Virus record (IMG/VR): IMGVR_UViG_3300025070_000022 | Location: 25,941 to 89,940 of that record | Source of the DNA: a virus | Length of the DNA stretch: 64,000 nucleotides | Reading direction: 5' to 3' (one strand) | Part shown: piece after piece, positions 1-64,000 of the stretch | Layout: every line of letters starts with the position of its first letter | Position numbering within the stretch: the stretch's first letter is position 1 | The notes under the pieces: generated by a model | The model's database searches: none | Told to the model about the DNA's origin: nothing | The model's input: only the letters and a program-made list of their open reading frames with translations | Translations under genes and position numbers: made by a program

Positions 1-156
1 GAGATTAGCAATGGGGTTGGCCCCTACGAAGGATATATGGTGCTTACGATAGCAGGAAATCAATTAGATTCGGAAGCGTTTATTCTAGCCAATGTAGTTT
101 CAACCATACAGCAGAACTATGAATACATAGGAGCAGTGGTTCGTAGTGCTGAATAA
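1..156 (+). CDS. Partial hypothetical protein (3' end)
   Basis: Open frame 1 from the window edge to TAA at 154-156, overlapping the next gene start. Confidence 0.6.
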   Translation, partial: EISNGVGPYEGYMVLTIAGNQLDSEAFILANVVSTIQQNYEYIGAVVRSAE

Positions 157-562
157 GAATATCTTAATAGGTATTCTTTTGAGCAAACCTGCTTACAACA
201 TAGAATTCTTTAGAAGTCCAAATTCTAGACTAGGTTATAGCATTAGGCCACGCATAGTCATAAGAGGAAATCTACCTTTACTCCACCAAATAAATAGAAC
301 CCTTTCTCTCTACGGAATAGTTAATTCAGTGAAAGAAGTAGAGAACAAAAAAAGACCAAAACCAATACTGGTAATTAGGGGCATTGAAAACAATGCTAAG
401 ACAATGGCTCTTATTCCCGAACACCTATTACAATTACAAAATCACATTCAAGAACACAATGATGTTGTTCAAATGCTAGTTAGAAAGGAACACCTAACTC
501 TAACTGGTATAGAAAACATAATGAAAATTAGAGGAATTATAAATGGCACTGACTACGATTGA
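146..562 (+). CDS. Degenerate LAGLIDADG endonuclease-fold protein
   Basis: C-terminal KEHLTLTGIENIMKIRGIIN and GYSIRPRIVI resemble LAGLIDADG homing endonucleases; the N-terminal helix ILIGILLSKP lacks the catalytic acidic residue. Confidence 0.6.
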   Translation: MLNKNILIGILLSKPAYNIEFFRSPNSRLGYSIRPRIVIRGNLPLLHQINRTLSLYGIVNSVKEVENKKRPKPILVIRGIENNAKTMALIPEHLLQLQNHIQEHNDVVQMLVRKEHLTLTGIENIMKIRGIINGTDYD

Positions 563-1388
563 AAACAAGAAACCAACAATAATTGTCGGAAAGGCAGGAA
601 CAGGGAAGAGTACTCAAGCAAGACAAATATTGCCTAATGCTATCGTACTTTATGCTGACGAAATGAATATACGAGATGTTCTTTCCTTTCCTTTAGAACT
701 AGGAATCATAATCGAAGATGTTCATTACAAACCAAAGACCGATGAAATTCTAAATGTCTTAAGAAAGTATCGAGGTACTATCGTCTTAACAAGCATAAAT
801 CAAAAATCAATACCTAATGAAATTAAAAATATGGTTAAGATAAAAAGAGCGGGTAAGATAAATTATAGACAAGAGCGGTTTGCAGAACTAGCCCCTAGAA
901 GTCAAGAACCTAATAATTTAGAACGAGATGTATTTTCCTTAGTATTGGACTATCTAAGAGAAAGCGATAGAGAGCAGGTTTTAGAATTGATAGAATTCAA
1001 TAACCCTCCCGATGTTCAAATAATAAGTTGGTTGGCTGAAAACATTCATCCTAACCGCCTACTATTCATAGACACTGTAGTAAAAAGAAGATGGCCTCCC
1101 CGCTACTTCAAAGAAATGCTAGCCTATTCTCACAGTGGAAAAACATTCACTAGACCTAGAATGCCTCAACGGAGAACCTATTCCAAAGTACCTAGCCTTT
1201 GTAGAAGGTTGGGGCTAAAGGGTAGTGATGAAAGGATACTTAGACAACTTCTCAAAGATGAAGCGTTTTCTAATTTCGCTAAAACCAAATTAAACAATTC
1301 CGAGTGTAGACTTTTAGGTTTGGGCGAGAAGAGAAAAAGAAAGCCGAAAAAGAAGACGACTAAACGCATATCATTTGGTGAATTCTAA
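543..1388 (+). CDS. Clamp loader (RFC) large-subunit-like AAA+ ATPase
   Basis: Walker A GKAGTGKS, Walker B IIIEDV, WLAENI motif, basic tail ending SFGEF; next to RFC small subunit and PCNA. Confidence 0.7.
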   Translation: MALTTIENKKPTIIVGKAGTGKSTQARQILPNAIVLYADEMNIRDVLSFPLELGIIIEDVHYKPKTDEILNVLRKYRGTIVLTSINQKSIPNEIKNMVKIKRAGKINYRQERFAELAPRSQEPNNLERDVFSLVLDYLRESDREQVLELIEFNNPPDVQIISWLAENIHPNRLLFIDTVVKRRWPPRYFKEMLAYSHSGKTFTRPRMPQRRTYSKVPSLCRRLGLKGSDERILRQLLKDEAFSNFAKTKLNNSECRLLGLGEKRKRKPKKKTTKRISFGEF

Positions 1389-1576
1389 TGGCTAATGAAG
1401 TGGCAATAAGGCACTTGAAAAAGTACCTAAGTAGTGGTTCCAAAACCACAGATGAAATCTATAATCATCTAAATAAAAAACTAAAGTGGGGTATCAGCAT
1501 GCCCGAACTTAGCAAAATGTTACCTAAGTTTGCTAGGTTAATTTCTATAGAAGAAGGCTGGAGGAATAAAAATTGA
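1388..1576 (+). CDS. Small winged-helix-like DNA-binding protein
   Basis: 62 aa, basic, KTTDEIYNHL...ELSKML helix pattern. Confidence 0.5.
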   Translation: MANEVAIRHLKKYLSSGSKTTDEIYNHLNKKLKWGISMPELSKMLPKFARLISIEEGWRNKN

Positions 1577-1821
1577 AACACATAAGACTAACAAATAAAA
1601 TAAAGACATATTTAACAGAAAACGGACCAAAGAATACTAGAGAAATACAAGTCCACTGTTCTAAATTAAAGAATAAAAAGACTGGCTCGAAATCTAATGT
1701 AATGTATAATCAAAATATGAATGTGATTGGAAATCTAATGCGAAGAAAATACTTCGTAAAGGTTGGACATGATAAAAAAGTTGCCTTAGATATTTGGGCA
1801 ATAAAGGAGGAATACAAATGA
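1573..1821 (+). CDS. Small winged-helix-like protein (paralog of next gene)
   Basis: MKHIRLTNKI...GPKNTREI...VIGNLMRRK...W. Confidence 0.55.
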   Translation: MKHIRLTNKIKTYLTENGPKNTREIQVHCSKLKNKKTGSKSNVMYNQNMNVIGNLMRRKYFVKVGHDKKVALDIWAIKEEYK

Positions 1822-2105
1822 AACACAAAAGACTACAAAATAAAATAATTCAATTACTTGAGAACGAAGGAAAACCGATGAACACAAAACAAATCGTAGA
1901 CCATCTATCTACATTGAAGACGACTCAAGTTGTCAAGAATAAGAATACTATTTATCAGTACGAATCGGAAACTGCCTTTTGGCAACAACACAAAAGAGTG
2001 GTTGGCCAAATAATGAAGAGAAAACAATTTGATAACTTAGGCTATGATAATGAAACTAGAACTAGCATTTGGGGATTACGAGGTGTAGCATATGCTATGG
2101 ACTGA
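1818..2105 (+). CDS. Small winged-helix-like protein (paralog of previous gene)
   Basis: MKHKRLQNKI...PMNTKQI...VVGQIMKRK...W; ATG at 1818 after GGAGG. Confidence 0.55.
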   Translation: MKHKRLQNKIIQLLENEGKPMNTKQIVDHLSTLKTTQVVKNKNTIYQYESETAFWQQHKRVVGQIMKRKQFDNLGYDNETRTSIWGLRGVAYAMD

Positions 2106-2997
2106 GAAGTATAGACCAAGTAAATTATCCGATGTACTGGGACAAGAACCATTTGTAATGGATGCTGAACATTGGGTTCTAGACAGACAATGCCCCAACC
2201 TACTGTTGTATGGTAATTCCGGTACTGGAAAAACAGGGGCCGCAGTTGCCCTAGCAAATGCTATTCTAGGCAAAGATGCAACCTCAAACTTTTTTGAAAT
2301 TAATGCTTCCGATGATAGAAGATTGGAAACAGTTAGAACTAAAATCAAAAACATTGCACAAGAGTCTTCGATTGGAGATGTACCCTTTAGAATGATTCTT
2401 TTAGATGAGATGGATGGTATGACTACTGATGCTCAAAACGCTCTTAAGCGTTTGATGGAGCGTTACGAATCTAATATACGATTCATCATTACTTGTAATA
2501 ATAGGAACAAGATTATCTATGCTTTACAATCTAGATGTGCAAACTACTTCTTCAAAAACCTCACATTTGAAGTCATTGAAGAAGCAATTGTTAGAATCCT
2601 AGAGTCCGAGGGACACCCCGTACCCGAAGAAATAAGGCAGTTCATATACTCCTTCAACGGTGATATGAGAAGGACACTTACCGAATTACAGGCATCAGTC
2701 GCATCCGGCATCCGGCTCAACCTGCAAATCGAAAAAGGCCTCAAAAAGTACGAACAAATTACAATGAACATATTGAATAGCAATCCAAACGAAGCACTGA
2801 AAAATCTACATAATCTAATCTACGATGGAATCTCTACTAAGGAGATTTGCGTAGGATTACATGATTATATCATTTCTTCCGAGATGGACAGTAAAAAGAA
2901 ATTGAAATTCCTACGAGTAATTGGTGAAGGAGAATGGCGTTCCCACAACATGACCCCTAAATTACTTGTTTCATGGATGGTGGGAAATCTACAATAA
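2092..2997 (+). CDS. rfcS: Replication factor C small subunit
   Basis: WTEKYRP, GNSGTGKT, EINASDDR, LDEMD, AQNALKR, SRC motifs. Confidence 0.95.
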   Translation: MLWTEKYRPSKLSDVLGQEPFVMDAEHWVLDRQCPNLLLYGNSGTGKTGAAVALANAILGKDATSNFFEINASDDRRLETVRTKIKNIAQESSIGDVPFRMILLDEMDGMTTDAQNALKRLMERYESNIRFIITCNNRNKIIYALQSRCANYFFKNLTFEVIEEAIVRILESEGHPVPEEIRQFIYSFNGDMRRTLTELQASVASGIRLNLQIEKGLKKYEQITMNILNSNPNEALKNLHNLIYDGISTKEICVGLHDYIISSEMDSKKKLKFLRVIGEGEWRSHNMTPKLLVSWMVGNLQ

Positions 2998-3010
2998 GGA
3001 GGTAAAAAAA

Positions 3011-4213
3011 ATGCAAAACGAAATAAACAAAGCGGCAGAGAAGTTAGGCATCTCGCAAGAAGATGCACAACTGAAATTTGAAGAGATATGCAAAGCGAAT
3101 GGTGTAGAAACCGACTCGACCTTGGCAAAAGGTCTGTGGCGAGCCTACGCTCATCAGCAGATAAGCATGAAAAAGAGAACGAACAACAACACCGAGCGTA
3201 AATCATTTGGAGATACGGCTTTCGGTTTCTTTGTTTCCCTAGAGGAACCAAGAGATATGATGGCTTACAACCGACGAAGAGCGATTGAAGAATGGAAGCG
3301 TGATGCTTACAAAGCCTATCAAGAAGGTTTTGTTGCTACTGTTGAAGAAACAGAAGACGGCAAGTACACTGTAAGTCGAGTGTTCGATGGTGAGGAACAA
3401 ACTAGAACTCTAGCAGTACTAGCAGACGGAGCAGAGACTCTAGAAGACGGCACTATTGTCATTCCCTTAGATGTTACTAAGCGTTATACTAATGGTGGAG
3501 AAAACAAGAACTACGGGAAGCCATTGGCCAAAGAACTAATGCGCCGAAGTGGACTCTTCGTTGGTAAAGTCGGTGACGATTCCGACTACCAATTGTACTA
3601 CTTCTCTTACAAGAATCAAAACGGTGTTGACTTCCTACCAAGAACCTTTGAGTACATTCACATGCCAGTGATTAAGGATAGTAATAGAGAAGGATACATC
3701 TACGGATACACTAAGAAGACTTTGGAAGGTTGGGAATACAATGCGGAAATGGACCCCGAAGGTGACAACCATCGAGAAACTCCAATGACACCCTACAACT
3801 TAGTCAGCAGTATCCTAGCAGATAAGGTAGTTTCTCTATCTCTTCTTGATGATAGGCACATGGAACAGCGTGACCTGCCATCAGTTGAACGATTTGTGAT
3901 TACTATGGGTACTGTGTGTAATATGAACATGACTCCTACTTCTAACGGAAATAGAATCTTGAACATCACTGACCTTAACGCAGACTTCGACTACGACACT
4001 GACGGAATGACTACTTGTTGGGTTCCCCAACATATCGAAGTTGACTTTGGTATTGGTTCCGAAATTGTTGTTGTTGGTCGTACTTCTATGCGAGAAGGTG
4101 ATGATGGCATGGAGCCTTCTACCATCAACTTGTCTGGACTTCTAGTTACTGAAAGAAAGGGACAAGTCGTTGAGATTACCGAAGACGAAGAAGAAAACCT
4201 TGATTGGTTTTAA
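3011..4213 (+). CDS. Putative single-stranded DNA-binding protein (RPA/OB-fold-like)
   Basis: C-terminal OB-like strands (ITMGTV, ILNITD, IGSEIVVVGR), acidic tail EDEEENLDWF; replication context. Confidence 0.55.
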   Translation: MQNEINKAAEKLGISQEDAQLKFEEICKANGVETDSTLAKGLWRAYAHQQISMKKRTNNNTERKSFGDTAFGFFVSLEEPRDMMAYNRRRAIEEWKRDAYKAYQEGFVATVEETEDGKYTVSRVFDGEEQTRTLAVLADGAETLEDGTIVIPLDVTKRYTNGGENKNYGKPLAKELMRRSGLFVGKVGDDSDYQLYYFSYKNQNGVDFLPRTFEYIHMPVIKDSNREGYIYGYTKKTLEGWEYNAEMDPEGDNHRETPMTPYNLVSSILADKVVSLSLLDDRHMEQRDLPSVERFVITMGTVCNMNMTPTSNGNRILNITDLNADFDYDTDGMTTCWVPQHIEVDFGIGSEIVVVGRTSMREGDDGMEPSTINLSGLLVTERKGQVVEITEDEEENLDWF

Positions 4214-4304
4214 GTCGGCTAACTAACTCTAATGTGCGTGTGCAAGCAAGTTACCATATAATGTTGCTCAAATGGGTGCGAAGCCCATTAACACGGTGAA
4301 AACT

Positions 4305-4559
4305 ATGAATCAATTAACGATAACAGAAAATATGATTAAAACAAGCAGGGCTATTATTTCCTTTAGAAATATTGCTCACATTTCTTGGAAGTCCGATAGA
4401 AAATACAAGGAAGAAATAGACAATGACGAAATATTCTACGATGTTAGAATTTATTCTAATTCATCAAAGGCAGACGCTATTCGACAAATGATGAATGAAA
4501 AAGAATTTATGAAACTAGCGGCGAACTATACTAATTGGGTGAATGCTAATGAGCGATAA
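4305..4559 (+). CDS. Hypothetical protein
   Basis: ATG at 4305 after GGTGA; weakly similar to next gene (IAHISWK vs IQFITWK). Confidence 0.6.
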   Translation: MNQLTITENMIKTSRAIISFRNIAHISWKSDRKYKEEIDNDEIFYDVRIYSNSSKADAIRQMMNEKEFMKLAANYTNWVNANER

Positions 4560-4770
4560 TATTATTTTTGAAGAAGGTTTTCTTACCAAGGTAAATACTT
4601 GGACTGTGTGCATGACTGATATTCAGTTTATCACATGGAAAGAAAACTACGAAACTGGTAGTTACTTTGTTAAACTCCACATCGGAGATAAGGAAACTAG
4701 ACTACAACTAGACACAGTAGAAGAAGTAGAACAACTAGTCCAAGAATGGACAACATCAAAAGGTGAATAA
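4543..4770 (+). CDS. Hypothetical protein
   Basis: ORF coupled to its neighbours. Confidence 0.6.
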   Translation: MLMSDNIIFEEGFLTKVNTWTVCMTDIQFITWKENYETGSYFVKLHIGDKETRLQLDTVEEVEQLVQEWTTSKGE

Positions 4771-4772
4771 AA

Positions 4773-5561
4773 ATGCAAAAAAGAAAAGAAGAACAAACGG
4801 AGATTGACATTGACAGTATGAGGGCCAAGATTCTAGCACAGACTAAGATGGCTAAGGACACCCCTAGGAGAATGCGACTAGGAATAGAAGGTGATGCTAA
4901 GACTGGCAAGAGTGGAATAGCAATGGATACTGATAAGCGAACCTTCTACTTAGATGTAGACGATGGCGGAGTACCTACTTGGAAAGCAAACCACGATTCG
5001 ACTGATAGAATTACTATCTACAATCCGGCTGAATACGGAGAAGATGGAGAACTGCTACCATATCAAACACAAGGAAACATTAGGTCTTTCATTGCTCTAG
5101 CAAGAGAAGCGGCTAAGACAGAAGATATTCTGTTTGTTTGGGATGGAATTGATACATGGCTTGAGTACTGTACTCTTTACATGACAGGAATGGAGAATGC
5201 TAGAATGCGACCTATGAAGACAGCAAAACAACAAGATTGGTGGCAACGAAACAATCCTTTTAGACAAGTTCTAAAGGAAGCCAAGGCTATTGACTGTGAC
5301 CAAATTTACATCACTCATACTAAACCTCCCTTTAGAGATGAAGACCCACAACCAATTTGGAATAAGTGGGACTCCCATCTTTGGGGAGTAATCCGAACTA
5401 CCCAAAGAAACACCGTCAAAGGTATGGAATACGAAGCCTATGTTAAAAGTAGTAAGTACTTCCCTAACCTCTTAAATAAGAGGTTTAGCGTCTTGACTGT
5501 TAGCCGAGAAGGTGAGGTTACATGGAAGGGATTGGACTGTGTTAAGAGTGGTGAAATTTGA
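4773..5561 (+). CDS. RecA-superfamily/AAA_24-type ATPase (Sak4-like recombination protein)
   Basis: Walker A GDAKTGKS, YLDVDDG, Walker B FVWDG, YITH. Confidence 0.65.
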   Translation: MQKRKEEQTEIDIDSMRAKILAQTKMAKDTPRRMRLGIEGDAKTGKSGIAMDTDKRTFYLDVDDGGVPTWKANHDSTDRITIYNPAEYGEDGELLPYQTQGNIRSFIALAREAAKTEDILFVWDGIDTWLEYCTLYMTGMENARMRPMKTAKQQDWWQRNNPFRQVLKEAKAIDCDQIYITHTKPPFRDEDPQPIWNKWDSHLWGVIRTTQRNTVKGMEYEAYVKSSKYFPNLLNKRFSVLTVSREGEVTWKGLDCVKSGEI

Positions 5562-6391
5562 TGCAACTAAGAGTTGAATCAAAGGAACTACTAGATGCAA
5601 TCACAAGCGTAAAAGGTGCTGGAAAGTACTCGGTTGCTAGTGGTCTTAAGAGCGATAGTATTGGCGACTTTACTTTCTTGGTACAACTAAATGACTCGTT
5701 AGAAGTTTGGAACGCTGATGCTGGTTTCATTCTTAGAGTTTCTATTCCACTAGTTGAAGTTTCTCAAGAAGAAGCAAATACAGTTTGGACACAGACTAAG
5801 GATTTGGGTGTCAATGCAACGCTAAGAATATCGGAAATAATTCCAATCTTGAAGAAATTCAAGGGGCAGATTACTATTGAAGGAGGTACTAGACTAACAA
5901 TTACAGATACTAGTTCTAACCAATTTACTCTAAATACAGTACAGGTTCATCCTAGTTTAGATGTAATTCATAGAGTTTCTGCAATGAATCGTCTAATCGT
6001 AGAAGAAGGAATGCCATACTTTAACACTACACAATACGAAGGTCACATTTCTATGGACGCTAAGGTGTTCTCTAGGACAATGGAGTTTTGTGAGTTAGTG
6101 GGTACAGGAATCTATGAAATAGACTTCAAGGCTGTTTCCGATACACCTACATTAGAATCTCCTTCTGTTCGTTTTTCATCTACTGATAGAGGTCGAAAGT
6201 CTTACTCACATGAATTAACCACAGAAGAATTACTACACTCAACAGGACAGTCTGCTACTGTTCTTTTCAGTGGACCCATCCATAAATTCTTCAAAAGCGG
6301 AACTATTGAGTTCTATTTGAAAGATGCTTTCCCGTTGCTTTTGGTGGGAGAAGACCGACTATTGATTAAAACGCCAAGACTAGAAGAGTGA
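5558..6391 (+). CDS. pcn: DNA sliding clamp (PCNA-like)
   Basis: 277 aa acidic alpha/beta protein, C-terminal EFYLKDAFPLLL...LIKTPR; immediately upstream of PolB. Confidence 0.65.
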   Translation: MMQLRVESKELLDAITSVKGAGKYSVASGLKSDSIGDFTFLVQLNDSLEVWNADAGFILRVSIPLVEVSQEEANTVWTQTKDLGVNATLRISEIIPILKKFKGQITIEGGTRLTITDTSSNQFTLNTVQVHPSLDVIHRVSAMNRLIVEEGMPYFNTTQYEGHISMDAKVFSRTMEFCELVGTGIYEIDFKAVSDTPTLESPSVRFSSTDRGRKSYSHELTTEELLHSTGQSATVLFSGPIHKFFKSGTIEFYLKDAFPLLLVGEDRLLIKTPRLEE

Positions 6392-6395
6392 TTAA

Positions 6396-8141
6396 ATGAT
6401 AATCTCACATAATAATTCAAATATTTACATATCGTGGAGAGAAAATGGTACTAAGCACGATTCTACTATTCCGTTTCGCCCATACTTTTTTGTGGAAGAG
6501 ACTAGTAAGGAACCACCTACTTACCAGCCTAGTAAGTACATTACTAGGGAAATAGAATACGAGAGAGGCGATTGGGTTAATCTTGAAGGTACTCGATTGA
6601 AGAAAGTCTATGCAGAAATGCCGGAAGACTTGAGGAATTTGAAGAGTTCCTTTTCTAGAACTTACGAGGCTGATGTACCTTACCCCTACAGATATTGTGT
6701 AGACCGATTAGAAGAAATCAAAGAGTACGATATGCGTAAGTGGTATTGGGATATGGAATGGCAACAAGGTGGAGAACACCATGATAAGATTACTACTATT
6801 GTAATGTATGATAATTACGATAAGGAATACTATCAATGGGTTTGGTTTCCCGACCAAGAACCCTATGATGGATTCAAAGCCTCCACTGATAAAGCACAAC
6901 ATTTATCGGTCTTTAATACAGAAGAAGAAATGATTGAATCTTTCTTGACTACAATGATAGAGAAAGACCCCGACATGTTAATTGCATGGTTTGGTAATTG
7001 GGCCGACCTTCCTAAGTTGTTTTCTAGATGTGCCTTCTACGATATTGACCCTAGCGTTATTTCTCCTTTGGGAGTTGTTGATGGTATAAAGGTCAAAGAC
7101 GGTAAGGTAAGATTCACTAAAGAAGAGAATGGCTATCACGCTACTGCTCAACCCATCCGAGGTAGGATTACACTAAACTTGGACATGGCTTTTGAAAGAC
7201 AATGGAATGATGCACAAAAAGGCACACTACCTAGTCTCTCTCTAGATTATGTTTCTACTGCATTATTCGGTGAAGGTAAATCTAAGGAAACTAAATTTGA
7301 AGATGCTAACGAGTTTTATCGTAGAGGTTGGCTAGAAGACACTCAAGCCTACTTGAAGTATGCTTTGATAGATGTAGAATTACTAGTAAAGATTGATGAA
7401 ACTAACTTCTGTAGTGAAGCCATTCTTTCTTTACAGCGATTACTAATTGCTCCTTTCGATGCTTGCTTCTTTGCTTCTAACATGGGTTCAATCTACTTTA
7501 TGAGAAACGCTTGGTGGAAAGCCCCAACGGGAGAGAAGCCTAAGTTCAAAGTCTGCGATAAGTGCAATCATAAGAATCCAAACGAGAAGACACTAAGAGA
7601 GTGTAAGAAGTGCGGAGCAAGCCTATCTTATTCGGGTGCTATGATTTACAATCCTACTGACGAAGGTACTAACGGGTTGCATTACAATGTAGCCGCTTTT
7701 GACTTTGCTGGTCTTTATCCTAGTATGATTATTGCTAGGAATATCTCGTTTGAAACTCTTACAGAAGAGCCAACACTATTCAGTGCTGACTTGAATACTC
7801 CACAGAATCTACAGCCCGTAGCAGAAGACTACGAGAAAGACATGCGCTATTTCAAGACTGACGAATTGGGACTATTGCCTCGCTCTCTTATCGACTTGAA
7901 AGAGTTGAGAGGCGAGTACAAGAAGTACATGAAAGAGGCTAGGAAGGCTGGAGATAAGGAGGCTGTTGTTAAGTGGAACAACAATCAAATGGCTGTAAAG
8001 CGTTTGATGGCTTCCTTCTATGGTATCCTTGCCTTCAAGGGATTCGGTTGGGCGAATGTAGACCTAGCCGCTAGCATTACTGCTAGTGCAAGAGAGGCTA
8101 TTCGTAAGGCCGCATTTACAGCAAGGGAGATGGAAGGATGA
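6396..8141 (+). CDS. polB: Family B DNA polymerase, N-terminal subunit (3'-5' exonuclease, motifs A and B)
   Basis: FRPYFF, YEADV, ExoI WDME, ExoIII YALID, motif A DFAGLYPS, motif B KRLMASFYG; no motif C. Confidence 0.95.
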   Translation: MIISHNNSNIYISWRENGTKHDSTIPFRPYFFVEETSKEPPTYQPSKYITREIEYERGDWVNLEGTRLKKVYAEMPEDLRNLKSSFSRTYEADVPYPYRYCVDRLEEIKEYDMRKWYWDMEWQQGGEHHDKITTIVMYDNYDKEYYQWVWFPDQEPYDGFKASTDKAQHLSVFNTEEEMIESFLTTMIEKDPDMLIAWFGNWADLPKLFSRCAFYDIDPSVISPLGVVDGIKVKDGKVRFTKEENGYHATAQPIRGRITLNLDMAFERQWNDAQKGTLPSLSLDYVSTALFGEGKSKETKFEDANEFYRRGWLEDTQAYLKYALIDVELLVKIDETNFCSEAILSLQRLLIAPFDACFFASNMGSIYFMRNAWWKAPTGEKPKFKVCDKCNHKNPNEKTLRECKKCGASLSYSGAMIYNPTDEGTNGLHYNVAAFDFAGLYPSMIIARNISFETLTEEPTLFSADLNTPQNLQPVAEDYEKDMRYFKTDELGLLPRSLIDLKELRGEYKKYMKEARKAGDKEAVVKWNNNQMAVKRLMASFYGILAFKGFGWANVDLAASITASAREAIRKAAFTAREMEG

Positions 8142-8377
8142 GTTCACAATTAAGTAAATTACCACCACATGAAGGCTTAGGAGAAATTGTATTACTAGAA
8201 GCCGAAGAAGAAACAGGTGATATTAGTTTCTACAGACCGTGTTTATATCGTTGGAGTGCAGAAGAAATGTCTGCGTATGAAACTAAAAATGATAGAAGTA
8301 ATTTTGGTTGGTGTGTTTATGGTGCTAATCCTGTTTATGGTGTGTTGGCATGGATAGTAAAGGAGGATGAGAAATGA
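8138..8377 (+). CDS. Hypothetical protein between polB halves
   Basis: 79 aa ORF, ATGA-coupled. Confidence 0.6.
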   Translation: MSSQLSKLPPHEGLGEIVLLEAEEETGDISFYRPCLYRWSAEEMSAYETKNDRSNFGWCVYGANPVYGVLAWIVKEDEK

Positions 8378-8484
8378 AGTGCATAAAACCAATGATACAC
8401 AGACCGGAATTTGAAAGCAGTCGTCACTGTAAATTGTGTGAAGCAGAACGAATCATCAAGGAAATAACAGGTGAAGAAGAATGA
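8374..8484 (+). CDS. Microprotein, 36 aa, Cys/His-containing
   Basis: MKCIKPMIHRPEFESSRHCKLCEAERIIKEITGEEE, read manually; ATGA overlaps on both ends. Confidence 0.55.
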   Translation: MKCIKPMIHRPEFESSRHCKLCEAERIIKEITGEEE

Positions 8485-8681
8485 GTAAAAGAATACGAAG
8501 AACCGGCGTTGCTTGCACAGTATGTGGGGAAACCACTACTTCGGTTTATGCGAAAATTCAATCAACAAAGAATTATAGAAGCATAGGAGGGGTTTGTTCT
8601 AATCTCCATTTTTTCCCAAAAAATCAAGATAACGAAGGATGGAAACACATTAACAGATTTATTACAGGTGAAGAAGAATGA
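8467..8681 (+). repeat. 18-bp exact direct repeat ACAGGTGAAGAAGAATGA (8467-8484, 8664-8681)
   Basis: Read directly; flanks ORF 8481-8681. Confidence 0.85.
8481..8681 (+). CDS. Small Zn-ribbon-like protein
   Basis: CTVCG...CSNLH; flanked by an 18-bp direct repeat. Confidence 0.6.
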   Translation: MSKRIRRTGVACTVCGETTTSVYAKIQSTKNYRSIGGVCSNLHFFPKNQDNEGWKHINRFITGEEE

Positions 8682-8729
8682 TTGAAATAGTAAAAGCCTT
8701 CGCCCTAGAAACATCAAAGGTGATAATAA

Positions 8730-8867
8730 ATGAATGACAGATGTGTTAGATGCAAAAGCAATGTGAGGATTACCCATCCTTCAAAGTGCTACTGCTTCTC
8801 ATGCTATGTCAAATACTACAGAAGAACTGTAGTCAATAATAATAAAAGAGGAATAAAAAATGTTTAA
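8730..8867 (+). CDS. Zn-finger microprotein, 45 aa
   Basis: MNDRCVRC...CYCFSC, GGTGA upstream; read manually. Confidence 0.55.
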   Translation: MNDRCVRCKSNVRITHPSKCYCFSCYVKYYRRTVVNNNKRGIKNV

Positions 8868-9015
8868 TTTAGATGAATTAATTGAAGTACAAAAAACAAC
8901 AAACGGAACACTCAGCGAACTACTGGCTAATGTCAAGAGAAGTAATAAGATTTTGATGATGGTCAACATTGTCAACATTGCTACTATCGTCACCTTATTG
9001 GTGGTGGTTCTGTGA
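8860..9015 (+). CDS. Small C-terminally anchored membrane protein, 51 aa
   Basis: MFNLDELIEVQK...ILMMVNIVNIATIVTLLVVVL; GAGG upstream. Confidence 0.6.
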   Translation: MFNLDELIEVQKTTNGTLSELLANVKRSNKILMMVNIVNIATIVTLLVVVL

Positions 9016-9188
9016 ATTTACCTTACTGGTATTTAACAGAACTAACTCATAGTCCAGTTGGAGAATTACTATATTTTACGATAGTTTTGATTCCGTTTAG
9101 ACTTGCTTTAAAATATTTATACAAGAGTTGGAAAAGTAATGATAGACAACCTAGTTTTTGGGATGATTACGATACGGAGGTTCGATAA
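9012..9188 (+). CDS. Small hypothetical, possibly membrane protein
   Basis: GTG start overlapping previous stop; LLYFTIVLIPF hydrophobic stretch. Confidence 0.4.
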   Translation: MNLPYWYLTELTHSPVGELLYFTIVLIPFRLALKYLYKSWKSNDRQPSFWDDYDTEVR

Positions 9189-9189
9189 T

Positions 9190-10074
9190 ATGGAAGTAGT
9201 TTATGGACACACAGACTCAATCTATGTCAAGGTAGATTCTATAGAGTCGGCCTTTTCATCTCTCGAAAAAATAAATGAAGAAGTTAGAACTATCTTTCCT
9301 AATTTACTAGGCCTAGAAGAACACCCTGTTATTCTAGAATTTGAGAAATACTTTGAATCATTAGGTGTAGGAATTACAAAAAACAGAAACGCTGGTTTAA
9401 TTTCTTGGGAAGATGGAGTTTGGTTAGACGAGCCTAAATTTACTCTAACAGGATTTACTTCTAAGAGAATTTCCGAAACAACAACGATGAAAGAAGTTCA
9501 AACAGTGGCCCTCAATATGTGGGTTTCCGGTAAATCGGAACTAGAAATAGTCGATTACGCTAAGTCTGTTTATGCCAAAGTCCTTTATGGGGAAATCAAT
9601 TACCGTGAAGTAGCAAAAAGAACTAGACTAAAGAAAGAGAGATTCCAAGTCAAATGTACCTGTAATAGAAAGTACGACATTAGAGAAATATCTTGGACTG
9701 ATGGTGAGTTCTTTTGTGGAAAGTGTGCAAAACACCCTTCTAAGTTCCTAACAGCCAAGGGAAAGAAGCCGACTATAAGCGAAGGCATTGTAGGTGTATT
9801 GTATTCCATGCAAGAAAGAAACCTTACCTTTGAAGACTCCTATGTATTCTTAAGAATAAGACCAGTTGGATTCTTTACTGACCCCTTAACCGGAGTTCGT
9901 AAAGAAGCCACTTATGTTTCCGGAAATACTTTTTCCGAGATAGAGGGTTTTGAACCCGATTGGCCCCACTACGCCGAACAAGTAGTGAAAAAAGTACAAC
10001 CCATTTTCGATGCTATGGGTTGGGATACTAAACAAATTAAAACTAAGCAACGAACTTTTGATGAATGGTGGTAA
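9190..10074 (+). CDS. polB: Family B DNA polymerase, C-terminal subunit (motif C, thumb)
   Basis: MEVVYGHTDSIYV, LEFEK, KNRNAG, PIP-box-like QRTFDEWW; ATG at 9190 after GGAGG. Confidence 0.9.
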   Translation: MEVVYGHTDSIYVKVDSIESAFSSLEKINEEVRTIFPNLLGLEEHPVILEFEKYFESLGVGITKNRNAGLISWEDGVWLDEPKFTLTGFTSKRISETTTMKEVQTVALNMWVSGKSELEIVDYAKSVYAKVLYGEINYREVAKRTRLKKERFQVKCTCNRKYDIREISWTDGEFFCGKCAKHPSKFLTAKGKKPTISEGIVGVLYSMQERNLTFEDSYVFLRIRPVGFFTDPLTGVRKEATYVSGNTFSEIEGFEPDWPHYAEQVVKKVQPIFDAMGWDTKQIKTKQRTFDEWW

Positions 10075-10994
10075 CTATGACAGATAAAACAGATTATGAA
10101 ATAGAAATAGAAGCGATGGCAGATTACACATACCAATTCTTGCCGGAAAATTACGACGACCCAACCGAACCTATCCTAAAGATAAGTAAGTCTTCTCTAG
10201 GAACTTTCGATTGGTGTCCCAAAAAGTACGAGTTTAGTTATGTTAAGCGACTACCTCAAGACCAAACAGAAGCCATGCGTAAGGGTACTATCATGCACAA
10301 CGCAAGAGAAGATTTCTTTAACGATTTCGATATTAAGAAGGCAGAAGACATGACCCATAGCGAAGTAGTTGACTACTGTGCAACACTATTCCCGCTAGAC
10401 GACTATTCGGACGACTACCAAACAATCATTGCTTTCGAGGCTCAACGATTTGTAGACGCTAGAACTGATGAAAAACTGGATGAGTTTTTACCTGCTTGTA
10501 ACGAAGGTAAGTTTGATTGTGCTATTGTTATTCGTGCAGACCAAAACCCCGACTATATTCTAAGCAGGGATTATGTAGTTCATCTACAAGGAATCATAGA
10601 TAGAATATTTAAGGAAGGCAACGGTTACATTCCAATGGAATTCAAGACTGGCCCTTGGAAGGATTACAAAGCAACTTCTATGAGAAAGGAAATGGCATTC
10701 TACAAGATTCTAATTGAAAACTCTAGTGACTTGGTTTTGAAACAGGCTGGACTAGAACCCAACATTCCTGTTAGCCATTGGGCTTGGTACTATCCAATCT
10801 CGAACCACTTCCATTGCGAAGACGCTACTAGTAGATACCGAGTAAATAATGTAAATGGAGTTATGAAGAACATTGCTAAGTTGATTCATGCCTACGAACA
10901 AAAAATATTCGAGACTAAGTTTTACTACAAGACTTGCACACACTGTTCCTTCTTTGGGCTTTGTGATGCGGCTCAAGATAGTGGGTGGCTTTGA
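10065..10994 (+). CDS. Cas4-like PD-(D/E)xK exonuclease with Fe-S cluster
   Basis: WCPKK, GTIMH, GIIDRI, EFKTG, CTHCSFFGLC. Confidence 0.85.
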   Translation: MVVTMTDKTDYEIEIEAMADYTYQFLPENYDDPTEPILKISKSSLGTFDWCPKKYEFSYVKRLPQDQTEAMRKGTIMHNAREDFFNDFDIKKAEDMTHSEVVDYCATLFPLDDYSDDYQTIIAFEAQRFVDARTDEKLDEFLPACNEGKFDCAIVIRADQNPDYILSRDYVVHLQGIIDRIFKEGNGYIPMEFKTGPWKDYKATSMRKEMAFYKILIENSSDLVLKQAGLEPNIPVSHWAWYYPISNHFHCEDATSRYRVNNVNGVMKNIAKLIHAYEQKIFETKFYYKTCTHCSFFGLCDAAQDSGWL

Positions 10995-11146
10995 TGGTGG
11001 AAGGCTTAGACAGAAGTACTAAGAGAGATGATAACGCTGGTAAAATTGCATTAGACGCAATTACTATTCTTAGTAATTTAGGTTATAGCCAATATTCCAT
11101 ACTACTGCTCAACAGATTGGAGGCTGTACTCAATGAACGAAACTGA
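10994..11146 (+). CDS. Hypothetical microprotein, 50 aa
   Basis: Fills the gap and overlaps both neighbours; read manually. Confidence 0.5.
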   Translation: MVEGLDRSTKRDDNAGKIALDAITILSNLGYSQYSILLLNRLEAVLNERN

Positions 11147-11498
11147 AATAGAAAACATAGTTAGGAATCGAGAATGGTCTTTCTCCGAGTTATCCAATTT
11201 GAGAAGTACTATTTCTAATCTAGGGGACGAGATTTACCATGAAATGAATCTAATGGATAGGTTTTCTTTAATTAGAGATGCCGAAGTTTATCCTTCTAAG
11301 ACCTACGAAGAGAGTATGAAGAAAGCAGTTAAAATAGAATTAACTGGAATGATTGCAGAAGTTTTTACTAAAATGCTACAAACAGCAAAGATTGATTTTG
11401 GAGGAAATAAAAATGAAATATCCGAGGGAAGTGTGGGCGGGAAGTCACATCAAGAACGCCCCACAGATGAAAAGAAGAATAGTGCAGAAGAAGAGTGA
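11133..11498 (+). CDS. Hypothetical protein
   Basis: ORF with GGAGG upstream. Confidence 0.6.
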   Translation: MNETEIENIVRNREWSFSELSNLRSTISNLGDEIYHEMNLMDRFSLIRDAEVYPSKTYEESMKKAVKIELTGMIAEVFTKMLQTAKIDFGGNKNEISEGSVGGKSHQERPTDEKKNSAEEE

Positions 11499-12468
11499 CT
11501 ACATTGAGTTTGTGAGAAGTCACAATAATAGGACCAATGTCTACACTACAGTCTACGACTTTGCTAAGTTTGCAGAAACAGCAAAGGTGGAATCTTCTGT
11601 TATCCTAGATAGGGTATTCTTCGACTTTGATGCTCATGGGGAAGACGGACTACAACATGCCTATGAAGATTTAAAGGATACCTTAGACTACATCGGTGGC
11701 ACTAAACATACTACCTTCTTTTCCGGAAGAGGGTTTCACTTGTTTGTCTTTGGTGAAGTGACCGATGAACCAAGAAATCTACAGTTCTACTTTAGAGAAG
11801 TAAAGGATTACCTAAAGTCTAATCATTATCAAAATGCCCCACTAACTTTAGATGAAAGAGTGGGACAGACTACTAGATTAAGAAGAGTACCCAATACTGT
11901 AAATCTAGCCAGCGACAATGGACATGGCATCCCCTACTATTGCATTCCAATCTTTGAAGAAGATATAGAGAAGGGAATCGACCACATACTAGATTTGGCT
12001 ATGGCCCCTCGTCTTGTCCCTATGAAGTTCTCCGGTAGCAAGTTAGCAGTATGGCCTTCCGCACCCCCCATTGATGAAGTCGAAGGGGAAATTGAGCCTG
12101 TAGTCGTTGAGGGTTCGCTCCCTGTTCTCCCCTGTATCTACAATGCCATAATGGTTGAGAACCCTTCCCACATGGCTAGAGTTTATTTGGTATCTTGGTT
12201 CCGAGATTTACTAACAGGAAGACAAGATTTGAAAGAACAAAAACAAAAAGAATCAATACTCAATACTATTGTAGATGAGATAGAAAAGATTGCTACTAGT
12301 TCCGATGAAGTTTGGCTTGATTGGGATAAGGCAACTACAAGAAAGCATGCAAAATTTACCGTATATGGTAATTACAATACTCCTAACTGTAAAACCAAGT
12401 TAATACCCGAAGGGTATTGTGCTGGTAAATGTTGGAGATACCCCGACTATTTGGAGGAAAAAAAATGA
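11413..12468 (+). CDS. Archaeo-eukaryotic primase, PriS-PriL fusion
   Basis: FFDFD, FSGRGFH, RRVPNTVN; C-terminal PCI...CKT...C.GKC Fe-S-type Cys pattern of PriL. Confidence 0.85.
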   Translation: MKYPREVWAGSHIKNAPQMKRRIVQKKSDYIEFVRSHNNRTNVYTTVYDFAKFAETAKVESSVILDRVFFDFDAHGEDGLQHAYEDLKDTLDYIGGTKHTTFFSGRGFHLFVFGEVTDEPRNLQFYFREVKDYLKSNHYQNAPLTLDERVGQTTRLRRVPNTVNLASDNGHGIPYYCIPIFEEDIEKGIDHILDLAMAPRLVPMKFSGSKLAVWPSAPPIDEVEGEIEPVVVEGSLPVLPCIYNAIMVENPSHMARVYLVSWFRDLLTGRQDLKEQKQKESILNTIVDEIEKIATSSDEVWLDWDKATTRKHAKFTVYGNYNTPNCKTKLIPEGYCAGKCWRYPDYLEEKK

Positions 12469-12809
12469 ACTACGATTATGCAAAATGGAATCAAATGATA
12501 TACGGCCCTGCTTATTATGATGAAGGAGAACAAGAAGAACCTGCTCCTGTCATTTTATCCGCTTGGAAGTGGGAAGTTAGAATGGAAGGAAGACAAGTCT
12601 TTTGGAGATTTGAAAATAAGATGATGGGAACTTTTAGGTTCTCTCCTAAGAGATGGAATGACGAAGGAAATGAGTATCCTAGGGAGTGGCCCGATTGGTT
12701 GCTCTTCGATTTTATAGATTATGTATGGGGCTATACCGACAAAGAAACAAAAGTTCTCACCACATCTATAAACGAAGACTCTAAGCAACAAAAGTTGGAG
12801 TTGAATTGA
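12465..12809 (+). CDS. Hypothetical Trp-rich protein
   Basis: ORF ATGA-coupled to primase. Confidence 0.55.
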   Translation: MNYDYAKWNQMIYGPAYYDEGEQEEPAPVILSAWKWEVRMEGRQVFWRFENKMMGTFRFSPKRWNDEGNEYPREWPDWLLFDFIDYVWGYTDKETKVLTTSINEDSKQQKLELN

Positions 12810-13501
12810 TGCTGACTATTGATAGTAGGGAAAGAAAAGGCTCTAAACTAGTCGGTCTAGTTGTCGAAAAAGCCGACTCACTTGGGATACCAAATGAGAA
12901 AAAATGGATAGAGGTAGGTGATTATGTTTTTGACGATGTTTGTTTTGAAGCAAAGTCTTGTCTTGACTTCATTCAATCAGTATTGAACAAAAGAATTTGG
13001 ACTCAAATAGATAACATGGACCGACATTACAAACACAACATAGTAATTATCTATGGTGATTTAGAGAGCGATATTAAGTCCTTAGTAGAACATTCTAGAA
13101 AGACTAACTTTGTATTTAGTCAACACAATCTAAGAAGAAGATTTCTAGGAGCATTAGGTAGAATTACTCTAGACACTGACACAAGAGCCTTTTGGGTTCC
13201 TAGTGAAAAGGAAGCCTCTTTGATAATAACAACTATTTGTAAGATGAAGCCAATAGAAAGGCCCTCATTAAATCCGCAGTTGATAAAACGGATAGCAACT
13301 GATGATATGAGAGTTGATGTATTGACTTCTATTAAAGGAATTTCAGTGAAGAAAGCCAAGGCCCTTTTGAAGAAGTTTGGCTCTGTCGTTGAAATTTCCT
13401 ATGCCAAACTATCCGAGATAAAAGCAGTAGAGGGATTTGGGACTACCCTTGCTGAAAGAGTACTAGAAGTCCTAAACACAGAAGATAAGGTGACAATATG
13501 A
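12806..13501 (+). CDS. ERCC4/XPF-family nuclease with HhH domain
   Basis: IDSRE, VGDYV, EAKS..DF..S, C-terminal IKGIS..KA and VEGFG HhH repeats. Confidence 0.9.
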   Translation: MMLTIDSRERKGSKLVGLVVEKADSLGIPNEKKWIEVGDYVFDDVCFEAKSCLDFIQSVLNKRIWTQIDNMDRHYKHNIVIIYGDLESDIKSLVEHSRKTNFVFSQHNLRRRFLGALGRITLDTDTRAFWVPSEKEASLIITTICKMKPIERPSLNPQLIKRIATDDMRVDVLTSIKGISVKKAKALLKKFGSVVEISYAKLSEIKAVEGFGTTLAERVLEVLNTEDKVTI

Positions 13502-15081
13502 ATGATGAAGATTGGGTAACAACCCCCGAATACAAAGACGAAGAATTACACGCCCTTCCTATGGAAGAAGCGAGAGAACAGCCGGATAGGATTATAGGAG
13601 ATACTAAATTACCTAAATTCTTAGAGGGATGGGTGAAGGAAGCAACCAATGTTTCTCACTACAATGAAATACCTGCGGCCATGACTGCTTTAGTTCTAGT
13701 CGGACAAATGTGTAAAGGCTTTGTTAAGATACCAATTAAATCTTCTATCATAGATTCGAGAGTACATTTCATTTGGATTCAAACCTCCGGTACTGGAAAA
13801 AGTGAATTGATGAATTTTGTAATACCAGTTTCAAAGGGATTGTGGGAAAAAATTAACGCACACCACAGTTATAGAGAACACAAGTACATAGGCCCACATG
13901 AAAAGTTAGAACAATTTGATAACTTTGAAGTTGTTGAGTACACTGATGCGGCATTAATAGGATACCAAAAAATAGTAATTGCTAATGAAGCATTTGTAGA
14001 AAACAATGCAGAAGTTGAAATTGGTGACGAAGTTTGGGAGCCAGTTAAGGGTTCTTTAGATGGACATGGTTTAGCCCGATGGGATGAGTTCACTAACTCC
14101 GGTGTTTTCAGTAAAACCCAACATAAGAATTCAATTGTCACTTATTTGAATACATTAATGAATTCCATTGGTGGTTCTTCTCAAGTAATAACTAAGAAAT
14201 TAAAAGAAGGTCCAGTAGTAGAATGCCATTCCGAGCGTTCTATTATGGCAACTACTTTCCCGCCGGATACACTAGATAAGGCGATTACAGAAACCGGACT
14301 ATTTCAAAGGGCAACCGTCTATATTTGGAGAGTTCCGGAATACATCAAAGATGAAATTGATGAGATGATTGTAGATAACTTTGGGACATTTGAAGATGTT
14401 AATTTGCCTATTGAGAAATACACAGAAGAACTGTTTGAGATTTACAAACTGACACAGGCTCGCTTCCTGTCTACTGCTAAGTACGATGAACAAGGGAATC
14501 AAATAGAAGCACCCAACCCAACTAAGGTAATTAGAAGGGGTAATGATTTTAGAGATGCTATGCGCCTAAGAATGCATGACTTGAGAAAAATGGTAAAGGC
14601 AGAAGAAGGATTGACTAGAGAGGCCGCTAGAACCTTCTTGACAAGGATGAATATAATGATGGGTAGGATTGCCTACCTTTGTTCTGTAGTAGAAGCCAAG
14701 GACATAAAAGACCCTAAAAAACAGTTCGTAGTCACTGCTAGAAATGTTAATCAATCCGCCTTCATTATCCGCAACTGCTATAAATCATTGATTTCGTGGT
14801 TTGCTCAAAGCCTACGGGTCACTAAGTCCGGTATGGCAAAAACGATTGGAGCGGGATATTTGGAAGTCTATGAAAATTTGATGGAAACTCAAGTTCGTAG
14901 AATCAATGATGTAGACGGTTGGGTTCCTAAGAAATCTATGATGGAGAACTACCGAACTACAAAAAAGGTAAGTCCAGCAACAGGGTACAATCATTGGGAT
15001 AAAGTCGAAGGATATTTTGAGGAAACAAAAGACAACCGAGCAGTATTCGTTAGATTAAAAAAAGAAGGTGAAAGAAAATGA
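13498..15081 (+). CDS. MCM-like AAA+ replicative helicase
   Basis: Walker A SGTGKS, Walker B ARWDE, arginine finger GLFQR, C-terminal winged-helix-like region. Confidence 0.65.
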   Translation: MNDEDWVTTPEYKDEELHALPMEEAREQPDRIIGDTKLPKFLEGWVKEATNVSHYNEIPAAMTALVLVGQMCKGFVKIPIKSSIIDSRVHFIWIQTSGTGKSELMNFVIPVSKGLWEKINAHHSYREHKYIGPHEKLEQFDNFEVVEYTDAALIGYQKIVIANEAFVENNAEVEIGDEVWEPVKGSLDGHGLARWDEFTNSGVFSKTQHKNSIVTYLNTLMNSIGGSSQVITKKLKEGPVVECHSERSIMATTFPPDTLDKAITETGLFQRATVYIWRVPEYIKDEIDEMIVDNFGTFEDVNLPIEKYTEELFEIYKLTQARFLSTAKYDEQGNQIEAPNPTKVIRRGNDFRDAMRLRMHDLRKMVKAEEGLTREAARTFLTRMNIMMGRIAYLCSVVEAKDIKDPKKQFVVTARNVNQSAFIIRNCYKSLISWFAQSLRVTKSGMAKTIGAGYLEVYENLMETQVRRINDVDGWVPKKSMMENYRTTKKVSPATGYNHWDKVEGYFEETKDNRAVFVRLKKEGERK

Positions 15082-15311
15082 AAAAATACGAAAATACATT
15101 CATCGTGTTCGATGTAACAAAGGGACCGAAAGTTATCATTGAAGCGTTGAATACATACGGAGAAGAAGGATGGGAATGCGCTACAATGATTACTGTAGGA
15201 AACATGAACATTGTTGCTTTCCTAAAGAGAAGCATTGGCGAAGAAGAAACTAAGGCTGACCCTGCTACGGAAAAAATCAACAAACTTTGGGCTACTGATG
15301 GCGGTAAGTGA
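15078..15311 (+). CDS. Small protein, DUF4177-like
   Basis: LNTYGEEGWE...AFLKR pattern. Confidence 0.6.
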   Translation: MKKYENTFIVFDVTKGPKVIIEALNTYGEEGWECATMITVGNMNIVAFLKRSIGEEETKADPATEKINKLWATDGGK

Positions 15312-15315
15312 TTAC

Positions 15316-15927
15316 ATGTCTAATGTACTAGCGTTGGACATAGAAACAAAAAACATGTCCCATGAGATAGGTGGGTTTGGTAACACACACATGTTCCAAG
15401 TTTCTACTGTGGCCACATGGAATGGCACAACAGGAAATGTTTATCTCTCTAAGGAAGAAGTAGGGGATAGTGTAGAAGCCCTTACAAAGTCCGGATTTAG
15501 TGTGAAGGATATGTCGGAGTTGAAGTATGATTTGGAGAAGCACCAAGAAGAAGGCGGTCTTTTGTTAGGCCACAACATAGGTGCTTTCGACTTACCCATC
15601 TTAAAAAATTCTCTAGACATTTATTGCGTTAGAAAATACTTAGACAATAAGCAGTACATCGACACTAGCCGGTACTTGACCAGCAACTTTGGTGAGCGTT
15701 TTAAGTTACAGAACTTAGCAGAAAATACGCTAAAACAAGATAAATTGATGGAAAGCGCAGAAGCCCCTAAACTTTGGAAGATGGGTAGATACGAAGAGGT
15801 TGTAGAGTATTGTATGAAGGATACTCAAATCGTATATGACCTTTGGAAGCATGGTCAAGAGAACGGCTTAGTCAAAGCCTTCTCAATAGAAAAAGAAGAA
15901 TTTTTAGACTTGGAGGTTGATTGGTGA
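15316..15927 (+). CDS. RNase H-fold 3'-5' exonuclease (DEDD)
   Basis: ALDIET, GHNIGAFDLPIL, YCMKD. Confidence 0.85.
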   Translation: MSNVLALDIETKNMSHEIGGFGNTHMFQVSTVATWNGTTGNVYLSKEEVGDSVEALTKSGFSVKDMSELKYDLEKHQEEGGLLLGHNIGAFDLPILKNSLDIYCVRKYLDNKQYIDTSRYLTSNFGERFKLQNLAENTLKQDKLMESAEAPKLWKMGRYEEVVEYCMKDTQIVYDLWKHGQENGLVKAFSIEKEEFLDLEVDW

Positions 15928-16079
15928 TGGATACATGGGAATGGGTTGGTTTGTTTGCTTTCCTTATCGTGGTAGTTCTGCTGTTCTTTGCCGCTTTTGG
16001 TGGCTCGAACCTAACAGAACAAAGCGTTGAAGAATACATGCAACGGCTTATGCGAGATAACAAAGACGACTTGAAATGA
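15927..16079 (+). CDS. Small membrane protein, 50 aa
   Basis: WVGLFAFLIVVVLLFFAAFGG; read manually. Confidence 0.6.
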   Translation: MDTWEWVGLFAFLIVVVLLFFAAFGGSNLTEQSVEEYMQRLMRDNKDDLK

Positions 16080-16207
16080 CGCTAAAGCAGAAATGCAGTG
16101 AATGTAGCCAGTCTACTATTGCGTTTAGGTTACAGGGGTTTTATCTAGGCTCGGATAAAAAAGTAAAGTTATGGGAATGCCGCAACTGCGGTAATATTTG
16201 GAAGTAA
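16076..16207 (+). CDS. Zn-ribbon microprotein, 43 aa
   Basis: CSEC...WECRNCGNIWK; read manually. Confidence 0.6.
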   Translation: MTLKQKCSECSQSTIAFRLQGFYLGSDKKVKLWECRNCGNIWK

Positions 16208-16209
16208 TT

Positions 16210-16259
16210 TGGCCACTCGGCTCGCTCTATTTTGGGGCGAATCGGGTGGCCATTTTTTT
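16210..16259 (+). terminator. GC-rich hairpin with T-tract at the convergence of the two operons
   Basis: TGGCCACTCG...CGGGTGGCCA stem with G-U pairs on the + strand, followed by T7. Confidence 0.7.
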
Positions 16260-16309
16260 ATGGATTTTTTTCCGGAGTGCAAAAGCGATTTGAAAAAATA
16301 CTATTTTTT

Positions 16310-16417
16310 TTAAGAATACCTATTACCTACTAAAGAAGGCGACCACCAAAGCATCACTAGATAAATTATAGCAACCACAACAACCACCATATCCAGTAGT
16401 TTTTCTTTAGTTATCAT
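16310..16417 (-). CDS. Small membrane protein, 35 aa
   Basis: MITKEKLLDMVVVVVAIIYLVMLWWSPSLVGNRYS, ATGA-coupled to upstream gene. Confidence 0.45.
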   Translation of the reverse strand: MITKEKLLDMVVVVVAIIYLVMLWWSPSLVGNRYS

Positions 16418-17472
16418 TGCACTCTAAATTCAATAACTGGCATAGTGTTAGTTCTATATTTAGACCCGTTTGAATCTACTCCATCGTGACCACCAGTGAA
16501 GTCGGCATTTGTTAGTGTTGCCGGACCAACAGTTCCACTAACTTTAGATTGTTCAGTCATACCCCATAATGAAATGGCATATAATTTACTTCCATCATCA
16601 TTCCAAGATATACCGGAAAGCCACGGTGTTGTTCCAGTATTGTTTGTTGGTCGCCACGGAGATGTACCCTCATTACCATAGAAAGAAGTCAAATCGAAGG
16701 TAGTAATGAGCGTTCCGCTTGTAATATCGTAAGCAATTGATAAGTCATATTCGTAAATATATCCAGTATGTTGAGAAACATACATCTTAGTGCCATTAGG
16801 ATTGAAAATTAAGTCAGATATGAGGTTATGTGATAATTGAATGCTACCCACAAATGTATCGTTCCTTTCAACTACATAGTTCGCAGTAGATACTGCGTAC
16901 TGTTTAATTACTGATAGGCCGTTTGATTGACCGTAACCAAAATAATACCCAGAACCATCAGCATTCCAGCGAGCGTATCTAACGCCACCTCCACCGGCTA
17001 AAGCCCTACCAGTTGGAGAAAATGTTAAACTACTACCGCTTTGAGAAAGAGTCCCACTACTTATTCTATTTCCGTGAAAGTCAGCAATAATTATTTTTGT
17101 TTCAGTGCTGTCCAAACCAAAACCATCACAACTGTTTAATAACCCCGCCCCCGCCCCCGCAGGGTTTTGTCTTACAACTGCTCCTGTTCCAGTAGAACTA
17201 ATTGGTAACTTTGAAAAAAATACATGGTTGCTATCAAAAGAGTTCCCATTCCCTCTATTTGAAATATACATATCTGTACCTATTACTTGCATACCAGTCA
17301 TCCAAGCGGAATTAGCCGCACCAGCGTTAAAGTTAATTCCTACTGCATTGTTTCCGGCAGTTTCATGTATGGCTTTAACAGAAGCCAAATTGTATAAGTT
17401 TGGATTAACTGTTGTAACAGCATTAGCCTCCTGTTCAGCACAAGAACCAGCAATAGCAAGATACAAAATCAT
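16414..17472 (-). CDS. Putative receptor-binding/tail-associated beta-propeller protein
   Basis: Repeats WNADGS, FNPNGTKMY, WNDDGSKLY and IYEYDLSIAYDITS; last gene of the tail cluster. Confidence 0.6.
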   Translation of the reverse strand: MILYLAIAGSCAEQEANAVTTVNPNLYNLASVKAIHETAGNNAVGINFNAGAANSAWMTGMQVIGTDMYISNRGNGNSFDSNHVFFSKLPISSTGTGAVVRQNPAGAGAGLLNSCDGFGLDSTETKIIIADFHGNRISSGTLSQSGSSLTFSPTGRALAGGGGVRYARWNADGSGYYFGYGQSNGLSVIKQYAVSTANYVVERNDTFVGSIQLSHNLISDLIFNPNGTKMYVSQHTGYIYEYDLSIAYDITSGTLITTFDLTSFYGNEGTSPWRPTNNTGTTPWLSGISWNDDGSKLYAISLWGMTEQSKVSGTVGPATLTNADFTGGHDGVDSNGSKYRTNTMPVIEFRVQ

Positions 17473-19376
17473 GCCCCCAAAACAACATAATCAGTTCCAG
17501 TTGAAATACAAGTAACACCATTACGAGCCGCTACTGCAATATCAGTTTGTGCGCCATTCATGTTATCGCCCGTACTACTATCTGACCCAGTTCGCAATGT
17601 AAAACCATTACCGTCGTTATTGACAATAGTGAAATGAACACCTGCACCCTGATTGTCGGGAATCGTAATAACAGTGCCACTTCCAGTAACAAAGATGTAT
17701 CTTCCGGCGTGAGTTGCTTCTGTTAAAGTAGTAGAAGTATTTAAACTAACAACTGGTAGTCTTGGAGAAACGAATGTTTGACCTGTTGCTACTGTTACAC
17801 TACCACTCAACGCTAAAGTTGATACTCCTTCAACTGCGGCGACAGCACTAGAACCGCCGCTAGTATCGGTATCAGCAATATACCATCCTTCTGCTACACC
17901 TGCAATACCACCATCAGCAATAGCCTGTAATGTAATAGATTCACCTTGTAGTAGTTTAATTGTATTAGTTACAGTGACTCTTTTATCGTGATTGATTAAA
18001 CCATTATCAATAGTTCCTGCTGTAGGGGTAATTGTCATAGTAGTAGGGTGAACATTTTTAATTGTAATAACCGTATCAGTATAAGCAGTAGGGGCAGGTA
18101 AGGTAGCAGTACCCGAAGGGTCATTAAGATAATTCATAGTAGCAGTAATTGTTGGATTAATGGTAGCGGCATTATTTGGTGCGGCATTTTTATTATGAAT
18201 AATAGTTGAACCAAAATTAACAACTCCATTTAATACGACTCCAATTGAAGTAGAAGCACCTCTTCCTGTAACTGTTTGTAATGTATCTGCCTCAGCAGTT
18301 AAGTAGGTATTACCATCTACTGTATAATTACCAACACCGTTTCTTTTCATAAAGCCGTTGCTTGTAAAGTCTGCATCTTGAAGAGGGTCGCCTAAAAAAG
18401 TTAATACTTGCCCTTGAGTTAATTCTTCAATTACACCATCAGCACCAGAAACTCTTCCCAACACTCTTTCGTCATTAACAACATTTTGAATCTTAGCATA
18501 AGTTATTCCATCGTCCTTTACTCTTAAAGCATCTGAATTAATTTCAATGGTGGAATCATCAACACCCACATTTAGTGTAACATCTCCAGTTGTTCCTCCA
18601 CCAGTTAAAGCACTACCCGCCACAACAGAAGTAATATCTCCCTGTGGTGCTAATGCGGCTATAGAAGAAGCAGTAACGGTTTTAATAACATCATTCACTC
18701 CCGTAGCGTTAGTATCTTGAATTAAAACCTTATCAGTACCTTCAACCGTAGCAGACCCTATGCCCGAAATAAATAATCCCTCACTGGTTCCAGTAATAGC
18801 ACTTGTTTCTGTGTAGGTAGTACTTCCAGCATCATAGCCGATACTCACTGAATTTTCGCTCTTAGCCGTAGTCAAATACTGAATAGACCTATCATTCACA
18901 GTCCCACCCGCATTCAATTTAATTATAGCAATAGGAATATCACCCGAAGTTAGTTGTGGCACTACATCAGTATCGGCCTTATCTCCTCTAATGGCCAATA
19001 CATTTGTAGAGTCACTAGTCACCACTAAGACGAAGTATGCGTTTCCGGAGGCAGGTTCATCGAAGGTAGAAGGAGTTCCTTGAGTGAAAGTAGCAGTAGC
19101 GATTTCTGGCATTAGTTTTCCATCTCTAATGACCTTACCTGCCCTCACTAAGAATTGCGTATTTCCGCTAGAGTCTGTCTGTACTATGCTAAAATTTTTA
19201 GTTGCGTCTGCTGTAGTTCCGTTTAGAATGGCATAACTATTCTGCAACCCTACCGATAATGCCTTGAGCAAACCACTATGCGGGAAATCTACGCCATCAA
19301 CTAAGCCACTACCTGCGGGGTTAGAATGAAATCTACTGTACTGTCCTATGTTTCTGCTGTCTGTCATATCACTCAA
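17469..19376 (-). CDS. Tail fibre protein
   Basis: Gly/Thr-rich, GDITSVVAGSALTGGGTTGDVTLNV, VDDSTIE, DTLQTVTGRG fibre motifs. Confidence 0.75.
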   Translation of the reverse strand: MSDMTDSRNIGQYSRFHSNPAGSGLVDGVDFPHSGLLKALSVGLQNSYAILNGTTADATKNFSIVQTDSSGNTQFLVRAGKVIRDGKLMPEIATATFTQGTPSTFDEPASGNAYFVLVVTSDSTNVLAIRGDKADTDVVPQLTSGDIPIAIIKLNAGGTVNDRSIQYLTTAKSENSVSIGYDAGSTTYTETSAITGTSEGLFISGIGSATVEGTDKVLIQDTNATGVNDVIKTVTASSIAALAPQGDITSVVAGSALTGGGTTGDVTLNVGVDDSTIEINSDALRVKDDGITYAKIQNVVNDERVLGRVSGADGVIEELTQGQVLTFLGDPLQDADFTSNGFMKRNGVGNYTVDGNTYLTAEADTLQTVTGRGASTSIGVVLNGVVNFGSTIIHNKNAAPNNAATINPTITATMNYLNDPSGTATLPAPTAYTDTVITIKNVHPTTMTITPTAGTIDNGLINHDKRVTVTNTIKLLQGESITLQAIADGGIAGVAEGWYIADTDTSGGSSAVAAVEGVSTLALSGSVTVATGQTFVSPRLPVVSLNTSTTLTEATHAGRYIFVTGSGTVITIPDNQGAGVHFTIVNNDGNGFTLRTGSDSSTGDNMNGAQTDIAVAARNGVTCISTGTDYVVLGA

Positions 19377-19707
19377 CCTCTATGCTAATGTAAAAATCAA
19401 TTTCTTCTCCGGAAGTAAATGGCCCTATTCCATCGAATGTAACTCTAGACAACATTTCTGTGTATCCGCTATTGAAAATTCCTATTTCTCTTATTGTGTA
19501 TCCAGCAACGGAGGAACCCAAGAGAGTGAATTTGAAATCTACAATGTTCCCGTCACTAGTAGTAGAAGAAGCAGAAATATCGTATATGGGTACATCTAGG
19601 TTAATAGATGCCGGATTGGTAGAGTTACCACCCACTCCCACCCTAGCCTTTGTAAATGTGTTTTTCAAATGCAAGGCAATGTTTTCTCTAACGGAATCTA
19701 CTATCAA
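19369..19707 (-). CDS. Tail/baseplate small protein
   Basis: VGVGG, TIREIGIF..., LSRVTF pattern typical of fibre-attachment proteins. Confidence 0.6.
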   Translation of the reverse strand: MIVDSVRENIALHLKNTFTKARVGVGGNSTNPASINLDVPIYDISASSTTSDGNIVDFKFTLLGSSVAGYTIREIGIFNSGYTEMLSRVTFDGIGPFTSGEEIDFYISIEVE

Positions 19708-22700
19708 AATTCATCCTCCAGTATTGTTTCAAGGGTATTTCCGCCAGCCGATAGACCTAAATTTAGGTCGAAGCCTAGTGTCTGCTCAAACCCAAGATTG
19801 AAAGAGTTTGCGCTTGCATTAGCCCTTTTCTTGACAACGATTTTTCTTTCTGTTAGGCTTATCTTCTCAAAGAAATCTTTAGATGTACGAACATTATCGA
19901 AAGAATCGCTTCTTGATTGAGCCTCTATCTTTTTAGTATTCTTCAAAATTTCAGCAAACCTATCCGTTAAGCCTTTAGTGAATTTACCAAGTTCTAATTT
20001 GATAGTACCAATTTGAGTATGTTCCATTTCTAAAATTACATATTTAGAGTATGCAATTCCTTCTTGTAATAGTTCAAGTCCTATAATATCCGATGGTCTT
20101 ACTTGTCCTAAATTCCTATGACCTAGTTCCAAAGAAATCTTCTTGTTAGAACTGGAATGTAATCTTAATAGGTTATACGCCCTATCGTCTACTTCCTGTT
20201 GAGTAGATAGGCTATTGTCGTTAATTTCCAATACCTTTCTTCCTCTTTCACGAATACTACTTCCGTTCTTTCTAACTGCTATTTTATCGTTAGAATAAAC
20301 TCTAACTTCATTGTAGAAGTCAAAGAGAACATCAGATTGGCTAAAGTTCACAATTTGTAATTCGTTTTTTGCATCTGTAATTGTTATCTTAGGTGAAAAT
20401 GCTGAATCCTTTTGGTCCTTGATTGAAAATTTATTATTGTCATAAATCAATCTTTTATTTTTCTTTTCAATTAGATAGTTAATTGCTGAAAATAAATCAG
20501 TTCCTTTTAGATTAGGTGCTACAATTAAGGGGTAGTCGTCGGAGTAGCCAGTAGTAAATTCTATGTCATTTTCTTCAAAGAGATTATTGATGAGAGTTTC
20601 TGTTTCTTCACCAATAGTAACTCCAGTACCTATGACTGCCCTAACTGGCTTACCTTTTAGGTTCTTATTCGTGGTGATAGTAATGGTATCCGATAATGAA
20701 ACTATGCCTTTAGTCAACTTATGTTTCCCAAAGGTAATGGCAAGACCCCTTCCTACAATGTCACCATCTCCAGTCCCTAACCAATCTATTTCAGTTGAGG
20801 TTTTGAAAGCGGTATTACCGTCGCTGATACATAGTGTCGAAGGTATTTCTGCCTTCTTAGTTTCTATATCAGCGAATTGATATAAAGCCAATAGCGGGCT
20901 TCTAGACACAACATGTTCCTTTGTACCACTGACCACCTTTCCATCTAAGTCTACAGTACAATACATAGACAACACTCCTTCGTTATGTCCCATGTTTTCT
21001 ATTGCAGTACCAGTGCTATATGTTAGGCTTCTCTTAGGGGAGTTTTCACCCTTTATCAAATAGTCTTTAATTGTACTATAGGTTTCATTCTTATATGGCA
21101 TCTTAGTATATTCCGATGATAAAGTGTTTATTTTAATTTTACTAGGAGTATATTCGTAAGTACAAGTTTCATTAGGTTGCATAACCCTATAGTATCCCGT
21201 AGGCAAATTAACATCACTTAGTACTATATGTCTTTTAGTAGAACTACCACTGTCTATTTCATGGGTCACTACATAACCCATTGAAGAAGGGGATGTGTTG
21301 TTTATTGCGGGTTGTTGTGTATCTAAGTCCACTGTTTGTGTAATGGTAGTGCCAGTTCCGTATTCTATCCCCTTTTCCGATACTAAATAGCATCCTGTTA
21401 AGTCTTTAATGAAATCTAAATATGGATAGTCACTGGAATTTAATGTGTATTTATACAAGGTAGTTCCCGATGGTCCTCTTACAGAAGCACTACTAGGTAG
21501 TTTAATTCTAAGTTTGAATCCCATATAGACCCCTTCTCCGTCGCTAGTCGTTGTAGATTCTAGACTACTATTGCCACCTCTTACGGTTCCTATTGGATTG
21601 TCAAATAGATTAGGTCTTACTGTAAATCCATAATTTAGCAAAGTTCCATTTGGATATTCTCTTAAATGGGCGTTGTTGATTGGCGGAGTTACTGTTCCCG
21701 ACTCCGATAGAATTGAGCCATCTTCCGTGTCGAATCTATCTAATACTACTCCCATAAACCCATATCTTAGGAATTGAGAAGGAGTGGTAGCATTGACAGT
21801 AGCGTCTAAAAGAGAATTATAGTGTTTTAATAATAGACTAGAATGCCCCGTCACAGCAGAGTTGTCGATGAACGGAGCATTATTACTAGAACTACCTTGA
21901 GTCATTGGTAGGATTAAATGACTATGGTGATTGCTAGTAGCAGTGAGTCCGTTTAGTGCGCCTCCTATCTCTGTCGTAGAAGTATCATTTTCAAACTTAC
22001 CACCGTGAAGTATTGAAATCAAAGGATGAATACTAGAATCAAACTCGGAAGCCCCCTTACTATCTCCATGTCCTCTAAATATGGCTTGCCGTTTAACTGC
22101 CTTGAATAAATTACCTGTAGCAATTCCTCCCGAACTAGTTGTCTTTACTATCTTTCTAGTAGAATCCCCATGATACAAATTCTTTAGCGTTATTGTAGTG
22201 GTCGAAACACTAGAAACTTCCCCAATCATATTTCCATCGCTGTCACAAATAATGTCATTTGCACTTAGGGAAGAACTCACATCTGAAGTAGTGAGTATAG
22301 CATCGTCGGAATCTCTAAAGCCAAAAGTCGTTCCTAAATCTGTAAATTCATAAAAGTGATAATTGAAGATTCTCATTGTTTTTGTTTTGTTTGGAAGGTG
22401 TTCGGGGTTTATTTGATTCATAGTTGAATCGAAAACTAACTCAGTTAATCTCATTAAACCAAAAGTAGTCATTTTGGTAATGTCTTCTACATCGTATTCT
22501 AAGATGTTAGCCGTATCATAATCATTGTCTAGGTATTTCTTTGCCTTTCCAGAACCTCCATACTTAGAATGTTTATCGGAAGTAGTATCTTCTGTTGGTT
22601 TGTTCAACAAATACAGACTAAAGTTTTTCAAATCCCTATTAGAGTAGAACAGACTATCATCTCTCAATTTACTATACGGTAATAAATCCGAAGTCGCAAA

Positions 22701-25700
22701 TAGGAAAAGTCTAGCGGCTTTAGGGTCTAACTGTTCCAAGAAATCTTTAATGTAAAAGTTAGATTTAATTCTACCACCTAATGTAGAGTCGTGTGAAGTA
22801 AAAACTTTATCTCTAGAGTGACCTGCTTCATGTACCACATAATCCCAAAATAGTGAACCACTAGCAGGGAAATATCCCCTCTCCTCAACTGGCAAGTGTA
22901 AATGAGAAGTTTCTCTAAATCTACTAGGTATTTTTTCTAAGGCGGTAGAACTTCTTCCTTGATTCATTTTGTAGGACGAAGCATAGTATTGAACCGAACT
23001 ACTACCATCATAGTAATTAGCATCGGAAGCCCTACCAACCTCTTCCTTTTCTGCGGTACTAACATCAGTAGTGTGATATTTACTAGCAATCACTTGTGTT
23101 TTTCTATTAAAAATTCCTTTCTCTATGTGGTTTATTTTGTAAAGAGGAACTCCATATTTTTCAACATAGGTTTCGACCAATTCGTGAGTTAGTGCTGTAG
23201 TTGGTCTAAGATAATTGTAGTAGGTTGGCTTCTGCATATCATCAGCCCCATAATCAACTCCTGCTTCAATTCCATATTGAGAATTCAATAGAGTTATCAT
23301 CTTACCCCCATGTAAATGCTCTCCATTCACTAGGTACAAATTGTGAGTATTTTTTCCGGAATACTGATTATTTGCTGTAGTTGTGAACCCTAATGTAGAA
23401 ATGGTTTCACCCAAACTGAAATTATTTACTGCCCTATCTAAGAAAACTCTCCAAGTATCTACCCCACTTGAAACTGTATTATAGCATACTACTTGAGTAC
23501 AATATCCTACAAATACAGAACTCAAATAAATAGGCAACCCTACATCTGCCACTGTCTTGATAGTAGAAGTATTGGACGGGTTAATGTCTAGGTATTTGTT
23601 ACCATCAACATCAAAACCACTACCACTACTAGTAGTAACACCTATTGTGGTTAATGTGGTATCGTAAGTATCGCTATCATTATGGTCTACTCTTCCTAAA
23701 GTTACAGGGAAGTAAGGGGCTAATTCTATGGTGGTTTTTCCATCTACAGTAGAGGTGTTCAAAACAGTAAAATCAATCAAGGTATTGACTGTTTCAAAGG
23801 TTTCATAATTTGTACCTCCATCACTTAGTTTGGCTTGGAACGCTTCTTCCTTTCCTATAGAAGAGGGGTGTTGTATATGAAATCCAACGGCATTGCTATC
23901 AACTCCGGAAGTTCTAGAAGTAGTACTCCCACTCAGTAGAGTACCGTCTAGTTTTTCGCCACTGTTGAAAAGTAATCCCTTGTCACTATTTCCCCCTAGG
24001 CTAGTAGCAAAGGTGGGTAGTTTATTGTTAGCAGATAGGGCTTTATTTAGAATATAATTTGTTTCTACTTCTTTCCATAGTTGTATTTCATTGACAGTAT
24101 CAGTACTCATTGCTTCCGCCAATGGTAAATTTTTCAAAGATATTGTAGTTTTTCCTATTGATGGAAAGTTTAGTGTTGTGGTCGCTCCCTCTCCTATGTA
24201 CGCTACTACACCATTTGTGTATTTTACAAATAGTTTTTTATTTACTAAACCAGTACTAAAATTAGTGATAGCAAAGGTTTTATTGTTAAAAGTTAAATCT
24301 CCCCCACTGTCCAAAACCCCGACAAGTTCTAACTTATTGTGTGGACTTCTAGTTGAATAGATAATATCCTCCGAAAAATTAGAATTACGATTTACTATTG
24401 GAGAAATTAGTTTTGAATAGTTATCCCTACCGGAAATAGTCATAGTACTCATACCCATATTTTTGTCTATTTCTATTTGTTCTATTTCTCCGTTGAATCT
24501 CTCTACTTCAATGATATATTGTCCGGAGACATATTCCAAAGAAGTGTAAGCAACATTGTATTTTTTACCTATTGAGTTATTGAAGGATAGAGTTAGAAAC
24601 TTTTGGTCTTTATTTGAACTCGTTACAGTCGCTTCAAGTCCTGCATAATTCTTATCCAAGAAAACTATTTTTAGTTGACTTTCTCTTCCTTCAATGAAAG
24701 GAAAGGTAGTGAGTAGATTGCTCTTAGATGAACTAAAGGCTCTACGATATAATCTATCACCTGCGCTTAGTGTATAGGAAGAGGTAGAGAAGGAACTTTC
24801 TGTGTCTAATCTAGAACTAGTAGTGAAAGTAATATCTTGTGTAAATGCACTAGCATTGAAAGCATCAATTGTATCAACTCTTACTACTCTAGACCCTACT
24901 AATATTTCATCATCTAATGATAACAAATTCGCTAAATCATATCCTTCTTCTGTAGTAAATGTGTACTCATTTCCTGTGACATTTGCCTTCACTGTCGCCT
25001 TGAGGGGGAACCATTCAAAGAACTCACCCCTATGCTGTTGCTGTCGAACTCTAAAAGCCTCAAACTCCCCTACCTTTGAGGACATGATTCGGGAGGTGTC
25101 TACAATTCTTGACTCCGCATAACCCCCCCTCCCGCCAAATGATTCTTTCAAATTGGTGCTAATAACCATAGGGACTTCGTTGGCTGTTTCGGGAGAATAG
25201 CCGTAGTGAAGATACCGATATGGGCCAACTAGATTGAGAGCGGATTTCACATTGTTGTCGTCACGCCTAGCATGGTAAAACGATTCATCATAATCTGTGA
25301 AGTCATTATTCACTAATGTCAATCCTTCATTAGAAGTCTGTTTGGTGCTAGTATAACTGCTAGTACTGGGGTCGTCTAGTACCTTTAAATTGTCAACAAG
25401 CGCAGTTTTAATGTTAAACTTACTGTAGTCTTTAACAGAAAAACCATAGTCTTGAGAAGTAATAAATGTGTTTGTCACAAATGAACTAATGGTAGCACTG
25501 CCCATTTGAGAAGAAGCATATTTGACATAATATTTTTTATTGTGGTCAAGTTGATTCTTCTTATCTAGTCTAGAATTGTGAAAGTAAAATAGGGGTTTAG
25601 AACATAGCAATGATTTATTCATTCTGTAGGTAGTGCTACCCGCAGTAATTTCAGTAGCAAGAACACCACTACTCACCGCCACTATAGTAGATTCATCCTC

Positions 25701-26189
25701 ATCATCTCCTCTAAATACCATGAATTTAGTGTCCTTGGTAATAGAAGAACCTAGTCTCGGCTCAAATTCAAAACTATCCCCTGCAACATCATCAGTAGTA
25801 AATTGTGTAATTCTAGCAAAGTGGTGAGTTAATCCACTATCCGAGTTTATCAATACATAGTGATTATAGCCATTATCAGTAGAATTTAGGCGAATGCCTT
25901 CTTCAGTAATGCTATCATAGCACTTTATTTTGTACCCCTCGGTATTTTCTAAATTGGAATATTGTGTACCGGCAGAATCCGAACCTTGTAATTGCTGAAC
26001 GAAAATGTCATTATTAGAATCATCAGTAGATATGTAAGTGAACATTCTATGGGTATCAGTACAAGTAAGCGTATCGTGAATAATAGGATTCGTAGGGCAA
26101 TCGAAATTGACATTGTTACCTGCGTTTCCTAGAGTGGCTTCCACAGTAGGATTTATTGCAGTACCCTTACGCATAGCATATACTGTCAT
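19704..26189 (-). CDS. Large tail hub/central tail protein (2161 aa)
   Basis: Position after the tape measure and distal tail genes; TISGRD and C-terminal NEVRVY...ELG hub-like segments. Confidence 0.65.
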   Translation of the reverse strand: MTVYAMRKGTAINPTVEATLGNAGNNVNFDCPTNPIIHDTLTCTDTHRMFTYISTDDSNNDIFVQQLQGSDSAGTQYSNLENTEGYKIKCYDSITEEGIRLNSTDNGYNHYVLINSDSGLTHHFARITQFTTDDVAGDSFEFEPRLGSSITKDTKFMVFRGDDEDESTIVAVSSGVLATEITAGSTTYRMNKSLLCSKPLFYFHNSRLDKKNQLDHNKKYYVKYASSQMGSATISSFVTNTFITSQDYGFSVKDYSKFNIKTALVDNLKVLDDPSTSSYTSTKQTSNEGLTLVNNDFTDYDESFYHARRDDNNVKSALNLVGPYRYLHYGYSPETANEVPMVISTNLKESFGGRGGYAESRIVDTSRIMSSKVGEFEAFRVRQQQHRGEFFEWFPLKATVKANVTGNEYTFTTEEGYDLANLLSLDDEILVGSRVVRVDTIDAFNASAFTQDITFTTSSRLDTESSFSTSSYTLSAGDRLYRRAFSSSKSNLLTTFPFIEGRESQLKIVFLDKNYAGLEATVTSSNKDQKFLTLSFNNSIGKKYNVAYTSLEYVSGQYIIEVERFNGEIEQIEIDKNMGMSTMTISGRDNYSKLISPIVNRNSNFSEDIIYSTRSPHNKLELVGVLDSGGDLTFNNKTFAITNFSTGLVNKKLFVKYTNGVVAYIGEGATTTLNFPSIGKTTISLKNLPLAEAMSTDTVNEIQLWKEVETNYILNKALSANNKLPTFATSLGGNSDKGLLFNSGEKLDGTLLSGSTTSRTSGVDSNAVGFHIQHPSSIGKEEAFQAKLSDGGTNYETFETVNTLIDFTVLNTSTVDGKTTIELAPYFPVTLGRVDHNDSDTYDTTLTTIGVTTSSGSGFDVDGNKYLDINPSNTSTIKTVADVGLPIYLSSVFVGYCTQVVCYNTVSSGVDTWRVFLDRAVNNFSLGETISTLGFTTTANNQYSGKNTHNLYLVNGEHLHGGKMITLLNSQYGIEAGVDYGADDMQKPTYYNYLRPTTALTHELVETYVEKYGVPLYKINHIEKGIFNRKTQVIASKYHTTDVSTAEKEEVGRASDANYYDGSSSVQYYASSYKMNQGRSSTALEKIPSRFRETSHLHLPVEERGYFPASGSLFWDYVVHEAGHSRDKVFTSHDSTLGGRIKSNFYIKDFLEQLDPKAARLFLFATSDLLPYSKLRDDSLFYSNRDLKNFSLYLLNKPTEDTTSDKHSKYGGSGKAKKYLDNDYDTANILEYDVEDITKMTTFGLMRLTELVFDSTMNQINPEHLPNKTKTMRIFNYHFYEFTDLGTTFGFRDSDDAILTTSDVSSSLSANDIICDSDGNMIGEVSSVSTTTITLKNLYHGDSTRKIVKTTSSGGIATGNLFKAVKRQAIFRGHGDSKGASEFDSSIHPLISILHGGKFENDTSTTEIGGALNGLTATSNHHSHLILPMTQGSSSNNAPFIDNSAVTGHSSLLLKHYNSLLDATVNATTPSQFLRYGFMGVVLDRFDTEDGSILSESGTVTPPINNAHLREYPNGTLLNYGFTVRPNLFDNPIGTVRGGNSSLESTTTSDGEGVYMGFKLRIKLPSSASVRGPSGTTLYKYTLNSSDYPYLDFIKDLTGCYLVSEKGIEYGTGTTITQTVDLDTQQPAINNTSPSSMGYVVTHEIDSGSSTKRHIVLSDVNLPTGYYRVMQPNETCTYEYTPSKIKINTLSSEYTKMPYKNETYSTIKDYLIKGENSPKRSLTYSTGTAIENMGHNEGVLSMYCTVDLDGKVVSGTKEHVVSRSPLLALYQFADIETKKAEIPSTLCISDGNTAFKTSTEIDWLGTGDGDIVGRGLAITFGKHKLTKGIVSLSDTITITTNKNLKGKPVRAVIGTGVTIGEETETLINNLFEENDIEFTTGYSDDYPLIVAPNLKGTDLFSAINYLIEKKNKRLIYDNNKFSIKDQKDSAFSPKITITDAKNELQIVNFSQSDVLFDFYNEVRVYSNDKIAVRKNGSSIRERGRKVLEINDNSLSTQQEVDDRAYNLLRLHSSSNKKISLELGHRNLGQVRPSDIIGLELLQEGIAYSKYVILEMEHTQIGTIKLELGKFTKGLTDRFAEILKNTKKIEAQSRSDSFDNVRTSKDFFEKISLTERKIVVKKRANASANSFNLGFEQTLGFDLNLGLSAGGNTLETILEDEF

Positions 26190-27343
26190 TGGTCTATCTC
26201 CTCGAATCTAAAGTAAAGTACTGTGTCTGCAAATCTAGGGGTTAAATTATTGACATTGAATTTATTTCTAGCCCCCCTACTCATAGCAAATTCGTGAAAC
26301 TCTCCCATAAATTGCTTGTTAGTGGTCGCACTATTTGTACCAGTAGCCCCGCTACCATTAGCACCCAAAAATAAATCTTCTTTATCCATAGCAAATGTCC
26401 CACTCCCCGAATGGGTAGCACTTGCCACTTCACTATTATTAAAATAAATTGCCATTACTTTGCTATCCGAATCATAAGTAGCGGCTATGTGAAATAGCCC
26501 ATCAACATAAGATGGATTCATTGGTGCTTTGATATAGAGGTCTGTTGAATTTAGTGCAGTAGATTGAGAAGTATCCAAAGTCACTGCAAAAGAATCTCCG
26601 GAAGAAGACGATGGAGTGGCGGCAACCTTTCCTATGGAAGTAAAACCAAATCCATTCTTTATGAATAGTTCTTGGCCTTCGTGTAGTATATTGTTTGCAG
26701 TGGAAATAAAGGTCAAAGTAGTCCCACTATTCCCACTAGATTTTGTTGTTCTAGCATAGACATGACTGTATTTACCATTGGAGTCAAAAATACCTTTAGC
26801 ATACGAGACTTGTGTGTGACTACCAAGCGGCCAATTAATTCCACTAGAAGGCAAAATTAATGCAGAAGTTTCTAGACTTTGAGTAGTAGTACCCAGTGTA
26901 ACAGAAAATTTAATCTTGTATTCTGCCGGTTGGTTTTCATTATGCAAAGTAGTATTTATCAAAGAAAGTTGCACCTTACTACTATGGAATATTCTCATCT
27001 CATGTGTGTGTTTTGCAGTTTCAGCCAAATAGTAATGAGAAACATAATCTGTTTGAGTCACATCTTTGTCAATTGCTGGCATTACCTTTCCGGAGTCTGT
27101 TGATACATAATTTAAGGCTCCTACACTATGCCTACCGTATCCGTTTAAGTCGTATGGTGTCACAGTAGCCTCGATAGTAAAAGCGTCGTCTAAAGACCAA
27201 GGCCCATACACTACATCATCACTACTACCAATGCTAGAATCTGCTCCTATCGCAATATTATCATAATAGTCTATTTTCACATGACCATTACACATTACAG
27301 GGAAGACTAAACTTCTTTGCTTTCCTGTTAATACTCGATACAT
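26186..27343 (-). CDS. Tail protein with LamG/concanavalin A-like domain
   Basis: FTIEATV, FHIAATYD, IYFN, LFLGA, FMGEFHEF. Confidence 0.7.
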   Translation of the reverse strand: MYRVLTGKQRSLVFPVMCNGHVKIDYYDNIAIGADSSIGSSDDVVYGPWSLDDAFTIEATVTPYDLNGYGRHSVGALNYVSTDSGKVMPAIDKDVTQTDYVSHYYLAETAKHTHEMRIFHSSKVQLSLINTTLHNENQPAEYKIKFSVTLGTTTQSLETSALILPSSGINWPLGSHTQVSYAKGIFDSNGKYSHVYARTTKSSGNSGTTLTFISTANNILHEGQELFIKNGFGFTSIGKVAATPSSSSGDSFAVTLDTSQSTALNSTDLYIKAPMNPSYVDGLFHIAATYDSDSKVMAIYFNNSEVASATHSGSGTFAMDKEDLFLGANGSGATGTNSATTNKQFMGEFHEFAMSRGARNKFNVNNLTPRFADTVLYFRFEEIDQ

Positions 27344-27352
27344 AATTTCACC

Positions 27353-28024
27353 TCAAGAAAGAGCGTCGGCTAACTTGGTAGCAACCTTTCCACTTGGGAA
27401 TACTTCTGCAATTTCAAACTGCATACTAAAACCCACATCAATAGTTTCCGAGTCTATTGTAGATTCAAAACTTCTAATGAATCCTTTCATTCCCTCGGAA
27501 GTACTAGAAGTAGGAAAGTCACTGACTACTCTACCAACAGTTCCGTAGTTGTCTAACTTACCACCTTCCCCTCTAGAAGCGTAGTTGAATGGAATAGTGG
27601 TAGCAGTTCTAGCGTTGCCGTCTGCCCCTACCTTAGAATCATATAGAAATACTAGTTCGTTGATAGATTGGAATGTTTGTAATCCAGTAGAGTCTACACT
27701 AGAATGAATCATTTGTGCTATTTCAATTGGAGTGTAAATCCTAGGGCCTTCATCTTCTGTAGCCAGCCCATTCCATTTTTTATTGATAGCCTGTTCTGTG
27801 ATGAAACCTTGTAGACTCACGCTTTTAGAAGCCATACCCAAGTCTAGAGCGGCGGTTACTGATTCTCCGGATAACGCTCCCGATAGAGGAACTTCGATAG
27901 AAGGAATTGTCTTGTTAGTACTGATGCTAAGACTAGTGACCTTCAAAGGAATGGTATTGATAGATAAGTCGTCAGTTCGGTATGCCCCGAATTTCAAGAA
28001 TACTACATGGTCTAATGCGCTCAT
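27353..28024 (-). CDS. Distal tail protein-like
   Basis: Directly follows the tape measure gene; beta-rich. Confidence 0.5.
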   Translation of the reverse strand: MSALDHVVFLKFGAYRTDDLSINTIPLKVTSLSISTNKTIPSIEVPLSGALSGESVTAALDLGMASKSVSLQGFITEQAINKKWNGLATEDEGPRIYTPIEIAQMIHSSVDSTGLQTFQSINELVFLYDSKVGADGNARTATTIPFNYASRGEGGKLDNYGTVGRVVSDFPTSSTSEGMKGFIRSFESTIDSETIDVGFSMQFEIAEVFPSGKVATKLADALS

Positions 28025-28028
28025 ATTA

Positions 28029-29555
28029 TCATGCTCCTAAACTTCTAGAGGAAGTCGTTCTGTTGATTTCTTTGTTAATCATCTTACCAACCTTCTGTGC
28101 TATAATTCTTAATTCACTGTCGGAAGACCCAACCCTACCGTTAATATTGACGGTGATGTTATTTCCTCCACTGCTAACCATCTTTCTAGATTCTTGATTA
28201 GAATGTACTCGGCTTCCCTTTGGTAGTCTTACTAGTTCCGGTCCTCTTTCTCCAACTAAGGAGAGGCCGCTCTTAGTCACACCGCCGTTAGCGAATGGGT
28301 TTATTGCCAAAATAATAGCCCCTATTGCCGCCACAATAATACCAGCAAGAATGGCTGGTAATGATATTACACCTAAAGCGAGTATAGGAAACAACGCAAT
28401 TAAGGCTCCTATAGCCATGATAGTAAATGCTATTTTATTTAATTGATTCCCAAAAGAGTATTTTATATCATCTATTTCTTGACCCAATATGGTCATTATT
28501 CCAGCCAAGGCAGGAGATAATAAAATAATTAGTAGGCCTACTGCCATTTCTAATAGGCCGTTAAGAGTGGTAACAAAACCACTCAGTAAGTCGGAAAAAC
28601 TACCGTCTTCAAAAATAGCCTCATACATCAAAGTCAAGCCGTCAATAACAGTACCTAATCCTCTCCCTATTGTACGAAGACCTACCATTGATACTGCTAA
28701 AATGTTCTCAGCCCACTTCATTAATCCCTCTCCAGTCACCCCTAAATATTTAGCAAGTTTAACGACGGCATATACGCCGAGAATTACAAGTAATCCTATG
28801 GCTAACGCCTTTCCTATTACAAGTAAGGAAACGGTGAAAAACATACCTGCTTTTTTAGACACCTTATCTAATCTTTTATACATGGAAACTGACTTACTAC
28901 CCAACCACGAAGTATATCGTGACAACTTCTTTTTATTTTTGAGTTCTTTTTTAACAGCAATTGAACTCTTAGAAATAAAAGATAATAATTTAGATTGAGT
29001 AAAAAATTTCTTTAAGGTTAAGTCTGCCGGACCTTTGGGAGAAAGACCTAACAATCTATCCTTTCTAGTTTGAAATGCAGGGCCTTGCATCTTATTAGGG
29101 CCTTTTGCCAGTTCCATTACAGTTTCTATTTGCTCTTTAGATTTCCTAAAAGAACCCCCAACTCCATAGAGAACAGAACCAATAAAACCCTCTTTCTTCC
29201 CCCCTGCTAAGGGCTTGGCAATGAATGTATCAATACCGGATAACATGGTATCCATACGATTTTTAAAGATGAAATATCCGGGGACTCCGTACATTAACTT
29301 GTGGAAAATACCAGCAGGGCCGCTAGTTCTTCTTAAAAAACCCTTTTCCGCACTACCAATAAATCTAGTAAGTATTGTTTCTACTTCTGCAACATCTTTA
29401 GTAGTTTTTTTAGCAGATTCCCCCAAAGTTTCCACTGCTTTGCTTTGTGCTTTCATAGCAGTACTAGATGCTCTTAGAATAGTAAGCATTTCTTTTTGAA
29501 TTTGGACTAAACCATACATATTGTTGTTGATTTTTTCCAAATTTAATTCAGCCAT
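28029..29555 (-). CDS. Tail tape measure protein
   Basis: Helical with hydrophobic segments; C-terminal FANGG...LVGERGPELV; follows the chaperone pair. Confidence 0.8.
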   Translation of the reverse strand: MAELNLEKINNNMYGLVQIQKEMLTILRASSTAMKAQSKAVETLGESAKKTTKDVAEVETILTRFIGSAEKGFLRRTSGPAGIFHKLMYGVPGYFIFKNRMDTMLSGIDTFIAKPLAGGKKEGFIGSVLYGVGGSFRKSKEQIETVMELAKGPNKMQGPAFQTRKDRLLGLSPKGPADLTLKKFFTQSKLLSFISKSSIAVKKELKNKKKLSRYTSWLGSKSVSMYKRLDKVSKKAGMFFTVSLLVIGKALAIGLLVILGVYAVVKLAKYLGVTGEGLMKWAENILAVSMVGLRTIGRGLGTVIDGLTLMYEAIFEDGSFSDLLSGFVTTLNGLLEMAVGLLIILLSPALAGIMTILGQEIDDIKYSFGNQLNKIAFTIMAIGALIALFPILALGVISLPAILAGIIVAAIGAIILAINPFANGGVTKSGLSLVGERGPELVRLPKGSRVHSNQESRKMVSSGGNNITVNINGRVGSSDSELRIIAQKVGKMINKEINRTTSSRSLGA

Positions 29556-29559
29556 GTTA

Positions 29560-29766
29560 TCACTTCACCTTATTCATTTCCTTGTTCATGGCTTCGGCTT
29601 TAAGTTCTTCTACATTTCTGTGTATATACAAAAAGTCCATCACCATACTTGCTGGCATTTGCATCACTTCTAAGGGGCTTATTGATAATGCGCTGGACAA
29701 TGTATAGGTGATTAAGAGAGATGCCATAGCAGGGTCTTTACTCCTACCATTAAGGGCATCTCTCAC
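29560..29766 (-). CDS. Tail assembly chaperone, frameshift extension (gpGT-like)
   Basis: In the -1 frame of the upstream gene after slippery A AAA AAC. Confidence 0.7.
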   Translation of the reverse strand: MRDALNGRSKDPAMASLLITYTLSSALSISPLEVMQMPASMVMDFLYIHRNVEELKAEAMNKEMNKVK

Positions 29767-30128
29767 TCTTCGTTTTTTGCTGAATCCTCTGCTAGTGCTT
29801 CCATTGGATTAGGTAGCACTTCTTTCAGTTGTGAGCCAATATATGGCGTGAGTCTAATTAGTTCTAGAGTAGATAGAGTTGGTTCTGTGCGAACAACAAA
29901 CTTCTCTACTAGGTAGCGATACATTCCATTTAGGTCAATATCAAAACTTTGTGTCTTGGCATCAATGTTCATTAGAGAAGTCATAGCCTGTTCTACTTCT
30001 AGCCATGTAGGTTCTCTAATCCAAACCTTAAGGTATTCGTCGCTTTCCGGTGACACTCTTAATTCGTGACACTTCTCTTCTTGTAGTGCAAATAATACAC
30101 TCTTATTTTTTACGGTATTTTTCTCCAT
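29763..30128 (-). CDS. Tail assembly chaperone (gpG-like)
   Basis: Between tail tube and tape measure; ends SAKNEE with a slippery site. Confidence 0.7.
   Translation of the reverse strand: MEKNTVKNKSVLFALQEEKCHELRVSPESDEYLKVWIREPTWLEVEQAMTSLMNIDAKTQSFDIDLNGMYRYLVEKFVVRTEPTLSTLELIRLTPYIGSQLKEVLPNPMEALAEDSAKNEE
29772..29778 (-). promoter_or_regulatory. -1 programmed ribosomal frameshift site A AAA AAC
   Basis: GCA AAA AAC GAA GAG TGA; the -1 frame reads AAA CGA AGA GTG AGA GAT into the next ORF. Confidence 0.7.
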
Positions 30129-30183
30129 AGTTTTCTCCACCTTCAAAACCAACAAACAAACAAACGGTGTTGGTGGAATATAA

Positions 30184-32424
30184 TCATCCTTGTAAAATCC
30201 AATGTGTTATGACCTCACAAGTATGCAAACTTCTTGCTTGGATAGTGCCTTCAATAGTCACTGCTCCTTTGTCTTCCGGCATAGGCCAAGAGTTAGAAGT
30301 TAGGAAATAGTTGCTAAACTTGAGAGTAATCTTTTCTCCGTTGCCCTTTGTGAAAACTAACTCAACTTGGCTATCTGTAGTTTCGGAAGTATTGACTAGT
30401 TCATTATACATTGCATCATCAGTGACCATAGCACTGAAAGTCATTTCGTAAGTTCTTTGTGCTGGAATAGCATCCTTAACTCCTCGACTTCCAATTCCAA
30501 TGAATCGCTTATCAGTAAGTGTATTATTCATGGCTAGGCTGAAACTAGTAATCTTCAAGAACGATTGTCCGAACATCTTAATTTGTCCATCGGAAAAGAA
30601 GAAAGGTTCTCGGAAAGAATCAGTAGAATCATAGTTGATGAATGAAGTTTCATCAGTGACTCCCCTTCTAGCCTCATAAGATTCAGTCTTTTCTAAGTTG
30701 TGAATTGAACGAACCATGCAGTTCATACTCATCTTGAGTTCTTCGTTTTCGTTAGCAGTGAGGTTGAGAGTATTGACTCGGTTTCCTCTAGCAATTCTAA
30801 CAAAGTTTTCTGTTTCATCAGCGTCACCTGTTTCAGTTCTGTAGGTATTGCTAGATGAGAGTTTAGAAAAGGATTGTTCTAAAGAGAACGATGGTAGATT
30901 ATCTCCATCCTCTTCTGTCATTGTGTAAGTGATTGGATTAGTGATAGAAGTGGCCGTTCCTGTAGGAGCAGTCAATTCATCTAAGTCAGTATGTTGGTCG
31001 TCTAAAGCAGAAACAGGAGGAGTGAGGATAGTACCAATAGAGCGATAGAATAGTGGAGCCTGTCTATGGTTTCCTGTTGAACTTCTGTCGGGGTTTAGAT
31101 AAAACTTGTCAGCAACATCAGCCGCTATATCGCTAGCGGCATTATCAGTAGCATCCAAAGTAGCACTAACAGTAGCCTTACCAAAGAAATAGTAAAGCCA
31201 AGCACCGTGATTTGCCATGACTCCTAAATCAGTAGCCCCTGCGGTTTCGATTCCTTTGTATTGGTATGTGTAGTTTCTAGAACCACCAACCATAAGATTG
31301 ACTTGTTTATTTTCTATTTCATTTTCGGGGAAAGTTAGTGAATCAACAACACCTAACCAATTGTCTGCCGCTAGACGCTTGACCGACGAAGTTGCTGGAG
31401 CAGGTAATGGTGCGCCATATCTCTTTAGTACGAAAAAGTCAGCAGAGGCACTAACTGTAGTAGTAATTGCTGGAGAAAATGTAAAACTGGTAGAAGTGTT
31501 CGAGATTATTCTATGGATTGAAGTAGGAGAAGTCACAACATCTCCAGCCCCAGTAGTAGTAAAGGCAATAACTGGATTAGTACCAGCAACAGACAAAGTA
31601 AGACTATCTGCTCCCGAAACGCTAGAACCAGCATTAATAATAGTAGCATCTCCTAGTGAAACTACTCCACCGTCAACATCACTCCCAATACTTACAAAGT
31701 CCCCGCTATTATCTCCGCCGGTGGCCACTGCCATAGTACCACTGCCAACATATCCACCTGTATTATTAGTGATGGTTAATACAGCACCGCTTCTAGTAAT
31801 AGTAAGCCCACCCGCACCATTTAGTGCTGTTTGAACTGCTACAGCACATTGGATAGCAGTAGCAGAATTAGCAATACTTACTTCTACAAATTCATCAAAA
31901 CCAGCATCACTAGCAACAGAGTCTCCCGCCGCATCAAATAAAATACCAAACGGTGAATCACCCGCCGCACTTGCTCTTTGGATTGTAATAACTCCCGCAC
32001 CATAATTTTGTCCGTCACCATCTGCGGCGGCAAAGGTAAGTTCTGTAGAATGAGCAGAAGGAGATAGGTGAACTTCTGCTCCAGTAGAAGACATGCTTCC
32101 AAGGCCAGTGATTGCGGCATTTTCTATAATTGCTTGAGCCGCAGTGACTTGAGTTCCAGCAGTTGTGACAGTGGCACTTCCTAATGTACCACTAGCAGAA
32201 GAAGAGGCTGGATTAGCAGTACGGCCTCCAGCGTAGTACTCTAAAGTACAACCTTGGTAGAGATTATTCACGAAAAGGAATTTACCTGTGTCAACATTTT
32301 CCGTATTTAGAGTGACCGTAGTTCCACTATCAGTCACATTTCCATTGCTTCTAAATGTAAAATCAACTTCGGGGACAAATGTCACCGATGCACCGCTTCC
32401 TAAAAATATATTATTGTTCGTCAT
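30184..32424 (-). CDS. Major tail tube protein with inserted beta-rich domains
   Basis: LPSFSLEQ, GNRVNTLNL, ITSFSLAMNNTL tube-like motifs; upstream of the chaperones. Confidence 0.7.
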   Translation of the reverse strand: MTNNNIFLGSGASVTFVPEVDFTFRSNGNVTDSGTTVTLNTENVDTGKFLFVNNLYQGCTLEYYAGGRTANPASSSASGTLGSATVTTAGTQVTAAQAIIENAAITGLGSMSSTGAEVHLSPSAHSTELTFAAADGDGQNYGAGVITIQRASAAGDSPFGILFDAAGDSVASDAGFDEFVEVSIANSATAIQCAVAVQTALNGAGGLTITRSGAVLTITNNTGGYVGSGTMAVATGGDNSGDFVSIGSDVDGGVVSLGDATIINAGSSVSGADSLTLSVAGTNPVIAFTTTGAGDVVTSPTSIHRIISNTSTSFTFSPAITTTVSASADFFVLKRYGAPLPAPATSSVKRLAADNWLGVVDSLTFPENEIENKQVNLMVGGSRNYTYQYKGIETAGATDLGVMANHGAWLYYFFGKATVSATLDATDNAASDIAADVADKFYLNPDRSSTGNHRQAPLFYRSIGTILTPPVSALDDQHTDLDELTAPTGTATSITNPITYTMTEEDGDNLPSFSLEQSFSKLSSSNTYRTETGDADETENFVRIARGNRVNTLNLTANENEELKMSMNCMVRSIHNLEKTESYEARRGVTDETSFINYDSTDSFREPFFFSDGQIKMFGQSFLKITSFSLAMNNTLTDKRFIGIGSRGVKDAIPAQRTYEMTFSAMVTDDAMYNELVNTSETTDSQVELVFTKGNGEKITLKFSNYFLTSNSWPMPEDKGAVTIEGTIQARSLHTCEVITHWILQG

Positions 32425-32451
32425 AAAATCCCTCTCCCTTTTACAAACTTA

Positions 32452-33171
32452 CTAGGGGATTGTCTGTGCGTATCTCTTTGCCGTTAATGTCACTTTATAT
32501 CCAAAGAGTCGTTTCTTTCTGTCATTTGCTTCGCTTCGATTTCCAACTTCCAATAAACTAAAGCATGAACCATCGCTTGCAGTATAACCCCGTCGTTTGC
32601 TCTCAAGTGCATGACGAAGTATCAAGTATAAAGACCTTAACCTATCTCTTCCGTAATTAGAATCTCTTGAATTAAACTTAATCGACTGCCCAGTTCTTGC
32701 TTTAGTTGGTGTAGCCGATAGAACAAGAGTAGTGCTATTCGTGATACTGGATACTGTTGTGCCATCTGGGATTCCTGTACCTGTGACCTCCATGCCTACA
32801 GCAATACCCGTAGTTGAAGTAAGGGTCATGTTGGTACTGCTGGTTGTATATGCCCCTCCCGAACTTGTGAACGAAGTACCAACGGCTCTCTCGTCGTGAA
32901 TACAACGAAGGTGTAAAGTGAAAGTATAGGTTTCATTGCGAACATCATAAAGAACCGTAGGATATTCTATGGTGTTACCATCTTCAAAAACTATGATAAC
33001 ATCTTTGCTAGAAAGGTCATATCTAGCACCCTGTCCTTTTTCTAAAGTTCTAACATCAATTAGGTTTGGCTTAGGTAATGCTACTGGAATAGTACCTGCT
33101 TGATTCAAAGCAGTAGCAGAAGCAGACCAATTATTATCCAGCAAATCTAGAATTAGAGTGACCTCATCCAT
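32452..33171 (-). CDS. Putative tail terminator/neck protein
   Basis: Position upstream of the tail tube; inserted GMEVTGTGIPDGTTV module. Confidence 0.5.
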   Translation of the reverse strand: MDEVTLILDLLDNNWSASATALNQAGTIPVALPKPNLIDVRTLEKGQGARYDLSSKDVIIVFEDGNTIEYPTVLYDVRNETYTFTLHLRCIHDERAVGTSFTSSGGAYTTSSTNMTLTSTTGIAVGMEVTGTGIPDGTTVSSITNSTTLVLSATPTKARTGQSIKFNSRDSNYGRDRLRSLYLILRHALESKRRGYTASDGSCFSLLEVGNRSEANDRKKRLFGYKVTLTAKRYAQTIP

Positions 33172-33355
33172 AGACCATTCCCTCCATTATTGATTGAGAG
33201 ATAGCCCTTTCTAAATCCTCTTCGATGAACCTAGCCAATTCTTCATCCGAGAAAGAAATGTCGATTCCTAGAATAGTAGAAACCCTTTCCATTTCTAATT
33301 GACGCTCTTTGTGTTTATCTATCAAAGAGTTTAGGGTTTCAGTAATCTTCAACAT
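33164..33355 (-). CDS. Hypothetical protein
   Basis: ORF, likely ATG at 33355. Confidence 0.55.
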   Translation of the reverse strand: MLKITETLNSLIDKHKERQLEMERVSTILGIDISFSDEELARFIEEDLERAISQSIMEGMVYG

Positions 33356-33871
33356 ATCAATCCCTTCCGTCAAATCTACTTTCTATTTTTTTATGAATGT
33401 TTTTAATTAAAGACTCAATGAATGAATTAGAGGTTTTTGAAAACACACTAATTGTACCGTTTTCTTTATTGTGAGAACCTGCATTGTATTCATAGACAGG
33501 ATAAACGCCTTGGTCTTCTGCTTTTAATCTGTATTCTTCGCCAAAATTATCAGCAATTTCATTTATTTCGTCTTCAAACCCTCTGTACCACAAATCATAC
33601 CAATCTACATCTAATGTTATTTGTATTTCTTCAAATGGTTTTGATATAAAGTCGTCATTATGACGGCCAACATTTGGGTTAAAACTCAATATGTAATTAG
33701 GAAAATAAATCATTCCATTGCTGAACTCAAAACCTTCAAGTCCTTCCTTTCTTTCTATTGTATCAACAAGTTCCCGATACAAACCATTCATAAATTCTAC
33801 TTTAGTGTGATAAGGAATGTGGGTTTTACCACCACTGTTATTTTTTAATATTTTTTTCCACATATCAATCC
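33352..33871. repeat. 12-bp direct repeat ACATATCAATCC (33352-33363, 33860-33871)
   Basis: Read directly; flanks ORF 33357-33863. Confidence 0.7.
33357..33863 (-). CDS. WxxILK-tagged accessory protein
   Basis: Starts MWKKILKN; flanked by a 12-bp direct repeat. Confidence 0.7.
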   Translation of the reverse strand: MWKKILKNNSGGKTHIPYHTKVEFMNGLYRELVDTIERKEGLEGFEFSNGMIYFPNYILSFNPNVGRHNDDFISKPFEEIQITLDVDWYDLWYRGFEDEINEIADNFGEEYRLKAEDQGVYPVYEYNAGSHNKENGTISVFSKTSNSFIESLIKNIHKKIESRFDGRD

Positions 33872-35169
33872 AACATATACACTAAGTCTTTCTTACCATC
33901 AATAAGAGCCATCCCTTCTGTACGAAGTAAATCGTACTTCTCCTTCGCTGATATGTTTGCTCCAGTTTCAGCAATCATTATTGTTTGGTCGTCATGTCGT
34001 AGAATTTCTGCCGCAACTAATTTAGTAGTGGCTTCGTGAACTGTAGAAGGTACTCTTCCATCACCAGCAACATAAGAAACAATGATTGAGTTCTTGTTAT
34101 GATAAGGATACTTCTTCAAAAAGAAAATTCTTCCATCGTCGCTCATCATCCAAAAGTCTCCTAAACGCTTCATATCTTCTTTGTCAGTAAAAGGTACAAT
34201 AGAACAGACTGTGGGGATTTCATTGGTAGTGGTAAAGGTTAGTGTACTTGAGGCAGAACCAGTAGCGGCTTTGGAAAGAGTGACGGTAGTTCCACTATCA
34301 ATAGAAGAAATAGTAGTAGAGGCAGGGATATTAGTTCCTGTGACTTCCATATCTACTGCTAATTTACTAGAATCGGCTACAGTCAAACTAGTGCTGGAGT
34401 TACTAGTAGTACAAGACTGTTGAATAGTAGCCTTTAGTGTGCAACCTGCTCCATCATCTCCCGATAATAAAGATGAAATTAAGACCTTAGTACCATCTTG
34501 GTCGTCTTTTTGTGAAAAGAAGAAATCCGAAATATTTAGATTACTAGTTTCTAATTCTTTTGAAGCAGTTGCTCCTGTAAATTGAGAGGTATTCGAGGGA
34601 AATTTCTCATTAATCAAATCAACAATTTCATTGTTAGTGGTCTTTATTCCGAAGGTAGTACAAAACTCATCGTTTGCTAGTGCGGAAACATCATTTTCTG
34701 CTAGTAATTCAAAAGAAACTCCACCGTTAGGTAGTTGGAAAATAATAGAGTGTATATCTCTAAAGTTGTCTAAGAGGGTAATGGACCCTTGAGCCGAGGC
34801 TAATTCTCGATAGTCATTACCTTCCCAAACTCTAAGGCTTACAATCTTTCTAATCTTCATCTGTTGTAGTTGTATAAAACCCACATATCCACCATAATAA
34901 GAAGCAATAGGACTCCTAGTAAATTCAAAATCTTTAAACTCATTCTTCCAAATAATGGGTCTAAAAGAACGGTTAATTTTTTCATCTACCATCCCTTCTA
35001 TTCTTTTAATAATGGAGCCGACTTGTGCGGCAGAAGGATTAGTACCGGAGGTGAAAGGAGTGACTTGTAGTAGGTCAGAAACTGCGGCTATATCTGTGTA
35101 GAAACCTTGTCCTGTAGCATAGTTTGGGTTAATTGAAGTATAGTCACTGGGGGAGGATGCTACTGGCAT
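33865..35169 (-). CDS. Head-tail adaptor/connector
   Basis: YTDIAAV..LL N-terminus and VSYVAG..VPSTVHEATTKLVA C-terminus of gp6/gp15-like adaptors. Confidence 0.65.
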   Translation of the reverse strand: MPVASSPSDYTSINPNYATGQGFYTDIAAVSDLLQVTPFTSGTNPSAAQVGSIIKRIEGMVDEKINRSFRPIIWKNEFKDFEFTRSPIASYYGGYVGFIQLQQMKIRKIVSLRVWEGNDYRELASAQGSITLLDNFRDIHSIIFQLPNGGVSFELLAENDVSALANDEFCTTFGIKTTNNEIVDLINEKFPSNTSQFTGATASKELETSNLNISDFFFSQKDDQDGTKVLISSLLSGDDGAGCTLKATIQQSCTTSNSSTSLTVADSSKLAVDMEVTGTNIPASTTISSIDSGTTVTLSKAATGSASSTLTFTTTNEIPTVCSIVPFTDKEDMKRLGDFWMMSDDGRIFFLKKYPYHNKNSIIVSYVAGDGRVPSTVHEATTKLVAAEILRHDDQTIMIAETGANISAKEKYDLLRTEGMALIDGKKDLVYMLD

Positions 35170-36782
35170 TATATCACCTTCTCTTTTAATTCAGCAAGTT
35201 CTTCTTCTAAATCGTCAAAGTTTCCTAGTATATCACTTATGAAATCCGAGACAAATACTTGTTGTGTCCTTACCTCATCTTTCATTAAGCGGAGATGGGA
35301 CAAACCATAACTAGCCATTCTTTCAGCGTATTCTTCTTTGGTTTCTATTCTTGTTTTTTTGCCTATCTTTACCCTTTTTCCATATAGGAGAGGTCTTTCT
35401 GTAGGGGTGAATTGCCCTACTCTATCGTCACCTTTACCTTTTACTTTTAGATTAGCCATTTGTGTGAATTTTAGTTCAGTATATTGGTGGGCTATTTCAA
35501 TCATAACTTCATTCTTTGCTTTGATATTATCTATAACATCTCTTTCAATAGCACCAGTAAATCCAGCAGACATAAACTTCTTTTGTTTAACTACAGCAGT
35601 CTTAGTTTTCTCCGCTTCTGCTTCAGCCATAGGTATCCGTTGTCGGTCTTTCCATTGAGTATCTAGGGAGTTTAGTTCCTTATACAACTTCTTTGCTTCC
35701 TTTAAATCTTCATCATCAAGAAGACCATCCTTCCTCTTTTTATTGACTAGAGATAGTTCTTCATATGTACTAAGAATATCTATTTTCAAATCTTCTACAG
35801 TCCTTCTAGGCTTAACAGATTTAACATTCTCTACTAAGTTCTTCACTCCTTCTGTGATGAAATCGTGAGATTTTTCTCCGATTACTTGTCTCTCACCCTT
35901 ACTTTTAAAATCCAATGTCAATTTCAAATTATTAGAAATATCTAAATCTAAAACAGATGGCATAATGAGAAGAATGATTTTAGCAATAACTCCTGCATCA
36001 AAATCCAAACTTAAAAATATTTCAGTATCGGTTTTTTTCCTAGATTTAATTTCATCGGAAAATAATTCTTTAACGGCTTCGCCTAATGCATCCTTATCTT
36101 CTAAACTAACAAGTGCCTTTACTCTTTCTGTATCAGTACCGACCCTAACAATTTCTGCAATTCCTTGTTCTCTAAGCACTTGTGATTTTTCTTCCAAGTC
36201 TATTTCTAGAGTGAATTTTTCTCCCTCGAAGAATTTCTCTTCTGTAAATTTACTTTCAGCCTCTTCCAATTTAGCGTCTATTGCATCTAAGAGAAGTTTG
36301 CCTAAACGAACATAGACTCTATCTTGTAATTTAGATATTTGCTCATCATCCAGTTCCTTTGCTTCATCTATATCTTTATCTGTAGGCTTTCTAAACTCGG
36401 AAAAAGAGCCGAAGCCGGAAACTCTTTTCAGTAAATTAGGAGCCTCTAAATCCTTTATTGAATAATTAAGTAGACTTGGAATTATCGGAGTTTTATCGGT
36501 TTCTTTTTTAGAGTAATCAATTATCAATCTATTCTTCAAATTATACGATTCATCATTAACAATATCAGCAATAGTTCTTTGTTCTAAAGGAACTATTATC
36601 TCTTGTAATTTATCAACAAATTCTTGAAAATTTTCTTCTGTTCCATCCAACGAATCCAAATCATCTAAAATTTTAGAATCTGTTGATAAATGTTCATCAA
36701 AAACAAGTTCTACAATATCCTTTTCTAAAGTATCCTTATTTAAATTATAAGTTGTTGTGCGATTCAGTTTGAAGTTGACCAA
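35169..36782 (-). CDS. Hypothetical charged protein
   Basis: 537 aa ORF, no motif recognised. Confidence 0.6.
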   Translation of the reverse strand: MVNFKLNRTTTYNLNKDTLEKDIVELVFDEHLSTDSKILDDLDSLDGTEENFQEFVDKLQEIIVPLEQRTIADIVNDESYNLKNRLIIDYSKKETDKTPIIPSLLNYSIKDLEAPNLLKRVSGFGSFSEFRKPTDKDIDEAKELDDEQISKLQDRVYVRLGKLLLDAIDAKLEEAESKFTEEKFFEGEKFTLEIDLEEKSQVLREQGIAEIVRVGTDTERVKALVSLEDKDALGEAVKELFSDEIKSRKKTDTEIFLSLDFDAGVIAKIILLIMPSVLDLDISNNLKLTLDFKSKGERQVIGEKSHDFITEGVKNLVENVKSVKPRRTVEDLKIDILSTYEELSLVNKKRKDGLLDDEDLKEAKKLYKELNSLDTQWKDRQRIPMAEAEAEKTKTAVVKQKKFMSAGFTGAIERDVIDNIKAKNEVMIEIAHQYTELKFTQMANLKVKGKGDDRVGQFTPTERPLLYGKRVKIGKKTRIETKEEYAERMASYGLSHLRLMKDEVRTQQVFVSDFISDILGNFDDLEEELAELKEKVI

Positions 36783-36794
36783 TGTAAATCACCT

Positions 36795-37442
36795 TCACAT
36801 TAACCACTTGCCCCAAGCCGCTAATTTCTGCGCTTTTTGGGCTAAATGTAGACCGCTTTGTGGAGGTTCATAACTCATCTGTCCATTTGTAGGGTCAATC
36901 CAGTAAGGCCTTCCATAATTATCATTTCCACTAGGAGGTATAGGATAGCCACTGCCATTATTCATAGCCAATCCAGTAGTGCCATAGGCTCCTTGTTGAA
37001 TTGGTTGTTGTGGCATTCCATGTGAGGGATTAGAAGCCCCACTAAATCCTTGAGATTCAAGATATTGTTGTTTTGCCATTTTTCTTTGATTAATAATTTC
37101 ACTATTTATTGCAGAATTCAAGATAGCATTCATATCTAAAGCGATATTCTCTTGAGTAATTTGCTCATATTCTCGTAGGCTATCACTACTAACTTTCATA
37201 TTTCCAGTAGTAGAATCTTGACGAAACTCTAATTTAGTTAGCATTCTACTAACACTTCTGTCAATTACATCTTCCATCAATTGCTCTAAACTAGATAAAA
37301 ACTGTTCTCCGTGATATTGAAAGAATTCTTCCACATGGTTTTCTTGTAGAGAAAGCAGGTTATTTACAGTCTTAAACTGCGTGTCATTTTGCGCTTGTAC
37401 TGCGCCCATTACTGCCCCATTACTTGTTCCAAATACGCCCAT
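36795..37442 (-). CDS. Helical protein with C-terminal WW-like motif
   Basis: IPPSGNDNYGRPYWIDPTNGQMSYEPP after a Q/G-rich linker. Confidence 0.55.
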   Translation of the reverse strand: MGVFGTSNGAVMGAVQAQNDTQFKTVNNLLSLQENHVEEFFQYHGEQFLSSLEQLMEDVIDRSVSRMLTKLEFRQDSTTGNMKVSSDSLREYEQITQENIALDMNAILNSAINSEIINQRKMAKQQYLESQGFSGASNPSHGMPQQPIQQGAYGTTGLAMNNGSGYPIPPSGNDNYGRPYWIDPTNGQMSYEPPQSGLHLAQKAQKLAAWGKWLM

Positions 37443-38071
37443 TATTCCTCACCTTTAGTCACTATAGTATTCAATCGCTCGCTAGATATTCTTATTTCGT
37501 TTGTTAGTCGTATTACTTCTTCTAGTTTATTTTCATCCGTAGTCGGAGTAGGAGGAGTAACTATCCAACCTACGCCCACTAGCGAAACAACATCGGCCTT
37601 TGATAAGGTGGTAAGTGGCCCCTTAGATAAAACTTGGGGCATTTTTGGTCTTGGAATGAATGCCTTAAAATCTAAGCCATGCTCGTCTGCCAGTATTTGC
37701 TGTTGTAGCATTTCCATTTGTCTATGATGTGTAGCGTGTTTAGGGCAATAAGTACCTCTCATCGGCCTACCTTTAGTGACATGGCTTAGTGGGATAGGGG
37801 GTCGCATGTAATCTCCGCTCTCCCAAATATGATGAACACCGCAGACAACGCAACGGTCTTTTAAATTAAATTTCCAGCCATATTTGATGAATAAGAATTT
37901 CTTTTTTTCTGCATTGAGTACCTTGGTAATTTCTTTCAGCATCTTCTTTGGTTTAATCTGCACGAAAGAATATTCGGAAACTGGACCTGCGGCTCTTGCG
38001 CTCATTAGAGGAGGCAAGAAAGAACTAGCAATGCTAGGATTGTTGGCGATTAGGTTGGGCTGTTGAAACAT
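37442..38071 (-). CDS. Zn-binding, Pro-rich protein
   Basis: CVVCG...YCPKH; RPPIP and TPPTP. Confidence 0.6.
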   Translation of the reverse strand: MFQQPNLIANNPSIASSFLPPLMSARAAGPVSEYSFVQIKPKKMLKEITKVLNAEKKKFLFIKYGWKFNLKDRCVVCGVHHIWESGDYMRPPIPLSHVTKGRPMRGTYCPKHATHHRQMEMLQQQILADEHGLDFKAFIPRPKMPQVLSKGPLTTLSKADVVSLVGVGWIVTPPTPTTDENKLEEVIRLTNEIRISSERLNTIVTKGEE

Positions 38072-38110
38072 AATTATTCCTCGTTTTCTTTTCTTTGTAT
38101 AGGTTTCTAT

Positions 38111-38569
38111 TTAAAAATACTTTAGCATTTCTTCAAAATGTTCTTTTGCATTATCCCTAGTAGCACTTGTTGTACCATGAAGTCTATCCCCTTCTATTGT
38201 TTTACGCATAGATTCTATCACCTTTTCATCAGGAACTTTTTTCTTTGTAGCATCTTTAAAGTAATCTTCTCCTAATTCAAAGGTTGGCTCTATGCCTCTA
38301 CCCATGCCACCTTCCCCATATTCTTTATCAGCCAACAAATAATAGAATTTTTTACTAGGAATTGCTCGGAATACCTTTGGCTTTCCATCATCTCTAGGAG
38401 TACTCTCTTGTTCGCTACCAAAAAAAGCATATTCTACTGCTTCATCAAAATCAAATGTCCAATGCCTAGTTTCCCCTCTAATTTGAACTCCTTGAAAAAC
38501 CTCATCGTATGTATCAAGTTTAGTCCCGTCAAGTATATGGAAGGGCTTCTTTAGTATATCTTCCCACAT
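38111..38569 (-). CDS. WxxILK-tagged protein, possible ADP-ribosyltransferase fold
   Basis: MWEDILKK; VFQG...HWTFDFDEAVEYA resembles ART-fold strands 1-2. Confidence 0.45.
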   Translation of the reverse strand: MWEDILKKPFHILDGTKLDTYDEVFQGVQIRGETRHWTFDFDEAVEYAFFGSEQESTPRDDGKPKVFRAIPSKKFYYLLADKEYGEGGMGRGIEPTFELGEDYFKDATKKKVPDEKVIESMRKTIEGDRLHGTTSATRDNAKEHFEEMLKYF

Positions 38570-39013
38570 AATAATCAATATCCTTTATCACATATATTCG
38601 GGAATATCCCATGAGCCATAAGTTGAATTTTTATTCCACATATTATCTGCTTCCCCGCTTTGTCCAATATCTCCAACAAAATCATAGTTTTGGTTGCTTA
38701 AAGCATAGGCAATCAAATGATATAGGTTTTCAGCATATCCTCTTCTCATAAATTCAGTTTTTGTACTAACATCTCTTGCTTGAAAAACATCATCGTCTAT
38801 TTTTTCGGCAAAGGCTCTTGTTAATTGAACTCCTTCTTTATCTACAATATTACCGTCTAAAGAATCTCCATGAATATTAACATTCATTTTTAATTTTTCT
38901 TTGCTTTTAGGGTCTAGGTATATAGCAGTCACACTATTCCCTCTAATAACTATATTAGAAATGGGATTTTGCTTTAGTATATCTTGCCACATAATATCAG
39001 TAATCCTTTATCA
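38549..39013. repeat. About 42-bp imperfect direct repeat (38549-38590, 38972-39013)
   Basis: CTTTAGTATATCTT(C/G)CCACATAATA...TCCTTTATCA; flanks the GNAT gene. Confidence 0.8.
38588..38992 (-). CDS. WxxILK-tagged GNAT-family acetyltransferase-like protein
   Basis: MWQDILKQ; motif A-like TEFMRRGYAENLY and QSGEADNMW. Confidence 0.65.
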   Translation of the reverse strand: MWQDILKQNPISNIVIRGNSVTAIYLDPKSKEKLKMNVNIHGDSLDGNIVDKEGVQLTRAFAEKIDDDVFQARDVSTKTEFMRRGYAENLYHLIAYALSNQNYDFVGDIGQSGEADNMWNKNSTYGSWDIPEYM

Positions 39014-39668
39014 TTGTAGTAACGCCCTTGTAGACCATTTCCGGCTGTGATTTAGCAGAAACAATGTACTTGTAAGTCGGTATTCCCTTGTCGTTTAACT
39101 GTTGCATCCCATATTTAAAAGGAGTGAAAATCGAATGGTTAGAAATATCTACATCTTCCTTGTATTTATCTCCCCAAATGTCATATTTGTTAGCCCAAAT
39201 ACCTACGGCTAGTGGGTAGTCAGTGTTTTTCTTCTTCTTACCATTTGGCCAAGAAGCACTACAAATAGCATCTACTAGAAATTTCCATGCTAATTGATGG
39301 TCTAGATTGGCAGTAGAGTCTAAATGTCTATGGTCTATTACAAAGATAACATACTTTACCTTTCTATTCTTCATATCTTGCATCCATTCTCTCCAATAGA
39401 TTGCTTCACCGCCCATGTCAGCAGTTTTCAAAGTATGAGTATCGCCGTCTAATTTTATTGTTTTTCGACTAGCCCTTTGTTTGCCAACAGTTCTTTCTCT
39501 TATTTCCGGAACTTCGCCTCTAGTTCTTAGTTGATGGTGCAAAGTAGTCTTACCTACCATAGTAGCACCATAGATTCCAAAGTTAATTGCATGTACTTTC
39601 TTGTAAAACGCTACTGTAGCCTCAATACAAACTACTGCGAAACCCGCTAATACAGACAAAAAAATCAC
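38997..39668 (-). CDS. Small GTPase (Arf/Sar/SRbeta-like) with N-terminal hydrophobic helix
   Basis: G1 GATMVGKT, G2 RTVG, G3 DMGG, G4 NKYD, G5 SAK. Confidence 0.9.
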   Translation of the reverse strand: MIFLSVLAGFAVVCIEATVAFYKKVHAINFGIYGATMVGKTTLHHQLRTRGEVPEIRERTVGKQRASRKTIKLDGDTHTLKTADMGGEAIYWREWMQDMKNRKVKYVIFVIDHRHLDSTANLDHQLAWKFLVDAICSASWPNGKKKKNTDYPLAVGIWANKYDIWGDKYKEDVDISNHSIFTPFKYGMQQLNDKGIPTYKYIVSAKSQPEMVYKGVTTMIKDY

Positions 39669-39896
39669 CTAATGTGTAATGTGGTCCCAAGTATCTGTTA
39701 TCTTTTCTATCATCCAACCCATAATGTTGAGGTCAAAGACTCCCATTATGTTGCCAATAAGAAGTGCTGATAATGTGGCACAAGAACCCCAAAACCAAAA
39801 GCGCATTTTAATAAAAAACATGTCAGCAGAATGCGCCCTGCTTTGGTTATATGCGTAGTCGGATTCGGAGAATCCCATTAAGTCGCCTAGAACCAT
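39669..39896 (-). CDS. Small membrane protein
   Basis: FWFWGSCATLSALLIGNIMGVF transmembrane segment. Confidence 0.7.
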   Translation of the reverse strand: MVLGDLMGFSESDYAYNQSRAHSADMFFIKMRFWFWGSCATLSALLIGNIMGVFDLNIMGWMIEKITDTWDHITH

Positions 39897-39905
39897 TTAA
39901 CCACC

Positions 39906-40304
39906 TCACTGTAGAGTGGCTAAGAAATCTGTTGAAACGCCCTCAGTTTCATATTGCGGAGAAATTTGTGGGATTCTAGAAGTTTGATTTTCGGCTTGGA
40001 ATGTCTTCAAAGAATCTTGCATCTTTTTTCTTTGCTGTTCATCCTTAGCAATTCTTTGCCAATAGGCAGTAATTCTTCTGTCTAGTAGCCACATCTCAAT
40101 CTTATCATTAAGAGCCAAATCAAATAATGCCTTCATTACCATTACAGCACCTACTGTAATCAGCCCAAACAATACGCCATGCATTAGAATGGTGTATGGG
40201 AAGTTCAACCCAAATTTAGCGTAGAAGAAGACATTTGCTCCACTAACAGTACCTACGAATAGGATAGTCATAATCAAGCGAGTGTCGTGGTTTAATGCTG
40301 GCAA
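39906..40304 (-). CDS. Two-TM membrane protein with coiled-coil tail
   Basis: Two hydrophobic helices followed by QRIAKDEQQRKKMQ. Confidence 0.7.
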   Translation of the reverse strand: MPALNHDTRLIMTILFVGTVSGANVFFYAKFGLNFPYTILMHGVLFGLITVGAVMVMKALFDLALNDKIEMWLLDRRITAYWQRIAKDEQQRKKMQDSLKTFQAENQTSRIPQISPQYETEGVSTDFLATLQ

Positions 40305-40313
40305 GTAATCACC

Positions 40314-40613
40314 TCAGTTGAATTCTACTGAAACATGTGCAGTAGAAGAACCGGCTTCTGTGACTTCTAAGAATATTCCTCCAGTGCATAACACACCATG
40401 CATGTCATATTCTAGATTATACTGTCCCGTAGTCGTATTGTGAATTCTAGCAATTTCTGTACCAGTATTATCTTGTCCATCAAATACTTTAATGGTCACT
40501 GCCGCATTGCTAGCAATAACAATGTTAGCGTGAATGCTTTTCAATCTACATTGAGTCTTAGAAATTATTGCGCTTGCCCCAAGGACTCCACTGCTTCTAC
40601 TCACATCGGACAT
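40314..40613 (-). CDS. Hypothetical beta-rich, possibly virion protein
   Basis: 99 aa downstream of the capsid genes. Confidence 0.55.
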   Translation of the reverse strand: MSDVSRSSGVLGASAIISKTQCRLKSIHANIVIASNAAVTIKVFDGQDNTGTEIARIHNTTTGQYNLEYDMHGVLCTGGIFLEVTEAGSSTAHVSVEFN

Positions 40614-40666
40614 AAGTTCACTTCCTAAACTTTGGTAATTGCCTCTTCTTAATGAAGGTTGTGCAA

Positions 40667-41059
40667 TTACTCGTCTTCGGTAATCTTAGGTACTGCTTTC
40701 TTAGAAGTAGTTTTCTTAGGTGCAGTTTTCTTCGTAGTAGCCTTCTTTGCAGTAGCCTTCAACTTCTCCGGAACTGTTTTCTTAGGAGGTAGTGGGGCTA
40801 GAGCATTAGCCAATGCTTCTTCGGGGAGTCTAAGGTACTTGGAAAGAATTGCCTTTTCACGGCTAGGTAATTTTTCAATATCCTCTCTATCCTCGGAAGT
40901 AAATTTAACTATGCAGTTCTTACCACCGATGTAATGTGAAGCAACGAAGGCCGAGATTTTAATGTCTTCGACCTTCGTTACTTCCATAAACCCTTTTGCC
41001 CCGTTTCGTAGTCTCAAGGTTGGAACCTTACAAGACTCGCTTAAACGGATGGTTGCCAA
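40667..41059 (-). CDS. Hypothetical protein with Lys/Ala/Thr-rich tail
   Basis: KATAKKATTKKTAPKKTTSKK. Confidence 0.6.
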   Translation of the reverse strand: MATIRLSESCKVPTLRLRNGAKGFMEVTKVEDIKISAFVASHYIGGKNCIVKFTSEDREDIEKLPSREKAILSKYLRLPEEALANALAPLPPKKTVPEKLKATAKKATTKKTAPKKTTSKKAVPKITEDE

Positions 41060-41068
41060 ACAAACACC

Positions 41069-41662
41069 TCAAAGAAGTCCAGTAGCACGAACTCGTAGAG
41101 TTCCCAAGTCGTCTGCTAGAGCCTTGAGTCCGGCAGTAGCGACAGCCGAACCTAGAGTAAAGCAGTAAAGGTAGCAGTATGTACCGTCCGAACTAATGTC
41201 ACCAACAATCCAGTGAGCATCCAACAAAGATGGGTTAGAAACCTCAACTTGTGTAAAGGATGCCAAACCGAAGTCAGCCGCCAATAGTTTTTCACCAACA
41301 TGGAGAAGTTGTTCATCTCCGCTACCGGTGTTAGCGGTAAGAGCAGTTGGTCCCGATGTCGTTAGAACAGTTGCAGTTAGTGTACCAATCTCAAAGACTT
41401 GTGAGTTGTTTGCCGAAGCAGAGCCGAGAATAGTCACATAGTCACCTGCGGCAAAGCCATCAGTAAGATAACTACCAGCACCTCTAGTTAGTATATCGGG
41501 GTCGTCATCAGCCGCAGTAATGCTTTGACTAGCGGCAGTAGCAGGGGAGCCTGTTCGATAGGACGAAACTTCAACACTCGCTAGTGAAACATATTGGTGT
41601 CCCACAACGAATGGCTTTGCTATACCCTTATGGTCAGCGATTAAAGTAACAGTATTTGTCAC
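41069..41662 (-). CDS. Putative capsid decoration/minor head protein
   Basis: Immediately downstream of the capsid gene; inserted GSYLTDGFAAGDYVTI module. Confidence 0.5.
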   Translation of the reverse strand: MTNTVTLIADHKGIAKPFVVGHQYVSLASVEVSSYRTGSPATAASQSITAADDDPDILTRGAGSYLTDGFAAGDYVTILGSASANNSQVFEIGTLTATVLTTSGPTALTANTGSGDEQLLHVGEKLLAADFGLASFTQVEVSNPSLLDAHWIVGDISSDGTYCYLYCFTLGSAVATAGLKALADDLGTLRVRATGLL

Positions 41663-41671
41663 TTTACCACC

Positions 41672-43015
41672 TCAAGCCACATTGGTAATCTTGCCTTGTC
41701 CCTTGAAGAACGAACAACCAACTTCACCAATGGTTCGGTAAAGTGCTTGGTTGCCGAGTCGTCCCACACCGAATGGGTTTCCGTTAGAAACACCGTCTTC
41801 AAAGTATTGAGTCGGCTTAAGAACGGAGAGCCACATATGGTCAGTGTCCAAGAACAACAAGTCGCTAATCCCACTATCTGCGGCATTGAGAGTTGTAGTC
41901 ATATCCTTAACAGGAATCAATGGAATGTCGTAGTAGGTTGCCACACGGAAACCAACTTCTGCACCCTTAATTCCACGAATACCGTTATGGGTAGGAATAA
42001 CTTCCTTACGGTCCATGAATCGCTCTTGGCTTTGTAGCAAGTCAGCGATTGCTTGGATAGTATCGTATCCCGTAAGAATACACTTAGGGGAACCTCCGGA
42101 GATTCTCAAGTTGCGAATCATGTTGTTAAGCAAAGTAAGAGTTAGTGGTCGAACCGAAGATGCGGCGTAAGAACTGTTAAAGTCAACTTCTGCATCTAGG
42201 AAAGAAGCAGTATTTCGGTTATCTCCGTAGATTTTACCTAGATTGTTAGTAGCACTCAATGGGTCAGTGCATAGAACATTGCTGTCCATAGCCGCTAATT
42301 CAGCGTTACTTGTAACGACCTTCAAAAGCGAAGTATAGTTTCGCTCAATATCTCCAAGAGCCGCCGATTCACCGTAGACTTGTAGAGGCATGAGAAGCAT
42401 CTTGTTTTGTGCTTCTGCGTGTGCCTTACCCATGTCTTCACGGATAATAGCCCGAATATCTCCAAGTCCATCATCAATTTGAGCCATTTCCATTGCGAGT
42501 TCGGAAATATCGAACTGGTGTGCAATAGTCTTAGGACTCATAAAGAGTTGAGCGTAAGTTGGAGCCATAGAACCAAGTCCATCTGCCGCAGTAGAAAGGC
42601 CGGCGTTTTCTGGAACACCGCCAATTTGGTCAGCGTGTGGCTTACTACCACCAATTCCAATAACACCAGTGCCAGTAGTATCGCCAGTAATATCCACTTC
42701 TAGTCTAGGGTTAGAACCACCAAATGGTCGGCTCTTAAGAATTCTCCATCCGGAAGAAGCATAAGGTCGCTTTGCTAACATAGCAAGAGCATTTACTTCT
42801 CGGTTTAGCATAGACCAAACTTTTTGTCCGTATAGTTGGTTATACATTGCTGTTCCAGTAATACTGGATGTGCCGCTTGCCGCCGCATCACTAATGTCGT
42901 GTGCAGTGTGTAGTCCTTGAACTGCACCTGCTTGTTTCAACACGGAGTTTCCGCCAAAGGCAGGTAGTCCGTATGTCGCCGCTTCTAAATCTCTAATTGT
43001 GTTAATGTATCCCAT
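41672..43015 (-). CDS. Major capsid protein (HK97 fold)
   Basis: 447 aa downstream of the protease; PKTIAHQFDISE, YDIPLIP, LFLDTDH. Confidence 0.85.
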   Translation of the reverse strand: MGYINTIRDLEAATYGLPAFGGNSVLKQAGAVQGLHTAHDISDAAASGTSSITGTAMYNQLYGQKVWSMLNREVNALAMLAKRPYASSGWRILKSRPFGGSNPRLEVDITGDTTGTGVIGIGGSKPHADQIGGVPENAGLSTAADGLGSMAPTYAQLFMSPKTIAHQFDISELAMEMAQIDDGLGDIRAIIREDMGKAHAEAQNKMLLMPLQVYGESAALGDIERNYTSLLKVVTSNAELAAMDSNVLCTDPLSATNNLGKIYGDNRNTASFLDAEVDFNSSYAASSVRPLTLTLLNNMIRNLRISGGSPKCILTGYDTIQAIADLLQSQERFMDRKEVIPTHNGIRGIKGAEVGFRVATYYDIPLIPVKDMTTTLNAADSGISDLLFLDTDHMWLSVLKPTQYFEDGVSNGNPFGVGRLGNQALYRTIGEVGCSFFKGQGKITNVA

Positions 43016-43025
43016 TTAATTCACC

Positions 43026-44231
43026 TCAAATGTTACCGCCAACAGCCTTATGAATGTCGCTCCAACTCATGTCAGCAATCTCTTCTGTAGAGAAAACCTT
43101 AGTGGTTGTAGCGGCTTCTGTAGCCTTGCGGATTGTGTTCTTTTCTTCTGTAAGTGACTTACGGAGTTCGGAGAACTCTGCGTTAAGTCGTGCGATTTCG
43201 GATTGTGCATCATATTCTGCCTTAGCAACTAAGTCTGCTCGGTTAGTTTCTTCCGAAGCGAATCTCTTAGCGAAGGTTTCTTCGAGAGTTTCGAGTCCCA
43301 TCTTCTCAAGTTGTTCTGCTCGGTATTGCTCGTAAGCCTTCTCGATGTTTGAAGCACTTAGGTTAAGAGTGCGGAATTCTTCGTTAGCAAAGGTCTTACT
43401 AACCATTCCTTCTTTCTTTGCTTGCGCTCCAGCACTTGCCATAGGTTCACCGGCTCCACCAAGATTAGTTTCGTCGTTTCCATCAAGAGTAGTACCCTTG
43501 GCTTCCGGAGTTGACCCACCTTCTGCGTCTTCGGTATCCATGTATTCATCCATTTTCTCATTCAATGGGTGGCCGCCAGACATTTCCATTGATGGTTCTT
43601 CTTCTTCTTTTCGTAGCGTGTTGACTTCTTCTAGAAGAGTATCTAGTTCTGCCAATGCCTTTTCTAATTTGTTCATTGTTTTGTCCTCCTTTAATATATC
43701 GAACCTCGCTTCGGGGTTGATTCCTTTTTCGCATATTGTGACTTCGTGGAGTTCTAGTTTGCTTATCTCGCTATACTCCCCTAATTCATCGTGGTGTTTC
43801 TTCACTTTTTGTAGTGCTTGTCCACCTATGCTAAAAGACCTCAATGACCCCTTGCGAATTCCTCGGTTTATTTCCTTTGCTTTTTCAATATCATCTCTTA
43901 ATTTAATTACTACGAAGAACCCAACATCATCTACTTGGGTCTTCCATAGTTTTCCATTACTATCTCTATGAGATTCAACTACTTCTCCAACTTGAACATT
44001 GGAGTGATTAGTCATAACATTGCGGAACTTATTGTGTTCCATGAATTTTTTAACTGCCTCATTTAAGGCTTTGAGAGTAATTAAATCATTTTGCTTATCT
44101 ACCATTTCGATAGAAGCATAGCCTCCAATCATTAAATCATCATTCGACGCCTTCAAGATGGAGAAGTCATTCTCCTCCATTGCAGACATAATCGTAGACA
44201 TGATGCTCAAGCCGTCTTGTAGCAAATACAC
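43026..44231 (-). CDS. Prohead protease fused to scaffolding domain
   Basis: IGGYAS..VDKQND, H, SFSIGG, LHEVTIC..GINP; acidic coiled-coil C-terminal half; true start may be ATG at 44201 or 44189. Confidence 0.85.
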   Translation of the reverse strand: MYLLQDGLSIMSTIMSAMEENDFSILKASNDDLMIGGYASIEMVDKQNDLITLKALNEAVKKFMEHNKFRNVMTNHSNVQVGEVVESHRDSNGKLWKTQVDDVGFFVVIKLRDDIEKAKEINRGIRKGSLRSFSIGGQALQKVKKHHDELGEYSEISKLELHEVTICEKGINPEARFDILKEDKTMNKLEKALAELDTLLEEVNTLRKEEEEPSMEMSGGHPLNEKMDEYMDTEDAEGGSTPEAKGTTLDGNDETNLGGAGEPMASAGAQAKKEGMVSKTFANEEFRTLNLSASNIEKAYEQYRAEQLEKMGLETLEETFAKRFASEETNRADLVAKAEYDAQSEIARLNAEFSELRKSLTEEKNTIRKATEAATTTKVFSTEEIADMSWSDIHKAVGGNI

Positions 44232-44238
44232 TATTTAA

Positions 44239-46725
44239 CTAGTTCGGTTGTTTAGTGTATTTTAAGCCTTTGAACTTGTCTTCATAAATATTCCAAATAC
44301 CTTCGTCAGTATCCTTATCTACTGGCTTCTGCTCATATCCAGTCCATGCTAACCACATATCTTTACCTTCTACTGGAACTACTCTAAAGTGAATCTTAGT
44401 TTCAAACTTATTTCCATTTAGAATGTATTCATGGTATCCATGTCTTTGTACTCCCATTTCTACATCTCCAAGGTCAATTAGTTTTTCCTTTGAAACATTT
44501 GTAGAGATTTGAGCAGGGAACTTAGTAGCCTTACCAAACAGCGAGAATATATCATCATCGGAGTCTAGGTCAATATACCAAGATAAGTTCTCACCTTTGT
44601 AATTCACAATAAAGTCCAAGTTTCCATCCTTTCTAGAATAGACTTTGAATTCTGCTTTTTCCGACTCCTTTTGAATTTCACTATCGTCAACAGAAATTTT
44701 ACCATTATTATATGACATTCCTTCCGAGGCTTGTACCCAAGAACCGAGCCTATTCTTGTCGCTTTCTAAAACAGATTCATAATCCCCTGCATGATTGCCA
44801 GCCAAGAAATTGTGCAAATCTCCTATGGTCTGCGGCTTACCCTTTCCTTTTACAAACTGTTTAATTGACGCTCTCAACTTTCCTTGAATAGTTTTTAGAG
44901 CCATCTCCGCTTCTTGTTTCCACATATCTAAGTCTGCAATAGCATTCTTAGACATTAAATTATTCTCATTAAATCCATAAATGGTAAATCCATCCATGCT
45001 CTTAGCAATTAAAGTAGCACTACCATGTATGTTATCGGTAATCGTTATCCCTTTCTTGAGTGCTTCTACCTTGTACTTCAAAGACGGCTTAGTATCCTTA
45101 GATAATAATTCTAAGGTCACAATCTTATCGGGAGTAGCGGCTTCCGGAACCTCGATTACTTTGGCAGAATATAGAGTAAATCTACCATCCGACTCCTTTA
45201 CCTCATCTACCTTGACTCTAATAATTTCTCCAACCTTAACATCTATCTTGGTATTTAGTGCCTTACCTACATTCATGTAGAGTTTGTTATCCATTTCTAC
45301 TATATGCTTTCCTTCTTCTAGAACTGGGCCAGCCCCTAATGAATAAGAGAATAAGCCGGACTTAGTAGACTTCTTATCTAGAACTAGCATATCTAAATCT
45401 ACAAATTTCTTCCACTTAACCCACTTTGGGTTTTTCTTAGTTCCTACGAAATAAGTAGAAGTTAGGTCTTTGATAACAACCCCTTCCGCAGTAGGCATCT
45501 CCATTATTTCCTTAGCATATTCTTCTATGTCTTTCAAAGAATCTGCAATTCTAGTATCTTTCTTAGAAGGGAATGCAATAGCATCGGAAGACTTTGCTGA
45601 ATAATTATTGAATAGAATGTTAATCCTAATCTGTAGTTCATCATCCATCAAGTTCTTCTCTTCATGTCGCATTATGTCGAAAACATGCGCTCTTAGTTTT
45701 GCTTCGGGATATTTATTCTTGAATACATGAGCAACTGTATCTGCTCTATGTAGGGCTTTATCGCCATCGAATAGAATGAGTTCTGCATCTAGAATACAGT
45801 CACCATAAGATTTCTTTTTCATTTCTGCTACTTGTTCAGTACATTTTTCAGTAATGTCCTTACCGTTAAATGAAAAGATTTCAACCTTATCATCAATCTT
45901 ATGAATTTGTATTCTCATTCCATCGTACTTTTCTTGTACGACATAATCTCCGGAGAATCCCATCAATTCATTCATATCTTCAATATCGAAGATACGATAC
46001 ATCGGTTTGTTAGGAGTTAGGAAGTTAGAGATGGCCTTCTCTTCCTCGGACTTTTCTGCCTTCTTTAATTCTACTCCAACTAATTTACTCCAGTCTTCTT
46101 CGGAGTGTCCGGATAAAAATACCTTCTTGAGTTCCTTTAGTGCATTCTTGAATTTAGAATTCACCTTCTTACTATCTTTATCGTCGCCATAGTGTTCTAT
46201 AACGAATAGAGGAACATCATTCAATGCTAAGTCTAGTCCTTCCAAACCATCAGTTATCTCGTCGCCTTGATATTCTAATTCATTATAGAGTTTAGAAGAT
46301 AGGGCATCATCACCGTTTCTAATTGCATAGTGAATGAACTTCATAAAAACATCTACATTCGATAGTAGAGATTCTAGTACATTCCCTTTCATTTTCTTAG
46401 AGAATGGGTCGTTGACATTCTCGGAGTCAAATCTCATTTGCTTAACAGAATCATAGATAATTTTAGCGGAGCCACTTGTAGGACTACCTGCATCATCGGA
46501 TTCAAGGTGACGCTCATCTAAATATTCTTTGAGTTCCTTACCAAGAGGACTAAGGCTATCATACGATTCCTTAATTTTCTCAAGTATATTTCTCCAGCGA
46601 CCCCCATACTCTTTAGGGTCACTTCTTGCAGATAAATAAGCGACTCTAGTTTCCTCGAAGAGAGATAAAATCTCATTAGATAAGGGAGCCTTATCCTTCT
46701 CGAACATTAGACCAGTGGTTGCCAT
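44239..46725 (-). CDS. lig: ATP-dependent DNA ligase with N- and C-terminal extensions
   Basis: EKYDGMR, ILDAE, VFDI, EGVVIK, WVKWK and OB domain. Confidence 0.9.
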   Translation of the reverse strand: MATTGLMFEKDKAPLSNEILSLFEETRVAYLSARSDPKEYGGRWRNILEKIKESYDSLSPLGKELKEYLDERHLESDDAGSPTSGSAKIIYDSVKQMRFDSENVNDPFSKKMKGNVLESLLSNVDVFMKFIHYAIRNGDDALSSKLYNELEYQGDEITDGLEGLDLALNDVPLFVIEHYGDDKDSKKVNSKFKNALKELKKVFLSGHSEEDWSKLVGVELKKAEKSEEEKAISNFLTPNKPMYRIFDIEDMNELMGFSGDYVVQEKYDGMRIQIHKIDDKVEIFSFNGKDITEKCTEQVAEMKKKSYGDCILDAELILFDGDKALHRADTVAHVFKNKYPEAKLRAHVFDIMRHEEKNLMDDELQIRINILFNNYSAKSSDAIAFPSKKDTRIADSLKDIEEYAKEIMEMPTAEGVVIKDLTSTYFVGTKKNPKWVKWKKFVDLDMLVLDKKSTKSGLFSYSLGAGPVLEEGKHIVEMDNKLYMNVGKALNTKIDVKVGEIIRVKVDEVKESDGRFTLYSAKVIEVPEAATPDKIVTLELLSKDTKPSLKYKVEALKKGITITDNIHGSATLIAKSMDGFTIYGFNENNLMSKNAIADLDMWKQEAEMALKTIQGKLRASIKQFVKGKGKPQTIGDLHNFLAGNHAGDYESVLESDKNRLGSWVQASEGMSYNNGKISVDDSEIQKESEKAEFKVYSRKDGNLDFIVNYKGENLSWYIDLDSDDDIFSLFGKATKFPAQISTNVSKEKLIDLGDVEMGVQRHGYHEYILNGNKFETKIHFRVVPVEGKDMWLAWTGYEQKPVDKDTDEGIWNIYEDKFKGLKYTKQPN

Positions 46726-46731
46726 ATCGCA

Positions 46732-47214
46732 TCAGTAAAGATTAAGAGAGTCTGCCATATAAGTTTCCGATTGTAAAATAGCCTTAACACCCGCTTCTTC
46801 ACCCTTAGTCCAATGGCCGTCTTCGATTAGTTTAGGTAGTTTTTTCAATCTATTAATCATTCGAGTAAATTTTTCAACTCTTTTAGGGTCGTTATACTTG
46901 CCATATGAAAGTCTTTCTTGCTTAATTCCATCATTTAGCAGTTGGATAGTATTTTCTATGGTTATGTCGGACTTACCAAAAGTATCTCCAGCAAGACCAT
47001 ATCCGGAATGAGTACCTGTATTGTTCTCAATCTTAGTATCATCTTTTTCTGCCTTGGGTTCCTTGGTCTTAACTTCGGGGGCTTCTATTTCTAACGGTAG
47101 AGTTTCTCTACCCTCTTGTTGTAAGACTTCCTTTGCTTTACGAACCAATCTAATTGCTCTACTAATTTGTGCTTCCTCTTCTGTCATTTTTTCCGGCATA
47201 TCAGTTCCTCCCAT
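46732..47214 (-). CDS. Hypothetical head-module protein
   Basis: ORF between portal and ligase. Confidence 0.6.
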   Translation of the reverse strand: MGGTDMPEKMTEEEAQISRAIRLVRKAKEVLQQEGRETLPLEIEAPEVKTKEPKAEKDDTKIENNTGTHSGYGLAGDTFGKSDITIENTIQLLNDGIKQERLSYGKYNDPKRVEKFTRMINRLKKLPKLIEDGHWTKGEEAGVKAILQSETYMADSLNLY

Positions 47215-47428
47215 TTACGAACTTTTCAATATCATTCCAACTCATCTTATGGATAGCATCAGCATCCGGTACAGATTGATTTGACATAGATGGAGTAGGG
47301 CTATCGACAACAACAAAGCCCGACTTCATAAGCAAGTTATCTTTGTTGTAGACTGCTTGTTCTAGAGTCTTAATTCTACCAACCAATTCCTTTAGAATAA
47401 TCAGCATGTCTTCATTACTTTCACTCAT
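47201..47428 (-). CDS. Small head-module protein with C-terminal MSWNDIEK motif
   Basis: C-terminus resembles the scaffold C-terminus MSWSDIHK. Confidence 0.65.
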   Translation of the reverse strand: MSESNEDMLIILKELVGRIKTLEQAVYNKDNLLMKSGFVVVDSPTPSMSNQSVPDADAIHKMSWNDIEKFVNGRN

Positions 47429-47774
47429 CTCTCAAGTCCCCCTTTCTCTTAGGATAGACGACTTCTCGTAGTTGACGATACAAGACTTCGTACTCCTTAC
47501 GAAGTTTGCTAGATAGGGCCACCATATCAATGTTCCTTTCGTCAATACCGTCGAACTTCTTTTTCATCTTATCATCGGATTTGACCAAATCTAATTCTCT
47601 TAGCATGTCAATGAGTTCACCCATTCGAGTGAAATCTTGGCCAAAGTATTCGGTTGGTTCTGCCGATTGTAGAGTCTTCTTCAATCGCTTTCTCTTCTTT
47701 TCATCTAGTGATTCCAAAATTGGACTGTTTTCTTTTTCTATCATATCGGGTTGTTTTAGTATTCTTTCCCACAT
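47421..47774 (-). CDS. WxxILK-tagged protein
   Basis: MWERILKQ. Confidence 0.7.
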   Translation of the reverse strand: MWERILKQPDMIEKENSPILESLDEKKRKRLKKTLQSAEPTEYFGQDFTRMGELIDMLRELDLVKSDDKMKKKFDGIDERNIDMVALSSKLRKEYEVLYRQLREVVYPKRKGDLRDE

Positions 47775-49696
47775 TACTTTTCCTCCTTATTTCCTTGTTC
47801 TTTATTAAATTCTTGAATTAAGTCTTGTATTGTATCATTGTCAATTGTAAGATTTTCTTCTCCTATCTTGTCTGTAAATCGCCTAATATTTTTAATAAGT
47901 AGTCGATACATTCTCTGTTTTTGTCCCTCGGACATTGGATAAAATCTAGGGGGAATACTTGGGAAATAAGTGGATTTAATTTTTTCAATATAATCCAACA
48001 TAAAACTTTCTTCAGTTAATTCTCCAACAAACTCCTCGTTAGTGATACCCCTAGTTTCCATTTCATCGACGGCCTCTTCTATTACATCATAATCAGAAAG
48101 TAGTAGATTTTGTAGTTTGTCAAATCCATATTTCTCAATCAATGGACTTTCCTGTATTTTCTCGGAAACTTCATCTCTTAGCCTTATCAATTCAGCCCTA
48201 GATAATTTACCCAATGCCTCTCTTTTCTTCTGCGCTCTAGGTCTAAGAGCAGTAGACCCCTTTTCTCCAGCATAATCTAAAATGTATTCAAATAAGGTTC
48301 TATTATCAACTGTCTTGTTTAACTCTTGATTCATCCTTTCTCCGTTTTTCATCAAATCAGTATATCCTTTAAACAAGGGAGTATAATAGTCAAGGGAATC
48401 CCCACCAGCCTCCCCTAATTTCTTTTTTCCCGCTTCGTAATCGACAAACCTTTTATTCCTAACATCGTAAAATTTTATTCTATTTTCATTGGTTTTTATT
48501 GATTCCAAAAACCTAACTCTAGAGTTAATTACCGGAACTTCCTTTCCAAGAATAGTTTCTAGTCTCTTTCCAATTTCAATATTGTTTCTTCGCACAGCGT
48601 TTTCATTCTTTTCCAACAATGTTTTTTTGACAAAACTAGCCAAACTGCCTTTGTATTTTATGGCCTTTGTTATTTTATTAGTGGTACTCATTGTATCCTT
48701 TTTGACCTCTAAGTCTTCAATAAGTCCTAATTCACCTTCGCCTAACAATTCTTGTAGCGCATTTATTCGGTCTTCCAATTCTCCTTCATCCTCGTAAGAA
48801 CCCACAAGCGTCAACATATTTTTTAGTAGCCTACTAAAAACTATTTTATGCCTATCAAAAGAAGTATCTATGTTAGGTATTTCCTTTCCATCTACTTTAG
48901 TAGTATCGACAGGCCTAATCTCTCTAGACCTGTTAAGATATTCAGTAATGTTTCTAAGATTGTCAAGCAAAGAACTCCTAGGAGAGCCTTCCTTTTCTTT
49001 TAGTCTTTTAATCAACTTTAGCATAGTTTCTATTGTATTTTCTATACTCTTCTTTTTCTTACTGTAGTAAGCATTTAGAATAGAATCTTTTTTTTCCGGT
49101 TGTAAAATTTCTTTTTCCGAAGAAAAAGAAGAACTATCCTTTACTTTAACAGAGGCTAATTCTTCTTCCATTAGTTTGATGTAAGCAGCAATTCTAATCT
49201 CAAGATTTTTCTCTACTACCTTATTGAGTTTCTTTACTTGTTTTTCCAAGTCCTCACTCAAATCTTCTATTCCATCTTTCTGTGTGAATAACATCTTGGC
49301 TTCTTTCGTGCCTTCTTCATCTAGAGTCTTAGCATATTCTCTAAGTAAAATAGAAATTTCTTCATTGGTATCTTCGACTTCCTTTAACGCATTAAAATAT
49401 GCCCTATTCAAATCCAAATTACCTTGTGCATCAAAATATATATTATCTAAATCCAAATCCAAATGTTTTTCACTAGTGTTTCTCAAATCATTCACAAGAA
49501 TATCTTCTTGCTTTGCATAGTCATTAGGTTTGACTAATATGGAGTGTGAATGTGGCTTTCTAACTTCCTTAATTTCAAAAATAAAATTATCAGCGAGAGC
49601 CTTAGCCGCTTCTAAGTCTCTTTTTACTAGTTCCTCAAATCTCTCTTTCTCGTCTGTAGTAAGGTCCACTTTCAAAAGAAGCAAAGAAATCACCAC
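47774..49696 (-). CDS. Large charged coiled-coil protein
   Basis: 640 aa, E/K-rich. Confidence 0.6.
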   Translation of the reverse strand: MVISLLLLKVDLTTDEKERFEELVKRDLEAAKALADNFIFEIKEVRKPHSHSILVKPNDYAKQEDILVNDLRNTSEKHLDLDLDNIYFDAQGNLDLNRAYFNALKEVEDTNEEISILLREYAKTLDEEGTKEAKMLFTQKDGIEDLSEDLEKQVKKLNKVVEKNLEIRIAAYIKLMEEELASVKVKDSSSFSSEKEILQPEKKDSILNAYYSKKKKSIENTIETMLKLIKRLKEKEGSPRSSLLDNLRNITEYLNRSREIRPVDTTKVDGKEIPNIDTSFDRHKIVFSRLLKNMLTLVGSYEDEGELEDRINALQELLGEGELGLIEDLEVKKDTMSTTNKITKAIKYKGSLASFVKKTLLEKNENAVRRNNIEIGKRLETILGKEVPVINSRVRFLESIKTNENRIKFYDVRNKRFVDYEAGKKKLGEAGGDSLDYYTPLFKGYTDLMKNGERMNQELNKTVDNRTLFEYILDYAGEKGSTALRPRAQKKREALGKLSRAELIRLRDEVSEKIQESPLIEKYGFDKLQNLLLSDYDVIEEAVDEMETRGITNEEFVGELTEESFMLDYIEKIKSTYFPSIPPRFYPMSEGQKQRMYRLLIKNIRRFTDKIGEENLTIDNDTIQDLIQEFNKEQGNKEEK

Positions 49697-49914
49697 TTGT
49701 TTTCTGTTCTTCTTCTTTTCTTAGCCGGTAGTTGGACTACATCGGGAGTATCTGCACTACTTCTAGTAGGGCGATGAGTAGTATCGGGCGGTAGTCCTCC
49801 TACAGAATAGTCTCTAGATTTCTTAGTAGTTCTATCTTCTGCGGCTCGTTGAGAACGGACCTGTGCCAATTCTTTAGCCAATCTTCTTTCTTTTTGTGCT
49901 GTGTCTTCTGTCAT
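49690..49914 (-). CDS. Hypothetical basic protein
   Basis: ORF coupled to the portal gene. Confidence 0.55.
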   Translation of the reverse strand: MTEDTAQKERRLAKELAQVRSQRAAEDRTTKKSRDYSVGGLPPDTTHRPTRSSADTPDVVQLPAKKRRRTENKW

Positions 49915-51557
49915 TATGGTATTCTCCTTTCTGTTCTTGAATCCACATTTTGATTACCTGCGTCTGCTGGCAATCCGGTCATTCGCTTATCGGGGCCTAC
50001 GCTCATGGATGGTTTATTTCTTGTGGTAGCGGGATTCTCTTGAGGCTTACCTCTTCCTTCTAACATTTCTCTATTCATCTCATTAATATCTCTTTGGTCA
50101 AAGTTAGACCCTGCTAAACCATCCATACCGGATTGTGCTTTGTTTTCTTGTCCTTCTTGGGGAGGCTCCTCTTTAGGCTCCGGCTTATTGAAGGTAAAGT
50201 TTCCATCCTCATCCATCTCTACTTCAAATCCTAAGTTCTTAACAGAAGCCGCAATGTTGACTTCTAATTCCCTTCGTCTAAGTTCAGCAATTTCATCTTC
50301 TTCTTCCGAAGGAGGTAGTTTCAAATCCCAATCAGTAATTCCAAATTGCTTTGTTAAGAACGGGAAGACATAATTATTGTAGACATTTTGTGCCATTTGA
50401 ACAGCACGATTAGTGACTAATATTTGCATACCTTCGTTGTTAAGTCCACCGCTAGTAGTGTTGTCAGCCATGAAGACTTTACTAACCCCGTAGAAAGCAG
50501 AAATTCTATCTCTCAAATCATCCTTAACAGAAACATATTCCATTTCTTTAAGACTATCCATGAACTTAATCCATTCAACTGAACCCTTGCCATTGTCGGC
50601 TTCGATTCCCATAACTGGAATATAGTGGGGGTCTTGTTCCATTCTTTCTTTTACACTTCTCCAAAAACTAGCCATAGAGTCCATGTTTCTAGTCTGTACT
50701 GCTAGTAACCCTCTAGGCATTCTGCTCTTGGTATAGGAAGAATTGACATAATTTTCCATTGCTATTAAAGTCATTATATGATTGAATAGAGTCATAACTG
50801 GAGAATGGCCATATAGCCTACTTGGGCTGTATTTACTAAAATGTAGGACTTCACCTTTAATGTAGTACTGCTCATCTCCATTTGCTCTATTGACATAATG
50901 TATAGGGTGTAAATTACTGCCACATTCACCACAAGGTTCGTGTGGCTCCTGTGCAATAAAATTTCTATGATTTATACAAGTGAATCCCTTAGTTCCTCTA
51001 ACTCCAAGTTCATCAGCGTAAATTGCCATAGTAACAGGGTCGCCTCTGAACAACTCTTTGATTCTATGCATACGAATTTTACCATTACCATCTAAGTAAT
51101 ATTCCTTGACAAGAACAATGTAAGCATCATCCATAATGTTTAGGTCGTCTTCTAATTCTTTAAGAACATCAATGAATAACTGTTCGGATTGATTGATGTA
51201 TCCCTCAATAAACTTCTCGGCATATTCTAATTGTTTTGGGTCAGGTTTAGATAATTCCAAGGAACCACATCTAGCACATTCACTAACTGGTCTTTTGTGG
51301 GTCTTTTGACAAGAGTTACATCGGGCTTCGTAAGCCTTCTCCCAAACATATCCTCTTCGGAAAATTTCTTGTTTTAGTTGAGTAATACAAGTACGAACAA
51401 TCACAGACTGTTGGGTGACATTGTAGACCATTGGGGCTGTCATCATGTAAGAGTTCTCACGCTCTTGTATTCCGATGTTGTAGACCTGCCTATCCGCCGG
51501 TTTGGGAGTAGACCTTCTAAACAGTCCACTTATTCCGAATCTTCGCTTTTCTGCCAT
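49914..51557 (-). CDS. Portal protein with Zn-ribbon insertions
   Basis: DLNIMDDAY, EVLHF, RLYGHSP, MPRGLL, ISAFYGV; between terminase and protease. Confidence 0.85.
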   Translation of the reverse strand: MAEKRRFGISGLFRRSTPKPADRQVYNIGIQERENSYMMTAPMVYNVTQQSVIVRTCITQLKQEIFRRGYVWEKAYEARCNSCQKTHKRPVSECARCGSLELSKPDPKQLEYAEKFIEGYINQSEQLFIDVLKELEDDLNIMDDAYIVLVKEYYLDGNGKIRMHRIKELFRGDPVTMAIYADELGVRGTKGFTCINHRNFIAQEPHEPCGECGSNLHPIHYVNRANGDEQYYIKGEVLHFSKYSPSRLYGHSPVMTLFNHIMTLIAMENYVNSSYTKSRMPRGLLAVQTRNMDSMASFWRSVKERMEQDPHYIPVMGIEADNGKGSVEWIKFMDSLKEMEYVSVKDDLRDRISAFYGVSKVFMADNTTSGGLNNEGMQILVTNRAVQMAQNVYNNYVFPFLTKQFGITDWDLKLPPSEEEDEIAELRRRELEVNIAASVKNLGFEVEMDEDGNFTFNKPEPKEEPPQEGQENKAQSGMDGLAGSNFDQRDINEMNREMLEGRGKPQENPATTRNKPSMSVGPDKRMTGLPADAGNQNVDSRTERRIP

Positions 51558-51615
51558 ACTACGAACTCCCCCTCATCTTTGGTTTATCGGCCTATTTAAT
51601 AACCGTATCTCAATA

Positions 51616-51975
51616 TCAAGAACCCTTACGCCACTTCTTGTTTTTCTTTTCTTTGGTTTTACTAGGACTCCACTTTACCTTGTCAGCCCAATAAGCGGCA
51701 GACATTTTACCCCGCTTAATGTTCTTCTTATGTCGTGATTTGAATGCCTTTCTTTGCCCTGCGGTTTGATTGGTCTTAACGCCCTTTTGTCCAAATTTAA
51801 TATATTTGTACTTTCCACCTTCGGAAGCCATAACATGATGTGACTTGCCAGAATTGTCATTTAGCCTTTGTGGAGAATTAAAAGACCTCAATCCCTTAGC
51901 CTTCATTCTTTTACGGGCCGCTTCTCTTGGTCCGGATTTAGGTTTTCTCTTCAACAAAATATCTTCCCAACTCAT
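51616..51975 (-). CDS. WxxILK-tagged basic protein
   Basis: MSWEDILLKR; IKFGQKG...AFKSRH...SAAYWADKVKW, a pattern recalled from small viral proteins. Confidence 0.7.
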   Translation of the reverse strand: MSWEDILLKRKPKSGPREAARKRMKAKGLRSFNSPQRLNDNSGKSHHVMASEGGKYKYIKFGQKGVKTNQTAGQRKAFKSRHKKNIKRGKMSAAYWADKVKWSPSKTKEKKNKKWRKGS

Positions 51976-51984
51976 AACAATTCC

Positions 51985-52302
51985 TCACAAAAACGAATAA
52001 CGGGTTTCTGTTTTAATCCCCATTAATTTACCATCAACAACAATTCTTTGTTTTTCTTTTTTAGTTTCTAACAGGTTTCTGTTCTTCAAATATTTTATGA
52101 TGTAATTATGTATCCTATCTGATTTAATACTTTTATGTAGTTTAGAATACCTGCTTCTTACATCTTCTATGAATATATCAAATTCCTTTATGTTTAGGGA
52201 TTGCCCTTTTAATAGTCGGGCTTCTTGAATAATAATCTTGTTTAGAAAGTCGTAGTCAATTTTCCTTACCCTCCCCCGTTTAATTACTTTTTCCCAACTC
52301 AT
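51985..52302 (-). CDS. WxxILK-tagged basic protein
   Basis: MSWEKVIKR. Confidence 0.65.
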   Translation of the reverse strand: MSWEKVIKRGRVRKIDYDFLNKIIIQEARLLKGQSLNIKEFDIFIEDVRSRYSKLHKSIKSDRIHNYIIKYLKNRNLLETKKEKQRIVVDGKLMGIKTETRYSFL

Positions 52303-52700
52303 TCTTCTCCCCTCAATTGGTTTTCTTTAGAAGTCTTATCATCATCAATTGGGCCACCTTTAGCCCAAGTGTAGCAGGTTCTAGCCGAATGGCATTTGAA
52401 ATCGTGCATCCAACAGTAGCCTAAGCGACCATCTTTATCTGTAGAAAGTGGCATACATTCATCCATTCTTGGAGATATGTCAAATGCAATACAGTTACTA
52501 CAATTAGATTTCTTAGCAACATCAGCAGTAGTATTCCATTTCTTAGCATACTCCTCCCAATACTTTTCGTCGTTTAGATTAAGAGGCCCGTATTGAATAT
52601 GTTTTTCTTTTACTGCCCTGTCCCTATTCTTAGTATTGAGTTTCAAATCTTGGGTAGCCAAGGGGCATTCTAGTTTCTTTAATATAATTGTCCAATCCAT
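52299..52700 (-). CDS. WxxILK-tagged Cys-rich (metal-binding) protein
   Basis: MDWTIILKK; CPLATQD...CSNC...GYCWMHDFKC...C. Confidence 0.7.
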   Translation of the reverse strand: MDWTIILKKLECPLATQDLKLNTKNRDRAVKEKHIQYGPLNLNDEKYWEEYAKKWNTTADVAKKSNCSNCIAFDISPRMDECMPLSTDKDGRLGYCWMHDFKCHSARTCYTWAKGGPIDDDKTSKENQLRGEE

Positions 52701-52704
52701 AATA

Positions 52705-52911
52705 TCACTTCGGGCTTAGTCCATACTTTCTAACCACATTTCTCAACGCAATTCTTTTCTTAGTTTCATTATCCCTTCCACTAAGGTACGGATTATTATA
52801 TTCTTTTTTGTATTCCTCAATATGCTCAGGTGAGAAGTGATAGGTCTTACCATCTATAGTAAATCTTTGACCGATTGCTCTTATTGTTTTTATAACCTCT
52901 TGCCAACTCAT
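52705..52911 (-). CDS. WxxILK-tagged small protein
   Basis: MSWQEVIKT. Confidence 0.6.
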   Translation of the reverse strand: MSWQEVIKTIRAIGQRFTIDGKTYHFSPEHIEEYKKEYNNPYLSGRDNETKKRIALRNVVRKYGLSPK

Positions 52912-53300
52912 GCTGTAAATGGCCCCCTTCTTTTACTAGTTGGCTCATGTGTGTAAAAATCTCCATCTTTGTGAAGAAACAACTTACCTTCCTTTATTAG
53001 TTCAGATAGGGCTTTATCTAAATCCTTTTGACTAGCAATATGCTTCAAATCTTTCATGGCTAAAGCACCTCCTTGTTTGGTCTTGGCAGAAAGGATTTTT
53101 TTCTTAATACCCTTCATTGTATTTTTTGCTTTTTTATTTAACAAATCAAAATCTTCACGGTTGATTTTGCCATCTTTATTTCTATCCAAGTGCTTACTTT
53201 GTTTAGGTGTTAATTTCTTATTTACACATTCTTCACAGTTGCATGGCTTACCCATCTTTTCTGTTCCGCAGTGCCTCTTTAGTATATCTTTCCAAGCCAT
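52908..53300 (-). CDS. WxxILK-tagged protein with EF-hand-like loop and winged-helix-like tail
   Basis: MAWKDILKR; HC..CNCEEC; DRNKDGKINREDF. Confidence 0.65.
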   Translation of the reverse strand: MAWKDILKRHCGTEKMGKPCNCEECVNKKLTPKQSKHLDRNKDGKINREDFDLLNKKAKNTMKGIKKKILSAKTKQGGALAMKDLKHIASQKDLDKALSELIKEGKLFLHKDGDFYTHEPTSKRRGPFTA

Positions 53301-53301
53301 A

Positions 53302-53574
53302 TTATCTACCTTCTACTTTTTTGTAGGCTTTCTTTCCAGCCTTTGTTCTAGGAACATGTTGTTTCCCCTTTCTAGTACCGGCTCTTTTCTTAGCACTCTC
53401 TCGCCTTTTTTGTTCGGGAGTAAGGGAATCTCTTACAGATTTAGGACCATACCTTCCACCTTCTGTAGTAAGGTTGTCCCAATCTTCCTTGTTCCACTCA
53501 ACCATGTCTTTCTGCGCTTCTGTTAAAGCCTTCAAAACATCTTTCCAACTACTTCTTGTTGACAAAGCCACCAC
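53302..53574 (-). CDS. C-terminal half of a DUF5872-like protein
   Basis: SWKDVLKA; W..EDW...RYGP...LTPEQ...KKRAG..KGKQHVP. Confidence 0.55.
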   Translation of the reverse strand: MVALSTRSSWKDVLKALTEAQKDMVEWNKEDWDNLTTEGGRYGPKSVRDSLTPEQKRRESAKKRAGTRKGKQHVPRTKAGKKAYKKVEGR

Positions 53575-53785
53575 CTGCCTTTTGGTAAAGTCTATTCAAC
53601 TCTTGAGATTTTCTAGCAGACCATTTGTATTTTCCAGTACCGTGAGTGTTCTTGGCCCACAATCTCCTATGTATTCTCTCTCTAAGTTTAGGATTAGTAT
53701 AAGTTCCTTTAGGAGCCTTGTAAGTATGCTTAGGAACCTTCCTTTTGCTCCTACTATTTTTCTTGAGAATCTCTTGCCATGTCAC
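53549..53785 (-). CDS. WxxILK-tagged N-terminal half of a DUF5872-like protein
   Basis: GTG start, MTWQEILKK; YTNPKLRERI...WSARKSQ...YQKAGGGF. Confidence 0.6.
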   Translation of the reverse strand: MTWQEILKKNSRSKRKVPKHTYKAPKGTYTNPKLRERIHRRLWAKNTHGTGKYKWSARKSQELNRLYQKAGGGFVNKK

Positions 53786-53873
53786 TTCCCTTCACCTTCC
53801 AACATTCTTTGCAGTATCCAAATGGCCTTAAATCTATAACATCGCATGTATAACATTTAGTACAGTATTCCAA
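53754..53873 (-). CDS. Zn-finger microprotein, 39 aa
   Basis: TTG after AGGTGA; CTKC...CKEC; read manually. Confidence 0.45.
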   Translation of the reverse strand: MEYCTKCYTCDVIDLRPFGYCKECWKVKGSDMARDSQEK

Positions 53874-53881
53874 GTAATCAC

Positions 53882-55498
53882 CTAAGCATTCTCTCTTCTA
53901 AATAGTTGCTTTTCGTTTTTACCATACTTAGTCAAAACTTCTTCGATTTTATTTTTAGCAAAGCCAGCACTAATCATCATCATTTCATCTTCACTGCTTT
54001 CTTCATCTTTCATACCAGCATCTAAGAAAGACATAATAATATCCTCGTCTTCCTTATCCATAGTAGTCTGTTTTAATATCCGTTTAACCTTGTTATAATA
54101 TGCTTTGAATGAAGTATCTCCGAATTCCTTCTTAGCAATGATTCCGCCAATGTTTTCCATTTCATCCATAATAGACATTTTACAATTGCCTTGGTATTTT
54201 GAAATATCATCCACATATATACCTTCCTTAGCAAAATCAAAACCTACATGGTCTTTGTGATTCTCCCACTTCATTAACTTGAAAATCTCATCACAACGAC
54301 CTTTGTACCAATCTGCCTTCTTGTAAGATTTCTTCATTCTAATTAGTTCTAACAGAAGATTGGCATTACCTTTCTTCATCCTAAAATGGGGTAAGCATTT
54401 ACTCAATAGTTCAGTCACATCACTTTGAGAATAGAAATTTAAACGATTAACTGGCCGTGTGTCTTGAGGAGATTTTTGGTCTAAGTGTAATTTACCAATG
54501 CCACCCAAAGCCTTGTGTATTTCAGTCATAAAGGCCTTGCCTCTATCTCCTGTAGCCACCAGTCCGACCCTAGGGTTGTGGTTTCTATCCATAGTGATGT
54601 AGCCATCCGAATCAATAAAGGCGGCAGTGTAAGCCCAAATATTCTTCTTTATTTCCGAGTCTACAGTGAAGTATCTTCCCGAAACAGAAGTGACTTCTAA
54701 TGACTTGGCCATCTTAGAAATAGAGTGCCATGAATTCCTATCATATAATTTAGAAGGCATTCTATCATGTAATTCTCTCGCAGATATTCCTTGATTGTTC
54801 TTGACTTGTTTCAAGATATACTCTCTAGTTTCTTCCTTAATTGATTTCTTTAAAGAGGAAGTAGACACATTTTTAATTTGCTTTCTAAATTCTCTCTTAG
54901 CCAAATTCATTTCTTTGGATAGTGATGAATATTGTTTTCCATAACTAGTATCTTTCAAATCTAATTCTGCTTCCCAGTACTTGCATATTGAATCAATAAC
55001 CCCTCTTCGTTGAGATGCTTCTTTCATACTGTGCAACTTTAAAAGGTCATTCTCATTGAACTTCATTTTCATAAAAGGCTCTCGATAAGGAGTGAGCCAA
55101 TAAATGCTCTTTATGCACTTAGTAATATGTTCGGAATACCCATCAATGATAGCATCTATACTTTTAGCCATTCTATCTCTAGATTCTCCTTTTAGGCTTC
55201 TACGCTGTTTTCTTAAAGATTTGATAACTTCGGGAACTTCCTCACCATAGTACATTTGTTTTTTAGGAAAGGCTTCGATATGCCTTTTTGCTTGAGAAGC
55301 GTTTAGTTTAAATTCTGTAGAAATTTTAGAAACGAGTTCATGCTCGGAAAAAATAGATAGTTCGGTTGAAAGACTTAGAGCAATATTATCATCTAACATA
55401 CTCTTAGCGTCTTCTAAGTCTTTACTTGCTTCTTCTTCTAAAGCGGCTACTTGCTCCAGTCTTTCGCTAGCCTCTCTTAATTCGTCTGGCGTTGGCAT
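53882..55498 (-). CDS. Multidomain protein with LAGLIDADG endonuclease domain
   Basis: WAYTAAFIDSDGYI; preceded by a helical region and winged-helix-like GISARELH. Confidence 0.75.
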   Translation of the reverse strand: MPTPDELREASERLEQVAALEEEASKDLEDAKSMLDDNIALSLSTELSIFSEHELVSKISTEFKLNASQAKRHIEAFPKKQMYYGEEVPEVIKSLRKQRRSLKGESRDRMAKSIDAIIDGYSEHITKCIKSIYWLTPYREPFMKMKFNENDLLKLHSMKEASQRRGVIDSICKYWEAELDLKDTSYGKQYSSLSKEMNLAKREFRKQIKNVSTSSLKKSIKEETREYILKQVKNNQGISARELHDRMPSKLYDRNSWHSISKMAKSLEVTSVSGRYFTVDSEIKKNIWAYTAAFIDSDGYITMDRNHNPRVGLVATGDRGKAFMTEIHKALGGIGKLHLDQKSPQDTRPVNRLNFYSQSDVTELLSKCLPHFRMKKGNANLLLELIRMKKSYKKADWYKGRCDEIFKLMKWENHKDHVGFDFAKEGIYVDDISKYQGNCKMSIMDEMENIGGIIAKKEFGDTSFKAYYNKVKRILKQTTMDKEDEDIIMSFLDAGMKDEESSEDEMMMISAGFAKNKIEEVLTKYGKNEKQLFRRENA

Positions 55499-55507
55499 AT
55501 TTTTCCC

Positions 55508-56941
55508 TCAAAAGTTTAGTCCCATTATGCCGCCACGCCTATTATTTACAGGCGCATCAAATATCCCCAAATCATCTAACAATAAGAAGTTTTCACTAAT
55601 GGTCTTGGTAGCCGCATTAGCCAATGCTAAACTCATTACCATATCGTCGTGTGCGCCAACTCCCTCAAACTTACCTTTCTGCGTAATAGAAAACATAGAT
55701 AATTCTTCAATCAATGCAGAAGTAACTCTTCTACTTTCTTCGTTAGCATAAGGTAGGTTTATTTTTTCATTCTCAAAATTCATTTGTAGATTCAAGATAA
55801 TATCCTGTTTCTTTTTTCTTGTTGTATTGAAATCGTGGACATTTAAATCAGAAATGTTTCTCAATTCTTGTGTAAAGGATTTAGCGAATACATTTGTTTC
55901 AAACAAAATGACTTCCGGTTGAAAGATTTTACCTATCAATCTAACTTTTTGTAGATTCTCCCTAAACTCTACATTCTTAGCCCTGTCTACATAAACAACA
56001 CTTTTGTTATCTTCTTCATCTACTTCCAATACAGTGATTACATTGTAGTCGCCGTCAGTAGAGATAGCAGGGTCAATACCAACATAGTACTTGTAACCCT
56101 CTCTACGAGTGGGCTTCAAGACTAAACTTTTGTTCTTAGACCTCTCTAAGTATTCGGGATTGAATAGCGAAGTACCAGTGGATACAGGAACACAAAGGTA
56201 TTCCCTTGTGAATTTAAGCGAGCCTATTTCTGCCTTCCTAGCCATGAGAGCCTCATAGTCCCAACGATTAGGCCAAAGAGGTTCATTAAGAGAGTTAAAA
56301 CAAGGATACTTTCTAACTGTATATGCCTCGTTTTCCTCTAGTTGAGTGTAAATATCCGTGTAAGAGAAAGGAGTTCCAATAACACGAAGAGAAGCGGAGT
56401 GGTGTAGAGTTGGTATCATGTCACCATAAAACCAATCTGTAACCTTTTGAATTGCAGTTAAACTAAACTCTTTCAAAGGGTCGTCAATAATAATCTCTTG
56501 AGGGTGAAGACCACGAATCTGTGAACCAACAGAACGCTCAAGAATTTGATTTCCATTAGTGAGAGTAATGTTTCCAATAGCCCAACCCTTAGCAGGTTTG
56601 AAATGTTTAATTGTAGGGTTATTGAATACCTTGTCAATGTCTCTCATGTGAACCATAGTCTGCTTTTGGTTAGAGGAAATGTAGAGCATTTGATATGGGG
56701 GTGGTTGGAAGATTAAATTCCAAACAACCCATGAGTGCATGAAGACAGACTTACCGTGACCTCGACTACAAATGATTACTGTTCTTTGAGTCTGCCCCAT
56801 TAACTCAAGCCACTCTTGTTGATGACTTGCGAAATCCCAACCTAGAACATTTTCAAAGAAATAAGGAAATGAATTCTTAGATAGTTCTAAGTCCATTTGC
56901 CGTTCTAGGTTTAACCCTGCAATGTCAGACATATCGCTCAC
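55508..56941 (-). CDS. terL: Terminase large subunit
   Basis: HQ, SRGHGKS, IIIDD, VIGTP, GIDPA, HDDMVMSLALA. Confidence 0.95.
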   Translation of the reverse strand: MSDMSDIAGLNLERQMDLELSKNSFPYFFENVLGWDFASHQQEWLELMGQTQRTVIICSRGHGKSVFMHSWVVWNLIFQPPPYQMLYISSNQKQTMVHMRDIDKVFNNPTIKHFKPAKGWAIGNITLTNGNQILERSVGSQIRGLHPQEIIIDDPLKEFSLTAIQKVTDWFYGDMIPTLHHSASLRVIGTPFSYTDIYTQLEENEAYTVRKYPCFNSLNEPLWPNRWDYEALMARKAEIGSLKFTREYLCVPVSTGTSLFNPEYLERSKNKSLVLKPTRREGYKYYVGIDPAISTDGDYNVITVLEVDEEDNKSVVYVDRAKNVEFRENLQKVRLIGKIFQPEVILFETNVFAKSFTQELRNISDLNVHDFNTTRKKKQDIILNLQMNFENEKINLPYANEESRRVTSALIEELSMFSITQKGKFEGVGAHDDMVMSLALANAATKTISENFLLLDDLGIFDAPVNNRRGGIMGLNF

Positions 56942-56952
56942 CCCTTCTTCTA

Positions 56953-57279
56953 CTATTCTTGTTCTTTTATGAAATCGACCTTTCTTTTAAAAGCCTGATA
57001 AAAATTCGACAAAGCCAGTCTAATATCAAAAATATCATCGTATGGCCAATCGTCCATATAATCTTCCATCTTGGCAATTTGCCTACTGATAAAAAATATG
57101 ATGTCTTCTTCGTAGTTTTCTCCTTCAAGTACTCTTTTAATATCAGATAACCTACCGGCAAACGACTCCCAATGACCGCCATATTGATTATGTCCTTGTC
57201 GGATTTTGTTTTCTAAATCCTCGTATCTTTCTAATAGGGTTTCTGTAGTTTCAAACTTTAATATTCCTTTCCAACTCAT
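56953..57279 (-). CDS. WxxILK-tagged acidic protein
   Basis: MSWKGILKF, ATG at 57279 after GGTGA. Confidence 0.65.
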   Translation of the reverse strand: MSWKGILKFETTETLLERYEDLENKIRQGHNQYGGHWESFAGRLSDIKRVLEGENYEEDIIFFISRQIAKMEDYMDDWPYDDIFDIRLALSNFYQAFKRKVDFIKEQE

Positions 57280-57284
57280 GTTAA

Positions 57285-59699
57285 TCACCTGAAATTAGCC
57301 TTCACATAATAGACTACTTCTTCGGAAACACCAACATTCGATGAAATACTAGAGAAAGAGTCCACTTCTTCGACCATCTTTACAATGTCCATAGAAGTTA
57401 AATCTAGGTTGAATCTTTCTCTAGAAGAGGTAATGATTGAGTCCATATCATCAATAGAAGAAAGAGAGCCTTGCCCATAGTAGATAGGCAACCCCTTGAG
57501 TATTCTAAGTGAATCGTGTATCTCTAGAATCTTCTCTTCTATTTCCGACTTTCTCAATTCATTTAGTATCTGTTTAATGTTTCTTGCTCTAACCGCACCC
57601 TTGTTACTTATCTGTTTGGCGTTTCCTTCATCTAAAAGGAATTCCTTTAATGCCGACATTACTGTCAATGAAGTGGCTTCTATTCGTTCTTTACTGACAG
57701 GACTCTCCTCCCTAAATTCCGGATAAGGCACACCCATAAAACGCAGTCCTTGTTGAGGATTTTGACTTCTAAGGTTAATTTTACCAAGGAATTGAGCCAT
57801 CTCTTCATTGTATTGTTTGATTATATCTTTATCTCTAAAGATTCTTTTGAGAGAAGATGCTAGCAACCTAGCAGAATTGAAAACCTCTTCATGTTCAATG
57901 TTAGGAGTATTGATTGATTTCAAAAAATCTAGAATATTTTTCAAATCATCATTCTTTAATAGTCTACCTCTTCTAGTATTCGACCTCTTCACTAGTCTAG
58001 TATAGACCTTAGCAAAATCACTAGAACTCAAAGTCTTAATAGATTTGAACGCAGTAGTATTTTTTATTCTAAAGTTTAAATCCAAAGTCATAGCCGGATT
58101 CAAAAGTGGCTTATACAGATAATCGTCTAAAGCCTCAAGAACACTATCTAGTTTCTTCTGCACATCTTTACCTAATTCTCTAGGAAGGCCCTTAGCGGAA
58201 GGGTATGCAGAAACATATGAGTCGCCTCCTCTACCATCTCCCTTTCCTCCTTGGCCTCCTCTAGGTCCAACCACAGTCCCGCCAGTAGACATTTTTTGTT
58301 GCATTGTAATCTCTTCTAGAGTCATAAGAAGAGATTGTATAGCCCCGTTTATTTTAATTGGGCGAATGCCAGAACCAAACCTTCTAGCGAGGTCTGCACT
58401 ATCTAATATCTGCGCTGGCAAATAGAAAGAAGAACCGGAAACAGGTTGTATTTGTCCCATTCTTTCTATGGCTTTATCCAACCTTTCTATCTCGGCTCTA
58501 GACTCTATAATATAAATGATTTTCATAGTTTTTGCCATATTTCTTATTTTGTCTAGTTCTGTAGAATCAGTTAGAATTCCATAAGCGTACTTAGATAAAT
58601 AATTGTAGCCAAGCGGGTCTATTTCAGTCGTTAGTAGGTTGACGAATTCCGGTGAGTCCTCCCTAATTTCTTCAATTACATCATCTTCTAATTGTTCCGA
58701 AACTTCGCTTCCGCTTGTTCCACTATCTCCTTCAAATTGTATGCTTGCTCTACCTAGACCCTCGAATAAACTAAAGACAGCATCATCCGCTCCTTGTTTT
58801 TGAACTGTAGCCTTACCTAATTTAACCACATACTGACCATTTGCATTAAACAATTCATTGGAGGTATGTAATTTAGCCCCGTACTCTTTCATCCCTCCGG
58901 ATTTTAGAGAAGCAATTAAAGATTTAACCGCCTCATACACATCAGCGTGTTTAGGGGCTACCCCTTTCCATGCAGAATAAATAGACCTTCTTTTGCTCTT
59001 ACTGATGTAAGGTTCATTTCCAATAAAAGATAACACATCATCTCTAATGTCTACAACAATACGCTCGCCATCTTCGTCAAACTCTGATTCCAGTACCTCG
59101 CTATAGTAGGCGTCTATTCCTTCCAACACCTTTTCTACTTCTGGCATAAATTTACTCAATAGTTCTGTATCGTCTTCGTCTAGAGAATTAATTCTTGTTC
59201 TTATTCTATCCGAAGACTTGTTTGGTTTATTTCCTGTAAAGGGCCTCTTGACAATAATATCTTTGTTGGAAAAGGTTCGATTCAATACTTCTACAGTAAT
59301 TTTTTTTCCTTTAATGGTGATTCCGGAAAATATCTTCGATAGAATTTTATTTTGGAATAGAACTTCATCGAATTCTCTAACACTTTCGTCTTCTATTACT
59401 TTCTTTCCATCTTCTTCGACATATTCCGGAGTTAATTCATCGGCTTTATCTTTAGCCAACTTTCTGTACTTTCTTTTAGTGGCTAGATTCACTTCTTTGA
59501 TAGCAGTCACTCTTTCAGTAGCCCCTACTGGCACTTCCTTCTCCCTAAATTCAGTAGCCAAGTCTTCTCCAATTTTAGTAATGGTTCTTTTCATAGTAGG
59601 GAAGGGGGACTTCCCCCTATCTTCAATTAACTTAGCCTTTTGAAATATGGTCTTTTCTTGGGAAGCCACTCTCTTCTCTAGTTCTAATTTAAAACTCAT
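57285..59699 (-). CDS. Large hypothetical protein (possible internal virion protein)
   Basis: 804 aa between terminase subunit genes. Confidence 0.55.
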   Translation of the reverse strand: MSFKLELEKRVASQEKTIFQKAKLIEDRGKSPFPTMKRTITKIGEDLATEFREKEVPVGATERVTAIKEVNLATKRKYRKLAKDKADELTPEYVEEDGKKVIEDESVREFDEVLFQNKILSKIFSGITIKGKKITVEVLNRTFSNKDIIVKRPFTGNKPNKSSDRIRTRINSLDEDDTELLSKFMPEVEKVLEGIDAYYSEVLESEFDEDGERIVVDIRDDVLSFIGNEPYISKSKRRSIYSAWKGVAPKHADVYEAVKSLIASLKSGGMKEYGAKLHTSNELFNANGQYVVKLGKATVQKQGADDAVFSLFEGLGRASIQFEGDSGTSGSEVSEQLEDDVIEEIREDSPEFVNLLTTEIDPLGYNYLSKYAYGILTDSTELDKIRNMAKTMKIIYIIESRAEIERLDKAIERMGQIQPVSGSSFYLPAQILDSADLARRFGSGIRPIKINGAIQSLLMTLEEITMQQKMSTGGTVVGPRGGQGGKGDGRGGDSYVSAYPSAKGLPRELGKDVQKKLDSVLEALDDYLYKPLLNPAMTLDLNFRIKNTTAFKSIKTLSSSDFAKVYTRLVKRSNTRRGRLLKNDDLKNILDFLKSINTPNIEHEEVFNSARLLASSLKRIFRDKDIIKQYNEEMAQFLGKINLRSQNPQQGLRFMGVPYPEFREESPVSKERIEATSLTVMSALKEFLLDEGNAKQISNKGAVRARNIKQILNELRKSEIEEKILEIHDSLRILKGLPIYYGQGSLSSIDDMDSIITSSRERFNLDLTSMDIVKMVEEVDSFSSISSNVGVSEEVVYYVKANFR

Positions 59700-61594
59700 T
59701 CAACTTCCTCCAGTAAATCTCTATTCTGTAATGCCTCGTAAAGTTCTTCACCAACTTCATTAGTATAGAACCTACGCCTCTTAGCAATGTCTTGTAATTT
59801 ATCTCGAACTCCTTCCACAATAACAGAAACAACTTCACCTAAAGAACTAGCCAAACTGTTTTTGAATTTTCCAATATCGGATTCTATTTTTGTTAGTAAT
59901 TGCTTGTCTGCGGTTGTTAGGTATTCATCTATTGTCTTATCCAAATCAATAGTGATAGATTCCATAGTATCATCTAATAGATAACTAAAATTGGTTAAGA
60001 CGCTCAAACCTTCAATAGGTTGTAGGCGGGCTTTGTATGCCATATCCATAGCGTATTCATCAAATTCAAAGACCCCTCTCGTTTCGTCTTTCTTGGCCCT
60101 ATCAATTTTATCAGCAAATAAAGAAAAGATTAGTCTATCATCTGCATCCGTTAGAGTAAAAGAAACTGTAGAATTTTTAATAGGGATTGAAGAGGGTATT
60201 CCTGTTAAAGATTCAATAGTTGGAATTAGTGCTACAATTGTATTCGTGAAATCATTTTTAGGCATTTTAGTAATTCCGGATTTAGTGATAATTTCGTTTG
60301 CATAATCGGAAGGCAACTCTTCAATTTCATCTTCCAAATCTTCTCTATCAACTTCTTCTAGTTTTTCCAACCATTCGGGCGATTCCCCCTCTAATAAAGG
60401 CTCGATAACTTCCCAAATATCTCCTCTTAAATACAAAGAATCGCCCCTATCTTCATCGAAGATTTGTTCAATATCTCTATTCGATATATATGATTCATCC
60501 CTAATAGATTCAAGAGTATCCTTTAACACTTCATCTCTGTCTATTAAGAGTTTTAACAAAACAGGATTAACAGTGGATTTGCTAAAAAATGAAGAAGCAA
60601 CATTGTGCGGTCCCAGTTTAGGCAAAAGCAATGATTTCTTTTTCATCCTACCTATTTCCTCTAGGTAGTGGGCTACATCACTAGAGTCTAGTGTACCTTT
60701 AGGTCGCAAATCATTGCCCTCTATAACTATCTTCAAATCACTCTTTCCAAATAGTTTTTCATAGAAGGGAGGATATTCAAACACATAAACTAATCTGTCA
60801 AATTGTGTCAAGTCTTCGGTCAACCCTAGAGAAGTATAAGGCCCTCTCTCTTCTTCTATAGCCTCTCTAATTTGAGCCTCTCTTTCCTTGACACTATCAT
60901 CGTCGTCTATCTCTTCTAGTAAAATAAATCCGGTTTTCTTACCTGAGCCTGTTGGTCTACCTTCGGGAGTTTCTTGGCCAGTACCATAAGATGCTGTATA
61001 TCTCCCCCAACTAACTTGAGCCGAGGATTGAAACTCTTCATCGCTCTCCGGTTTATGCCTACTAGGACTCCCATAGTAATCTTCAACCGAATCAAACAAA
61101 GCATACTTGTCTATTTTTGCCTTGCCTAGTTCTCTTGATAGGTGTCGAGCATCATCATTCAAAACATAAGTCATTAACTTGTCTATGTCTTCTTCATTAA
61201 GACCATCGTTGGTGATTCTTTTGAAGAACTCTGCACTGCCTTCTGCCTTCGGTTGTGCTTGAAATAGCATGGCTATTTTTGGAGTCAAAATTCGCCTTAG
61301 TTTGGTAGGCTTCATTCCTAGTTTTTCAGCGAGGGGTTCAATGACGCTAGTAAATTCTTCTTGGTTTTTAAGAGCATCACTAACTGATGAACGAACTCCA
61401 CCACTAATTGTAATGGTCTTCAAGGCATCCATTATTTTACTAGCATCTGGATTTCTGCCCCCTGTTAGCGGCCTAGATAGATGGGCAACCAAAGGCTCCT
61501 CTCCACCTTCTCTTGCTAAGGCTCTAAATAGTGTACGAGGAGTATAAGGAACACCGGAGATGTTTTCGCTTCTAGGTGCTTTCCTTATTGTCAT
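59696..61594 (-). CDS. Large acidic hypothetical protein (possible internal virion protein)
   Basis: 632 aa. Confidence 0.55.
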   Translation of the reverse strand: MTIRKAPRSENISGVPYTPRTLFRALAREGGEEPLVAHLSRPLTGGRNPDASKIMDALKTITISGGVRSSVSDALKNQEEFTSVIEPLAEKLGMKPTKLRRILTPKIAMLFQAQPKAEGSAEFFKRITNDGLNEEDIDKLMTYVLNDDARHLSRELGKAKIDKYALFDSVEDYYGSPSRHKPESDEEFQSSAQVSWGRYTASYGTGQETPEGRPTGSGKKTGFILLEEIDDDDSVKEREAQIREAIEEERGPYTSLGLTEDLTQFDRLVYVFEYPPFYEKLFGKSDLKIVIEGNDLRPKGTLDSSDVAHYLEEIGRMKKKSLLLPKLGPHNVASSFFSKSTVNPVLLKLLIDRDEVLKDTLESIRDESYISNRDIEQIFDEDRGDSLYLRGDIWEVIEPLLEGESPEWLEKLEEVDREDLEDEIEELPSDYANEIITKSGITKMPKNDFTNTIVALIPTIESLTGIPSSIPIKNSTVSFTLTDADDRLIFSLFADKIDRAKKDETRGVFEFDEYAMDMAYKARLQPIEGLSVLTNFSYLLDDTMESITIDLDKTIDEYLTTADKQLLTKIESDIGKFKNSLASSLGEVVSVIVEGVRDKLQDIAKRRRFYTNEVGEELYEALQNRDLLEEVE

Positions 61595-61643
61595 ATTGTT
61601 TCCCCGAATAAAGGCAATAGTCCACTCTATAATAAATGAACTG

Positions 61644-61805
61644 TCAATCTAACTTTGTCTGCTGTGTTGCAGTATCTTCCTTCGGTGGCGGAGTTTCCTT
61701 GGGTTCATTTCCCCATTCTTCTGCTGGAATTGTAGATACGGTAGCACCTTCTGTAAGTTTTTTGGGGAGTTTGGTTTGTCTTTTGAGAACACTTTTCCAA
61801 CTCAT
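61644..61805 (-). CDS. WxxILK-tagged microprotein, 53 aa (not in ORF track)
   Basis: MSWKSVLKRQTKLPKK...TQQTKLD, AGGAG upstream. Confidence 0.6.
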   Translation of the reverse strand: MSWKSVLKRQTKLPKKLTEGATVSTIPAEEWGNEPKETPPPKEDTATQQTKLD

Positions 61806-62152
61806 TGTAATCTCTCCTACATCAATCTCTTTGCTTCAATCAAATACATATACTGTTTTCTTAATCCCATCTTTGAAGTAACGGCCCCTGCTAGTTTCTT
61901 TAAATTCTTTTGAAAACTGAAAAATTCGGGAGAGTAAAGGTCATTTAACTCATCTTTATCTTCAACCCTTTCGTAGTATTCATCAAATTTATTCAATAGG
62001 GCCTCACCCGCTTGCTTTATTTTGGGGTCTTCATTGTAGGCCATAAAGAAAAGTAATTCGTGAACATGGCCATGTAAAGGGGCATCTCCATCTTCAACAT
62101 ACCAAGTATTTTTTAGTATATTCTCCCAACTCATTGTAATCTCTCCTGCATC
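61797..62152. repeat. 27-bp direct repeat with one mismatch (61797-61823, 62126-62152)
   Basis: CCAACTCATTGTAATCTCTCCT(A/G)CATC; flanks ORF 61817-62134. Confidence 0.85.
61817..62134 (-). CDS. WxxILK-tagged accessory protein
   Basis: MSWENILKN; flanked by a 27-bp repeat. Confidence 0.7.
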   Translation of the reverse strand: MSWENILKNTWYVEDGDAPLHGHVHELLFFMAYNEDPKIKQAGEALLNKFDEYYERVEDKDELNDLYSPEFFSFQKNLKKLAGAVTSKMGLRKQYMYLIEAKRLM

Positions 62153-62784
62153 TTTTTCTTAATGTCAAGCCAAATTTCCGGATTGTTCTGTGCTAACACT
62201 TCTTGAACAACTTGCATCTGTGCGACAATAATTGTATCTTGTCGCTTGTGGACAAGTTTGCCTTTGAACTCCATCATGTATTTTAAAGACTCACGAACTT
62301 CTCTAGCCAACTTCACTAGAGCGTCTAATTCCTTAGCATCTAAATCATCTCTAGATGCTATCTCGGTGATTTTATCATCGAGCAATTGAATGTTATTTGA
62401 TAGCATATCGACCTCATTCAAATCTTTCTTGGCAATAATAGCCGCCGCAGACTTTTGAACAACGGGCTGTAAATGGTGCTTAACATGTCGATGGACTTGG
62501 GCCTTAGAAATTCCAAGGCCTACGCTGACCTCCTCGGCTGTGATTAGACCCTCATGCAATTGCCTTTCGTATTCTGCCCTCATTGGGTCTACACAAATGG
62601 CACACTTTGGATTACTACTTTGCACATATTCTCCCATGTGATTTCTTTGATGCTGTGCAGAAGTACCGCTTCTCCAGTTCATCTTTTCATCTAATTCATC
62701 GGGAGTAATAGTAAGAGATTCTAAGTCGGCTTCCATAGAATCAACATCACTGTGTTGACAAAAGGCACAACTCTTTCTTCTCAT
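62131..62784 (-). CDS. Putative terminase small subunit
   Basis: Two CxxC + HTH + HxxxH repeats followed by a coiled coil; upstream of terL. Confidence 0.5.
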   Translation of the reverse strand: MRRKSCAFCQHSDVDSMEADLESLTITPDELDEKMNWRSGTSAQHQRNHMGEYVQSSNPKCAICVDPMRAEYERQLHEGLITAEEVSVGLGISKAQVHRHVKHHLQPVVQKSAAAIIAKKDLNEVDMLSNNIQLLDDKITEIASRDDLDAKELDALVKLAREVRESLKYMMEFKGKLVHKRQDTIIVAQMQVVQEVLAQNNPEIWLDIKKKMQERLQ

Positions 62785-63026
62785 TTCTGCACACCCGTAC
62801 TAATGATTTCAAATTCTTCTGTCTTATTACCAAGCATCTCTAATGAAACATAGATAGGTAGGTCGAAGCCAATGATAGGACGAGAGGAAGAATCGTAAAT
62901 CATCTTAGTCTTCACTGCGAACTTCTTTTCAATCATTTTAATCAGTTCGTCTAAACTTCCCGTCTTTCCAACGATTTCCTCTATTTCATCTAGAGTCATT
63001 TCTTTTAGTATGTTTTCCCAAGTCAT
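62781..63026 (-). CDS. WxxILK-tagged protein
   Basis: MTWENILKE, ATG at 63026 after GGTGA. Confidence 0.65.
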   Translation of the reverse strand: MTWENILKEMTLDEIEEIVGKTGSLDELIKMIEKKFAVKTKMIYDSSSRPIIGFDLPIYVSLEMLGNKTEEFEIISTGVQK

Positions 63027-63036
63027 ATTATTCACC

Positions 63037-63456
63037 CTATATCCCAAATTTTCCTTGAACATTAGGGTTGCCTTTTGAGGCTTGAATCATATCACCCATT
63101 CTTTCAACTTTGAAGCCAAATTGTTCTAATACAGGAATACCATGTTGTTGCACAAAATTAGCATCACCAAATAGGTCTTGTTGCATTTCCCATATTAACG
63201 CTCTATTACCGCTTCCTTTTCTTCCCCTACCTGTAAAATTTTCAGGAACTACCTTAATGGCAAATTTCCCATTTTTTTGAAATTCGGGGTCTTTTTTATA
63301 CGCACTAATTATTTCTGCCATATGTTTTTTTACATTTTCAATCTTCATTTTTTGATTATCAGTAAGTTTAGGTTCAGCAGAAGTCTTGTTTCTTCTAAAC
63401 CTACCAAACGGTGCTTTCTCTATTCCGTCTTGTTTTAGTATATCTTTCCAAGTCAT
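63037..63456 (-). CDS. WxxILK-tagged protein
   Basis: MTWKDILKQ. Confidence 0.7.
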   Translation of the reverse strand: MTWKDILKQDGIEKAPFGRFRRNKTSAEPKLTDNQKMKIENVKKHMAEIISAYKKDPEFQKNGKFAIKVVPENFTGRGRKGSGNRALIWEMQQDLFGDANFVQQHGIPVLEQFGFKVERMGDMIQASKGNPNVQGKFGI

Positions 63457-63836
63457 TCTTTCACTTCCCTATTAAAAATAATTTCAAACTCTTTTTCTCT
63501 TCTATCTGTTCCTTTCAGTTCCATGACTCTAGCAGTGTAATTGAATAGATTAGGATAGTTGTAAATCTCAGCACCTCCTATGGGAAATCTGTTTTTACTC
63601 GACAACTCTATTGAGATAGCAAGGTGAACTTTATTCGGTCTTTTACCCGTTGTTAAGAACCATTCTGCTAAAGACTTGTTTGGCGTATCCTCATTAAAAA
63701 CATCATCATTATCATAATACATAGTTGATAGTTTGCCCCTGCCTTTCACTATCTCCATGACTCTATTCTCTACTTCTTTTTTATCTAAGTAGTCGTAGTT
63801 TATTGTATCGCTTTTCAATATGTTTTTCCAAGTCAT
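63453..63836 (-). CDS. WxxILK-tagged protein
   Basis: MTWKNILKS, ATG at 63836. Confidence 0.7.
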   Translation of the reverse strand: MTWKNILKSDTINYDYLDKKEVENRVMEIVKGRGKLSTMYYDNDDVFNEDTPNKSLAEWFLTTGKRPNKVHLAISIELSSKNRFPIGGAEIYNYPNLFNYTARVMELKGTDRREKEFEIIFNREVKE

Positions 63837-64000
63837 AGTAGCACTTCCTTCCAACTTTTAATAACCGGACTAACCTTTACGCTCATGTTCGACTTCATGT
63901 AATCTTTAATCAATTTACGAGTCTTAGCCGGAGTCAACTCGATTGTGAATTCAGTAATGGTCCCTCCTAAGTCGGGAACTTTCATGTATCTAGATAGCAT
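63833..64000 (-). CDS. Partial protein ending in a KSWKEVLL motif
   Basis: Open frame from the window edge to TGA at 63835-63833. Confidence 0.55.
   Translation of the reverse strand: MLSRYMKVPDLGGTITEFTIELTPAKTRKLIKDYMKSNMSVKVSPVIKSWKEVLL

Follow-up and report, generated by a model that had tools for sequence, protein, structure and literature searches.

A shared N-terminal tag probably loads a changing set of small magrovirus proteins into the capsid

Introduction

In T4, the proteins IPI-III and Alt are loaded through the capsid targeting sequence (CTS; Mullaney and Black 1996), which gp21 then removes (a passage in PMC7411985). In 80alpha, the C-terminal 16 residues of the scaffold protein (SP), a helix with an RIIK hook, bind the N-arm of the coat protein, and SaPI1 CpmB, which is unrelated to SP, copies the scaffold C-terminus (both in an excerpt of PMC5644958). 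For the prohead protease of SPN3US, a C-terminal extension is hypothesised to take this enzyme into the prohead (the part of PMC7411985 on that protease).

Here we describe a peptide, M-x-W-x-x-(I/V)-(L/I)-K, in a window of 64,000 nucleotides comprising bases 25941-89940 of an 89,940-base magrovirus record (an ocean archaeal virus). We did not find this tag mentioned in the magrovirus papers that we consulted. It is borne by many small accessory proteins, a set that changes fast and is encoded within the head, packaging and tail operons. Because the tails of this virus's head-scaffold proteins look similar to it, we think that it probably loads this changing set of proteins into the capsid.

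Results

The tag in the window and the whole record

A six-frame scan of the window with the pattern W..[IVLM][ILVM]{1,2}K gave 25 matches. Sixteen lie directly behind a minus-strand start codon and read M(x)WxxILK or similar (each start is the upper coordinate of a gene given below), and a 17th tag, SWKDVLK, occupies residues 9-15 of the ORF at 53302-53574; the list of tagged starts in an earlier note on this DNA was thus recovered. One further match falls within the capsid protein, and seven are in geneless frames or on the plus strand away from a start. In the first 5.5 kb of the record there are another six strict tags, three that are degenerate (MSWKDTLT, MSWKDELR and MTWKDELK) and a repeat copy of the gene start at 63026. 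Genome-wide there are 26 tagged proteins, about a quarter of the virus's genes, all on the morphogenesis strand. In a crude ORF call, the tag is on 19 of 81 minus-strand ORFs and on none of 59 plus-strand ORFs (Fisher p = 1.8e-5), in line with the earlier claim that no plus-strand replication gene carries it. Tagged genes start -18 to +4 nt from the end of the upstream ORF in 23/25 cases.

In the window all tagged genes are on the minus strand. MTWKNILK (63453..63836; 127 aa) and MTWKDILK (63037..63456; 139 aa) have no Pfam match and are missing from the left-end repeat copy, while the gene start of MTWENILK (62781..63026; 81 aa) recurs at genome bases 1-165. MSWENILK (61817..62134; 105 aa) and MSWKSVLK (61644..61805; 53 aa) were identified by the scan. 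MSWKGILK (56953..57279; 108 aa), whose family is found in L002 and L003, lies directly upstream of the large terminase subunit gene (55508..56941, minus strand; Pfam Terminase_6N and Terminase_6C, each just below cut-off). The Lys-rich (M)TWQEILK protein (53549..53785; GTG start, 78 aa) belongs to a family of 22, and its gene overlaps by 26 nt that of the SWKDVLK protein (53302..53574), whose relatives have a conserved stretch (..VVALS..) ahead of the W.

Further along are the Cys-rich MAWKDILK protein (52908..53300; 130 aa), MSWQEVIK (52705..52911; 68 aa, by the scan) and MDWTIILK (52299..52700; 133 aa), a member of a conserved Cys/His-rich family whose AlphaFold model was unusable (pLDDT 49.7). 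They are followed by MSWEKVIK (51985..52302; 105 aa, by the scan) and the basic MSWEDILLK protein (51616..51975; 119 aa), directly upstream of the portal gene (49914..51557, minus strand; Pfam Phage_portal with E = 8.1e-10 and 38.8 bits, where the cut-off is 39.1), which has 378 relatives in IMG/VR. The scan also identified MWERILK (47421..47774; 117 aa), whose related ORFs number 76, 56 of them starting instead with MTWDYYEEG.. or MTWDFYEEGKEIILK. The remaining genes are MWQDILK (38588..38992; 134 aa, only five homologues), MWEDILK (38111..38569; 152 aa, by the scan) and, among tail genes, MWKKILK (33357..33863; 168 aa).

What follows the Lys is diverse. Among the 26 proteins, a single pair of bodies out of 325 shows similarity at E < 1e-3, which agrees with the view that the bodies are unrelated, and none of the window's tagged proteins reached the cut-off in a Pfam search. 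Several body types had been suggested from the sequence. The GNAT-like one (38588-38992) is retained as a lead from language-model features (score 0.95) and the ART-like one (38111-38569) as a weak match (rank 17, score 0.87), neither being supported by Pfam; the EF-hand-like loop at 52908-53300 has EF-hand and dockerin matches that stay below the Pfam cut-off.

Selection on the peptide and its spread among relatives

To exclude chance, we compared strands, lineages and a backwards-read pattern. On the portal strand of 80 related loci the tag is on 294 of 9,523 distinct ATG starts, against 0/1,946 on the opposite strand, and it is absent from a sister lineage (0/8,810 starts). In ten near-complete relatives the strict DNA pattern matched 105 times on one strand and once on the other, and read backwards it gave three matches in the same ten records. 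A chance origin is excluded by these controls. The earlier note had proposed a check for enrichment in head modules versus early genes: we find that the tag occurs solely in the operons, and on the strand, of the head, tail and packaging genes. That the tagged genes are late we infer from this operon position.

In 304 distinct tag contexts, all six Leu, three Ile and two Lys codons are used in roughly background proportions. When each position was dropped from the pattern in turn and its constraint counted, we obtained 294/308 for K, 303/315 for I/V/L, 294/307 for L/I and 134/135 for W (95-99% per position). Since synonymous codons are free while each position is so constrained, the tag is a portable signal under selection as a peptide; conservation at the DNA level only, which would have spoken against an address label, is not what we see.

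The 366 tagged proteins of the 80 relatives form 97 body clusters, one of them a capsid-protein artefact, leaving about 96 families. Within body families the tag has been both gained and lost; one small Cys-rich family is mostly without the tag, with 32 such ORFs as against one that fits the strict pattern. That tagged and untagged members coexist in some families, and that eight residues are kept at 95-99% over families of differing lengths and compositions, makes it barely credible that the tag is a functionless relic of an old gene start that was duplicated before the bodies diverged, even with many tagged genes adjoining in arrays.

Cassette boundaries coincide with tags: homology blocks of close genomes end within about 20 nt of tag starts, and two tagged cassettes make the difference between the record's two imperfect end repeats. 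Together with a mild over-use of CTA and CTC for the tag Leu, this could mean that the conserved 24 nt are a DNA or RNA element, either a cassette recombination joint or a translation-start enhancer, with the peptide a by-product. However, third codon positions are free and the amino-acid exchanges, I/V and L/I, are conservative ones, while internal tags and C-terminal look-alikes persist where a start-site role makes no sense, and we regard such an element as most unlikely. Recombination at tags is likely a side effect and not what keeps them conserved.

Tails of the head-module proteins

The prohead protease of this virus (43026..44231, minus strand; Peptidase_S78, Pfam E = 2.3e-10) is fused to a C-terminal scaffold region. 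Its tail, MSWSDIHKAVGGNI (43026-43070, minus strand), is the most conserved part of the C-terminal extension, reads M.W..IH[KR] in 60/60 relatives and has a related counterpart on many distant protease-scaffold representatives (32-57% identical). A second head-module protein, p75 (75 aa; 47201..47428, minus strand), ends in MSWNDIEKFVNGRN (47201-47245), which is both tag-like and scaffold-tail-like; this tail is kept in 40/40 distinct C-termini among those listed. When a position-specific scoring matrix (PSSM) built from the relatives' tags was run over 28,482 positions of the genome, the best matches away from an N-terminus were the p75 tail (16.8 bits), the near-N-terminal tag (15.0 bits) and the scaffold tail (13.5 bits), with the next at 9.7 bits.

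Tag and tail have in common only M-x-W-x-(D/E)-(I/V). Ser or Thr at position 2 means that the first Met is probably removed, so the match at Met may not exist in the mature protein. Across lineages there is no co-variation of tag and tail at +4/+5: in lineages whose tails read INA, IHN, VHL or IHL the tags still end in LK or IK, which speaks against a tag that strictly mimics a single binding site. The -1 position shows a tag/tail shift that is weak, with ancestry as a confounder. Tags are not required for the tail, since the tagless sister lineage has both tailed scaffold proteins, including a p75 counterpart. The 8-residue address label of the earlier note is supported in part, as a portable peptide module placed in head operons and similar to scaffold tails.

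The major capsid protein (41672..43015, minus strand; PHROG major head protein, E = 5.7e-21) shares the hydrophobic-Leu-Lys end of the tag in its N-arm, as LLK or VLK, with Lys27 invariant in 42 diverse capsid proteins. We consider the LLK at K27 a candidate cut motif. In single-chain folding, residues 1-90 are modelled at pLDDT < 50. MWLSVLK inside the capsid protein was rejected as a tag, being a beta strand in the model (394-399), and F-x-I-L-K at the protease/scaffold junction was rejected as cut-site evidence, because in distant homologues it forms the final strand of the S78 fold.

Discussion

A model for loading

The explanation that we favour, to which we give about an even chance as a whole, is that the tag is a scaffold-tail-like, portable label for loading into the procapsid. 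The tag would form a short amphipathic helix whose W, I and L share one face, and would copy the tail core of the S78 protease-scaffold fusion and of p75. This helix would dock its carrier to the inner side of the assembling procapsid. The prohead protease may then clip the tag off behind its hydrophobic-Leu-Lys end, a step suggested by the invariance of that motif in the capsid N-arm. The cargo would remain inside the head, from which it could pass into the host along with the DNA.

Some observations count against loading. About 26 cargo species are a lot for the head of a 90-kb genome; some tags are internal, with a 45- to 250-residue N-terminal module in front; and one tagged family has a PAP2 domain, which is usually found in membrane proteins and would make an odd capsid cargo.

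The invariant Lys behind two hydrophobic residues, recurring in the capsid N-arm, could also mean that the tag is a protease recognition or cut site, for S78 or another protease, which sets the time at which accessory proteins are activated or removed, with no packaging. Internal tags between two modules do resemble polyprotein joints, and cleavage after K or R is described for an HK97-like protease, that of phage phi12 (a passage in PMC8569155). Against this, the W at -5 is as invariant as the K, which a simple cut site does not need, and the scaffold tails keep the W-x-x-I core with LK missing in several lineages. Prohead proteases moreover act within the procapsid, and the substrate would need to be there anyway. 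We consider a cut site without packaging unlikely.

Alternatively, the tag may dock its carriers elsewhere, on a viral ubiquitin-like system with the Lys as acceptor, the viral chaperonin or a host protein, and its likeness to the tails would then reflect a shared partner other than the shell. The tag Lys is invariant, LK is kept in the tag and variable in the scaffold tails, and a ThiF/E1 gene is present in 9/10 tag-bearing near-complete records as opposed to 0/5 tagless ones. This contrast is, however, in effect one between two clades, with the five tagless records 76-90% complete, and one 96%-complete record has nine tags and no ThiF. Furthermore, the second position behind the Lys has no fixed acidic residue, and the tagged genes are in head operons and not next to the E1 gene. 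Docking on a partner of this kind is likewise improbable. In a specific form of the idea, which we consider very unlikely, the tag Lys (and, in this lineage, the scaffold-tail Lys) would be the acceptor or handle for a viral conjugation module of Ubl, E1 and JAMM. If true, W-x-x-I-L-K would be a viral 'modify me' motif, by which a ubiquitin-like system carried by the virus would be linked either to capsid assembly or to the turnover of about a quarter of the proteome.

Comparison with known systems

Returning to procapsid loading, several known systems offer parallels. In encapsulins, cargo proteins of various kinds are held on the inside of an HK97-fold shell by short terminal peptides; these peptides are mostly C-terminal and have other sequences, and the shells are without portal, scaffold or protease. 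The magrovirus tag is similar in being a short terminal peptide on diverse carriers, with docking here putative. We nevertheless rejected encapsulin-type loading, given that portal, protease-scaffold and terminase are present and the tags are N-terminal.

The HK97 prohead protease reportedly has a C-terminal targeting tail, as described by Duda et al. in 2013, and the magrovirus protease resembles it and that of SPN3US in its C-terminal extension. We know of no family of other proteins in these phages that bears a copy of the protease tail.

The 80alpha SP has its counterpart in a conserved terminal peptide on the magrovirus scaffold, with p75 as a second tailed protein. Both systems have a conserved terminal amphipathic helix, a predicted one here, that ends hydrophobic-hydrophobic-Lys (RIIK in 80alpha). 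CpmB, unrelated to SP, bears the scaffold peptide and thereby enters the procapsid; in the magrovirus, unrelated proteins bear a peptide that resembles the scaffold tail. SP and CpmB, however, each have the peptide at the C-terminus, where it helps the satellite to control capsid size, whereas the putative magrovirus copies are N-terminal and on many of the virus's own proteins.

The T4 CTS shares several features with the tag: a single short N-terminal peptide on otherwise unrelated proteins, carrier genes in a variable cassette region that also contains the head genes, an end motif that recurs in the capsid protein and an expected role, here judged from sequence, in prohead loading followed by removal. 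The differences are that the protease is of the HK97 type, Peptidase_S78, and not of the gp21 family; that the magrovirus peptide is W-x-x-I-L-K, ending in Lys where T4 has Glu, and is scaffold-tail-like; that the carriers, about 26 in a genome and about 96 families across the 80 relatives, are far more numerous; and that the host is an archaeon. We infer that the tag system works like the T4 CTS, using another protease family and a peptide similar to the scaffold tail.

Genome and structural genes

The record has 89,940 bases and is rated 100% complete. A minus-strand gene run from ~64000 to 16400 carries the large terminase (55508-56941), the portal (49914-51557) and the tail tube protein (30184-32424). 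The same strand encodes a Peptidase_S78 prohead protease that continues into a long scaffold region at its C-terminus (43026-44231; the protease-scaffold), the major capsid protein (41672-43015; matched to the PHROG major head protein at E = 5.7e-21) and, within the structural module, an ATP-dependent DNA ligase (44239-46725). The virus thus fits the magroviruses as described by Philosof et al. 2017 (PMC5434244), which have a DNA ligase in the structural module and a ~90-100 kb genome. Magroviruses rank with the most abundant viruses that infect archaea of the surface ocean, and no member has been cultured.

The record ends are imperfect repeats: genome positions 1-165 match 88810-88975 (97.6%) and 272-440 match the final 169 bases (98%). 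Two extra tagged genes, starting at 63836 and 63456, are present in the right-end copy (window 62870-64000) and absent from the left one (genome 1-440). This looks like either strain variants that gained or lost cassettes, or a mixed assembly.

A tag on about a quarter of the genes

An earlier note had proposed that about 17 unrelated late proteins share an N-terminal tag, here written M-x-W-x-x-(I/V)-(L/I)-K. A six-frame scan of the window recovered all 16 of the minus-strand gene starts it had listed, one of them a GTG, and a 17th copy, SWKDVLK, at residues 9-15 of ORF 53302-53574 (-). There is a 26-nt overlap between this ORF and the tagged gene before it, and the stretch ..VVALS.. ahead of its tag is conserved in relatives; the ORF may begin at a separate GTG or result from a frameshift. 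The array continues outside the window, with six strict and three degenerate tags in the first 5.5 kb of the record. In the whole genome, 26 proteins are tagged, ~1/4 of the genes.

The reported absence of the tag from plus-strand replication genes held up: in a crude ORF call the tag begins 0/59 plus-strand vs 19/81 minus-strand ORFs (p = 1.8e-5). The tagged genes lie in the same operons as the head genes, because 23 of 25 start between -18 and +4 nt from the end of the upstream ORF. That the remainders of the tagged proteins (the bodies) share nothing was nearly right; almost all pairs are unlike, and one of 325 is alike (E < 1e-3).

Two kinds of C-terminal look-alike were also seen. A 324-aa protein (window 63833-64000 (-) and genome 273-1247) ends ..IKSWKEVLL, and small ORFs in five related loci (L049, L063, L066, L075 and L080) end ..GGWR(R/S)VLRKA.

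Conservation in related viruses

A search of IMG/VR gave 378 relatives of the portal protein; we examined the best 80 of these 378 loci. At least one tag was present in 75/80. Across the 80 loci there were 350 matches on the portal strand, 13 of which are an internal segment of the capsid protein, and one on the opposite strand. Among distinct frames that open with ATG and run for 40 codons or more, the full tag was carried by 294/9,523 on the portal strand vs 0/1,946 on the opposite strand. Strand enrichment was likewise found in ten near-complete records from several lineages, where the strict DNA pattern gave 105 matches on one strand and 1 on the other, this last being a frame with a stop. 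As a control, the pattern read backwards gave three matches in these records. BLAST grouped the tagged proteins into 97 clusters, or 96 without the capsid protein artefact. A sister lineage, whose protease-scaffold is ~45% identical, had the tag at none of 8,810 starts in 1.01 Mb; we call it the tagless lineage.

The tag is conserved as a peptide

Across 304 distinct tag contexts, the Leu is encoded by TTA (22%), TTG (16%), CTT (17%), CTC (13%), CTA (28%) and CTG (3%), the Ile by all three of its codons and the Lys by both, roughly in background proportions. With each position left out of the pattern in turn, the residue there was still constrained: K in 294/308, I/V/L in 303/315, L/I in 294/307 and W in 134/135. 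Conservation at the DNA level alone, named in the earlier note as grounds for refuting its proposal, is contradicted by this use of all synonymous codons together with strong residue constraint. The tag is conserved as a peptide and not as nucleic acid.

Tags behave as modules. They are gained and lost within body families (a small Cys-rich family has 32 untagged ORFs vs 1 meeting the strict pattern), and Met and Trp are separated by anything from 0 to 3 residues. Some relatives have the tag between two modules: a 45-residue N-terminal module (MPIRKVKGGYKWGSKG...) is joined via K-K-S-W-Q-E-I-L-K to two different bodies, and elsewhere a GNAT-like N-terminal domain is followed by tag and body. 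These internal-tag proteins (L038:7812-8285, L036:9145-9708, L010:1-495, L036:3294-4394 and L075:3120-3908) resemble polyproteins, or proteins that were fused at the tag. Homology between close genomes ends within ~20 nt of tag starts, and the imperfect end repeats of this record differ by two tagged cassettes; tags are therefore also joints of cassette exchange. We read this exchange as a consequence of tag conservation, not its purpose.

In the family of 47421-47774 (-), 56 of 76 related ORFs start MTWDYYEEG.. or MTWDFYEEGKEIILK, which resembles a tag whose W and ILK are split by an eight-residue insertion.

Bodies of the tagged proteins

The GNAT, ART and EF-hand bodies suggested earlier were not borne out by Pfam, which gave nothing above cut-off for the 17 tagged window proteins. 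An atlas search gave a GNAT lead for 38588-38992 (score 0.95), a protein whose five homologues are all close and uninformative, and a weak ART hint for 38111-38569. When 20 of the relatives' 97 tagged clusters were run against Pfam, a PAP2 phosphatase domain alone exceeded its cut-off (L071:285-857, from a tagged family of 12 members; 39.2 bits, cut-off 27.2). An AlphaFold model for the 52299-52700 family was unusable (pLDDT 49.7), and P0132 as a query found no relatives among viral contigs. Two general properties were considered and set aside. Polarity is only marginally higher in the 20 residues after the tag than in the remainder (0.695 vs 0.65), which gives little to the idea of a linker, and a median pI of 9.5 for tagged proteins vs 9.4 for crude untagged small ORFs does not discriminate a basic cargo.

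Likeness to scaffold tails

The C-terminus of the protease-scaffold reads M-(S/D/E/N)-W-x-x-I-H-(K/R) plus about six residues in 60/60 relatives, and the region before it falls to 57% identity. The same C-terminal motif ends a 75-aa head-module protein (p75; 47201-47428 (-)) in all 40 distinct C-termini listed. In a set of 150 representatives at 50% identity, a related tail, M-S-W-x-(D/E)-(I/V)-(H/N/E), ends many distant protease-scaffold fusions (32-57% identical), and its Trp does not vary among 12 of these fusions that were aligned. We scanned 28,482 positions of this genome with a PSSM built from relatives' tags only. Its best matches away from protein N-termini were the p75 tail (16.8 bits), the near-N-terminal tag (15.0) and the scaffold tail (13.5), the next scoring 9.7. 

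Two results limit the proposed link to the scaffold. The tagless lineage has both tailed proteins but no tags. In other tag-bearing lineages the tails carry INA, IHN, VHL or IHL, and LK or IK is nevertheless kept at the end of the tags; the common core is therefore only M-x-W-x-(D/E)-(I/V), and there is no co-variation. A direct comparison of tags and tails found it weak at -1 and absent at +4/+5. Neither the protease-scaffold nor the capsid protein had a match in PDB sequence searches.

Possible cleavage after the tag

The N-arm of the capsid protein carries an LLK whose Lys, K27, does not vary across 42 capsid proteins, and a hydrophobic-Leu-Lys motif occurs there in 169/169 homologues, matching the end of the tag. 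The tagless lineage has the LLK too, and we dropped it as a feature specific to tag-bearing lineages. An HK97-like protease is described as cutting after K or R (PMC8569155). Given this specificity and the match between the invariant capsid LLK and the tag end, cleavage after the tag Lys is plausible. The LLK site could not be placed in the AlphaFold model of the capsid protein (pLDDT 64.8), because its N-terminal 90 residues fall below 50.

Two further resemblances were discarded. F-x-I-L-K at the protease/scaffold junction (199/200) forms, in distant homologues, the final strand of the S78 fold. MWLSVLK in the capsid protein (residues 394-400; 41816-41836 (-)) is modelled at pLDDT 83-89 as a beta strand within the folded core, and the tagless lineage has L-W-F-S-T-G-I at that position.

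Readings of the tag

A bolder reading, which we keep alive, is that the invariant tag Lys would be a ubiquitin-like acceptor. A ThiF/E1-like gene lies outside the window (genome 19011-19559 (+); 55.7 bits), and such a gene is present in 9/10 tag-bearing near-complete records vs 0/5 tagless ones, these being 76-90% complete. Against this, one 96%-complete tag-bearing record has no such gene, and the contrast amounts to two clades.

One marine metatranscriptome run yielded short contigs 90-97% identical to this genome, from which level, timing and strand are not readable and which may be DNA carry-over, so they give no support either way. One of them, of 634 bases (window 47156-47786, ~97% identical), spans the p75 gene and the tagged gene at 47774.

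The best supported reading is that the tag is a capsid-loading peptide, a proposal drawn from analogy and sequence likeness that we give an even chance of being right. If so, 1/4 of magrovirus genes, so far 'hypothetical', would share one address, the capsid interior, with probable delivery to the host, and the variable cassettes would be candidate host take-over or anti-defence factors against Poseidoniales. Virion-borne proteins could then be predicted from metagenomes by a simple rule based on sequence, and the tag would offer an eight-residue natural label for loading proteins into HK97-fold shells. A search by term of the main text of a few magrovirus papers found no mention of the motif, and none of the papers searched joins 'capsid targeting sequence' with 'archaeal virus'.

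Comparison with known systems

Clip-off capsid targeting peptides are known from T4-like phages. In T4 itself, IPI-III and Alt are loaded by means of a short capsid targeting sequence at the N-terminus, which the head protease removes (PMC7411985). The tag is proposed to work in the same way. The protease here belongs to a different family, Peptidase_S78 (HK97-type), and for this reason the magrovirus arrangement is not a strict member of the T4 system. A second precedent is phage 80alpha, as reported in PMC5644958: the coat N-arm is bound by the last 16 scaffold residues, which form a helix and a RIIK-bearing hook, and CpmB, unrelated to the scaffold, copies those residues and so enters the procapsid. 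The tag may likewise mimic a scaffold tail. If the proposal is correct, a clip-off capsid targeting peptide would have arisen separately in an archaeal virus, with an HK97-type protease and by copying of the scaffold tail.

Follow-up and report, generated by a model that had tools for sequence, protein, structure and literature searches.

Magroviruses are described as infecting Marine Group II archaea, which rank among the most abundant surface-ocean microbes. We know of no lysis genes recognised in these viruses and of no established route by which tailed archaeal viruses leave their hosts. The question raised by the locus analysed here is whether a run of magrovirus genes that includes a small GTPase acts on the host membrane and, if so, to what end; an earlier note on the same DNA had read it as a GTPase-controlled system of egress, lysis or membrane remodelling. 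The window, that is, the whole stretch of DNA that was analysed (64,000 nucleotides), is part of an 89.9-kb viral genome.

Composition and conservation of the gene block

Seven open reading frames lie between positions 36795 and 40304 of the window, all on the minus strand, and five of them form a core with a fixed order: a protein with two predicted transmembrane (TM) helices, a protein with one, the GTPase, a Cys/His protein and a Gln-rich protein. The genes are tightly packed or overlapping (the stop codon of the 1-TM gene abuts the GTPase reading frame, and the start of the Gln-rich gene overlaps the stop of the Cys/His gene by one base) and are co-oriented with the structural genes. The capsid gene, named in the earlier note as one border of the cluster, was identified by its match to phrog_24667 (E 5.7e-21), and genes for the tube, chaperone and tape measure are located downstream.

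Among relatives sampled by their capsid genes, the GTPase and both membrane proteins are present in all 51 with enough flanking sequence, and wherever a relative's contig extends far enough, the five block genes are found together (51 of 51 and 40 of 40), so that the synteny on which the earlier reading depended is borne out. In clade A, the clade of the window virus, the order 2-TM protein, 1-TM protein, GTPase was found in 76 of 77 loci, the remaining one being cut by a contig end. The order is also kept in clade B, a second, deeply diverged virus clade with GTPase identity of about 30%: in each of 73 loci, the GTPase, Cys/His and Gln-rich genes are direct neighbours, and the 2-TM protein is encoded two genes upstream in all 69 uncut loci. 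Conservation of the GTPase is close to that of the capsid protein (median identity of 74.9% and 76.0%, respectively). We found no mention of the block in the searchable magrovirus papers, and are highly confident that it represents a conserved, virus-specific five-gene unit of magroviruses and that the GTPase is correctly identified.

The location of the block differs between the clades: in clade A it follows the capsid gene, and in clade B it immediately precedes a terS-like gene and TerL. The retention of the same gene order at another genome position indicates, at the level of sequence, that the block moves as a unit. This pattern bears on the possibility that the anchored GTPase and its partners mark a membrane patch for capsid assembly, DNA packaging or head-tail joining. 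The embedding of the block among morphogenesis genes in both clades is compatible with such an organiser of assembly sites, as is the classical role of Arf-family GTPases, which bring soluble effectors to membranes (bioRxiv 10.1101/2024.02.28.582541). However, the position of the block relative to the head genes is clade-dependent, which argues against a fixed structural partner. Moreover, we know of no requirement for membranes in the assembly of tailed viruses, and we consider this explanation unlikely.

The two remaining reading frames, described earlier as tagged genes that interrupt the cluster, are indeed variable cassette insertions outside the core, both on the minus strand. The one at 38588..38992, between the GTPase and the Cys/His protein, encodes a protein with an N-terminal MWxDILK tag and was detected in 1 of 80 related loci; the second tagged gene (38111..38578), in the same insertion hot spot, was detected in 4 of 80, two of these on the other side of the GTPase. 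Some insert occupies the junction between the GTPase and Cys/His genes in 27 of 74 loci and none in the other 47; wherever such an insert is absent, the Cys/His gene directly follows the GTPase gene.

A divergent, virus-restricted small GTPase

The reading frame at 38997..39668 (minus strand) was said to contain all five G motifs, and these can be located (numbering of the 223-aa reading): G1 (GxxxxGKT) at residues 34-41, G3 (DMGG) at 84-87, G4 (NKYD) at 160-163 and G5 (SAK) at 204-206, with T60, which aligns with the switch-I Thr of Arf in the match to 8oun_A, as the candidate G2. In 25 family members with identities down to 23%, residues G34, G39, K40, T42, D84, G87, D112, N160, K161 and D163 are invariant. 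All 77 clade A GTPases contain G1, G3, G4 and G5, and of the 73 clade B proteins, all contain G4 and 70 contain G1. Together with the six-stranded fold of a small G domain, which the protein displays, this sequence evidence identifies it as a small GTPase of the Ras superfamily (P-loop, TRAFAC class) that retains all nucleotide-binding motifs. The protein probably starts at the TTG codon at 39659 and comprises 220 aa (38997-39659), because homologues begin at this position and a Shine-Dalgarno-like site (AGGTGAT) lies just upstream.

The family has 60 matches among 1.84 billion representatives. Only two matches come from cellular genomes, both from mis-binned viral contigs, and the family is virus-restricted, without a close cellular counterpart, rather than a recent sporadic acquisition from a host, the outcome that the earlier note had named as fatal to its reading. 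In this respect, it differs from the small GTPases of giant viruses (for example, the mimivirus Rab, PDB 5XC5), which are host-like copies of Rab, Ras or Ran in eukaryotic viruses, whereas the magrovirus family belongs to prokaryote-type tailed viruses.

The affinity of the GTPase to the Arf family, as proposed earlier, is supported by several independent signals, each weak to moderate. The best match in the PDB profile search was the Asgard ArfR (8oun_A, E 6e-9), with KRas and Rab33 at E of about 4e-8, and the named Atlas neighbours, among those listed, are all Arf-family clusters. The Arf-type switch II described in the earlier note, DxGG followed by a Trp, is evident in the 25-member alignment, where D84 and G87 do not vary and the Trp after G3 (W95) is conserved to at least 90%; the complete pattern is found in all 77 clade A and 63 of 73 clade B GTPases. 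In a structure comparison (VIA), the top 21 rows are Arf or Arl; Rab and Ras chains score less than 1 Z unit from the Arf chains, and therefore structure alone fails to separate these families.

On the other side of the balance, the window GTPase falls below every curated family cut-off. It has no match to Pfam Arf (PF00025, gathering cut-off 22.3 bits) at E<=1, a level reached by 8 of 25 family members, and only the distant singletons P0161, P0158 and P0177 exceed the cut-off (57.2, 27.2 and 24.5 bits). Its best Pfam match is SRPRB (PF09439), at 19.1 bits against a cut-off of 25, and its scores for Ras (17.9 against 21.6) and TIGR00231 (25.9 against 42.5) are likewise below threshold. SRPRB is matched at E<=1 by 15 of 25 members, the best of them (E 8.1e-5, 22.5 bits) still below the cut-off. 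The viral protein also departs from the Arf family (Arf, Arl, Sar1 and Asgard ArfR, such as GerdArfR1, PDB 8OUN/8OUM) in that it is encoded by a tailed archaeal virus and has a longer beta2-beta3 region and a longer segment ahead of G4. At the position of the switch-II Gln, Glu is found in all 77 clade A GTPases, whereas of the 73 clade B proteins, 45 have Q, 12 have E and 6 have D.

A further departure from Arf concerns the N-terminus. The hydrophobic helix noted previously spans residues 2-25 and is confirmed by a Kyte-Doolittle 18-residue mean (KD18) of 2.31 with a hydrophobic moment of 0.08. The defining feature of the Arf family is described as an N-terminal amphipathic helix released on GTP binding (bioRxiv 10.1101/2024.02.28.582541); no amphipathic helix was found at the N-terminus here, where the segment is uniformly hydrophobic (moment 0.08-0.18). 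Across the 77 clade A proteins, KD18 averages 1.98, again with a low moment. By these sequence properties, the helix is closer to the anchor of SRbeta than to an amphipathic switch helix. The likeness to SRbeta is one of architecture only, with an N-terminal membrane anchor, predicted in the viral protein, placed directly before an Arf-like G domain; however, SRbeta is eukaryotic, and we see nothing that ties the block to protein targeting. Some members of the viral family have DxPG in G3, a variant that also occurs in SRbeta.

The evidence for membrane association of the GTPase consists of this hydrophobicity and of its membrane-protein neighbours. The helix of clade B is weakly hydrophobic (mean KD18 1.27), as might be expected if the N-terminus were a buried helix or the proteins were packaged, and the GTPase had a soluble or virion-associated role, for example, as a GTP-dependent chaperone of morphogenesis. 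The clade A block, furthermore, sits where head-completion genes usually lie. Nevertheless, the clade A helix is as hydrophobic as a TM segment, the block is located elsewhere in clade B, and two to three TM proteins are its fixed neighbours in both clades; such a role therefore seems very unlikely to us.

Partner proteins of the GTPase

Both membrane proteins that the earlier note placed beside the GTPase were recovered, with TM segments called by a simple hydropathy window rather than a trained predictor. The first (39906..40304, minus strand; 132 aa) has two predicted TM helices (residues 10-28 and 39-57) and a charged, coiled C-terminal tail. It is present in 79 of 80 GTPase-anchored loci, the sole miss being at a contig end, and its family contains 38 invariant columns (13 sequences). 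Its similarity to the 2-TM protein of clade B is borderline (hhalign probability 49%, E 1.7e-4). The second (39669..39896, minus strand; 75 aa), likewise found in 79 of 80 GTPase-anchored loci, combines a soluble N-terminal portion, in which an RAHSAD motif is invariant, with a single helix of moderate hydrophobicity, a borderline TM call (KD19 1.55; family median 1.68); it has 16 invariant columns. The clade B protein encoded at this position matches it in size and layout, but homology between the two was not detectable (hhalign probability 0.6%).

Small size, TM helices and a charged C-terminal tail give the 132-aa protein a holin-like layout, and the block as a whole resembles phage holin cassettes in encoding small proteins with one or two TM helices in the late region. 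Unlike these cassettes, it lacks a holin family match: the 132-aa protein matched no Pfam family above threshold, no family in PHROGs or PADLOC and no holin family in Pfam or PHROGs. In agreement with the earlier note, no holin or endolysin family was detected among the 40 window proteins scanned. To our knowledge, no phage lysis cassette includes a small GTPase. Holin-like genes have been reported for viruses of Poseidoniales, but these belong to Adrikavirales and not to Magrovirales (PMC11706807).

All small predicted TM proteins on the coding strand of the 89.9-kb genome are encoded inside the block, the other TM-like segments on this strand being those of a 537-aa protein and of the tape measure. 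Host take-over and superinfection exclusion are common roles of small viral membrane proteins, and the block could alter the envelope, for instance by obstructing receptors, transport or division, and so shield the infected cell from further infection or redirect its physiology. Genes of this kind, however, are usually variable and expressed early, whereas the block matches the capsid gene in conservation and is located among late genes; in addition, no PADLOC defence family was matched. We give this explanation little credence.

The Cys/His protein (37442..38071, minus strand; 209 aa) contains invariant C74, G78, C109 and H112 in a CxxC...CPxH pattern and is a probable zinc protein, as claimed previously; the Pro-rich character attributed to it is weak and confined to clade A. 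It has no Pfam match and no recognisable fold. The Gln-rich protein (36795..37442, minus strand; 215 aa) starts with an MG(V/L/F)FG motif and combines a conserved central helical/beta domain with Gln/Met/Gly-rich stretches; it forms one family across both clades (146 members), with no PDB match (best E 0.5) and no usable Atlas match. Its designation as WW-like holds up only in part: the C-terminal motif is restricted to the clade of the window virus and is weak, with Pfam WW at E 0.29 here; of 40 family members, 6 match Pfam WW at E<=1, the best at 2e-4.

An Arf-like GTPase gene followed by two small partner genes, one of a Cys/His zinc type, is also the layout of the archaeal ArvA-ArvB-ArvC (OapABC) system. 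In the euryarchaeon Haloferax, the Arf-like GTPase ArvA, with a zinc-ribbon partner, is reported to drive membrane vesiculation that yields extracellular vesicles, and vesicle production is lowered by loss of ArvA or ArvB and raised by loss of ArvC (PMC10927574). By analogy, the viral GTPase might drive or hijack outward budding of the host membrane for non-lytic release, decoys or host manipulation, with the Cys/His protein in the role of ArvC. Searches with Pfam OapC (PF09845) and OapB (PF09846) yielded no match at E<=0.001 in the 89.9-kb viral genome, with both controls, Haloferax volcanii and Methanosarcina acetivorans, positive; because these partners are absent, the block is not a detectable ArvABC operon. 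The lack of a Pfam match for the Cys/His protein also speaks against the analogy, as does the contrast between the hydrophobic viral helix with two fixed membrane partners and ArvA, whose N-terminal helix is described as amphipathic and which lacks dedicated TM partners (PMC10927574). ArvA-like vesiculation thus appears improbable.

A putative GTP switch at the host membrane

Taken together, these features make it probable that the block is a membrane-acting GTP-switch unit. The best inference from them is that the block acts at the host membrane late in infection, with egress as the leading specific guess. The hydrophobic helix would anchor the G domain in the host membrane, on its cytoplasmic side; an N-out, C-in orientation is suggested because the basic residues after the helix fit it. 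Cycling between GTP and GDP, the GTPase could organise or time the two small membrane proteins, with the Cys/His and Gln-rich proteins as its putative regulator and effector. Judging from its position, the block would be transcribed along with the late (virion) genes. It would most likely serve to remodel or breach the host membrane so that progeny are released, and the charged-tail 2-TM protein is the candidate membrane-disrupting, holin-like element. We advance this explanation as a whole, including the egress mechanism, tentatively, at somewhat less than an even chance. The stronger proposal, that the block supplies the egress machinery so far missing for tailed archaeal viruses, in which an anchored Arf-like GTPase times or assembles small holin-like membrane proteins that open the host membrane, is possible but more doubtful.

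The block combines capsid-level conservation, the only small membrane proteins predicted for this virus and a GTP switch of a type with a membrane-shaping role in eukaryotes and, in the form of ArvA, in haloarchaea. It provides a concrete set of five candidate genes for action on, or exit through, the host membrane. If the proposed mechanism is correct, magroviruses would possess a GTP-switched lysis system without a counterpart in phage biology, and this would be the first case of a virus using an Arf-type membrane switch outside eukaryotes. Such a finding would extend Arf-type membrane switches to viruses of prokaryotes and would bear on the pre-eukaryotic history of this GTPase family.

The gene block and its conservation in magroviruses

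The window is the 3'-terminal 64 kb of one virus record (89,940 bp), which CheckV rates as 100% complete. Its identifiable genes include those for replication (a split family-B DNA polymerase and an ATP-dependent ligase), for the head and packaging (terminase large subunit, portal, prohead protease and major head protein; phrog_24667, E 5.7e-21, for the latter), and for the tail (tail tube, tail assembly chaperone and tape measure); a tRNA search of the window found none. Homologues of the GTPase analyzed here sit on contigs of 78-96 kb, one of them being hypothetical protein QKV95_gp088 of Poseidoniales virus YSH_150918. The virus belongs to the magroviruses, which are tailed viruses infecting Marine Group II archaea. 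Outside and upstream of the window, a 512-aa ORF (21633-23171 of the whole 89.9-kb record) has an N-terminus that looks group I/II chaperonin-like by eye and a C-terminal tail that scored as hydrophobic in a transmembrane (TM) scan.

The ORFs named in the earlier note are all present, on the minus strand and tightly packed. The gene for a 132-aa protein with two TM segments (39906-40304) is followed after 9 nt by that for a 75-aa protein with one TM segment (39669-39896), the stop codon of which abuts the GTPase ORF (38997-39668); 4 nt further on come two tagged genes (38588-38992 and 38111-38578) separated by 9 nt and, after another 39 nt, the gene for a Cys/His protein (37442-38071), the stop codon of which shares one base with the start of the gene for a 215-aa Gln-rich protein (36795-37442). 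The GTPase ORF begins with GTG at 39668; its homologues are mostly 220 aa long and start at the position of TTG 39659, and a Shine-Dalgarno-like AGGTGAT (region 39657-39671) overlaps the stop of the 75-aa gene just 5' of that TTG. Judging from the homologue starts and this motif, the true product is probably 220 aa long, and the overlap suggests translational coupling of the 75-aa gene and the GTPase. Residue numbers given for the GTPase follow the 223-aa reading.

Plus-strand ORFs were called in the window and in 160 loci, 80 from the window's own clade (A) and 80 from a second, diverged clade (B), and the resulting 2,410 proteins were clustered all-against-all. Three proteins formed a single family each across both clades: the GTPase with 151 members, the Cys/His protein also with 151 and the Gln-rich protein with 146. 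For the latter two proteins, the link between the clades comes from this clustering, not from tblastn, in which the GTPase alone among the window proteins matched clade B loci (78/80).

Of the 77 clade A loci where the GTPase was recovered, 76 keep the succession 2-TM protein, 1-TM protein, GTPase, the remaining one being cut at the contig end; the ORF caller missed the GTPase in three further loci of clade A and seven of clade B. A cassette gene separates the 1-TM gene from the GTPase in 5/79 clade A loci, and the Cys/His gene follows the GTPase either directly (47/74) or after one to three cassette genes (27/74); the GTPase-Cys/His junction is an insertion hot spot. The two tagged genes seen to interrupt the cluster in the window are indeed variable inserts of this kind, found in 4/80 and 1/80 loci. 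Both (38111-38992) start with an MWxDILK tag that is common to many magrovirus accessory genes.

The GTPases of clade B are about 30% identical to those of the window's clade, and the GTPase, Cys/His and Gln-rich genes are adjacent in all 73 clade B loci. A 2-TM protein of 143-202 aa is encoded two genes upstream of the GTPase in 69/69 uncut loci, with a 1-TM protein of 73-99 aa between them. A sixth member of the block, a 2-TM protein of 77-94 aa, is encoded right after the Gln-rich gene in 68/73 loci (for example, 10376-10618 in locus L093 and 10312-10566 in L085); the window has no counterpart at the same position. Comparison of the two clades gave a borderline profile match for the 2-TM proteins (hhalign 49%, E 1.7e-4) and none for the 1-TM proteins (hhalign 0.6%).

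The same picture emerged from a sample anchored on the capsid gene, in which the best 80 of 582 confirmed loci were kept and some contigs are shared with the GTPase-anchored set. Among these best 80, the GTPase and both membrane proteins are encoded in 51/51 loci with at least 3.2 kb downstream, and the Cys/His and Gln-rich proteins in 40/40 loci with at least 6 kb downstream. The five genes, the synteny of which the earlier note proposed to examine across magroviruses, thus co-occur and keep their order. In clade A, the block is located between the capsid region and the tail genes; in clade B, it immediately precedes a Zn/HTH terS-like gene, and TerL follows about 7 kb further downstream. This difference in position implies that the block travels as a single unit and speaks against the alternative that its products are head-completion proteins. 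The median identity is 74.9% for the GTPase and 76.0% for the capsid protein, in sets that were selected differently; the two proteins are thus conserved to a similar degree.

The GTPase, its Arf likeness and its distribution

The GTPase is a real small G protein. Across 25 aligned family members, with identities as low as 23%, the invariant residues are G34, G39, K40 and T42 (G1), D84 and G87 (G3), D112, and N160, K161 and D163 (G4), and W95, W165 and S204 are conserved in at least 90% of the members. The motifs G1, G3, G4 and G5 are present in all 77 copies extracted from clade A, whereas in clade B, G4 was detected in 73/73 and G1 in 70/73 extracted copies. The switch-II Gln is replaced by Glu in all clade A GTPases, and clade B carries Q (45/73), E (12/73) or D (6/73) at this site. 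The AlphaFold2 model (pLDDT 86, pTM 0.83) shows a helix at residues 2-25 and then the G domain, and the Foldseek matches listed are small GTPases only.

The proposed Arf likeness withstood scrutiny in part. The DxGG...W pattern is present in the alignment of 25, and the top PDB profile match is 8oun_A (E 6e-9), with KRas and Rab33 at about 4e-8. The window protein itself has no match to Pfam Arf and falls below every curated cut-off (SRPRB 19.1, MMR_HSR1 19.4, Ras 17.9 and Roc 18.2 bits); an NCBIfam scan returned TIGR00231 alone, sub-threshold, at 25.9 bits. The Pfam Arf cut-off is passed by three distant family members (P0161, P0158 and P0177), all singletons on contigs of 1.2-1.6 kb. One of them, P0161, connects the window GTPase (E 1e-7, with 1.84 billion proteins searched) to Arf (E 1.9e-15); for a further distant member, P0133, a viral contig was searched for and none found. 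In the ESM Atlas, the nearest named clusters among those shown all carry PF00025, which serves as a lead only.

The Asgard ArfR paper (bioRxiv 10.1101/2024.02.28.582541) cites 8oun_A, gives an amphipathic helix as the defining feature of the Arf family and places SRbeta within that family. The N-terminal helix of the viral GTPase is uniformly hydrophobic, not amphipathic, and with this anchor ahead of an Arf-like G domain the protein has the architecture of SRbeta. We accordingly class it as an Arf/SRbeta-like, divergent small GTPase and do not treat it as a proven member of the Arf family.

The GTPase family is virus-restricted. A phmmer search of 1.84 billion cluster representatives yielded 60 proteins at E<=0.001, many of them fragments, with full-length distant members at 31-39% identity, and IMG/VR contained 398 confirmed GTPase loci from clade A and 81 from clade B. 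Recent sporadic acquisition from a host, the alternative raised in the earlier note, is ruled out: among 185,579 prokaryote species genomes (one per species), only two loci matched, NZMJ01000024.1 and NZMJ01000101.1, both filed in a 'Maricaulis sp.' MAG. Because these contigs (12 and 29 kb) have a G+C content of 35-37% and each carries the magrovirus capsid gene along with the whole block, they are mis-binned virus. There was no tblastn match to the GTPase in the 'phages' collection. Of the 50 structural matches listed from BFVD, 49 come from giant viruses of eukaryotes, the other one having no name, in keeping with the earlier note's remark that tailed viruses rarely encode small GTPases.

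Partner and neighbouring proteins

The Cys/His protein retains C74, G78, C109 and H112 in 37 sequences from both clades. Its model (pLDDT 74) gave no structural match. With E<=0.001 as the limit, 1015 database proteins belong to the family, and the 120 of these that were listed are unnamed or 'hypothetical', many of them on contigs of about 100 kb. Prediction of a complex between GTPase residues 24-223 and the Cys/His protein, each entered as an alignment, gave a score of 0.01 where the mark is 0.32, which speaks neither for nor against an interaction.

In the Gln-rich protein, an MG(V/L/F)FG motif is conserved at the N-terminus; the protein also has a central domain, and its Gln/Met/Gly-rich stretches vary. 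A PDB profile search (best E 0.5) and a comparison with the Atlas gave no usable match, and 40 members scanned against Pfam produced weak WW matches and noise only. The WW-like character ascribed to this protein was borne out as a motif in clade A, where it is weak and to which it is confined. At the C-terminus of the window's protein (36795-36950), a WW-like GRPYW...T.Q.SYEPP and a Trp-rich last helix are kept in clade A only; the clade B proteins have Gly-rich hydrophobic C-terminal tails in their place. A SepF/ArvB-like reading, based on the short N-terminal hydrophobic motif, linker and globular domain, was dropped as there was no SepF or OapB match.

Right after the block, a 537-aa protein (35169-36782) is acidic and coiled, with one strongly hydrophobic internal segment at residues 255-273 (KD 2.05). 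It is variable: the window's version occurs in 9/80 loci, and other families occupy that position elsewhere. PADLOC found no match among 10 proteins.

Proposed membrane role

We consider it likely that the block is a membrane-acting GTP-switch unit; a specific egress mechanism, as suggested in the earlier note, is a tentative proposition. The GTPase would act as a GTP switch from a family that recruits effectors to membranes, and its hydrophobic anchor, followed by basic residues, would leave the G domain facing the cytoplasm. The small membrane proteins, one of which has a class-II-like holin layout, would be its fixed partners. We infer the membrane role from the GTP switch, the anchor with its basic residues, the membrane partners, the late-operon position and the finding that, in a hydropathy scan of the coding strand of the whole genome, small TM proteins occurred in the block only. 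Consistent with the initial impression that no holin or endolysin is recognizable, none of these families was detected among the 40 window proteins scanned. The holin-like genes reported for viruses of Poseidoniales are those of Adrikavirales, not Magrovirales (PMC11706807).

Among functioning systems, the nearest precedent is ArvA-ArvB-ArvC of Haloferax (PMC10927574), in which vesicle budding depends on an Arf-like GTPase and is restrained by a zinc-ribbon partner. The layout of the viral block echoes that of the Haloferax operon; unlike in that system, OapB and OapC were not found in the virus genome. One run of a marine metatranscriptome contained short contigs with 0-1 differences that cover parts of the GTPase gene, the junction between the 75-aa gene and the GTPase, and the 132-aa gene. 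We do not count these as expression because DNA carry-over is possible and the contigs lack transcript structure; the uncovered gene parts likewise carry no meaning.

Neither the GTPase nor the block was found described in the magrovirus literature searched. The term 'GTPase' is absent from the main texts of PMC5434244, PMC10160649 and PMC11706807, the supplementary annotation tables of which may list the gene. Searches on GTPases of Poseidoniales viruses returned unrelated works only, and those on small GTPases or Arf in archaeal viruses returned none on magroviruses by title or abstract. JGI labels some homologues as 'GTPase SAR1 family protein'. Although Arf-like membrane GTPases as such are already known, what appears to be new here is a virus-specific Arf-like membrane GTPase that is part of an undescribed gene block.

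Follow-up and report, generated by a model that had tools for sequence, protein, structure and literature searches.

A conserved C-terminal tail on the protease-scaffold and a small protein of a magrovirus: a probable docking element for procapsid assembly, apparently separate from look-alike tags

The stretch of magrovirus DNA analysed here (the window, 64,000 nucleotides) encodes a protease-scaffold whose last residues form a strongly conserved tail, and the same tail closes a small protein encoded nearby. Our preferred reading, to which we give a probability of about 0.6, is that this tail is a helix-turn-helix procapsid handle, acting most likely on the coat protein and common to the scaffold, the small protein and likely a nested scaffold product, whereas the look-alike tags found on other proteins of this virus form a separate class. 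We know of no work on head assembly in magroviruses. These viruses are abundant and infect uncultured archaea of the ocean (PMC5434244).

A protease fused to a helical scaffold domain

The gene at 43026..44231 (minus strand) encodes a single 401-aa fusion of a prohead serine protease (S78) and a helical scaffold domain, as judged from Pfam, PHROG and AF2 results. Pfam family PF04586 covers residues 30-183 with 41.3 bits (cut-off 21), PF14550 scores 26.8 bits (cut-off 24) and PHROG head maturation protease families also match; these profiles identify the N-terminal domain as a Peptidase S78 domain of the HK97-type prohead serine protease. Among 54 aligned protease-scaffold homologs, H76, S77, S132 (at least 90%) and S134 vary little or not at all. 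The AF2 model, whose output for the full scaffold consisted of secondary structure and pLDDT only, assigns residues 23-167 to the protease fold and predicts disorder at 171-187, helices at 188-210, 293-338 and 342-375, and two tail helices at 382-387 and 390-397. Mean pLDDT was 64-65 for the models of the scaffold and of the small 75-aa protein described below. Sequence searches against Pfam and PHROGs assigned the 401-aa protein to protease families only and the 75-aa protein to no family; likeness to scaffolds is therefore claimed here as functional and not as family membership. The conserved element of the helical domain lies at its extreme C-terminus, as in the scaffolds 80alpha gp46, P22 gp8 and herpes pUL26/26.5, which have coat-binding C-terminal tails.

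The scaffold gene is located directly upstream of the gene of the HK97-like major capsid protein (41672..43015, minus strand), the proposed partner of the tail. This protein matches the major head protein family PHROG 24667 (E 5.7e-21), scores slightly below the cut-off for PF17236 (23.5 against 24.1 bits) and has a conserved N-terminal segment, Y-I-N-T-I-x-D-L-E-A-x-T-Y-G.

The tail is conserved in three groups of magroviruses

The protease-scaffold ends in MSWSDIHKAVGGNI (in longer form ...EEIADMSWSDIHKAVGGNI), with the tail encoded at 43029-43070, followed by its stop codon at 43026-43028; conservation in homologs covers the final 22 residues (FSTEEIADMSWSDIHKAVGGNI, 43029..43094, minus strand). 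The ORF of the 75-aa protein (47201-47428, minus strand) ends in ...AIHKMSWNDIEKFVNGRN, with its tail (MSWNDIEKFVNGRN) at 47204..47245, and in both proteins exactly 11 residues follow the tryptophan. When 171 ORFs of at least 60 aa from the 89,940-bp record were shuffled 300 times each, the pattern M.W..[IV].K in the final 20 residues occurred in 0.01 ORFs on average. It is observed in two, a number reached by 0/300 shuffles, and the two tails are thus far beyond chance.

A sequence-only reading of this DNA had pointed to three related C-termini, those of the scaffold, of ORF 47201-47428 and of ORF 63833-64000, and had proposed to look for the motif across magrovirus scaffolds. All three ends are correctly placed, and the tail is present in every complete scaffold homolog of three magrovirus groups (78/78, 70/70 and 47/47, 195 in total). 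These groups (the window's group, clade 2 and clade 3) are the sets returned by three queries and not groups of a tree; since one of the six patterns used in each of the three locus searches was a tail-derived peptide, they are biased toward tail-bearing genes. Only the set from an index-free HMMER search is free of this bias, and it shows the tail far outside the three groups as well: among the 150 best representatives, 20 match a strict and 26 a loose pattern. The protease-scaffold of halovirus HVTV-1, the nearest named relative, does not carry it. Related-locus searches with P0012 and with P0158 returned no relatives, and that with P0081 returned only 3 weak loci.

No other part of the scaffold domain is as well conserved as the tail. 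Past residue 181, just two columns are invariant in the 54 aligned homologs, one of them W390; M388 and H394 are at least 90% conserved, and the consensus reads [DE]-h-[AS]-x-M-x-W-x-[DE]-[IV]-[HN]-x-[LM]-[VA]. AF2 predicts a terminal helix-turn-helix, with the same two short end helices in the scaffold and in the 75-aa protein, at moderate confidence (pLDDT about 57-70).

A small paralog and a candidate nested product carry the same tail

The 75-aa protein, or 'mini-scaffold', is by profile alignment, AF2 and synteny a paralog of the C-terminal module of the scaffold (helix, linker and tail). Its residues 12-74 pair with scaffold residues 346-400 in hhalign (probability 95.9%, E 6e-9), which identifies it at the sequence level as a paralog of the final ~55 residues. 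The AF2 model (mean pLDDT 65) contains helices at 3-27, 56-61 and 64-73. Pfam and PHROG scans gave no family for this protein, and its ESM Atlas matches are to unnamed viral clusters only. A small ORF lies upstream of the scaffold gene in all loci with enough flank in the three groups (42/42, 33/33 and 14/14), with identical protein architecture throughout, and the gene order places it between the portal and scaffold genes. Among 37 unique pairs of scaffold and small protein, position -1 of the tail is S in both members in 9 and [DEN] in both in 24; this matching may go back to a single evolutionary event.

The scaffold gene also contains an in-frame internal ATG, that of Met186 (43674-43676), with GGAGG 8 nt upstream (43685-43689; whole feature 43674..43689, minus strand). 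A strict Shine-Dalgarno-like word 3-22 nt 5' of Met186 is present in 43 of 66 unique genes, compared with 4.7% at all other codon positions, and the residues encoded by this ribosome site vary while the site itself persists. Four 50%-identity cluster representatives start exactly at Met186. This start and its ribosome site lie at the boundary between the protease and scaffold domains, as in UL26/UL26.5 and in phage lambda C/Nu3, a nested protease/scaffold pair. The arrangement suggests a nested scaffold-only protein of about 216 aa; if it is made, three proteins would carry one tail.

In four studies, RNA libraries yielded contigs that span relatives of the capsid gene and of a part of the scaffold gene; they reach the tail in 3/4 studies and the small ORF in 3/4, at full length in two. 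Such contigs attest presence only, without ranking expression or marking start sites, and the uncovered stretch 44084-45532 is uninformative.

A putative handle on the coat protein

Because of its position, its conservation, its predicted helix-turn-helix and its recurrence on a small paralog, the tail looks like a capsid-docking element, and this part of the sequence-only reading is upheld by anatomy and analogy. We infer that the last ~20 residues would attach scaffold molecules to the inside of the growing HK97-type shell, the coat protein being the likeliest contact. The small protein would co-assemble with the scaffold, or compete against it, for the same site, and the nested product starting at Met186 would bear the same handle.

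The partner could instead be the portal, with the tail nucleating assembly, the protease domain in trans, which would be recruited or regulated, or other tails, bundled in a scaffold core. The place of the small-protein gene between the portal and scaffold genes fits such partners, and the T4 targeting sequence brings proteins to the scaffolding core by an unknown mechanism (PMC9958956); with tail-tail bundling, tags could enter the core by like-with-like helix packing, as proposed for T4. We nevertheless hold these alternatives to be quite improbable, as the scaffold C-termini that have been solved or mapped touch the N-arm of the coat protein (PMC12749128, PMC5644958 and PMC12474303). The AF2 model of the full-length scaffold reports no packing of the tail on the protease domain, although this point is weak, the output being secondary structure and pLDDT alone.

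N-terminal tags and the C-terminus of a 324-aa protein

Six-frame translation of the window gives 21 matches to W..[IV][LIHEM]K, of which 16 start 1-2 residues after a start codon. All 16 are on the minus strand, and one has an uncertain start. With one additional ILL variant at 51969, there are 17 tagged N-termini in the window; the whole record has 23, 22 of them distinct. A DNA-level signal was considered and set aside because the Leu, Ile, Lys and Ser/Thr codons vary; this synonymous variation points to selection on the peptide. Pfam and PHROG scans of the 17 tagged proteins gave nothing above cut-offs. Like the leaders of T4-type capsid targeting, the tags are short N-terminal sequences on unrelated proteins; the tail, longer and at the C-terminus, does not fit this description. 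The sequence MWLSVLK inside the capsid protein (41816-41836) was treated as a coincidence, since H-[LMI]-W-[LM]-x-V-[ML]-K belongs to a capsid core segment fully conserved in relatives. Three tagged genes (MTWKNILK, MTWKDILK and MTWENILK; 62781..63854, minus strand) sit between ORF X, described next, and a conserved Cys-rich 217-aa gene (62131-62784). In relatives, this junction holds other tagged genes or none.

ORF X (63833..64000, minus strand) is open-ended and encodes the C-terminal 55 residues, ending in ...VIKSWKEVLL, of a conserved 324-aa protein; a full copy is located at the opposite end of the record (L156:273-1247, minus strand). Neither Pfam nor PHROG gave a family for ORF X, and a search of five clade-2 records found no match to the 324-aa protein, an empty result that is uninformative for this search. 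The pattern W..[IVL][LIV] in the final 9 residues is observed twice in the record, in two copies of one gene, for a null mean of 0.50. As 9% of shuffles reach 2, a SWKEVLL-type end stays within chance when this genome is taken by itself. Homologs of 27-97% identity conserve the motif: 7 of 43-75% identity retain the end K-S-W-[KRQ]-[DE]-[VLM]-L-[LV], and W-x-x-hydrophobic-L persists down to 27%.

This end might be a by-product of the ribosome-binding site of the downstream gene and not a peptide signal. The ORF X stop codon overlaps the next ATG (ATGA), the codons TGG AAG GAA GTG hold GGAAGGAAGTG, so that W-K-E-V is encoded by a Shine-Dalgarno-like word 4 nt from that ATG, and, as noted above, the motif lies within chance in this genome. 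In two homologs (L250 and L251), however, W-R-D-[LI]-L-V is encoded from TGG CGA GAT, which is no ribosome site, and the site falls in the later L-V codons. Remoter homologs keep W-x-x-hydrophobic-L with different codons, and substitutions in this C-terminus are conservative at the protein level. The distant homologs and the L250 and L251 codons largely refute the by-product explanation, which we consider highly improbable. As a peptide, the conserved end of the 324-aa protein groups by its motif with the tags rather than with the tails.

Tags and tails do not vary together

The sequence-only reading had gone further, proposing that a single W-x-x-[IL] amphipathic helix binds the coat and that cargo proteins reuse it. 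About 20 tagged proteins and the 324-aa protein would then dock in the pocket of the scaffold tail, in an encapsulin-like loading of cargo. In the window's group, M(-2), W, [DE](+2), I(+3) and K(+5) are indeed common to tag and tail, and the likeness exceeds chance even without the W column (score +8.7; null -5.9 +/- 4.1; 0.1% of column permutations score as high). The Met at -2 is nearly invariant in tails although it starts nothing there, and is otherwise unexplained. A tag-like motif is also conserved at a C-terminus, that of the 324-aa protein, so a tag would need no free N-terminus. Finally, small size and a strongly basic composition, both frequent in internal head proteins, mark several tagged proteins.

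Across the three groups, however, tag and tail do not co-vary. Clade 2 has altered the tag (F-[DE]-x-A-W-x-h-L-K) and not the tail, which reads MSW[DE]E[VI]H.[LM]A. Clade 3 has retained the W-x-x-I-L-K tag and altered the tail at +4 and +5, with N-A in place of the H-K of the window's tail. The best-conserved positions also differ: in tags they are L(+4) and K(+5), with no conservation beyond, whereas in tails these positions are H/N and variable. The conserved positions of tails are [HN](+4), [LM](+6) and [VA](+7), together with some 6 residues before the Met; nothing in tags corresponds to -6 to -3, +6 and +7. In clade 2 the likeness falls short of significance (14%), as it does in clade 3 when the Met column is left out as well (14%). 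Reuse of the tail by cargo tags is thus unsupported and a common docking pocket appears unlikely. Of the two further carriers of the tail that had been proposed, the 75-aa ORF does have it, but the 63833-64000 protein has a tag-like end, and two classes had been merged. The tags and the 324-aa C-terminus seem to be a second class of motif that has only M-x-W-x-[DE]-[IV] in common with the tail and has evolved independently, and they are probably read differently.

We think it quite unlikely that the scaffold, the nested scaffold, the mini-scaffold, the 324-aa protein and about 22 rapidly changing small proteins are all sent to one site of the inner shell by one M-x-W-x-[DE]-[IV] grammar, with the words that encode the tags doubling as joints for swapping cargo genes. 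If it were true, the magrovirus capsid would be an encapsulin-like, programmable cargo container.

Discussion

A 20-residue tail on two or three assembly proteins provides a concrete handle for studying capsid assembly in magroviruses, and it could become a tool for loading proteins into such shells. Separating two look-alike signals also guards against 'explaining' the tag system through a likeness that breaks down in sister lineages. We found neither the tail nor the tag described in print; in Philosof 2017 the words 'motif' and 'N-terminal' do not occur, and 'scaffold' is used only for contigs.

The magrovirus tags, known from sequence, resemble the T4 capsid targeting sequence (PMC9958956): they are leaders of ~8-10 residues on unrelated proteins and lie near head genes. 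T4 has a few proteins with such leaders and this virus about 22, a comparison that concerns the tags and not the tail. For the tail, a parallel within the S78 protease family is the HK97 maturation protease gp4, whose short C-terminal tail takes the protein into the prohead. Work by Duda, Oh and Hendrix (2013, J Mol Biol) is reported to have identified this tail as an encapsidation signal, its target being the coat protein's delta (scaffold) domain. No such domain is fused to the magrovirus coat protein; in magroviruses the scaffold is joined to the protease instead.

In herpesviruses, scaffolds attach to the capsid protein through their C-termini, and the protein made from UL26.5 corresponds to the C-terminal portion of that made from UL26 (PMC12474303). 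A protease-scaffold fusion would likewise stand beside a protease-less scaffold with the same C-terminus in magroviruses, where the nested product is predicted from DNA. No magrovirus counterpart was identified for the herpesvirus M site, the release cut near the tail. Unlike herpesviruses, magroviruses have a third, separately encoded carrier of the tail.

This small protein, with 75 aa, is similar in size to CpmB of SaPI1 (about 70 aa). The 80alpha scaffold and CpmB compete for a single capsid-protein site (Dearborn et al. 2017, PMC5644958; PMC12749128). By analogy, a small helical protein and a scaffold with a common C-terminal element would address one such site in magroviruses too. CpmB is encoded by a parasite of the phage and shrinks the phage capsid, whereas the magrovirus small protein comes from a gene of the virus itself and occurs in all relatives examined.

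Head-gene layout and the shared C-terminal tail

The window covers the right-hand 64 kb of a virus record of 89,940 bp. The source virus is identified as a magrovirus, one of the tailed viruses infecting Marine Group II archaea, by its relatives and by its gene set (HK97-like capsid protein, S78 protease, portal, terminase and ATP-dependent ligase). The head genes are all located on the minus strand, in the order terminase (55508-56941), portal (49914-51557), a 640-aa gene, a 117-aa gene with an N-terminal tag, a 75-aa ORF (47201-47428, hereafter the small protein), a 160-aa gene, an 828-aa ligase-like gene (44239-46725), the 401-aa protease-scaffold (43026-44231) and the capsid protein (41672-43015). 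The 828-aa protein, whose gene comes after that of the small protein and before the scaffold gene within the head module, matches the ATP-dependent DNA ligase domain PF01068 (97.6 bits, residues 258-439), with large N- and C-terminal parts outside of this match. A 538-aa ORF (53882-55498, minus strand), with the terminase gene on one side and the series of tagged genes on the other, contains the segment FIDSDGYI, which we take to be reminiscent of LAGLIDADG homing endonucleases.

A sequence-only reading had proposed that the scaffold C-terminus carries a coat-binding W-x-x-I/L helix, that related endings occur in the 75-aa ORF and in a partial ORF at the window edge (63833-64000), and that cargo proteins reuse this element as a tag. 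The three C-termini were found exactly as claimed. The scaffold and the small protein end in M-S-W-x-D-I-x-K-x-V-x-G-x-x, with the tryptophan 11 residues from the end. In the 171 ORFs of the whole record, M.W..[IV].K is present twice in the last 20 residues, against 0.01 expected; two occurrences were reached in 0 of 300 shuffles. The full tail motif, [DE]-h-[AS]-x-M-x-W-x-[DE]-[IV]-[HN]-x-[LM]-[VA], extends beyond the part recognized initially. In an alignment of 54 scaffold sequences, W390 and one other column are the only invariant ones past residue 181, and M388 and H394 each reach at least 90% conservation.

Conservation of the tail in related viruses

Conservation over magrovirus scaffolds was analyzed in three sets of loci, one from each of three IMG/VR searches, designated clades 1 to 3 according to query and identity rather than to a tree. 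The queries were the window's scaffold for clade 1 (58-93% identity) and the sequences P0009 and P0003 for clades 2 and 3, respectively. The tail ends every complete scaffold ORF (78/78, 70/70 and 47/47 in clades 1, 2 and 3), and a small ORF with the same tail is present at every locus having enough upstream DNA (42/42, 33/33 and 14/14), counts to be read with the fact that one of the six patterns used in each locus search was a tail-derived peptide. An index-free HMMER search of 1.84 billion representatives, which is without this bias, gave 1193 hits. Among the best 150 of these, 26 carry a W-x-[DEQ]-hydrophobic tail within their last 32 residues and 20 fit [ML][STDNE]W.[DE][IVL][HEN]; the tail is therefore older and more widespread than the three clades. 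Among named relatives, haloviruses such as HVTV-1 are the nearest, with about 30% identity in the protease domain; the HVTV-1 protease-scaffold lacks the tail.

Many distant S78 homologues (P0033, P0040, P0062, P0082 and other HMMER matches) are fusions of 900-1300 aa in which the protease occupies one end or the other. Other protease-scaffolds among the HMMER matches have an amphipathic tail of another type, [DE]-[DE]-L-L-x-K-h, and terminal helices may for this reason be a general device of the S78 protease family.

The small protein and a putative nested scaffold

In all three clades, the small protein begins with a helix, continues with a conserved L-L-[MR]-K-[SA]-G-F-V segment and a T/S-P linker, and ends in the tail. 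Profile-profile comparison aligned its residues 12-74 to scaffold residues 346-400 (probability 95.9%, E 6e-9), so that the small protein corresponds to the last helix, linker and tail of the scaffold, present as a separate protein. AF2 predicted helices at residues 3-27, 56-61 and 64-73 of the small protein (mean pLDDT 65). For the full scaffold (mean pLDDT 64), the model shows the protease fold (23-167), a disordered boundary (171-187), a helix (188-210), a disordered stretch (210-287), two long helices (293-338 and 342-375) and two short terminal helices (382-387 and 390-397), the same pair as in the small protein. The residue preceding the tryptophan tends to match between the two tails of a locus, being S/S in 9 of 37 unique scaffold/small-protein pairs and [DEN]/[DEN] in 24, which may be the trace of a single split. 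In a sister magrovirus group (L082-L155, L160-L165), both the scaffold tail and a small tail-bearing protein, here of 106-143 aa, are kept.

A third carrier of the tail is likely. At the protease/scaffold boundary, an internal in-frame ATG (Met186; 43674-43676, minus strand, site region 43674-43689) is preceded by GGAGG 8 nt upstream. A strict ribosome-site word occurs 3-22 nt before Met186 in 43 of 66 unique clade-1 genes, versus a background of 4.7% over the remaining codon positions of these genes, and the site is kept although the encoded residues vary. Furthermore, four cluster representatives have their first residue exactly at the Met186 site. Together, the start codon, its conserved ribosome site and these four representatives suggest a nested protein that consists of the scaffold part only and is about 216 aa long.

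In RNA libraries of four studies, assembled contigs include close relatives of the capsid gene and of part of the scaffold gene. The tail is reached in three of the four (X1, X2 and X3); the small ORF is covered over its whole length in X2 and X3 and in part in X6, and lies beyond X1. This coverage is a hint of expression: DNA may be present in such libraries, and the contigs show neither levels nor starts.

Tags and tail as probable separate motif classes

Many small proteins of this virus begin with the tag, an M-x-W-x-x-I-L-K leader. The pattern W..[IV][LIHEM]K has 21 six-frame matches in the window, 16 of them directly after a start codon; one further variant reads ILL, and the whole record contains 22 distinct tags. 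Codon choice varies in the tags, so the selected feature is the peptide. Several tagged proteins encoded in 51616-53785 (minus strand) are very small (78-119 aa) and rich in lysine and arginine. None of the tagged proteins of this run matched a family above cut-off; that at 52908-53300 has an EF-hand-like loop under the Pfam cut-off and that at 52299-52700 a cysteine cluster. The capsid protein contains an internal tag-like H-M-W-L-S-V-L-K (41816-41836, minus strand); this is probably a coincidence, its relatives having H-[LMI]-W-[LM]-x-V-[ML]-K in a fully conserved core segment.

In clade 1, tag and tail have M(-2), W, [DE](+2), I(+3) and K(+5) in common, and the likeness of their profiles, in motif sets that were chosen by patterns and whose constrained columns are thus partly fixed by construction, is +8.7 with the W column omitted (null -5.9 +/- 4.1; matched by 0.1% of column permutations) and +3.9 with the Met column omitted too (null -5.4 +/- 3.6; 1%). 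In clade 2, the tail is M-S-W-[DE]-E-[VI]-H-x-[LM]-A whereas the tag is F-[DE]-x-A-W-x-h-L-K (17 distinct, versus 1-3 weak W..[IV][LI]K matches), and their likeness is not significant (14% of column permutations). Small proteins of the sister group carry a 12-residue N-terminal tag, x-x-F-[DE]-x-A-W-x-h-L-K-A. The clade 3 tag is W-x-x-I-L-K, as in clade 1 (55 distinct), with a tail of I-N-A-L-V versus I-H-K-M-V in clade 1; without the Met column, the clade 3 likeness is not significant (14%). Position by position, conservation in tags includes L(+4) and K(+5) and stops there, whereas in tails +4 is polar (H/N), +6 and +7 are hydrophobic, and six residues upstream of the Met are conserved as well. 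Because the clade 2 and 3 comparisons and these conservation patterns run against the likeness in clade 1, we conclude from the sequences that tag and tail most probably belong to two distinct motif classes, which share their M-x-W-x-[DE]-[IV] start. A single pocket for both is possible but not favoured. The initial interpretation is supported in part: a conserved scaffold tail recurs on the small protein, and clades 2 and 3 disagree with the view of the tag as a reused tail.

The partial ORF at 63833-64000 encodes the C-terminal part of a 324-aa protein, of which a full copy is located at the left end of the record (L156:273-1247) and for which no family match was found in Pfam or PHROG. Its ending, K-S-W-[KRQ]-[DE]-[VLM]-L-[LV], is kept in 7 homologues with 43-75% identity; W-x-x-hydrophobic-L persists down to 27% identity (L252-L254) and is absent from the weakest, partial match (L255). 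In the window copy, the W-K-E-V codons spell GGAAGGAAGTG, a ribosome-site word for the overlapping next gene, and the ending could be viewed as a mere ribosome site. However, the relatives L250 and L251 encode W-R-D-[LI]-L-V from TGG CGA GAT, with the ribosome site further on; therefore, the peptide ending itself is conserved. With its L at +4, it is by sequence a member of the tag class and not of the tail class.

The junction following this gene (window 62131-64000; L156:1-1247; L245-L254) is a site where tagged genes are swapped. In the window, three tagged genes are found here, followed by a conserved 217-aa gene rich in cysteine. At the left end of the record, the place is taken by another ORF of 46 aa, which is untagged. 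Relatives have one other tagged gene or none, in each case with a stop codon that overlaps or abuts the next ATG. Except at this junction, the two record ends are repeats of each other.

Proposed docking of the tail and comparison with known systems

We propose that the scaffold, the putative nested scaffold and the small protein, a mini-scaffold, would dock by the tail to the inside of the shell, with the coat protein as the most likely partner. A precedent for such a docking tail is reportedly the tail of the HK97 protease, as described by Duda in 2013. We infer the binding of the tail and its partner, as well as its release and any loading of tagged proteins. Further precedents are the 80alpha scaffold and CpmB, which compete for a single site on the capsid protein (PMC5644958), scaffold ends that contact the N-arm helix (PMC12749128), and herpesvirus scaffolds, which bind the capsid protein through their C-termini (PMC12474303). 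The N-terminal segment of the coat protein is highly conserved among relatives of the present virus. Lambda C and Nu3 form a nested protease/scaffold pair, to which the putative Met186 product can be likened. The magrovirus product, predicted from DNA, would likewise resemble the nested protease/scaffold arrangement of herpesvirus UL26 and UL26.5 (PMC12474303).

Follow-up and report, generated by a model that had tools for sequence, protein, structure and literature searches.

The window analysed here is the closing 64 kb of a virus record of 89,940 nt, which CheckV rated complete. On its - strand, a 217-aa gene (62131..62784) is followed by a 105-aa accessory gene (61817..62134; cassette family F1), whose product starts with the tag M-S-W-E-N-I-L-K, by a second tagged gene of 53 aa (61644..61805; family F6, the next cassette), whose product starts M-S-W-K-S-V-L-K, and by a 632-aa gene (59696..61594; family F5), which has no Pfam match and closes the variable island anchored by the 217-aa gene (see below). 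Magroviruses infect uncultured marine group II archaea and are abundant; most of their genes have no known function. Pfam searches of the record identified replication and repair proteins (RFC, a split family-B polymerase, PD-(D/E)XK and ERCC4 nucleases, two ATP-dependent ligases and a UvrD helicase), a chaperonin, a tail tube protein, the major capsid protein, a prohead protease (43026-44231; PF04586, E 2.3e-10) and a portal protein, together with two weak AAA_24 matches. With this gene set, the virus fits a magrovirus as described in the accessible text of PMC5434244, which reports that these viruses encode a RadA-like ATPase and several nucleases.

Both tagged genes begin at nearly the same junction. 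The motif GATG(C/T)AGGAGAGATTACAATGAGTTGG occurs on the - strand at 62152-62126 and again at 61823-61797, as direct repeats in the same frame that are spaced 329 nt apart, are identical at 26 of 27 positions and have 22 nt of uninterrupted identity. We confirmed the duplication that the initial annotation had described on both sides of the 105-aa ORF: the window contains exactly two matches to the 27-nt junction with up to 3 mismatches (0/100 shuffles had any match), and the whole record holds no further copies. Copy 1 (62126..62152, - strand; GATGCAGGAGAGATTACAATGAGTTGG) contains the terminal six codons of the 217-aa gene, ATG CAG GAG AGA TTA CAA, plus its stop, within the - strand context ...AAG AAA AAG ATG CAG GAG AGA TTA CAA TGA GTT GG... 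The TGA of the 217-aa ORF (62133-62131) overlaps the ATG of the 105-aa ORF (62134-62132) as ATGA, and the layout is therefore ...M Q E R L Q stop, with AGGAG (the likely ribosome site), an 8-nt spacer, the ATGA overlap and the tag codons M S W of the 105-aa gene. Copy 2 (61797..61823, - strand; GATGTAGGAGAGATTACAATGAGTTGG) lies in the frame of copy 1, with CAG changed to TAG (...AGA TTG ATG TAG GAG AGA TTA CAA TGA GTT GG...). This TAG (61819-61817) terminates the 105-aa ORF, the codons behind it (GAG AGA TTA CAA TGA) are untranslated, and the ATG at 61805-61803 is the start of the 53-aa ORF, to which copy 2 would provide AGGAG as a putative ribosome-binding site, the spacer and the ATG. The earlier reading of one copy as a gene end plus an MSW start, and of the other as a CAG to TAG variant that stops the inserted gene, can thus be taken directly from the letters. 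M-S/T-W opens the products of nine - strand ORFs (53-139 aa) in the window, of which only two (the 105-aa and 53-aa genes) are preceded by the same 18 nt, which indicates that the junction repeat exceeds a common tag plus ribosome site. A looser repeat of 64 nt (D3; 75% identity) surrounds the junction core. As RNA, both copies are unstructured (z +0.87 and +0.95; 166 and 167 of 200 shuffles fold equally well), as would suit an open translation start but not a hairpin site.

The 217-aa gene had been labelled terS-like, a label that is unsupported here and stays putative, because no terminase family was found for its product in Pfam or PHROGs at E <= 0.1 and because the gene is not adjacent to the large terminase subunit gene (55508-56941; both Pfam matches just under the cut-off), which lies 5.2 kb downstream, past the genes of 632, 804 and 111 aa. 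The protein carries a CxxC...CxxC motif and gave weak HTH matches alone in Pfam (E 0.02-0.06, under the cut-off), while the Atlas clusters matching it are all viral and named 'hypothetical protein'. A search with the 217-aa protein recovered 29 related viral contigs (63-99% aa identity), among which its last 40 residues are conserved. Third codon positions are conserved at 0.97-1.00 in the last six codons compared to 0.50-1.00 in the preceding 34, and such frozen synonymous sites imply that the constraint acts on nucleotides. Judged from this alignment, purifying selection clearly appears to act on the junction copy formed by the final 18 nt and the stop of the 217-aa gene, to which we refer as the master copy.

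For the 105-aa protein, 11 homologous protein clusters were found, none of them named, and the best E value in Pfam and PHROGs was 0.088. AlphaFold2 predicted an all-helical bundle (pLDDT 86) in which residues 1-10 score below 50, suggesting a disordered tag apart from the fold; a Foldseek search of this model against PDB and BFVD returned nothing at E <= 0.001 (best 0.47 and 0.23, respectively). Homologues of the 53-aa gene (85-94% aa identity) were found in seven related loci (L002, L005 and L081-L085) behind four different upstream neighbours. L081-L085 came from a metagenome search with F6 that gave 13 loci, the other eight of which (L086-L093) were dropped as they match residues 10-31 or 10-53 alone (48-73%) and have no island.

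Similar to the window, the related viruses share roughly 21-26 nt at the end of the 217-aa gene in all 29 contigs. Overall, the 217-aa gene ends in ATGCAGGAGAGATTACAATGA with 0-2 mismatches in all 30 sequences (29 loci and the window), and a gene starting with M-x-W follows. The island extends from the 217-aa gene to a large gene of 514-840 aa, which takes the place of the 632-aa gene in the relatives, and contains 1 to 8 small tagged genes in the same orientation; most of these cassettes are singletons found in one array only. The junction reappears between the island genes with up to 7 copies per array. The exact 26-mer was found in 42 stretches of viral contigs. With overlapping loci counted twice, those loci contain 57 occurrences, 30 of them after the C-terminus of the 217-aa protein.

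In the closest relative found (L082), the 105-aa gene is missing and five other tagged genes (92, 78, 63, 121 and 107 aa) stand between the same junction positions. These are alternative cassettes at one site, for which the initial annotation had proposed to search. The nucleotide identity of L082 to the window is 97.0% for the 217-aa gene (499 nt), 94.2% for the 53-aa gene and 92.2% for the 632-aa gene, of which the first 1.2 kb were compared. According to BLASTN segment ends and ungapped alignments, the block 61819..62124 (- strand) is replaced by 1,453 nt (L082 535-1987); homology stops 9 nt past the first ATG (62125) and restarts 13 nt before the second ATG (61818). In two further loci (L083, L084), the 53-aa gene is present without the 105-aa gene and behind other upstream neighbours. 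The 105-aa gene occupies slot 2, after another insert, in L003 and L004 and lies three slots from the 53-aa gene in L085, while the arrangement of the window recurs in L002, L005 and L081; three cassettes plus F6 are common to L084 and L085. At the 3' end of every full-length F1 homologue for which DNA was compared (L002, L003, L004, L005, L081, L085), ...K R L M is followed by TAG or TAA within the junction copy, indicating that the mutated copy travels with the gene.

Empty sites were recovered in part. L009 and L010 form a clean pair with one and two junction copies at the same site, where L010 holds an 86-aa gene (...EEMQERLQ) between identical copies; the exact empty allele of the 105-aa gene, with the 217-aa gene directly before the 53-aa gene, was not found among the loci carrying 53-aa homologues. 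L021 and L026 (98% identity over the 300 nt compared of the 217-aa gene) differ by a 375-aa gene right behind the master junction. Cassettes and flanks were also discordant when the nucleotide identity of a cassette was compared to that of the 217-aa gene as flank. F1 is 94.9% identical between L002 and L004 (flank 80.2%) and 86.7% identical between the window and L002 (flank 95.5%; 53-aa gene 95.7%), while F10 reaches 98.6% between L009 and L010 (flank 80.2%) and F8 95.2% between L015 and L028 (flank 74.4%); all relatives are metagenome assemblies, in whose conserved flanks strain chimeras could mimic exchange. In a set of 21 close, non-independent pairs, which excluded L082 and L084 (these were aligned to the window separately), 23 of 28 breakpoints fell within -20..+30 of a tagged ATG compared to 5.7% of random positions, a test that is partly circular because different genes between common flanks must diverge at gene boundaries. 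These comparisons support the view that the 105-aa gene, missing in L082, L083 and L084 and placed in other slots in L003, L004 and L085, behaves as an exchangeable cassette and is not invariant, as the initial annotation had suggested.

We consider it likely (probability of about 0.7) that the two junction copies are the footprint of homology-guided cassette shuffling at a repeated translation-start junction. The 3' end of the 217-aa gene would also serve to start translation of the gene that follows, and selection would maintain the master junction for its role in starting translation of the first island gene. Sister or co-infecting genomes could then pair out of register at the junction, by strand invasion or by template switching during replication; such pairing is possible given the 13-37 nt of uninterrupted identity between island copies and the master (median 20, maximum 37; 33 copies), while the shortness of this identity (22 nt here) counts against homology-guided exchange. 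A crossover would add, delete or replace whole genes, the newcomer keeping a ready ribosome site and start, and each out-of-register exchange would copy the junction. In the window, a crossover within the 22 identical nt would delete the 105-aa gene without affecting ...MQERLQ-stop or the start of the 53-aa gene. The 3' copy of the 105-aa cassette would have mutated from CAG to TAG, now the stop of this gene. The proposal takes existing downstream junction copies as given and sets the origin of the first copy aside. We infer both the recombination event itself and the enzymes behind it, which would be those of general recombination and not a site-specific recombinase.

Unlikely, in our estimate, is an alternative in which the copies converged on an optimal translation start, or on the operator of a translational regulator, while genes turned over via unrelated illegitimate recombination. 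AGGAG at the usual distance from the ATG, the unstructured copies and the selection on the master all suit this explanation, but it does not account for the distribution of the junction, for which we counted mismatches in the 17 nt upstream of 144 de-duplicated tagged starts in the loci. All 24 master junction starts had 0-2 mismatches, and among 59 island starts 11 were exact, 29 had up to 4 mismatches and the remainder had up to 13. In contrast, the 61 tagged starts outside the island (56 located upstream of the 217-aa gene and 5 beyond the island's downstream end) do without the junction, none having 5 or fewer mismatches (minimum 6). The junction therefore belongs to the island and not to tagged genes at large, and the earlier idea that tagged genes move together with it would apply inside the island but not to the tagged genes outside. 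The island copies also include parts that are not ribosome site, namely ATGC and the terminal codons of the 217-aa gene: of the 29 copies, 6 are read in frame as a ...QERLQ tail of the upstream cassette, 5 contain an internal stop (the window type) and the other 18 are out of frame or follow an earlier stop. Copies in any frame or behind stops point to DNA copies of the master and not to a protein motif, and their decay argues that they are not individually constrained. Lineage variants are shared within genomes as well; the variant A at -7 was common to master and island copies of the same genome in 2/2 cases compared to 2/31 where the master has G (Fisher p 0.011; small numbers). Finally, the discordance of cassettes and flanks needs exchange. 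A scan of the genome collection with a 22-mer of the junction found it as a gene start in four Levilactobacillus records, which indicates that it can arise as an ordinary start region; these matches probably represent one orthologous gene start and are a coincidence. No archaeal genome of the collection matched the 22-mer, and the scan thus gives no host link.

Homology-guided shuffling was also weighed against an integron-like attachment site, cut by an unrecognised viral or host site-specific recombinase, with cassettes moving as excised circles, which we find improbable. Such a site could be expected from co-oriented small genes that lack promoter-like conserved upstream DNA and have a fixed docking place by a conserved gene, from the extreme conservation of the master copy and from the many ORFs of the record that match no family. 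However, no match to the tyrosine integrase family PF00589 was found in the 89,940-nt record (control genomes positive 14/14), which extends the earlier remark that no integrase was in view to the whole record, and none of the 66 ORFs scanned matched a recombinase, resolvase or transposase family. The junction has no dyad symmetry or hairpin, nor did the 9 inverted-repeat pairs in 57000-64000 include a partner of the junction copies. Copies further from the master are more decayed, as would suit an attachment site, but the trend is weak (Spearman rho 0.31, p 0.018, n=59 non-independent copies) and decay is gradual, from 0 to 13 mismatches, with no retained core site. In addition, the downstream boundary of the L021/L026 difference falls in the tag, without a junction copy. 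The lack of integrase or recombinase families and of symmetry or a hairpin, together with the presence of general recombination and repair genes, favours homology-guided exchange.

Slightly less probable again is that the mosaics are assembly artefacts, i.e. that assemblers misjoined co-occurring magrovirus strains whose true gene orders are stable. Metagenome assemblies, of which the comparison set entirely consists, are open to this suspicion, and the Logan contigs, which served as read-level data, in part feed it: they break at copy 1, where records 25 and 27 overlap only at 62118-62147, and their summed depth in run X8 rises to 589.9 and 199.5 at the copies compared to 29.1 and 37.7 within the 105-aa and 217-aa genes, respectively. 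Such spikes at both copies indicate that many strains in one sample share the repeat. Runs X1-X10, from samples in which this virus occurs, contain 92-100% of the sampled words. The exact within-genome repeat, however, spans just 13-37 nt, less than a read length or the final k that assemblers usually employ, and misjoining does not create in-frame ...MQERLQ tails or the TAG variant. Moreover, the same arrays occur in separate records (window, L002, L005 and L081; L084 and L085) and one Logan contig (record 25) spans copy 2 with 0 differences, which makes an artefact less likely. All Logan joints have sides of 42 letters or fewer and lie on the repeat or the adjoining conserved 3' end. The 'skip' joints of 281-336 nt, with sides of 23-38 letters, lie on the repeat itself, and the joint from 61822 to 62159 (7 other letters between, side 29) corresponds to the end of a relative's 217-aa gene followed by the repeat. 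No excised circle of the 105-aa gene was found in the Logan contigs, whose joints speak neither for nor against a circle or an empty site. The least credible explanation is a local tandem duplication that left the repeat as a remnant beside two diverged paralogues: the direct repeats 329 nt apart in the same frame would suit it, but the 105-aa and 53-aa genes form no joint cluster in an all-against-all BLASTP at E 1e-4, the DNA past the tag is unrelated and each gene is found without the other in relatives.

The junction marks where these viruses swap, gain and lose accessory genes, and one 22-26-mer is a simple marker for the variable island in metagenomes. A term search of the accessible text of PMC5434244, PMC11706807 and PMC10160649 returned nothing on the junction repeat, the N-terminal motif or recombination. 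A bolder extension, which we regard as possible and rather doubtful, is that magroviruses keep a recombinase-free gene-capture platform, with the junction as a docking site and the island as a fast-turnover library of host-delivered virion cargo. The viral replication and recombination machinery could insert any gene that bears the junction together with the M-S-W codons, and such a gene would be expressed at once. The master would be conserved partly for capture and not only as a ribosome site, and the tag may be a capsid-targeting signal. Should the tag have this role, host-directed effectors would best be sought in the island, and if the docking-site idea is true, the locus would amount to an 'integron without integrase' for virion cargo.

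Integrons combine attI and attC sites with the IntI integrase, and attC sites are imperfect inverted repeats that fold as hairpins. The magrovirus island resembles them in its ordered, co-oriented and promoterless array behind a fixed site by a conserved gene, with a repeat that bounds each cassette, and differs from them in having no integrase and no attC-like palindrome or hairpin; its repeat supplies a ribosome site and a start codon instead. A second resemblance is to the hypervariable internal-protein (ip) loci of T-even phages, where, according to the accessible parts of PMC3012670 and PMC12373910, unrelated small proteins at a hotspot share an N-terminal capsid-targeting leader and the ip sets differ between close relatives. 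Unrelated magrovirus island proteins likewise share a short N-terminal tag, M-S-W-x-x-I-L-K, for which capsid loading and cleavage are putative. In the T4 system, the leader targets its protein to the prohead and is cleaved off by the prohead protease, and the magrovirus record also contains a prohead protease gene. T-even leader DNA itself is said to serve as recombination homology (Repoila et al. 1994).

The closest parallel is provided by the PeSL (promoter-early stem-loop) cassettes in the hyperplastic regions of T4-type phages. In the accessible parts of PMC2839356 (Arbiol et al. 2010) and PMC4122927 (Comeau et al. 2014), a short expression signal is repeated between small ORFans in a variable region, the motif bounds insertions, deletions and replacements between close relatives, and the proposed mechanism is general homologous recombination on patches of <50 bp, with no dedicated recombinase known. 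The PeSL unit described there is an intergenic element of ~100 bp with a sigma-70 promoter, a stem-loop terminator, a Shine-Dalgarno sequence and a start, and its mini-circles were demonstrated by inverse PCR, whereas the magrovirus cassettes are known from assembled sequence. Similar to PeSL, the magrovirus junction is repeated upstream of small ORFans and concentrated in an island (29/59 compared to 0/61 starts), it bounds swaps (window/L082, L009/L010, and L003/L004 compared to L002; the boundary test is partly circular), and each cassette brings or receives its own expression signal. In contrast to PeSL, the magrovirus unit consists of ~17-26 nt plus tag codons and is a translation start with no hairpin, promoter or terminator. 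It also forms the coding 3' end of a conserved gene, some cassette proteins end in ...MQERLQ, its conserved part begins 17-18 nt before the ATG, often inside the upstream ORF, and the virus is archaeal. A sigma-70 promoter is not expected in an archaeal virus. The junction is therefore an archaeal-virus analogue of PeSL and not a member of the PeSL family, since the defining composition of promoter and stem-loop is absent. On the reading of homology-guided shuffling, the PeSL principle, an expression signal doubling as a recombination handle, would extend from T4-type phages to archaeal viruses, the new element being a repeat that is a translational, partly coding signal anchored on a conserved master copy.

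The summed depth of Logan contigs, which are assemblies of public sequencing runs, peaked at both copies of the junction (61786-61839 and 62110-62163 of the window). In run X8, summed depth reached 589.9 and 199.5 at the junction copies, compared to 29.1 in the 105-aa gene between them and 37.7 in the conserved 217-aa gene. Many of the Logan contigs continued into unrelated sequence right behind the tag, the N-terminal M-S-W-type motif, with loose ends at 62111, 62126, 61794 and 61781. Depth peaks and loose ends together fit a population of many co-occurring magroviruses that share a common junction and carry differing cassettes.

Two related viral contigs, L021 and L026, were compared behind the same conserved gene, which is 98% identical between them over the 300 nt compared. 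They are distinguished by a 375-aa gene immediately after the junction at the end of the 217-aa gene (L021:4651-5944 versus L026:4651-4812), and the next gene is common to both, with unlike tags (MSWKNQIKK and MIWKSILK, respectively). Homology restarts only past the tag of this common gene, and no junction copy was found at this downstream boundary of the L021/L026 difference. This pair of contigs indicates that an exchange boundary can fall in the tag region itself.

Within the window, the tag takes the form M-S/T-W-x-x-[IV]-[LI]-K and opens nine ORFs of 53-139 aa, all on the - strand (starts at 63836, 63456, 63026, 62134, 61805, 57279, 52911, 52302 and 51975). In the loci, 144 tagged starts were left after de-duplication; among these, codon 2 was mostly of the form A-N-T (AGT 73, AAT 19, ACT 15), serine at this position was seldom encoded by TCN (7), and codons 6-8 of the tag varied synonymously. 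The ATGA stop/start overlap may be the source of the codon-2 bias.

The last codons of the 105-aa gene (61824-61836, - strand), directly upstream of the second junction copy, read AAGAGATTGATG and are similar to the junction's GAGAGATTACAATG, so that an incomplete and degenerate version of the junction stands just before this copy; it may be the remnant of an older junction. Outside the viruses, a genome collection scan found the exact junction 22-mer AGGAGAGATTACAATGAGTTGG once per genome in four Levilactobacillus species (L096-L099) and in none of the archaeal genomes of that collection. The Levilactobacillus matches probably represent a single orthologous gene start and a coincidence.

Elsewhere in the virus, the family-B DNA polymerase is encoded by two separate + strand ORFs about 1 kb apart, at 6396-8141 (PF00136 profile positions 41-196) and 9139-10074 (positions 221-342). 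The gap holds no + strand ORF of at least 90 aa, and the interruption could be due to an intron, to the remains of an intein or to a gene that is split. In the tail region, a 2,161-aa ORF (19704-26189, - strand) matched no Pfam family at E <= 0.001. The virus has two genes for ATP-dependent DNA ligases, one of 828 aa within the structural module (window 44239-46725, - strand) and the second at L095:11267-12772 (+ strand); part of a published account of magroviruses likewise describes two such ligases, one of them in the structural module (PMC5434244).
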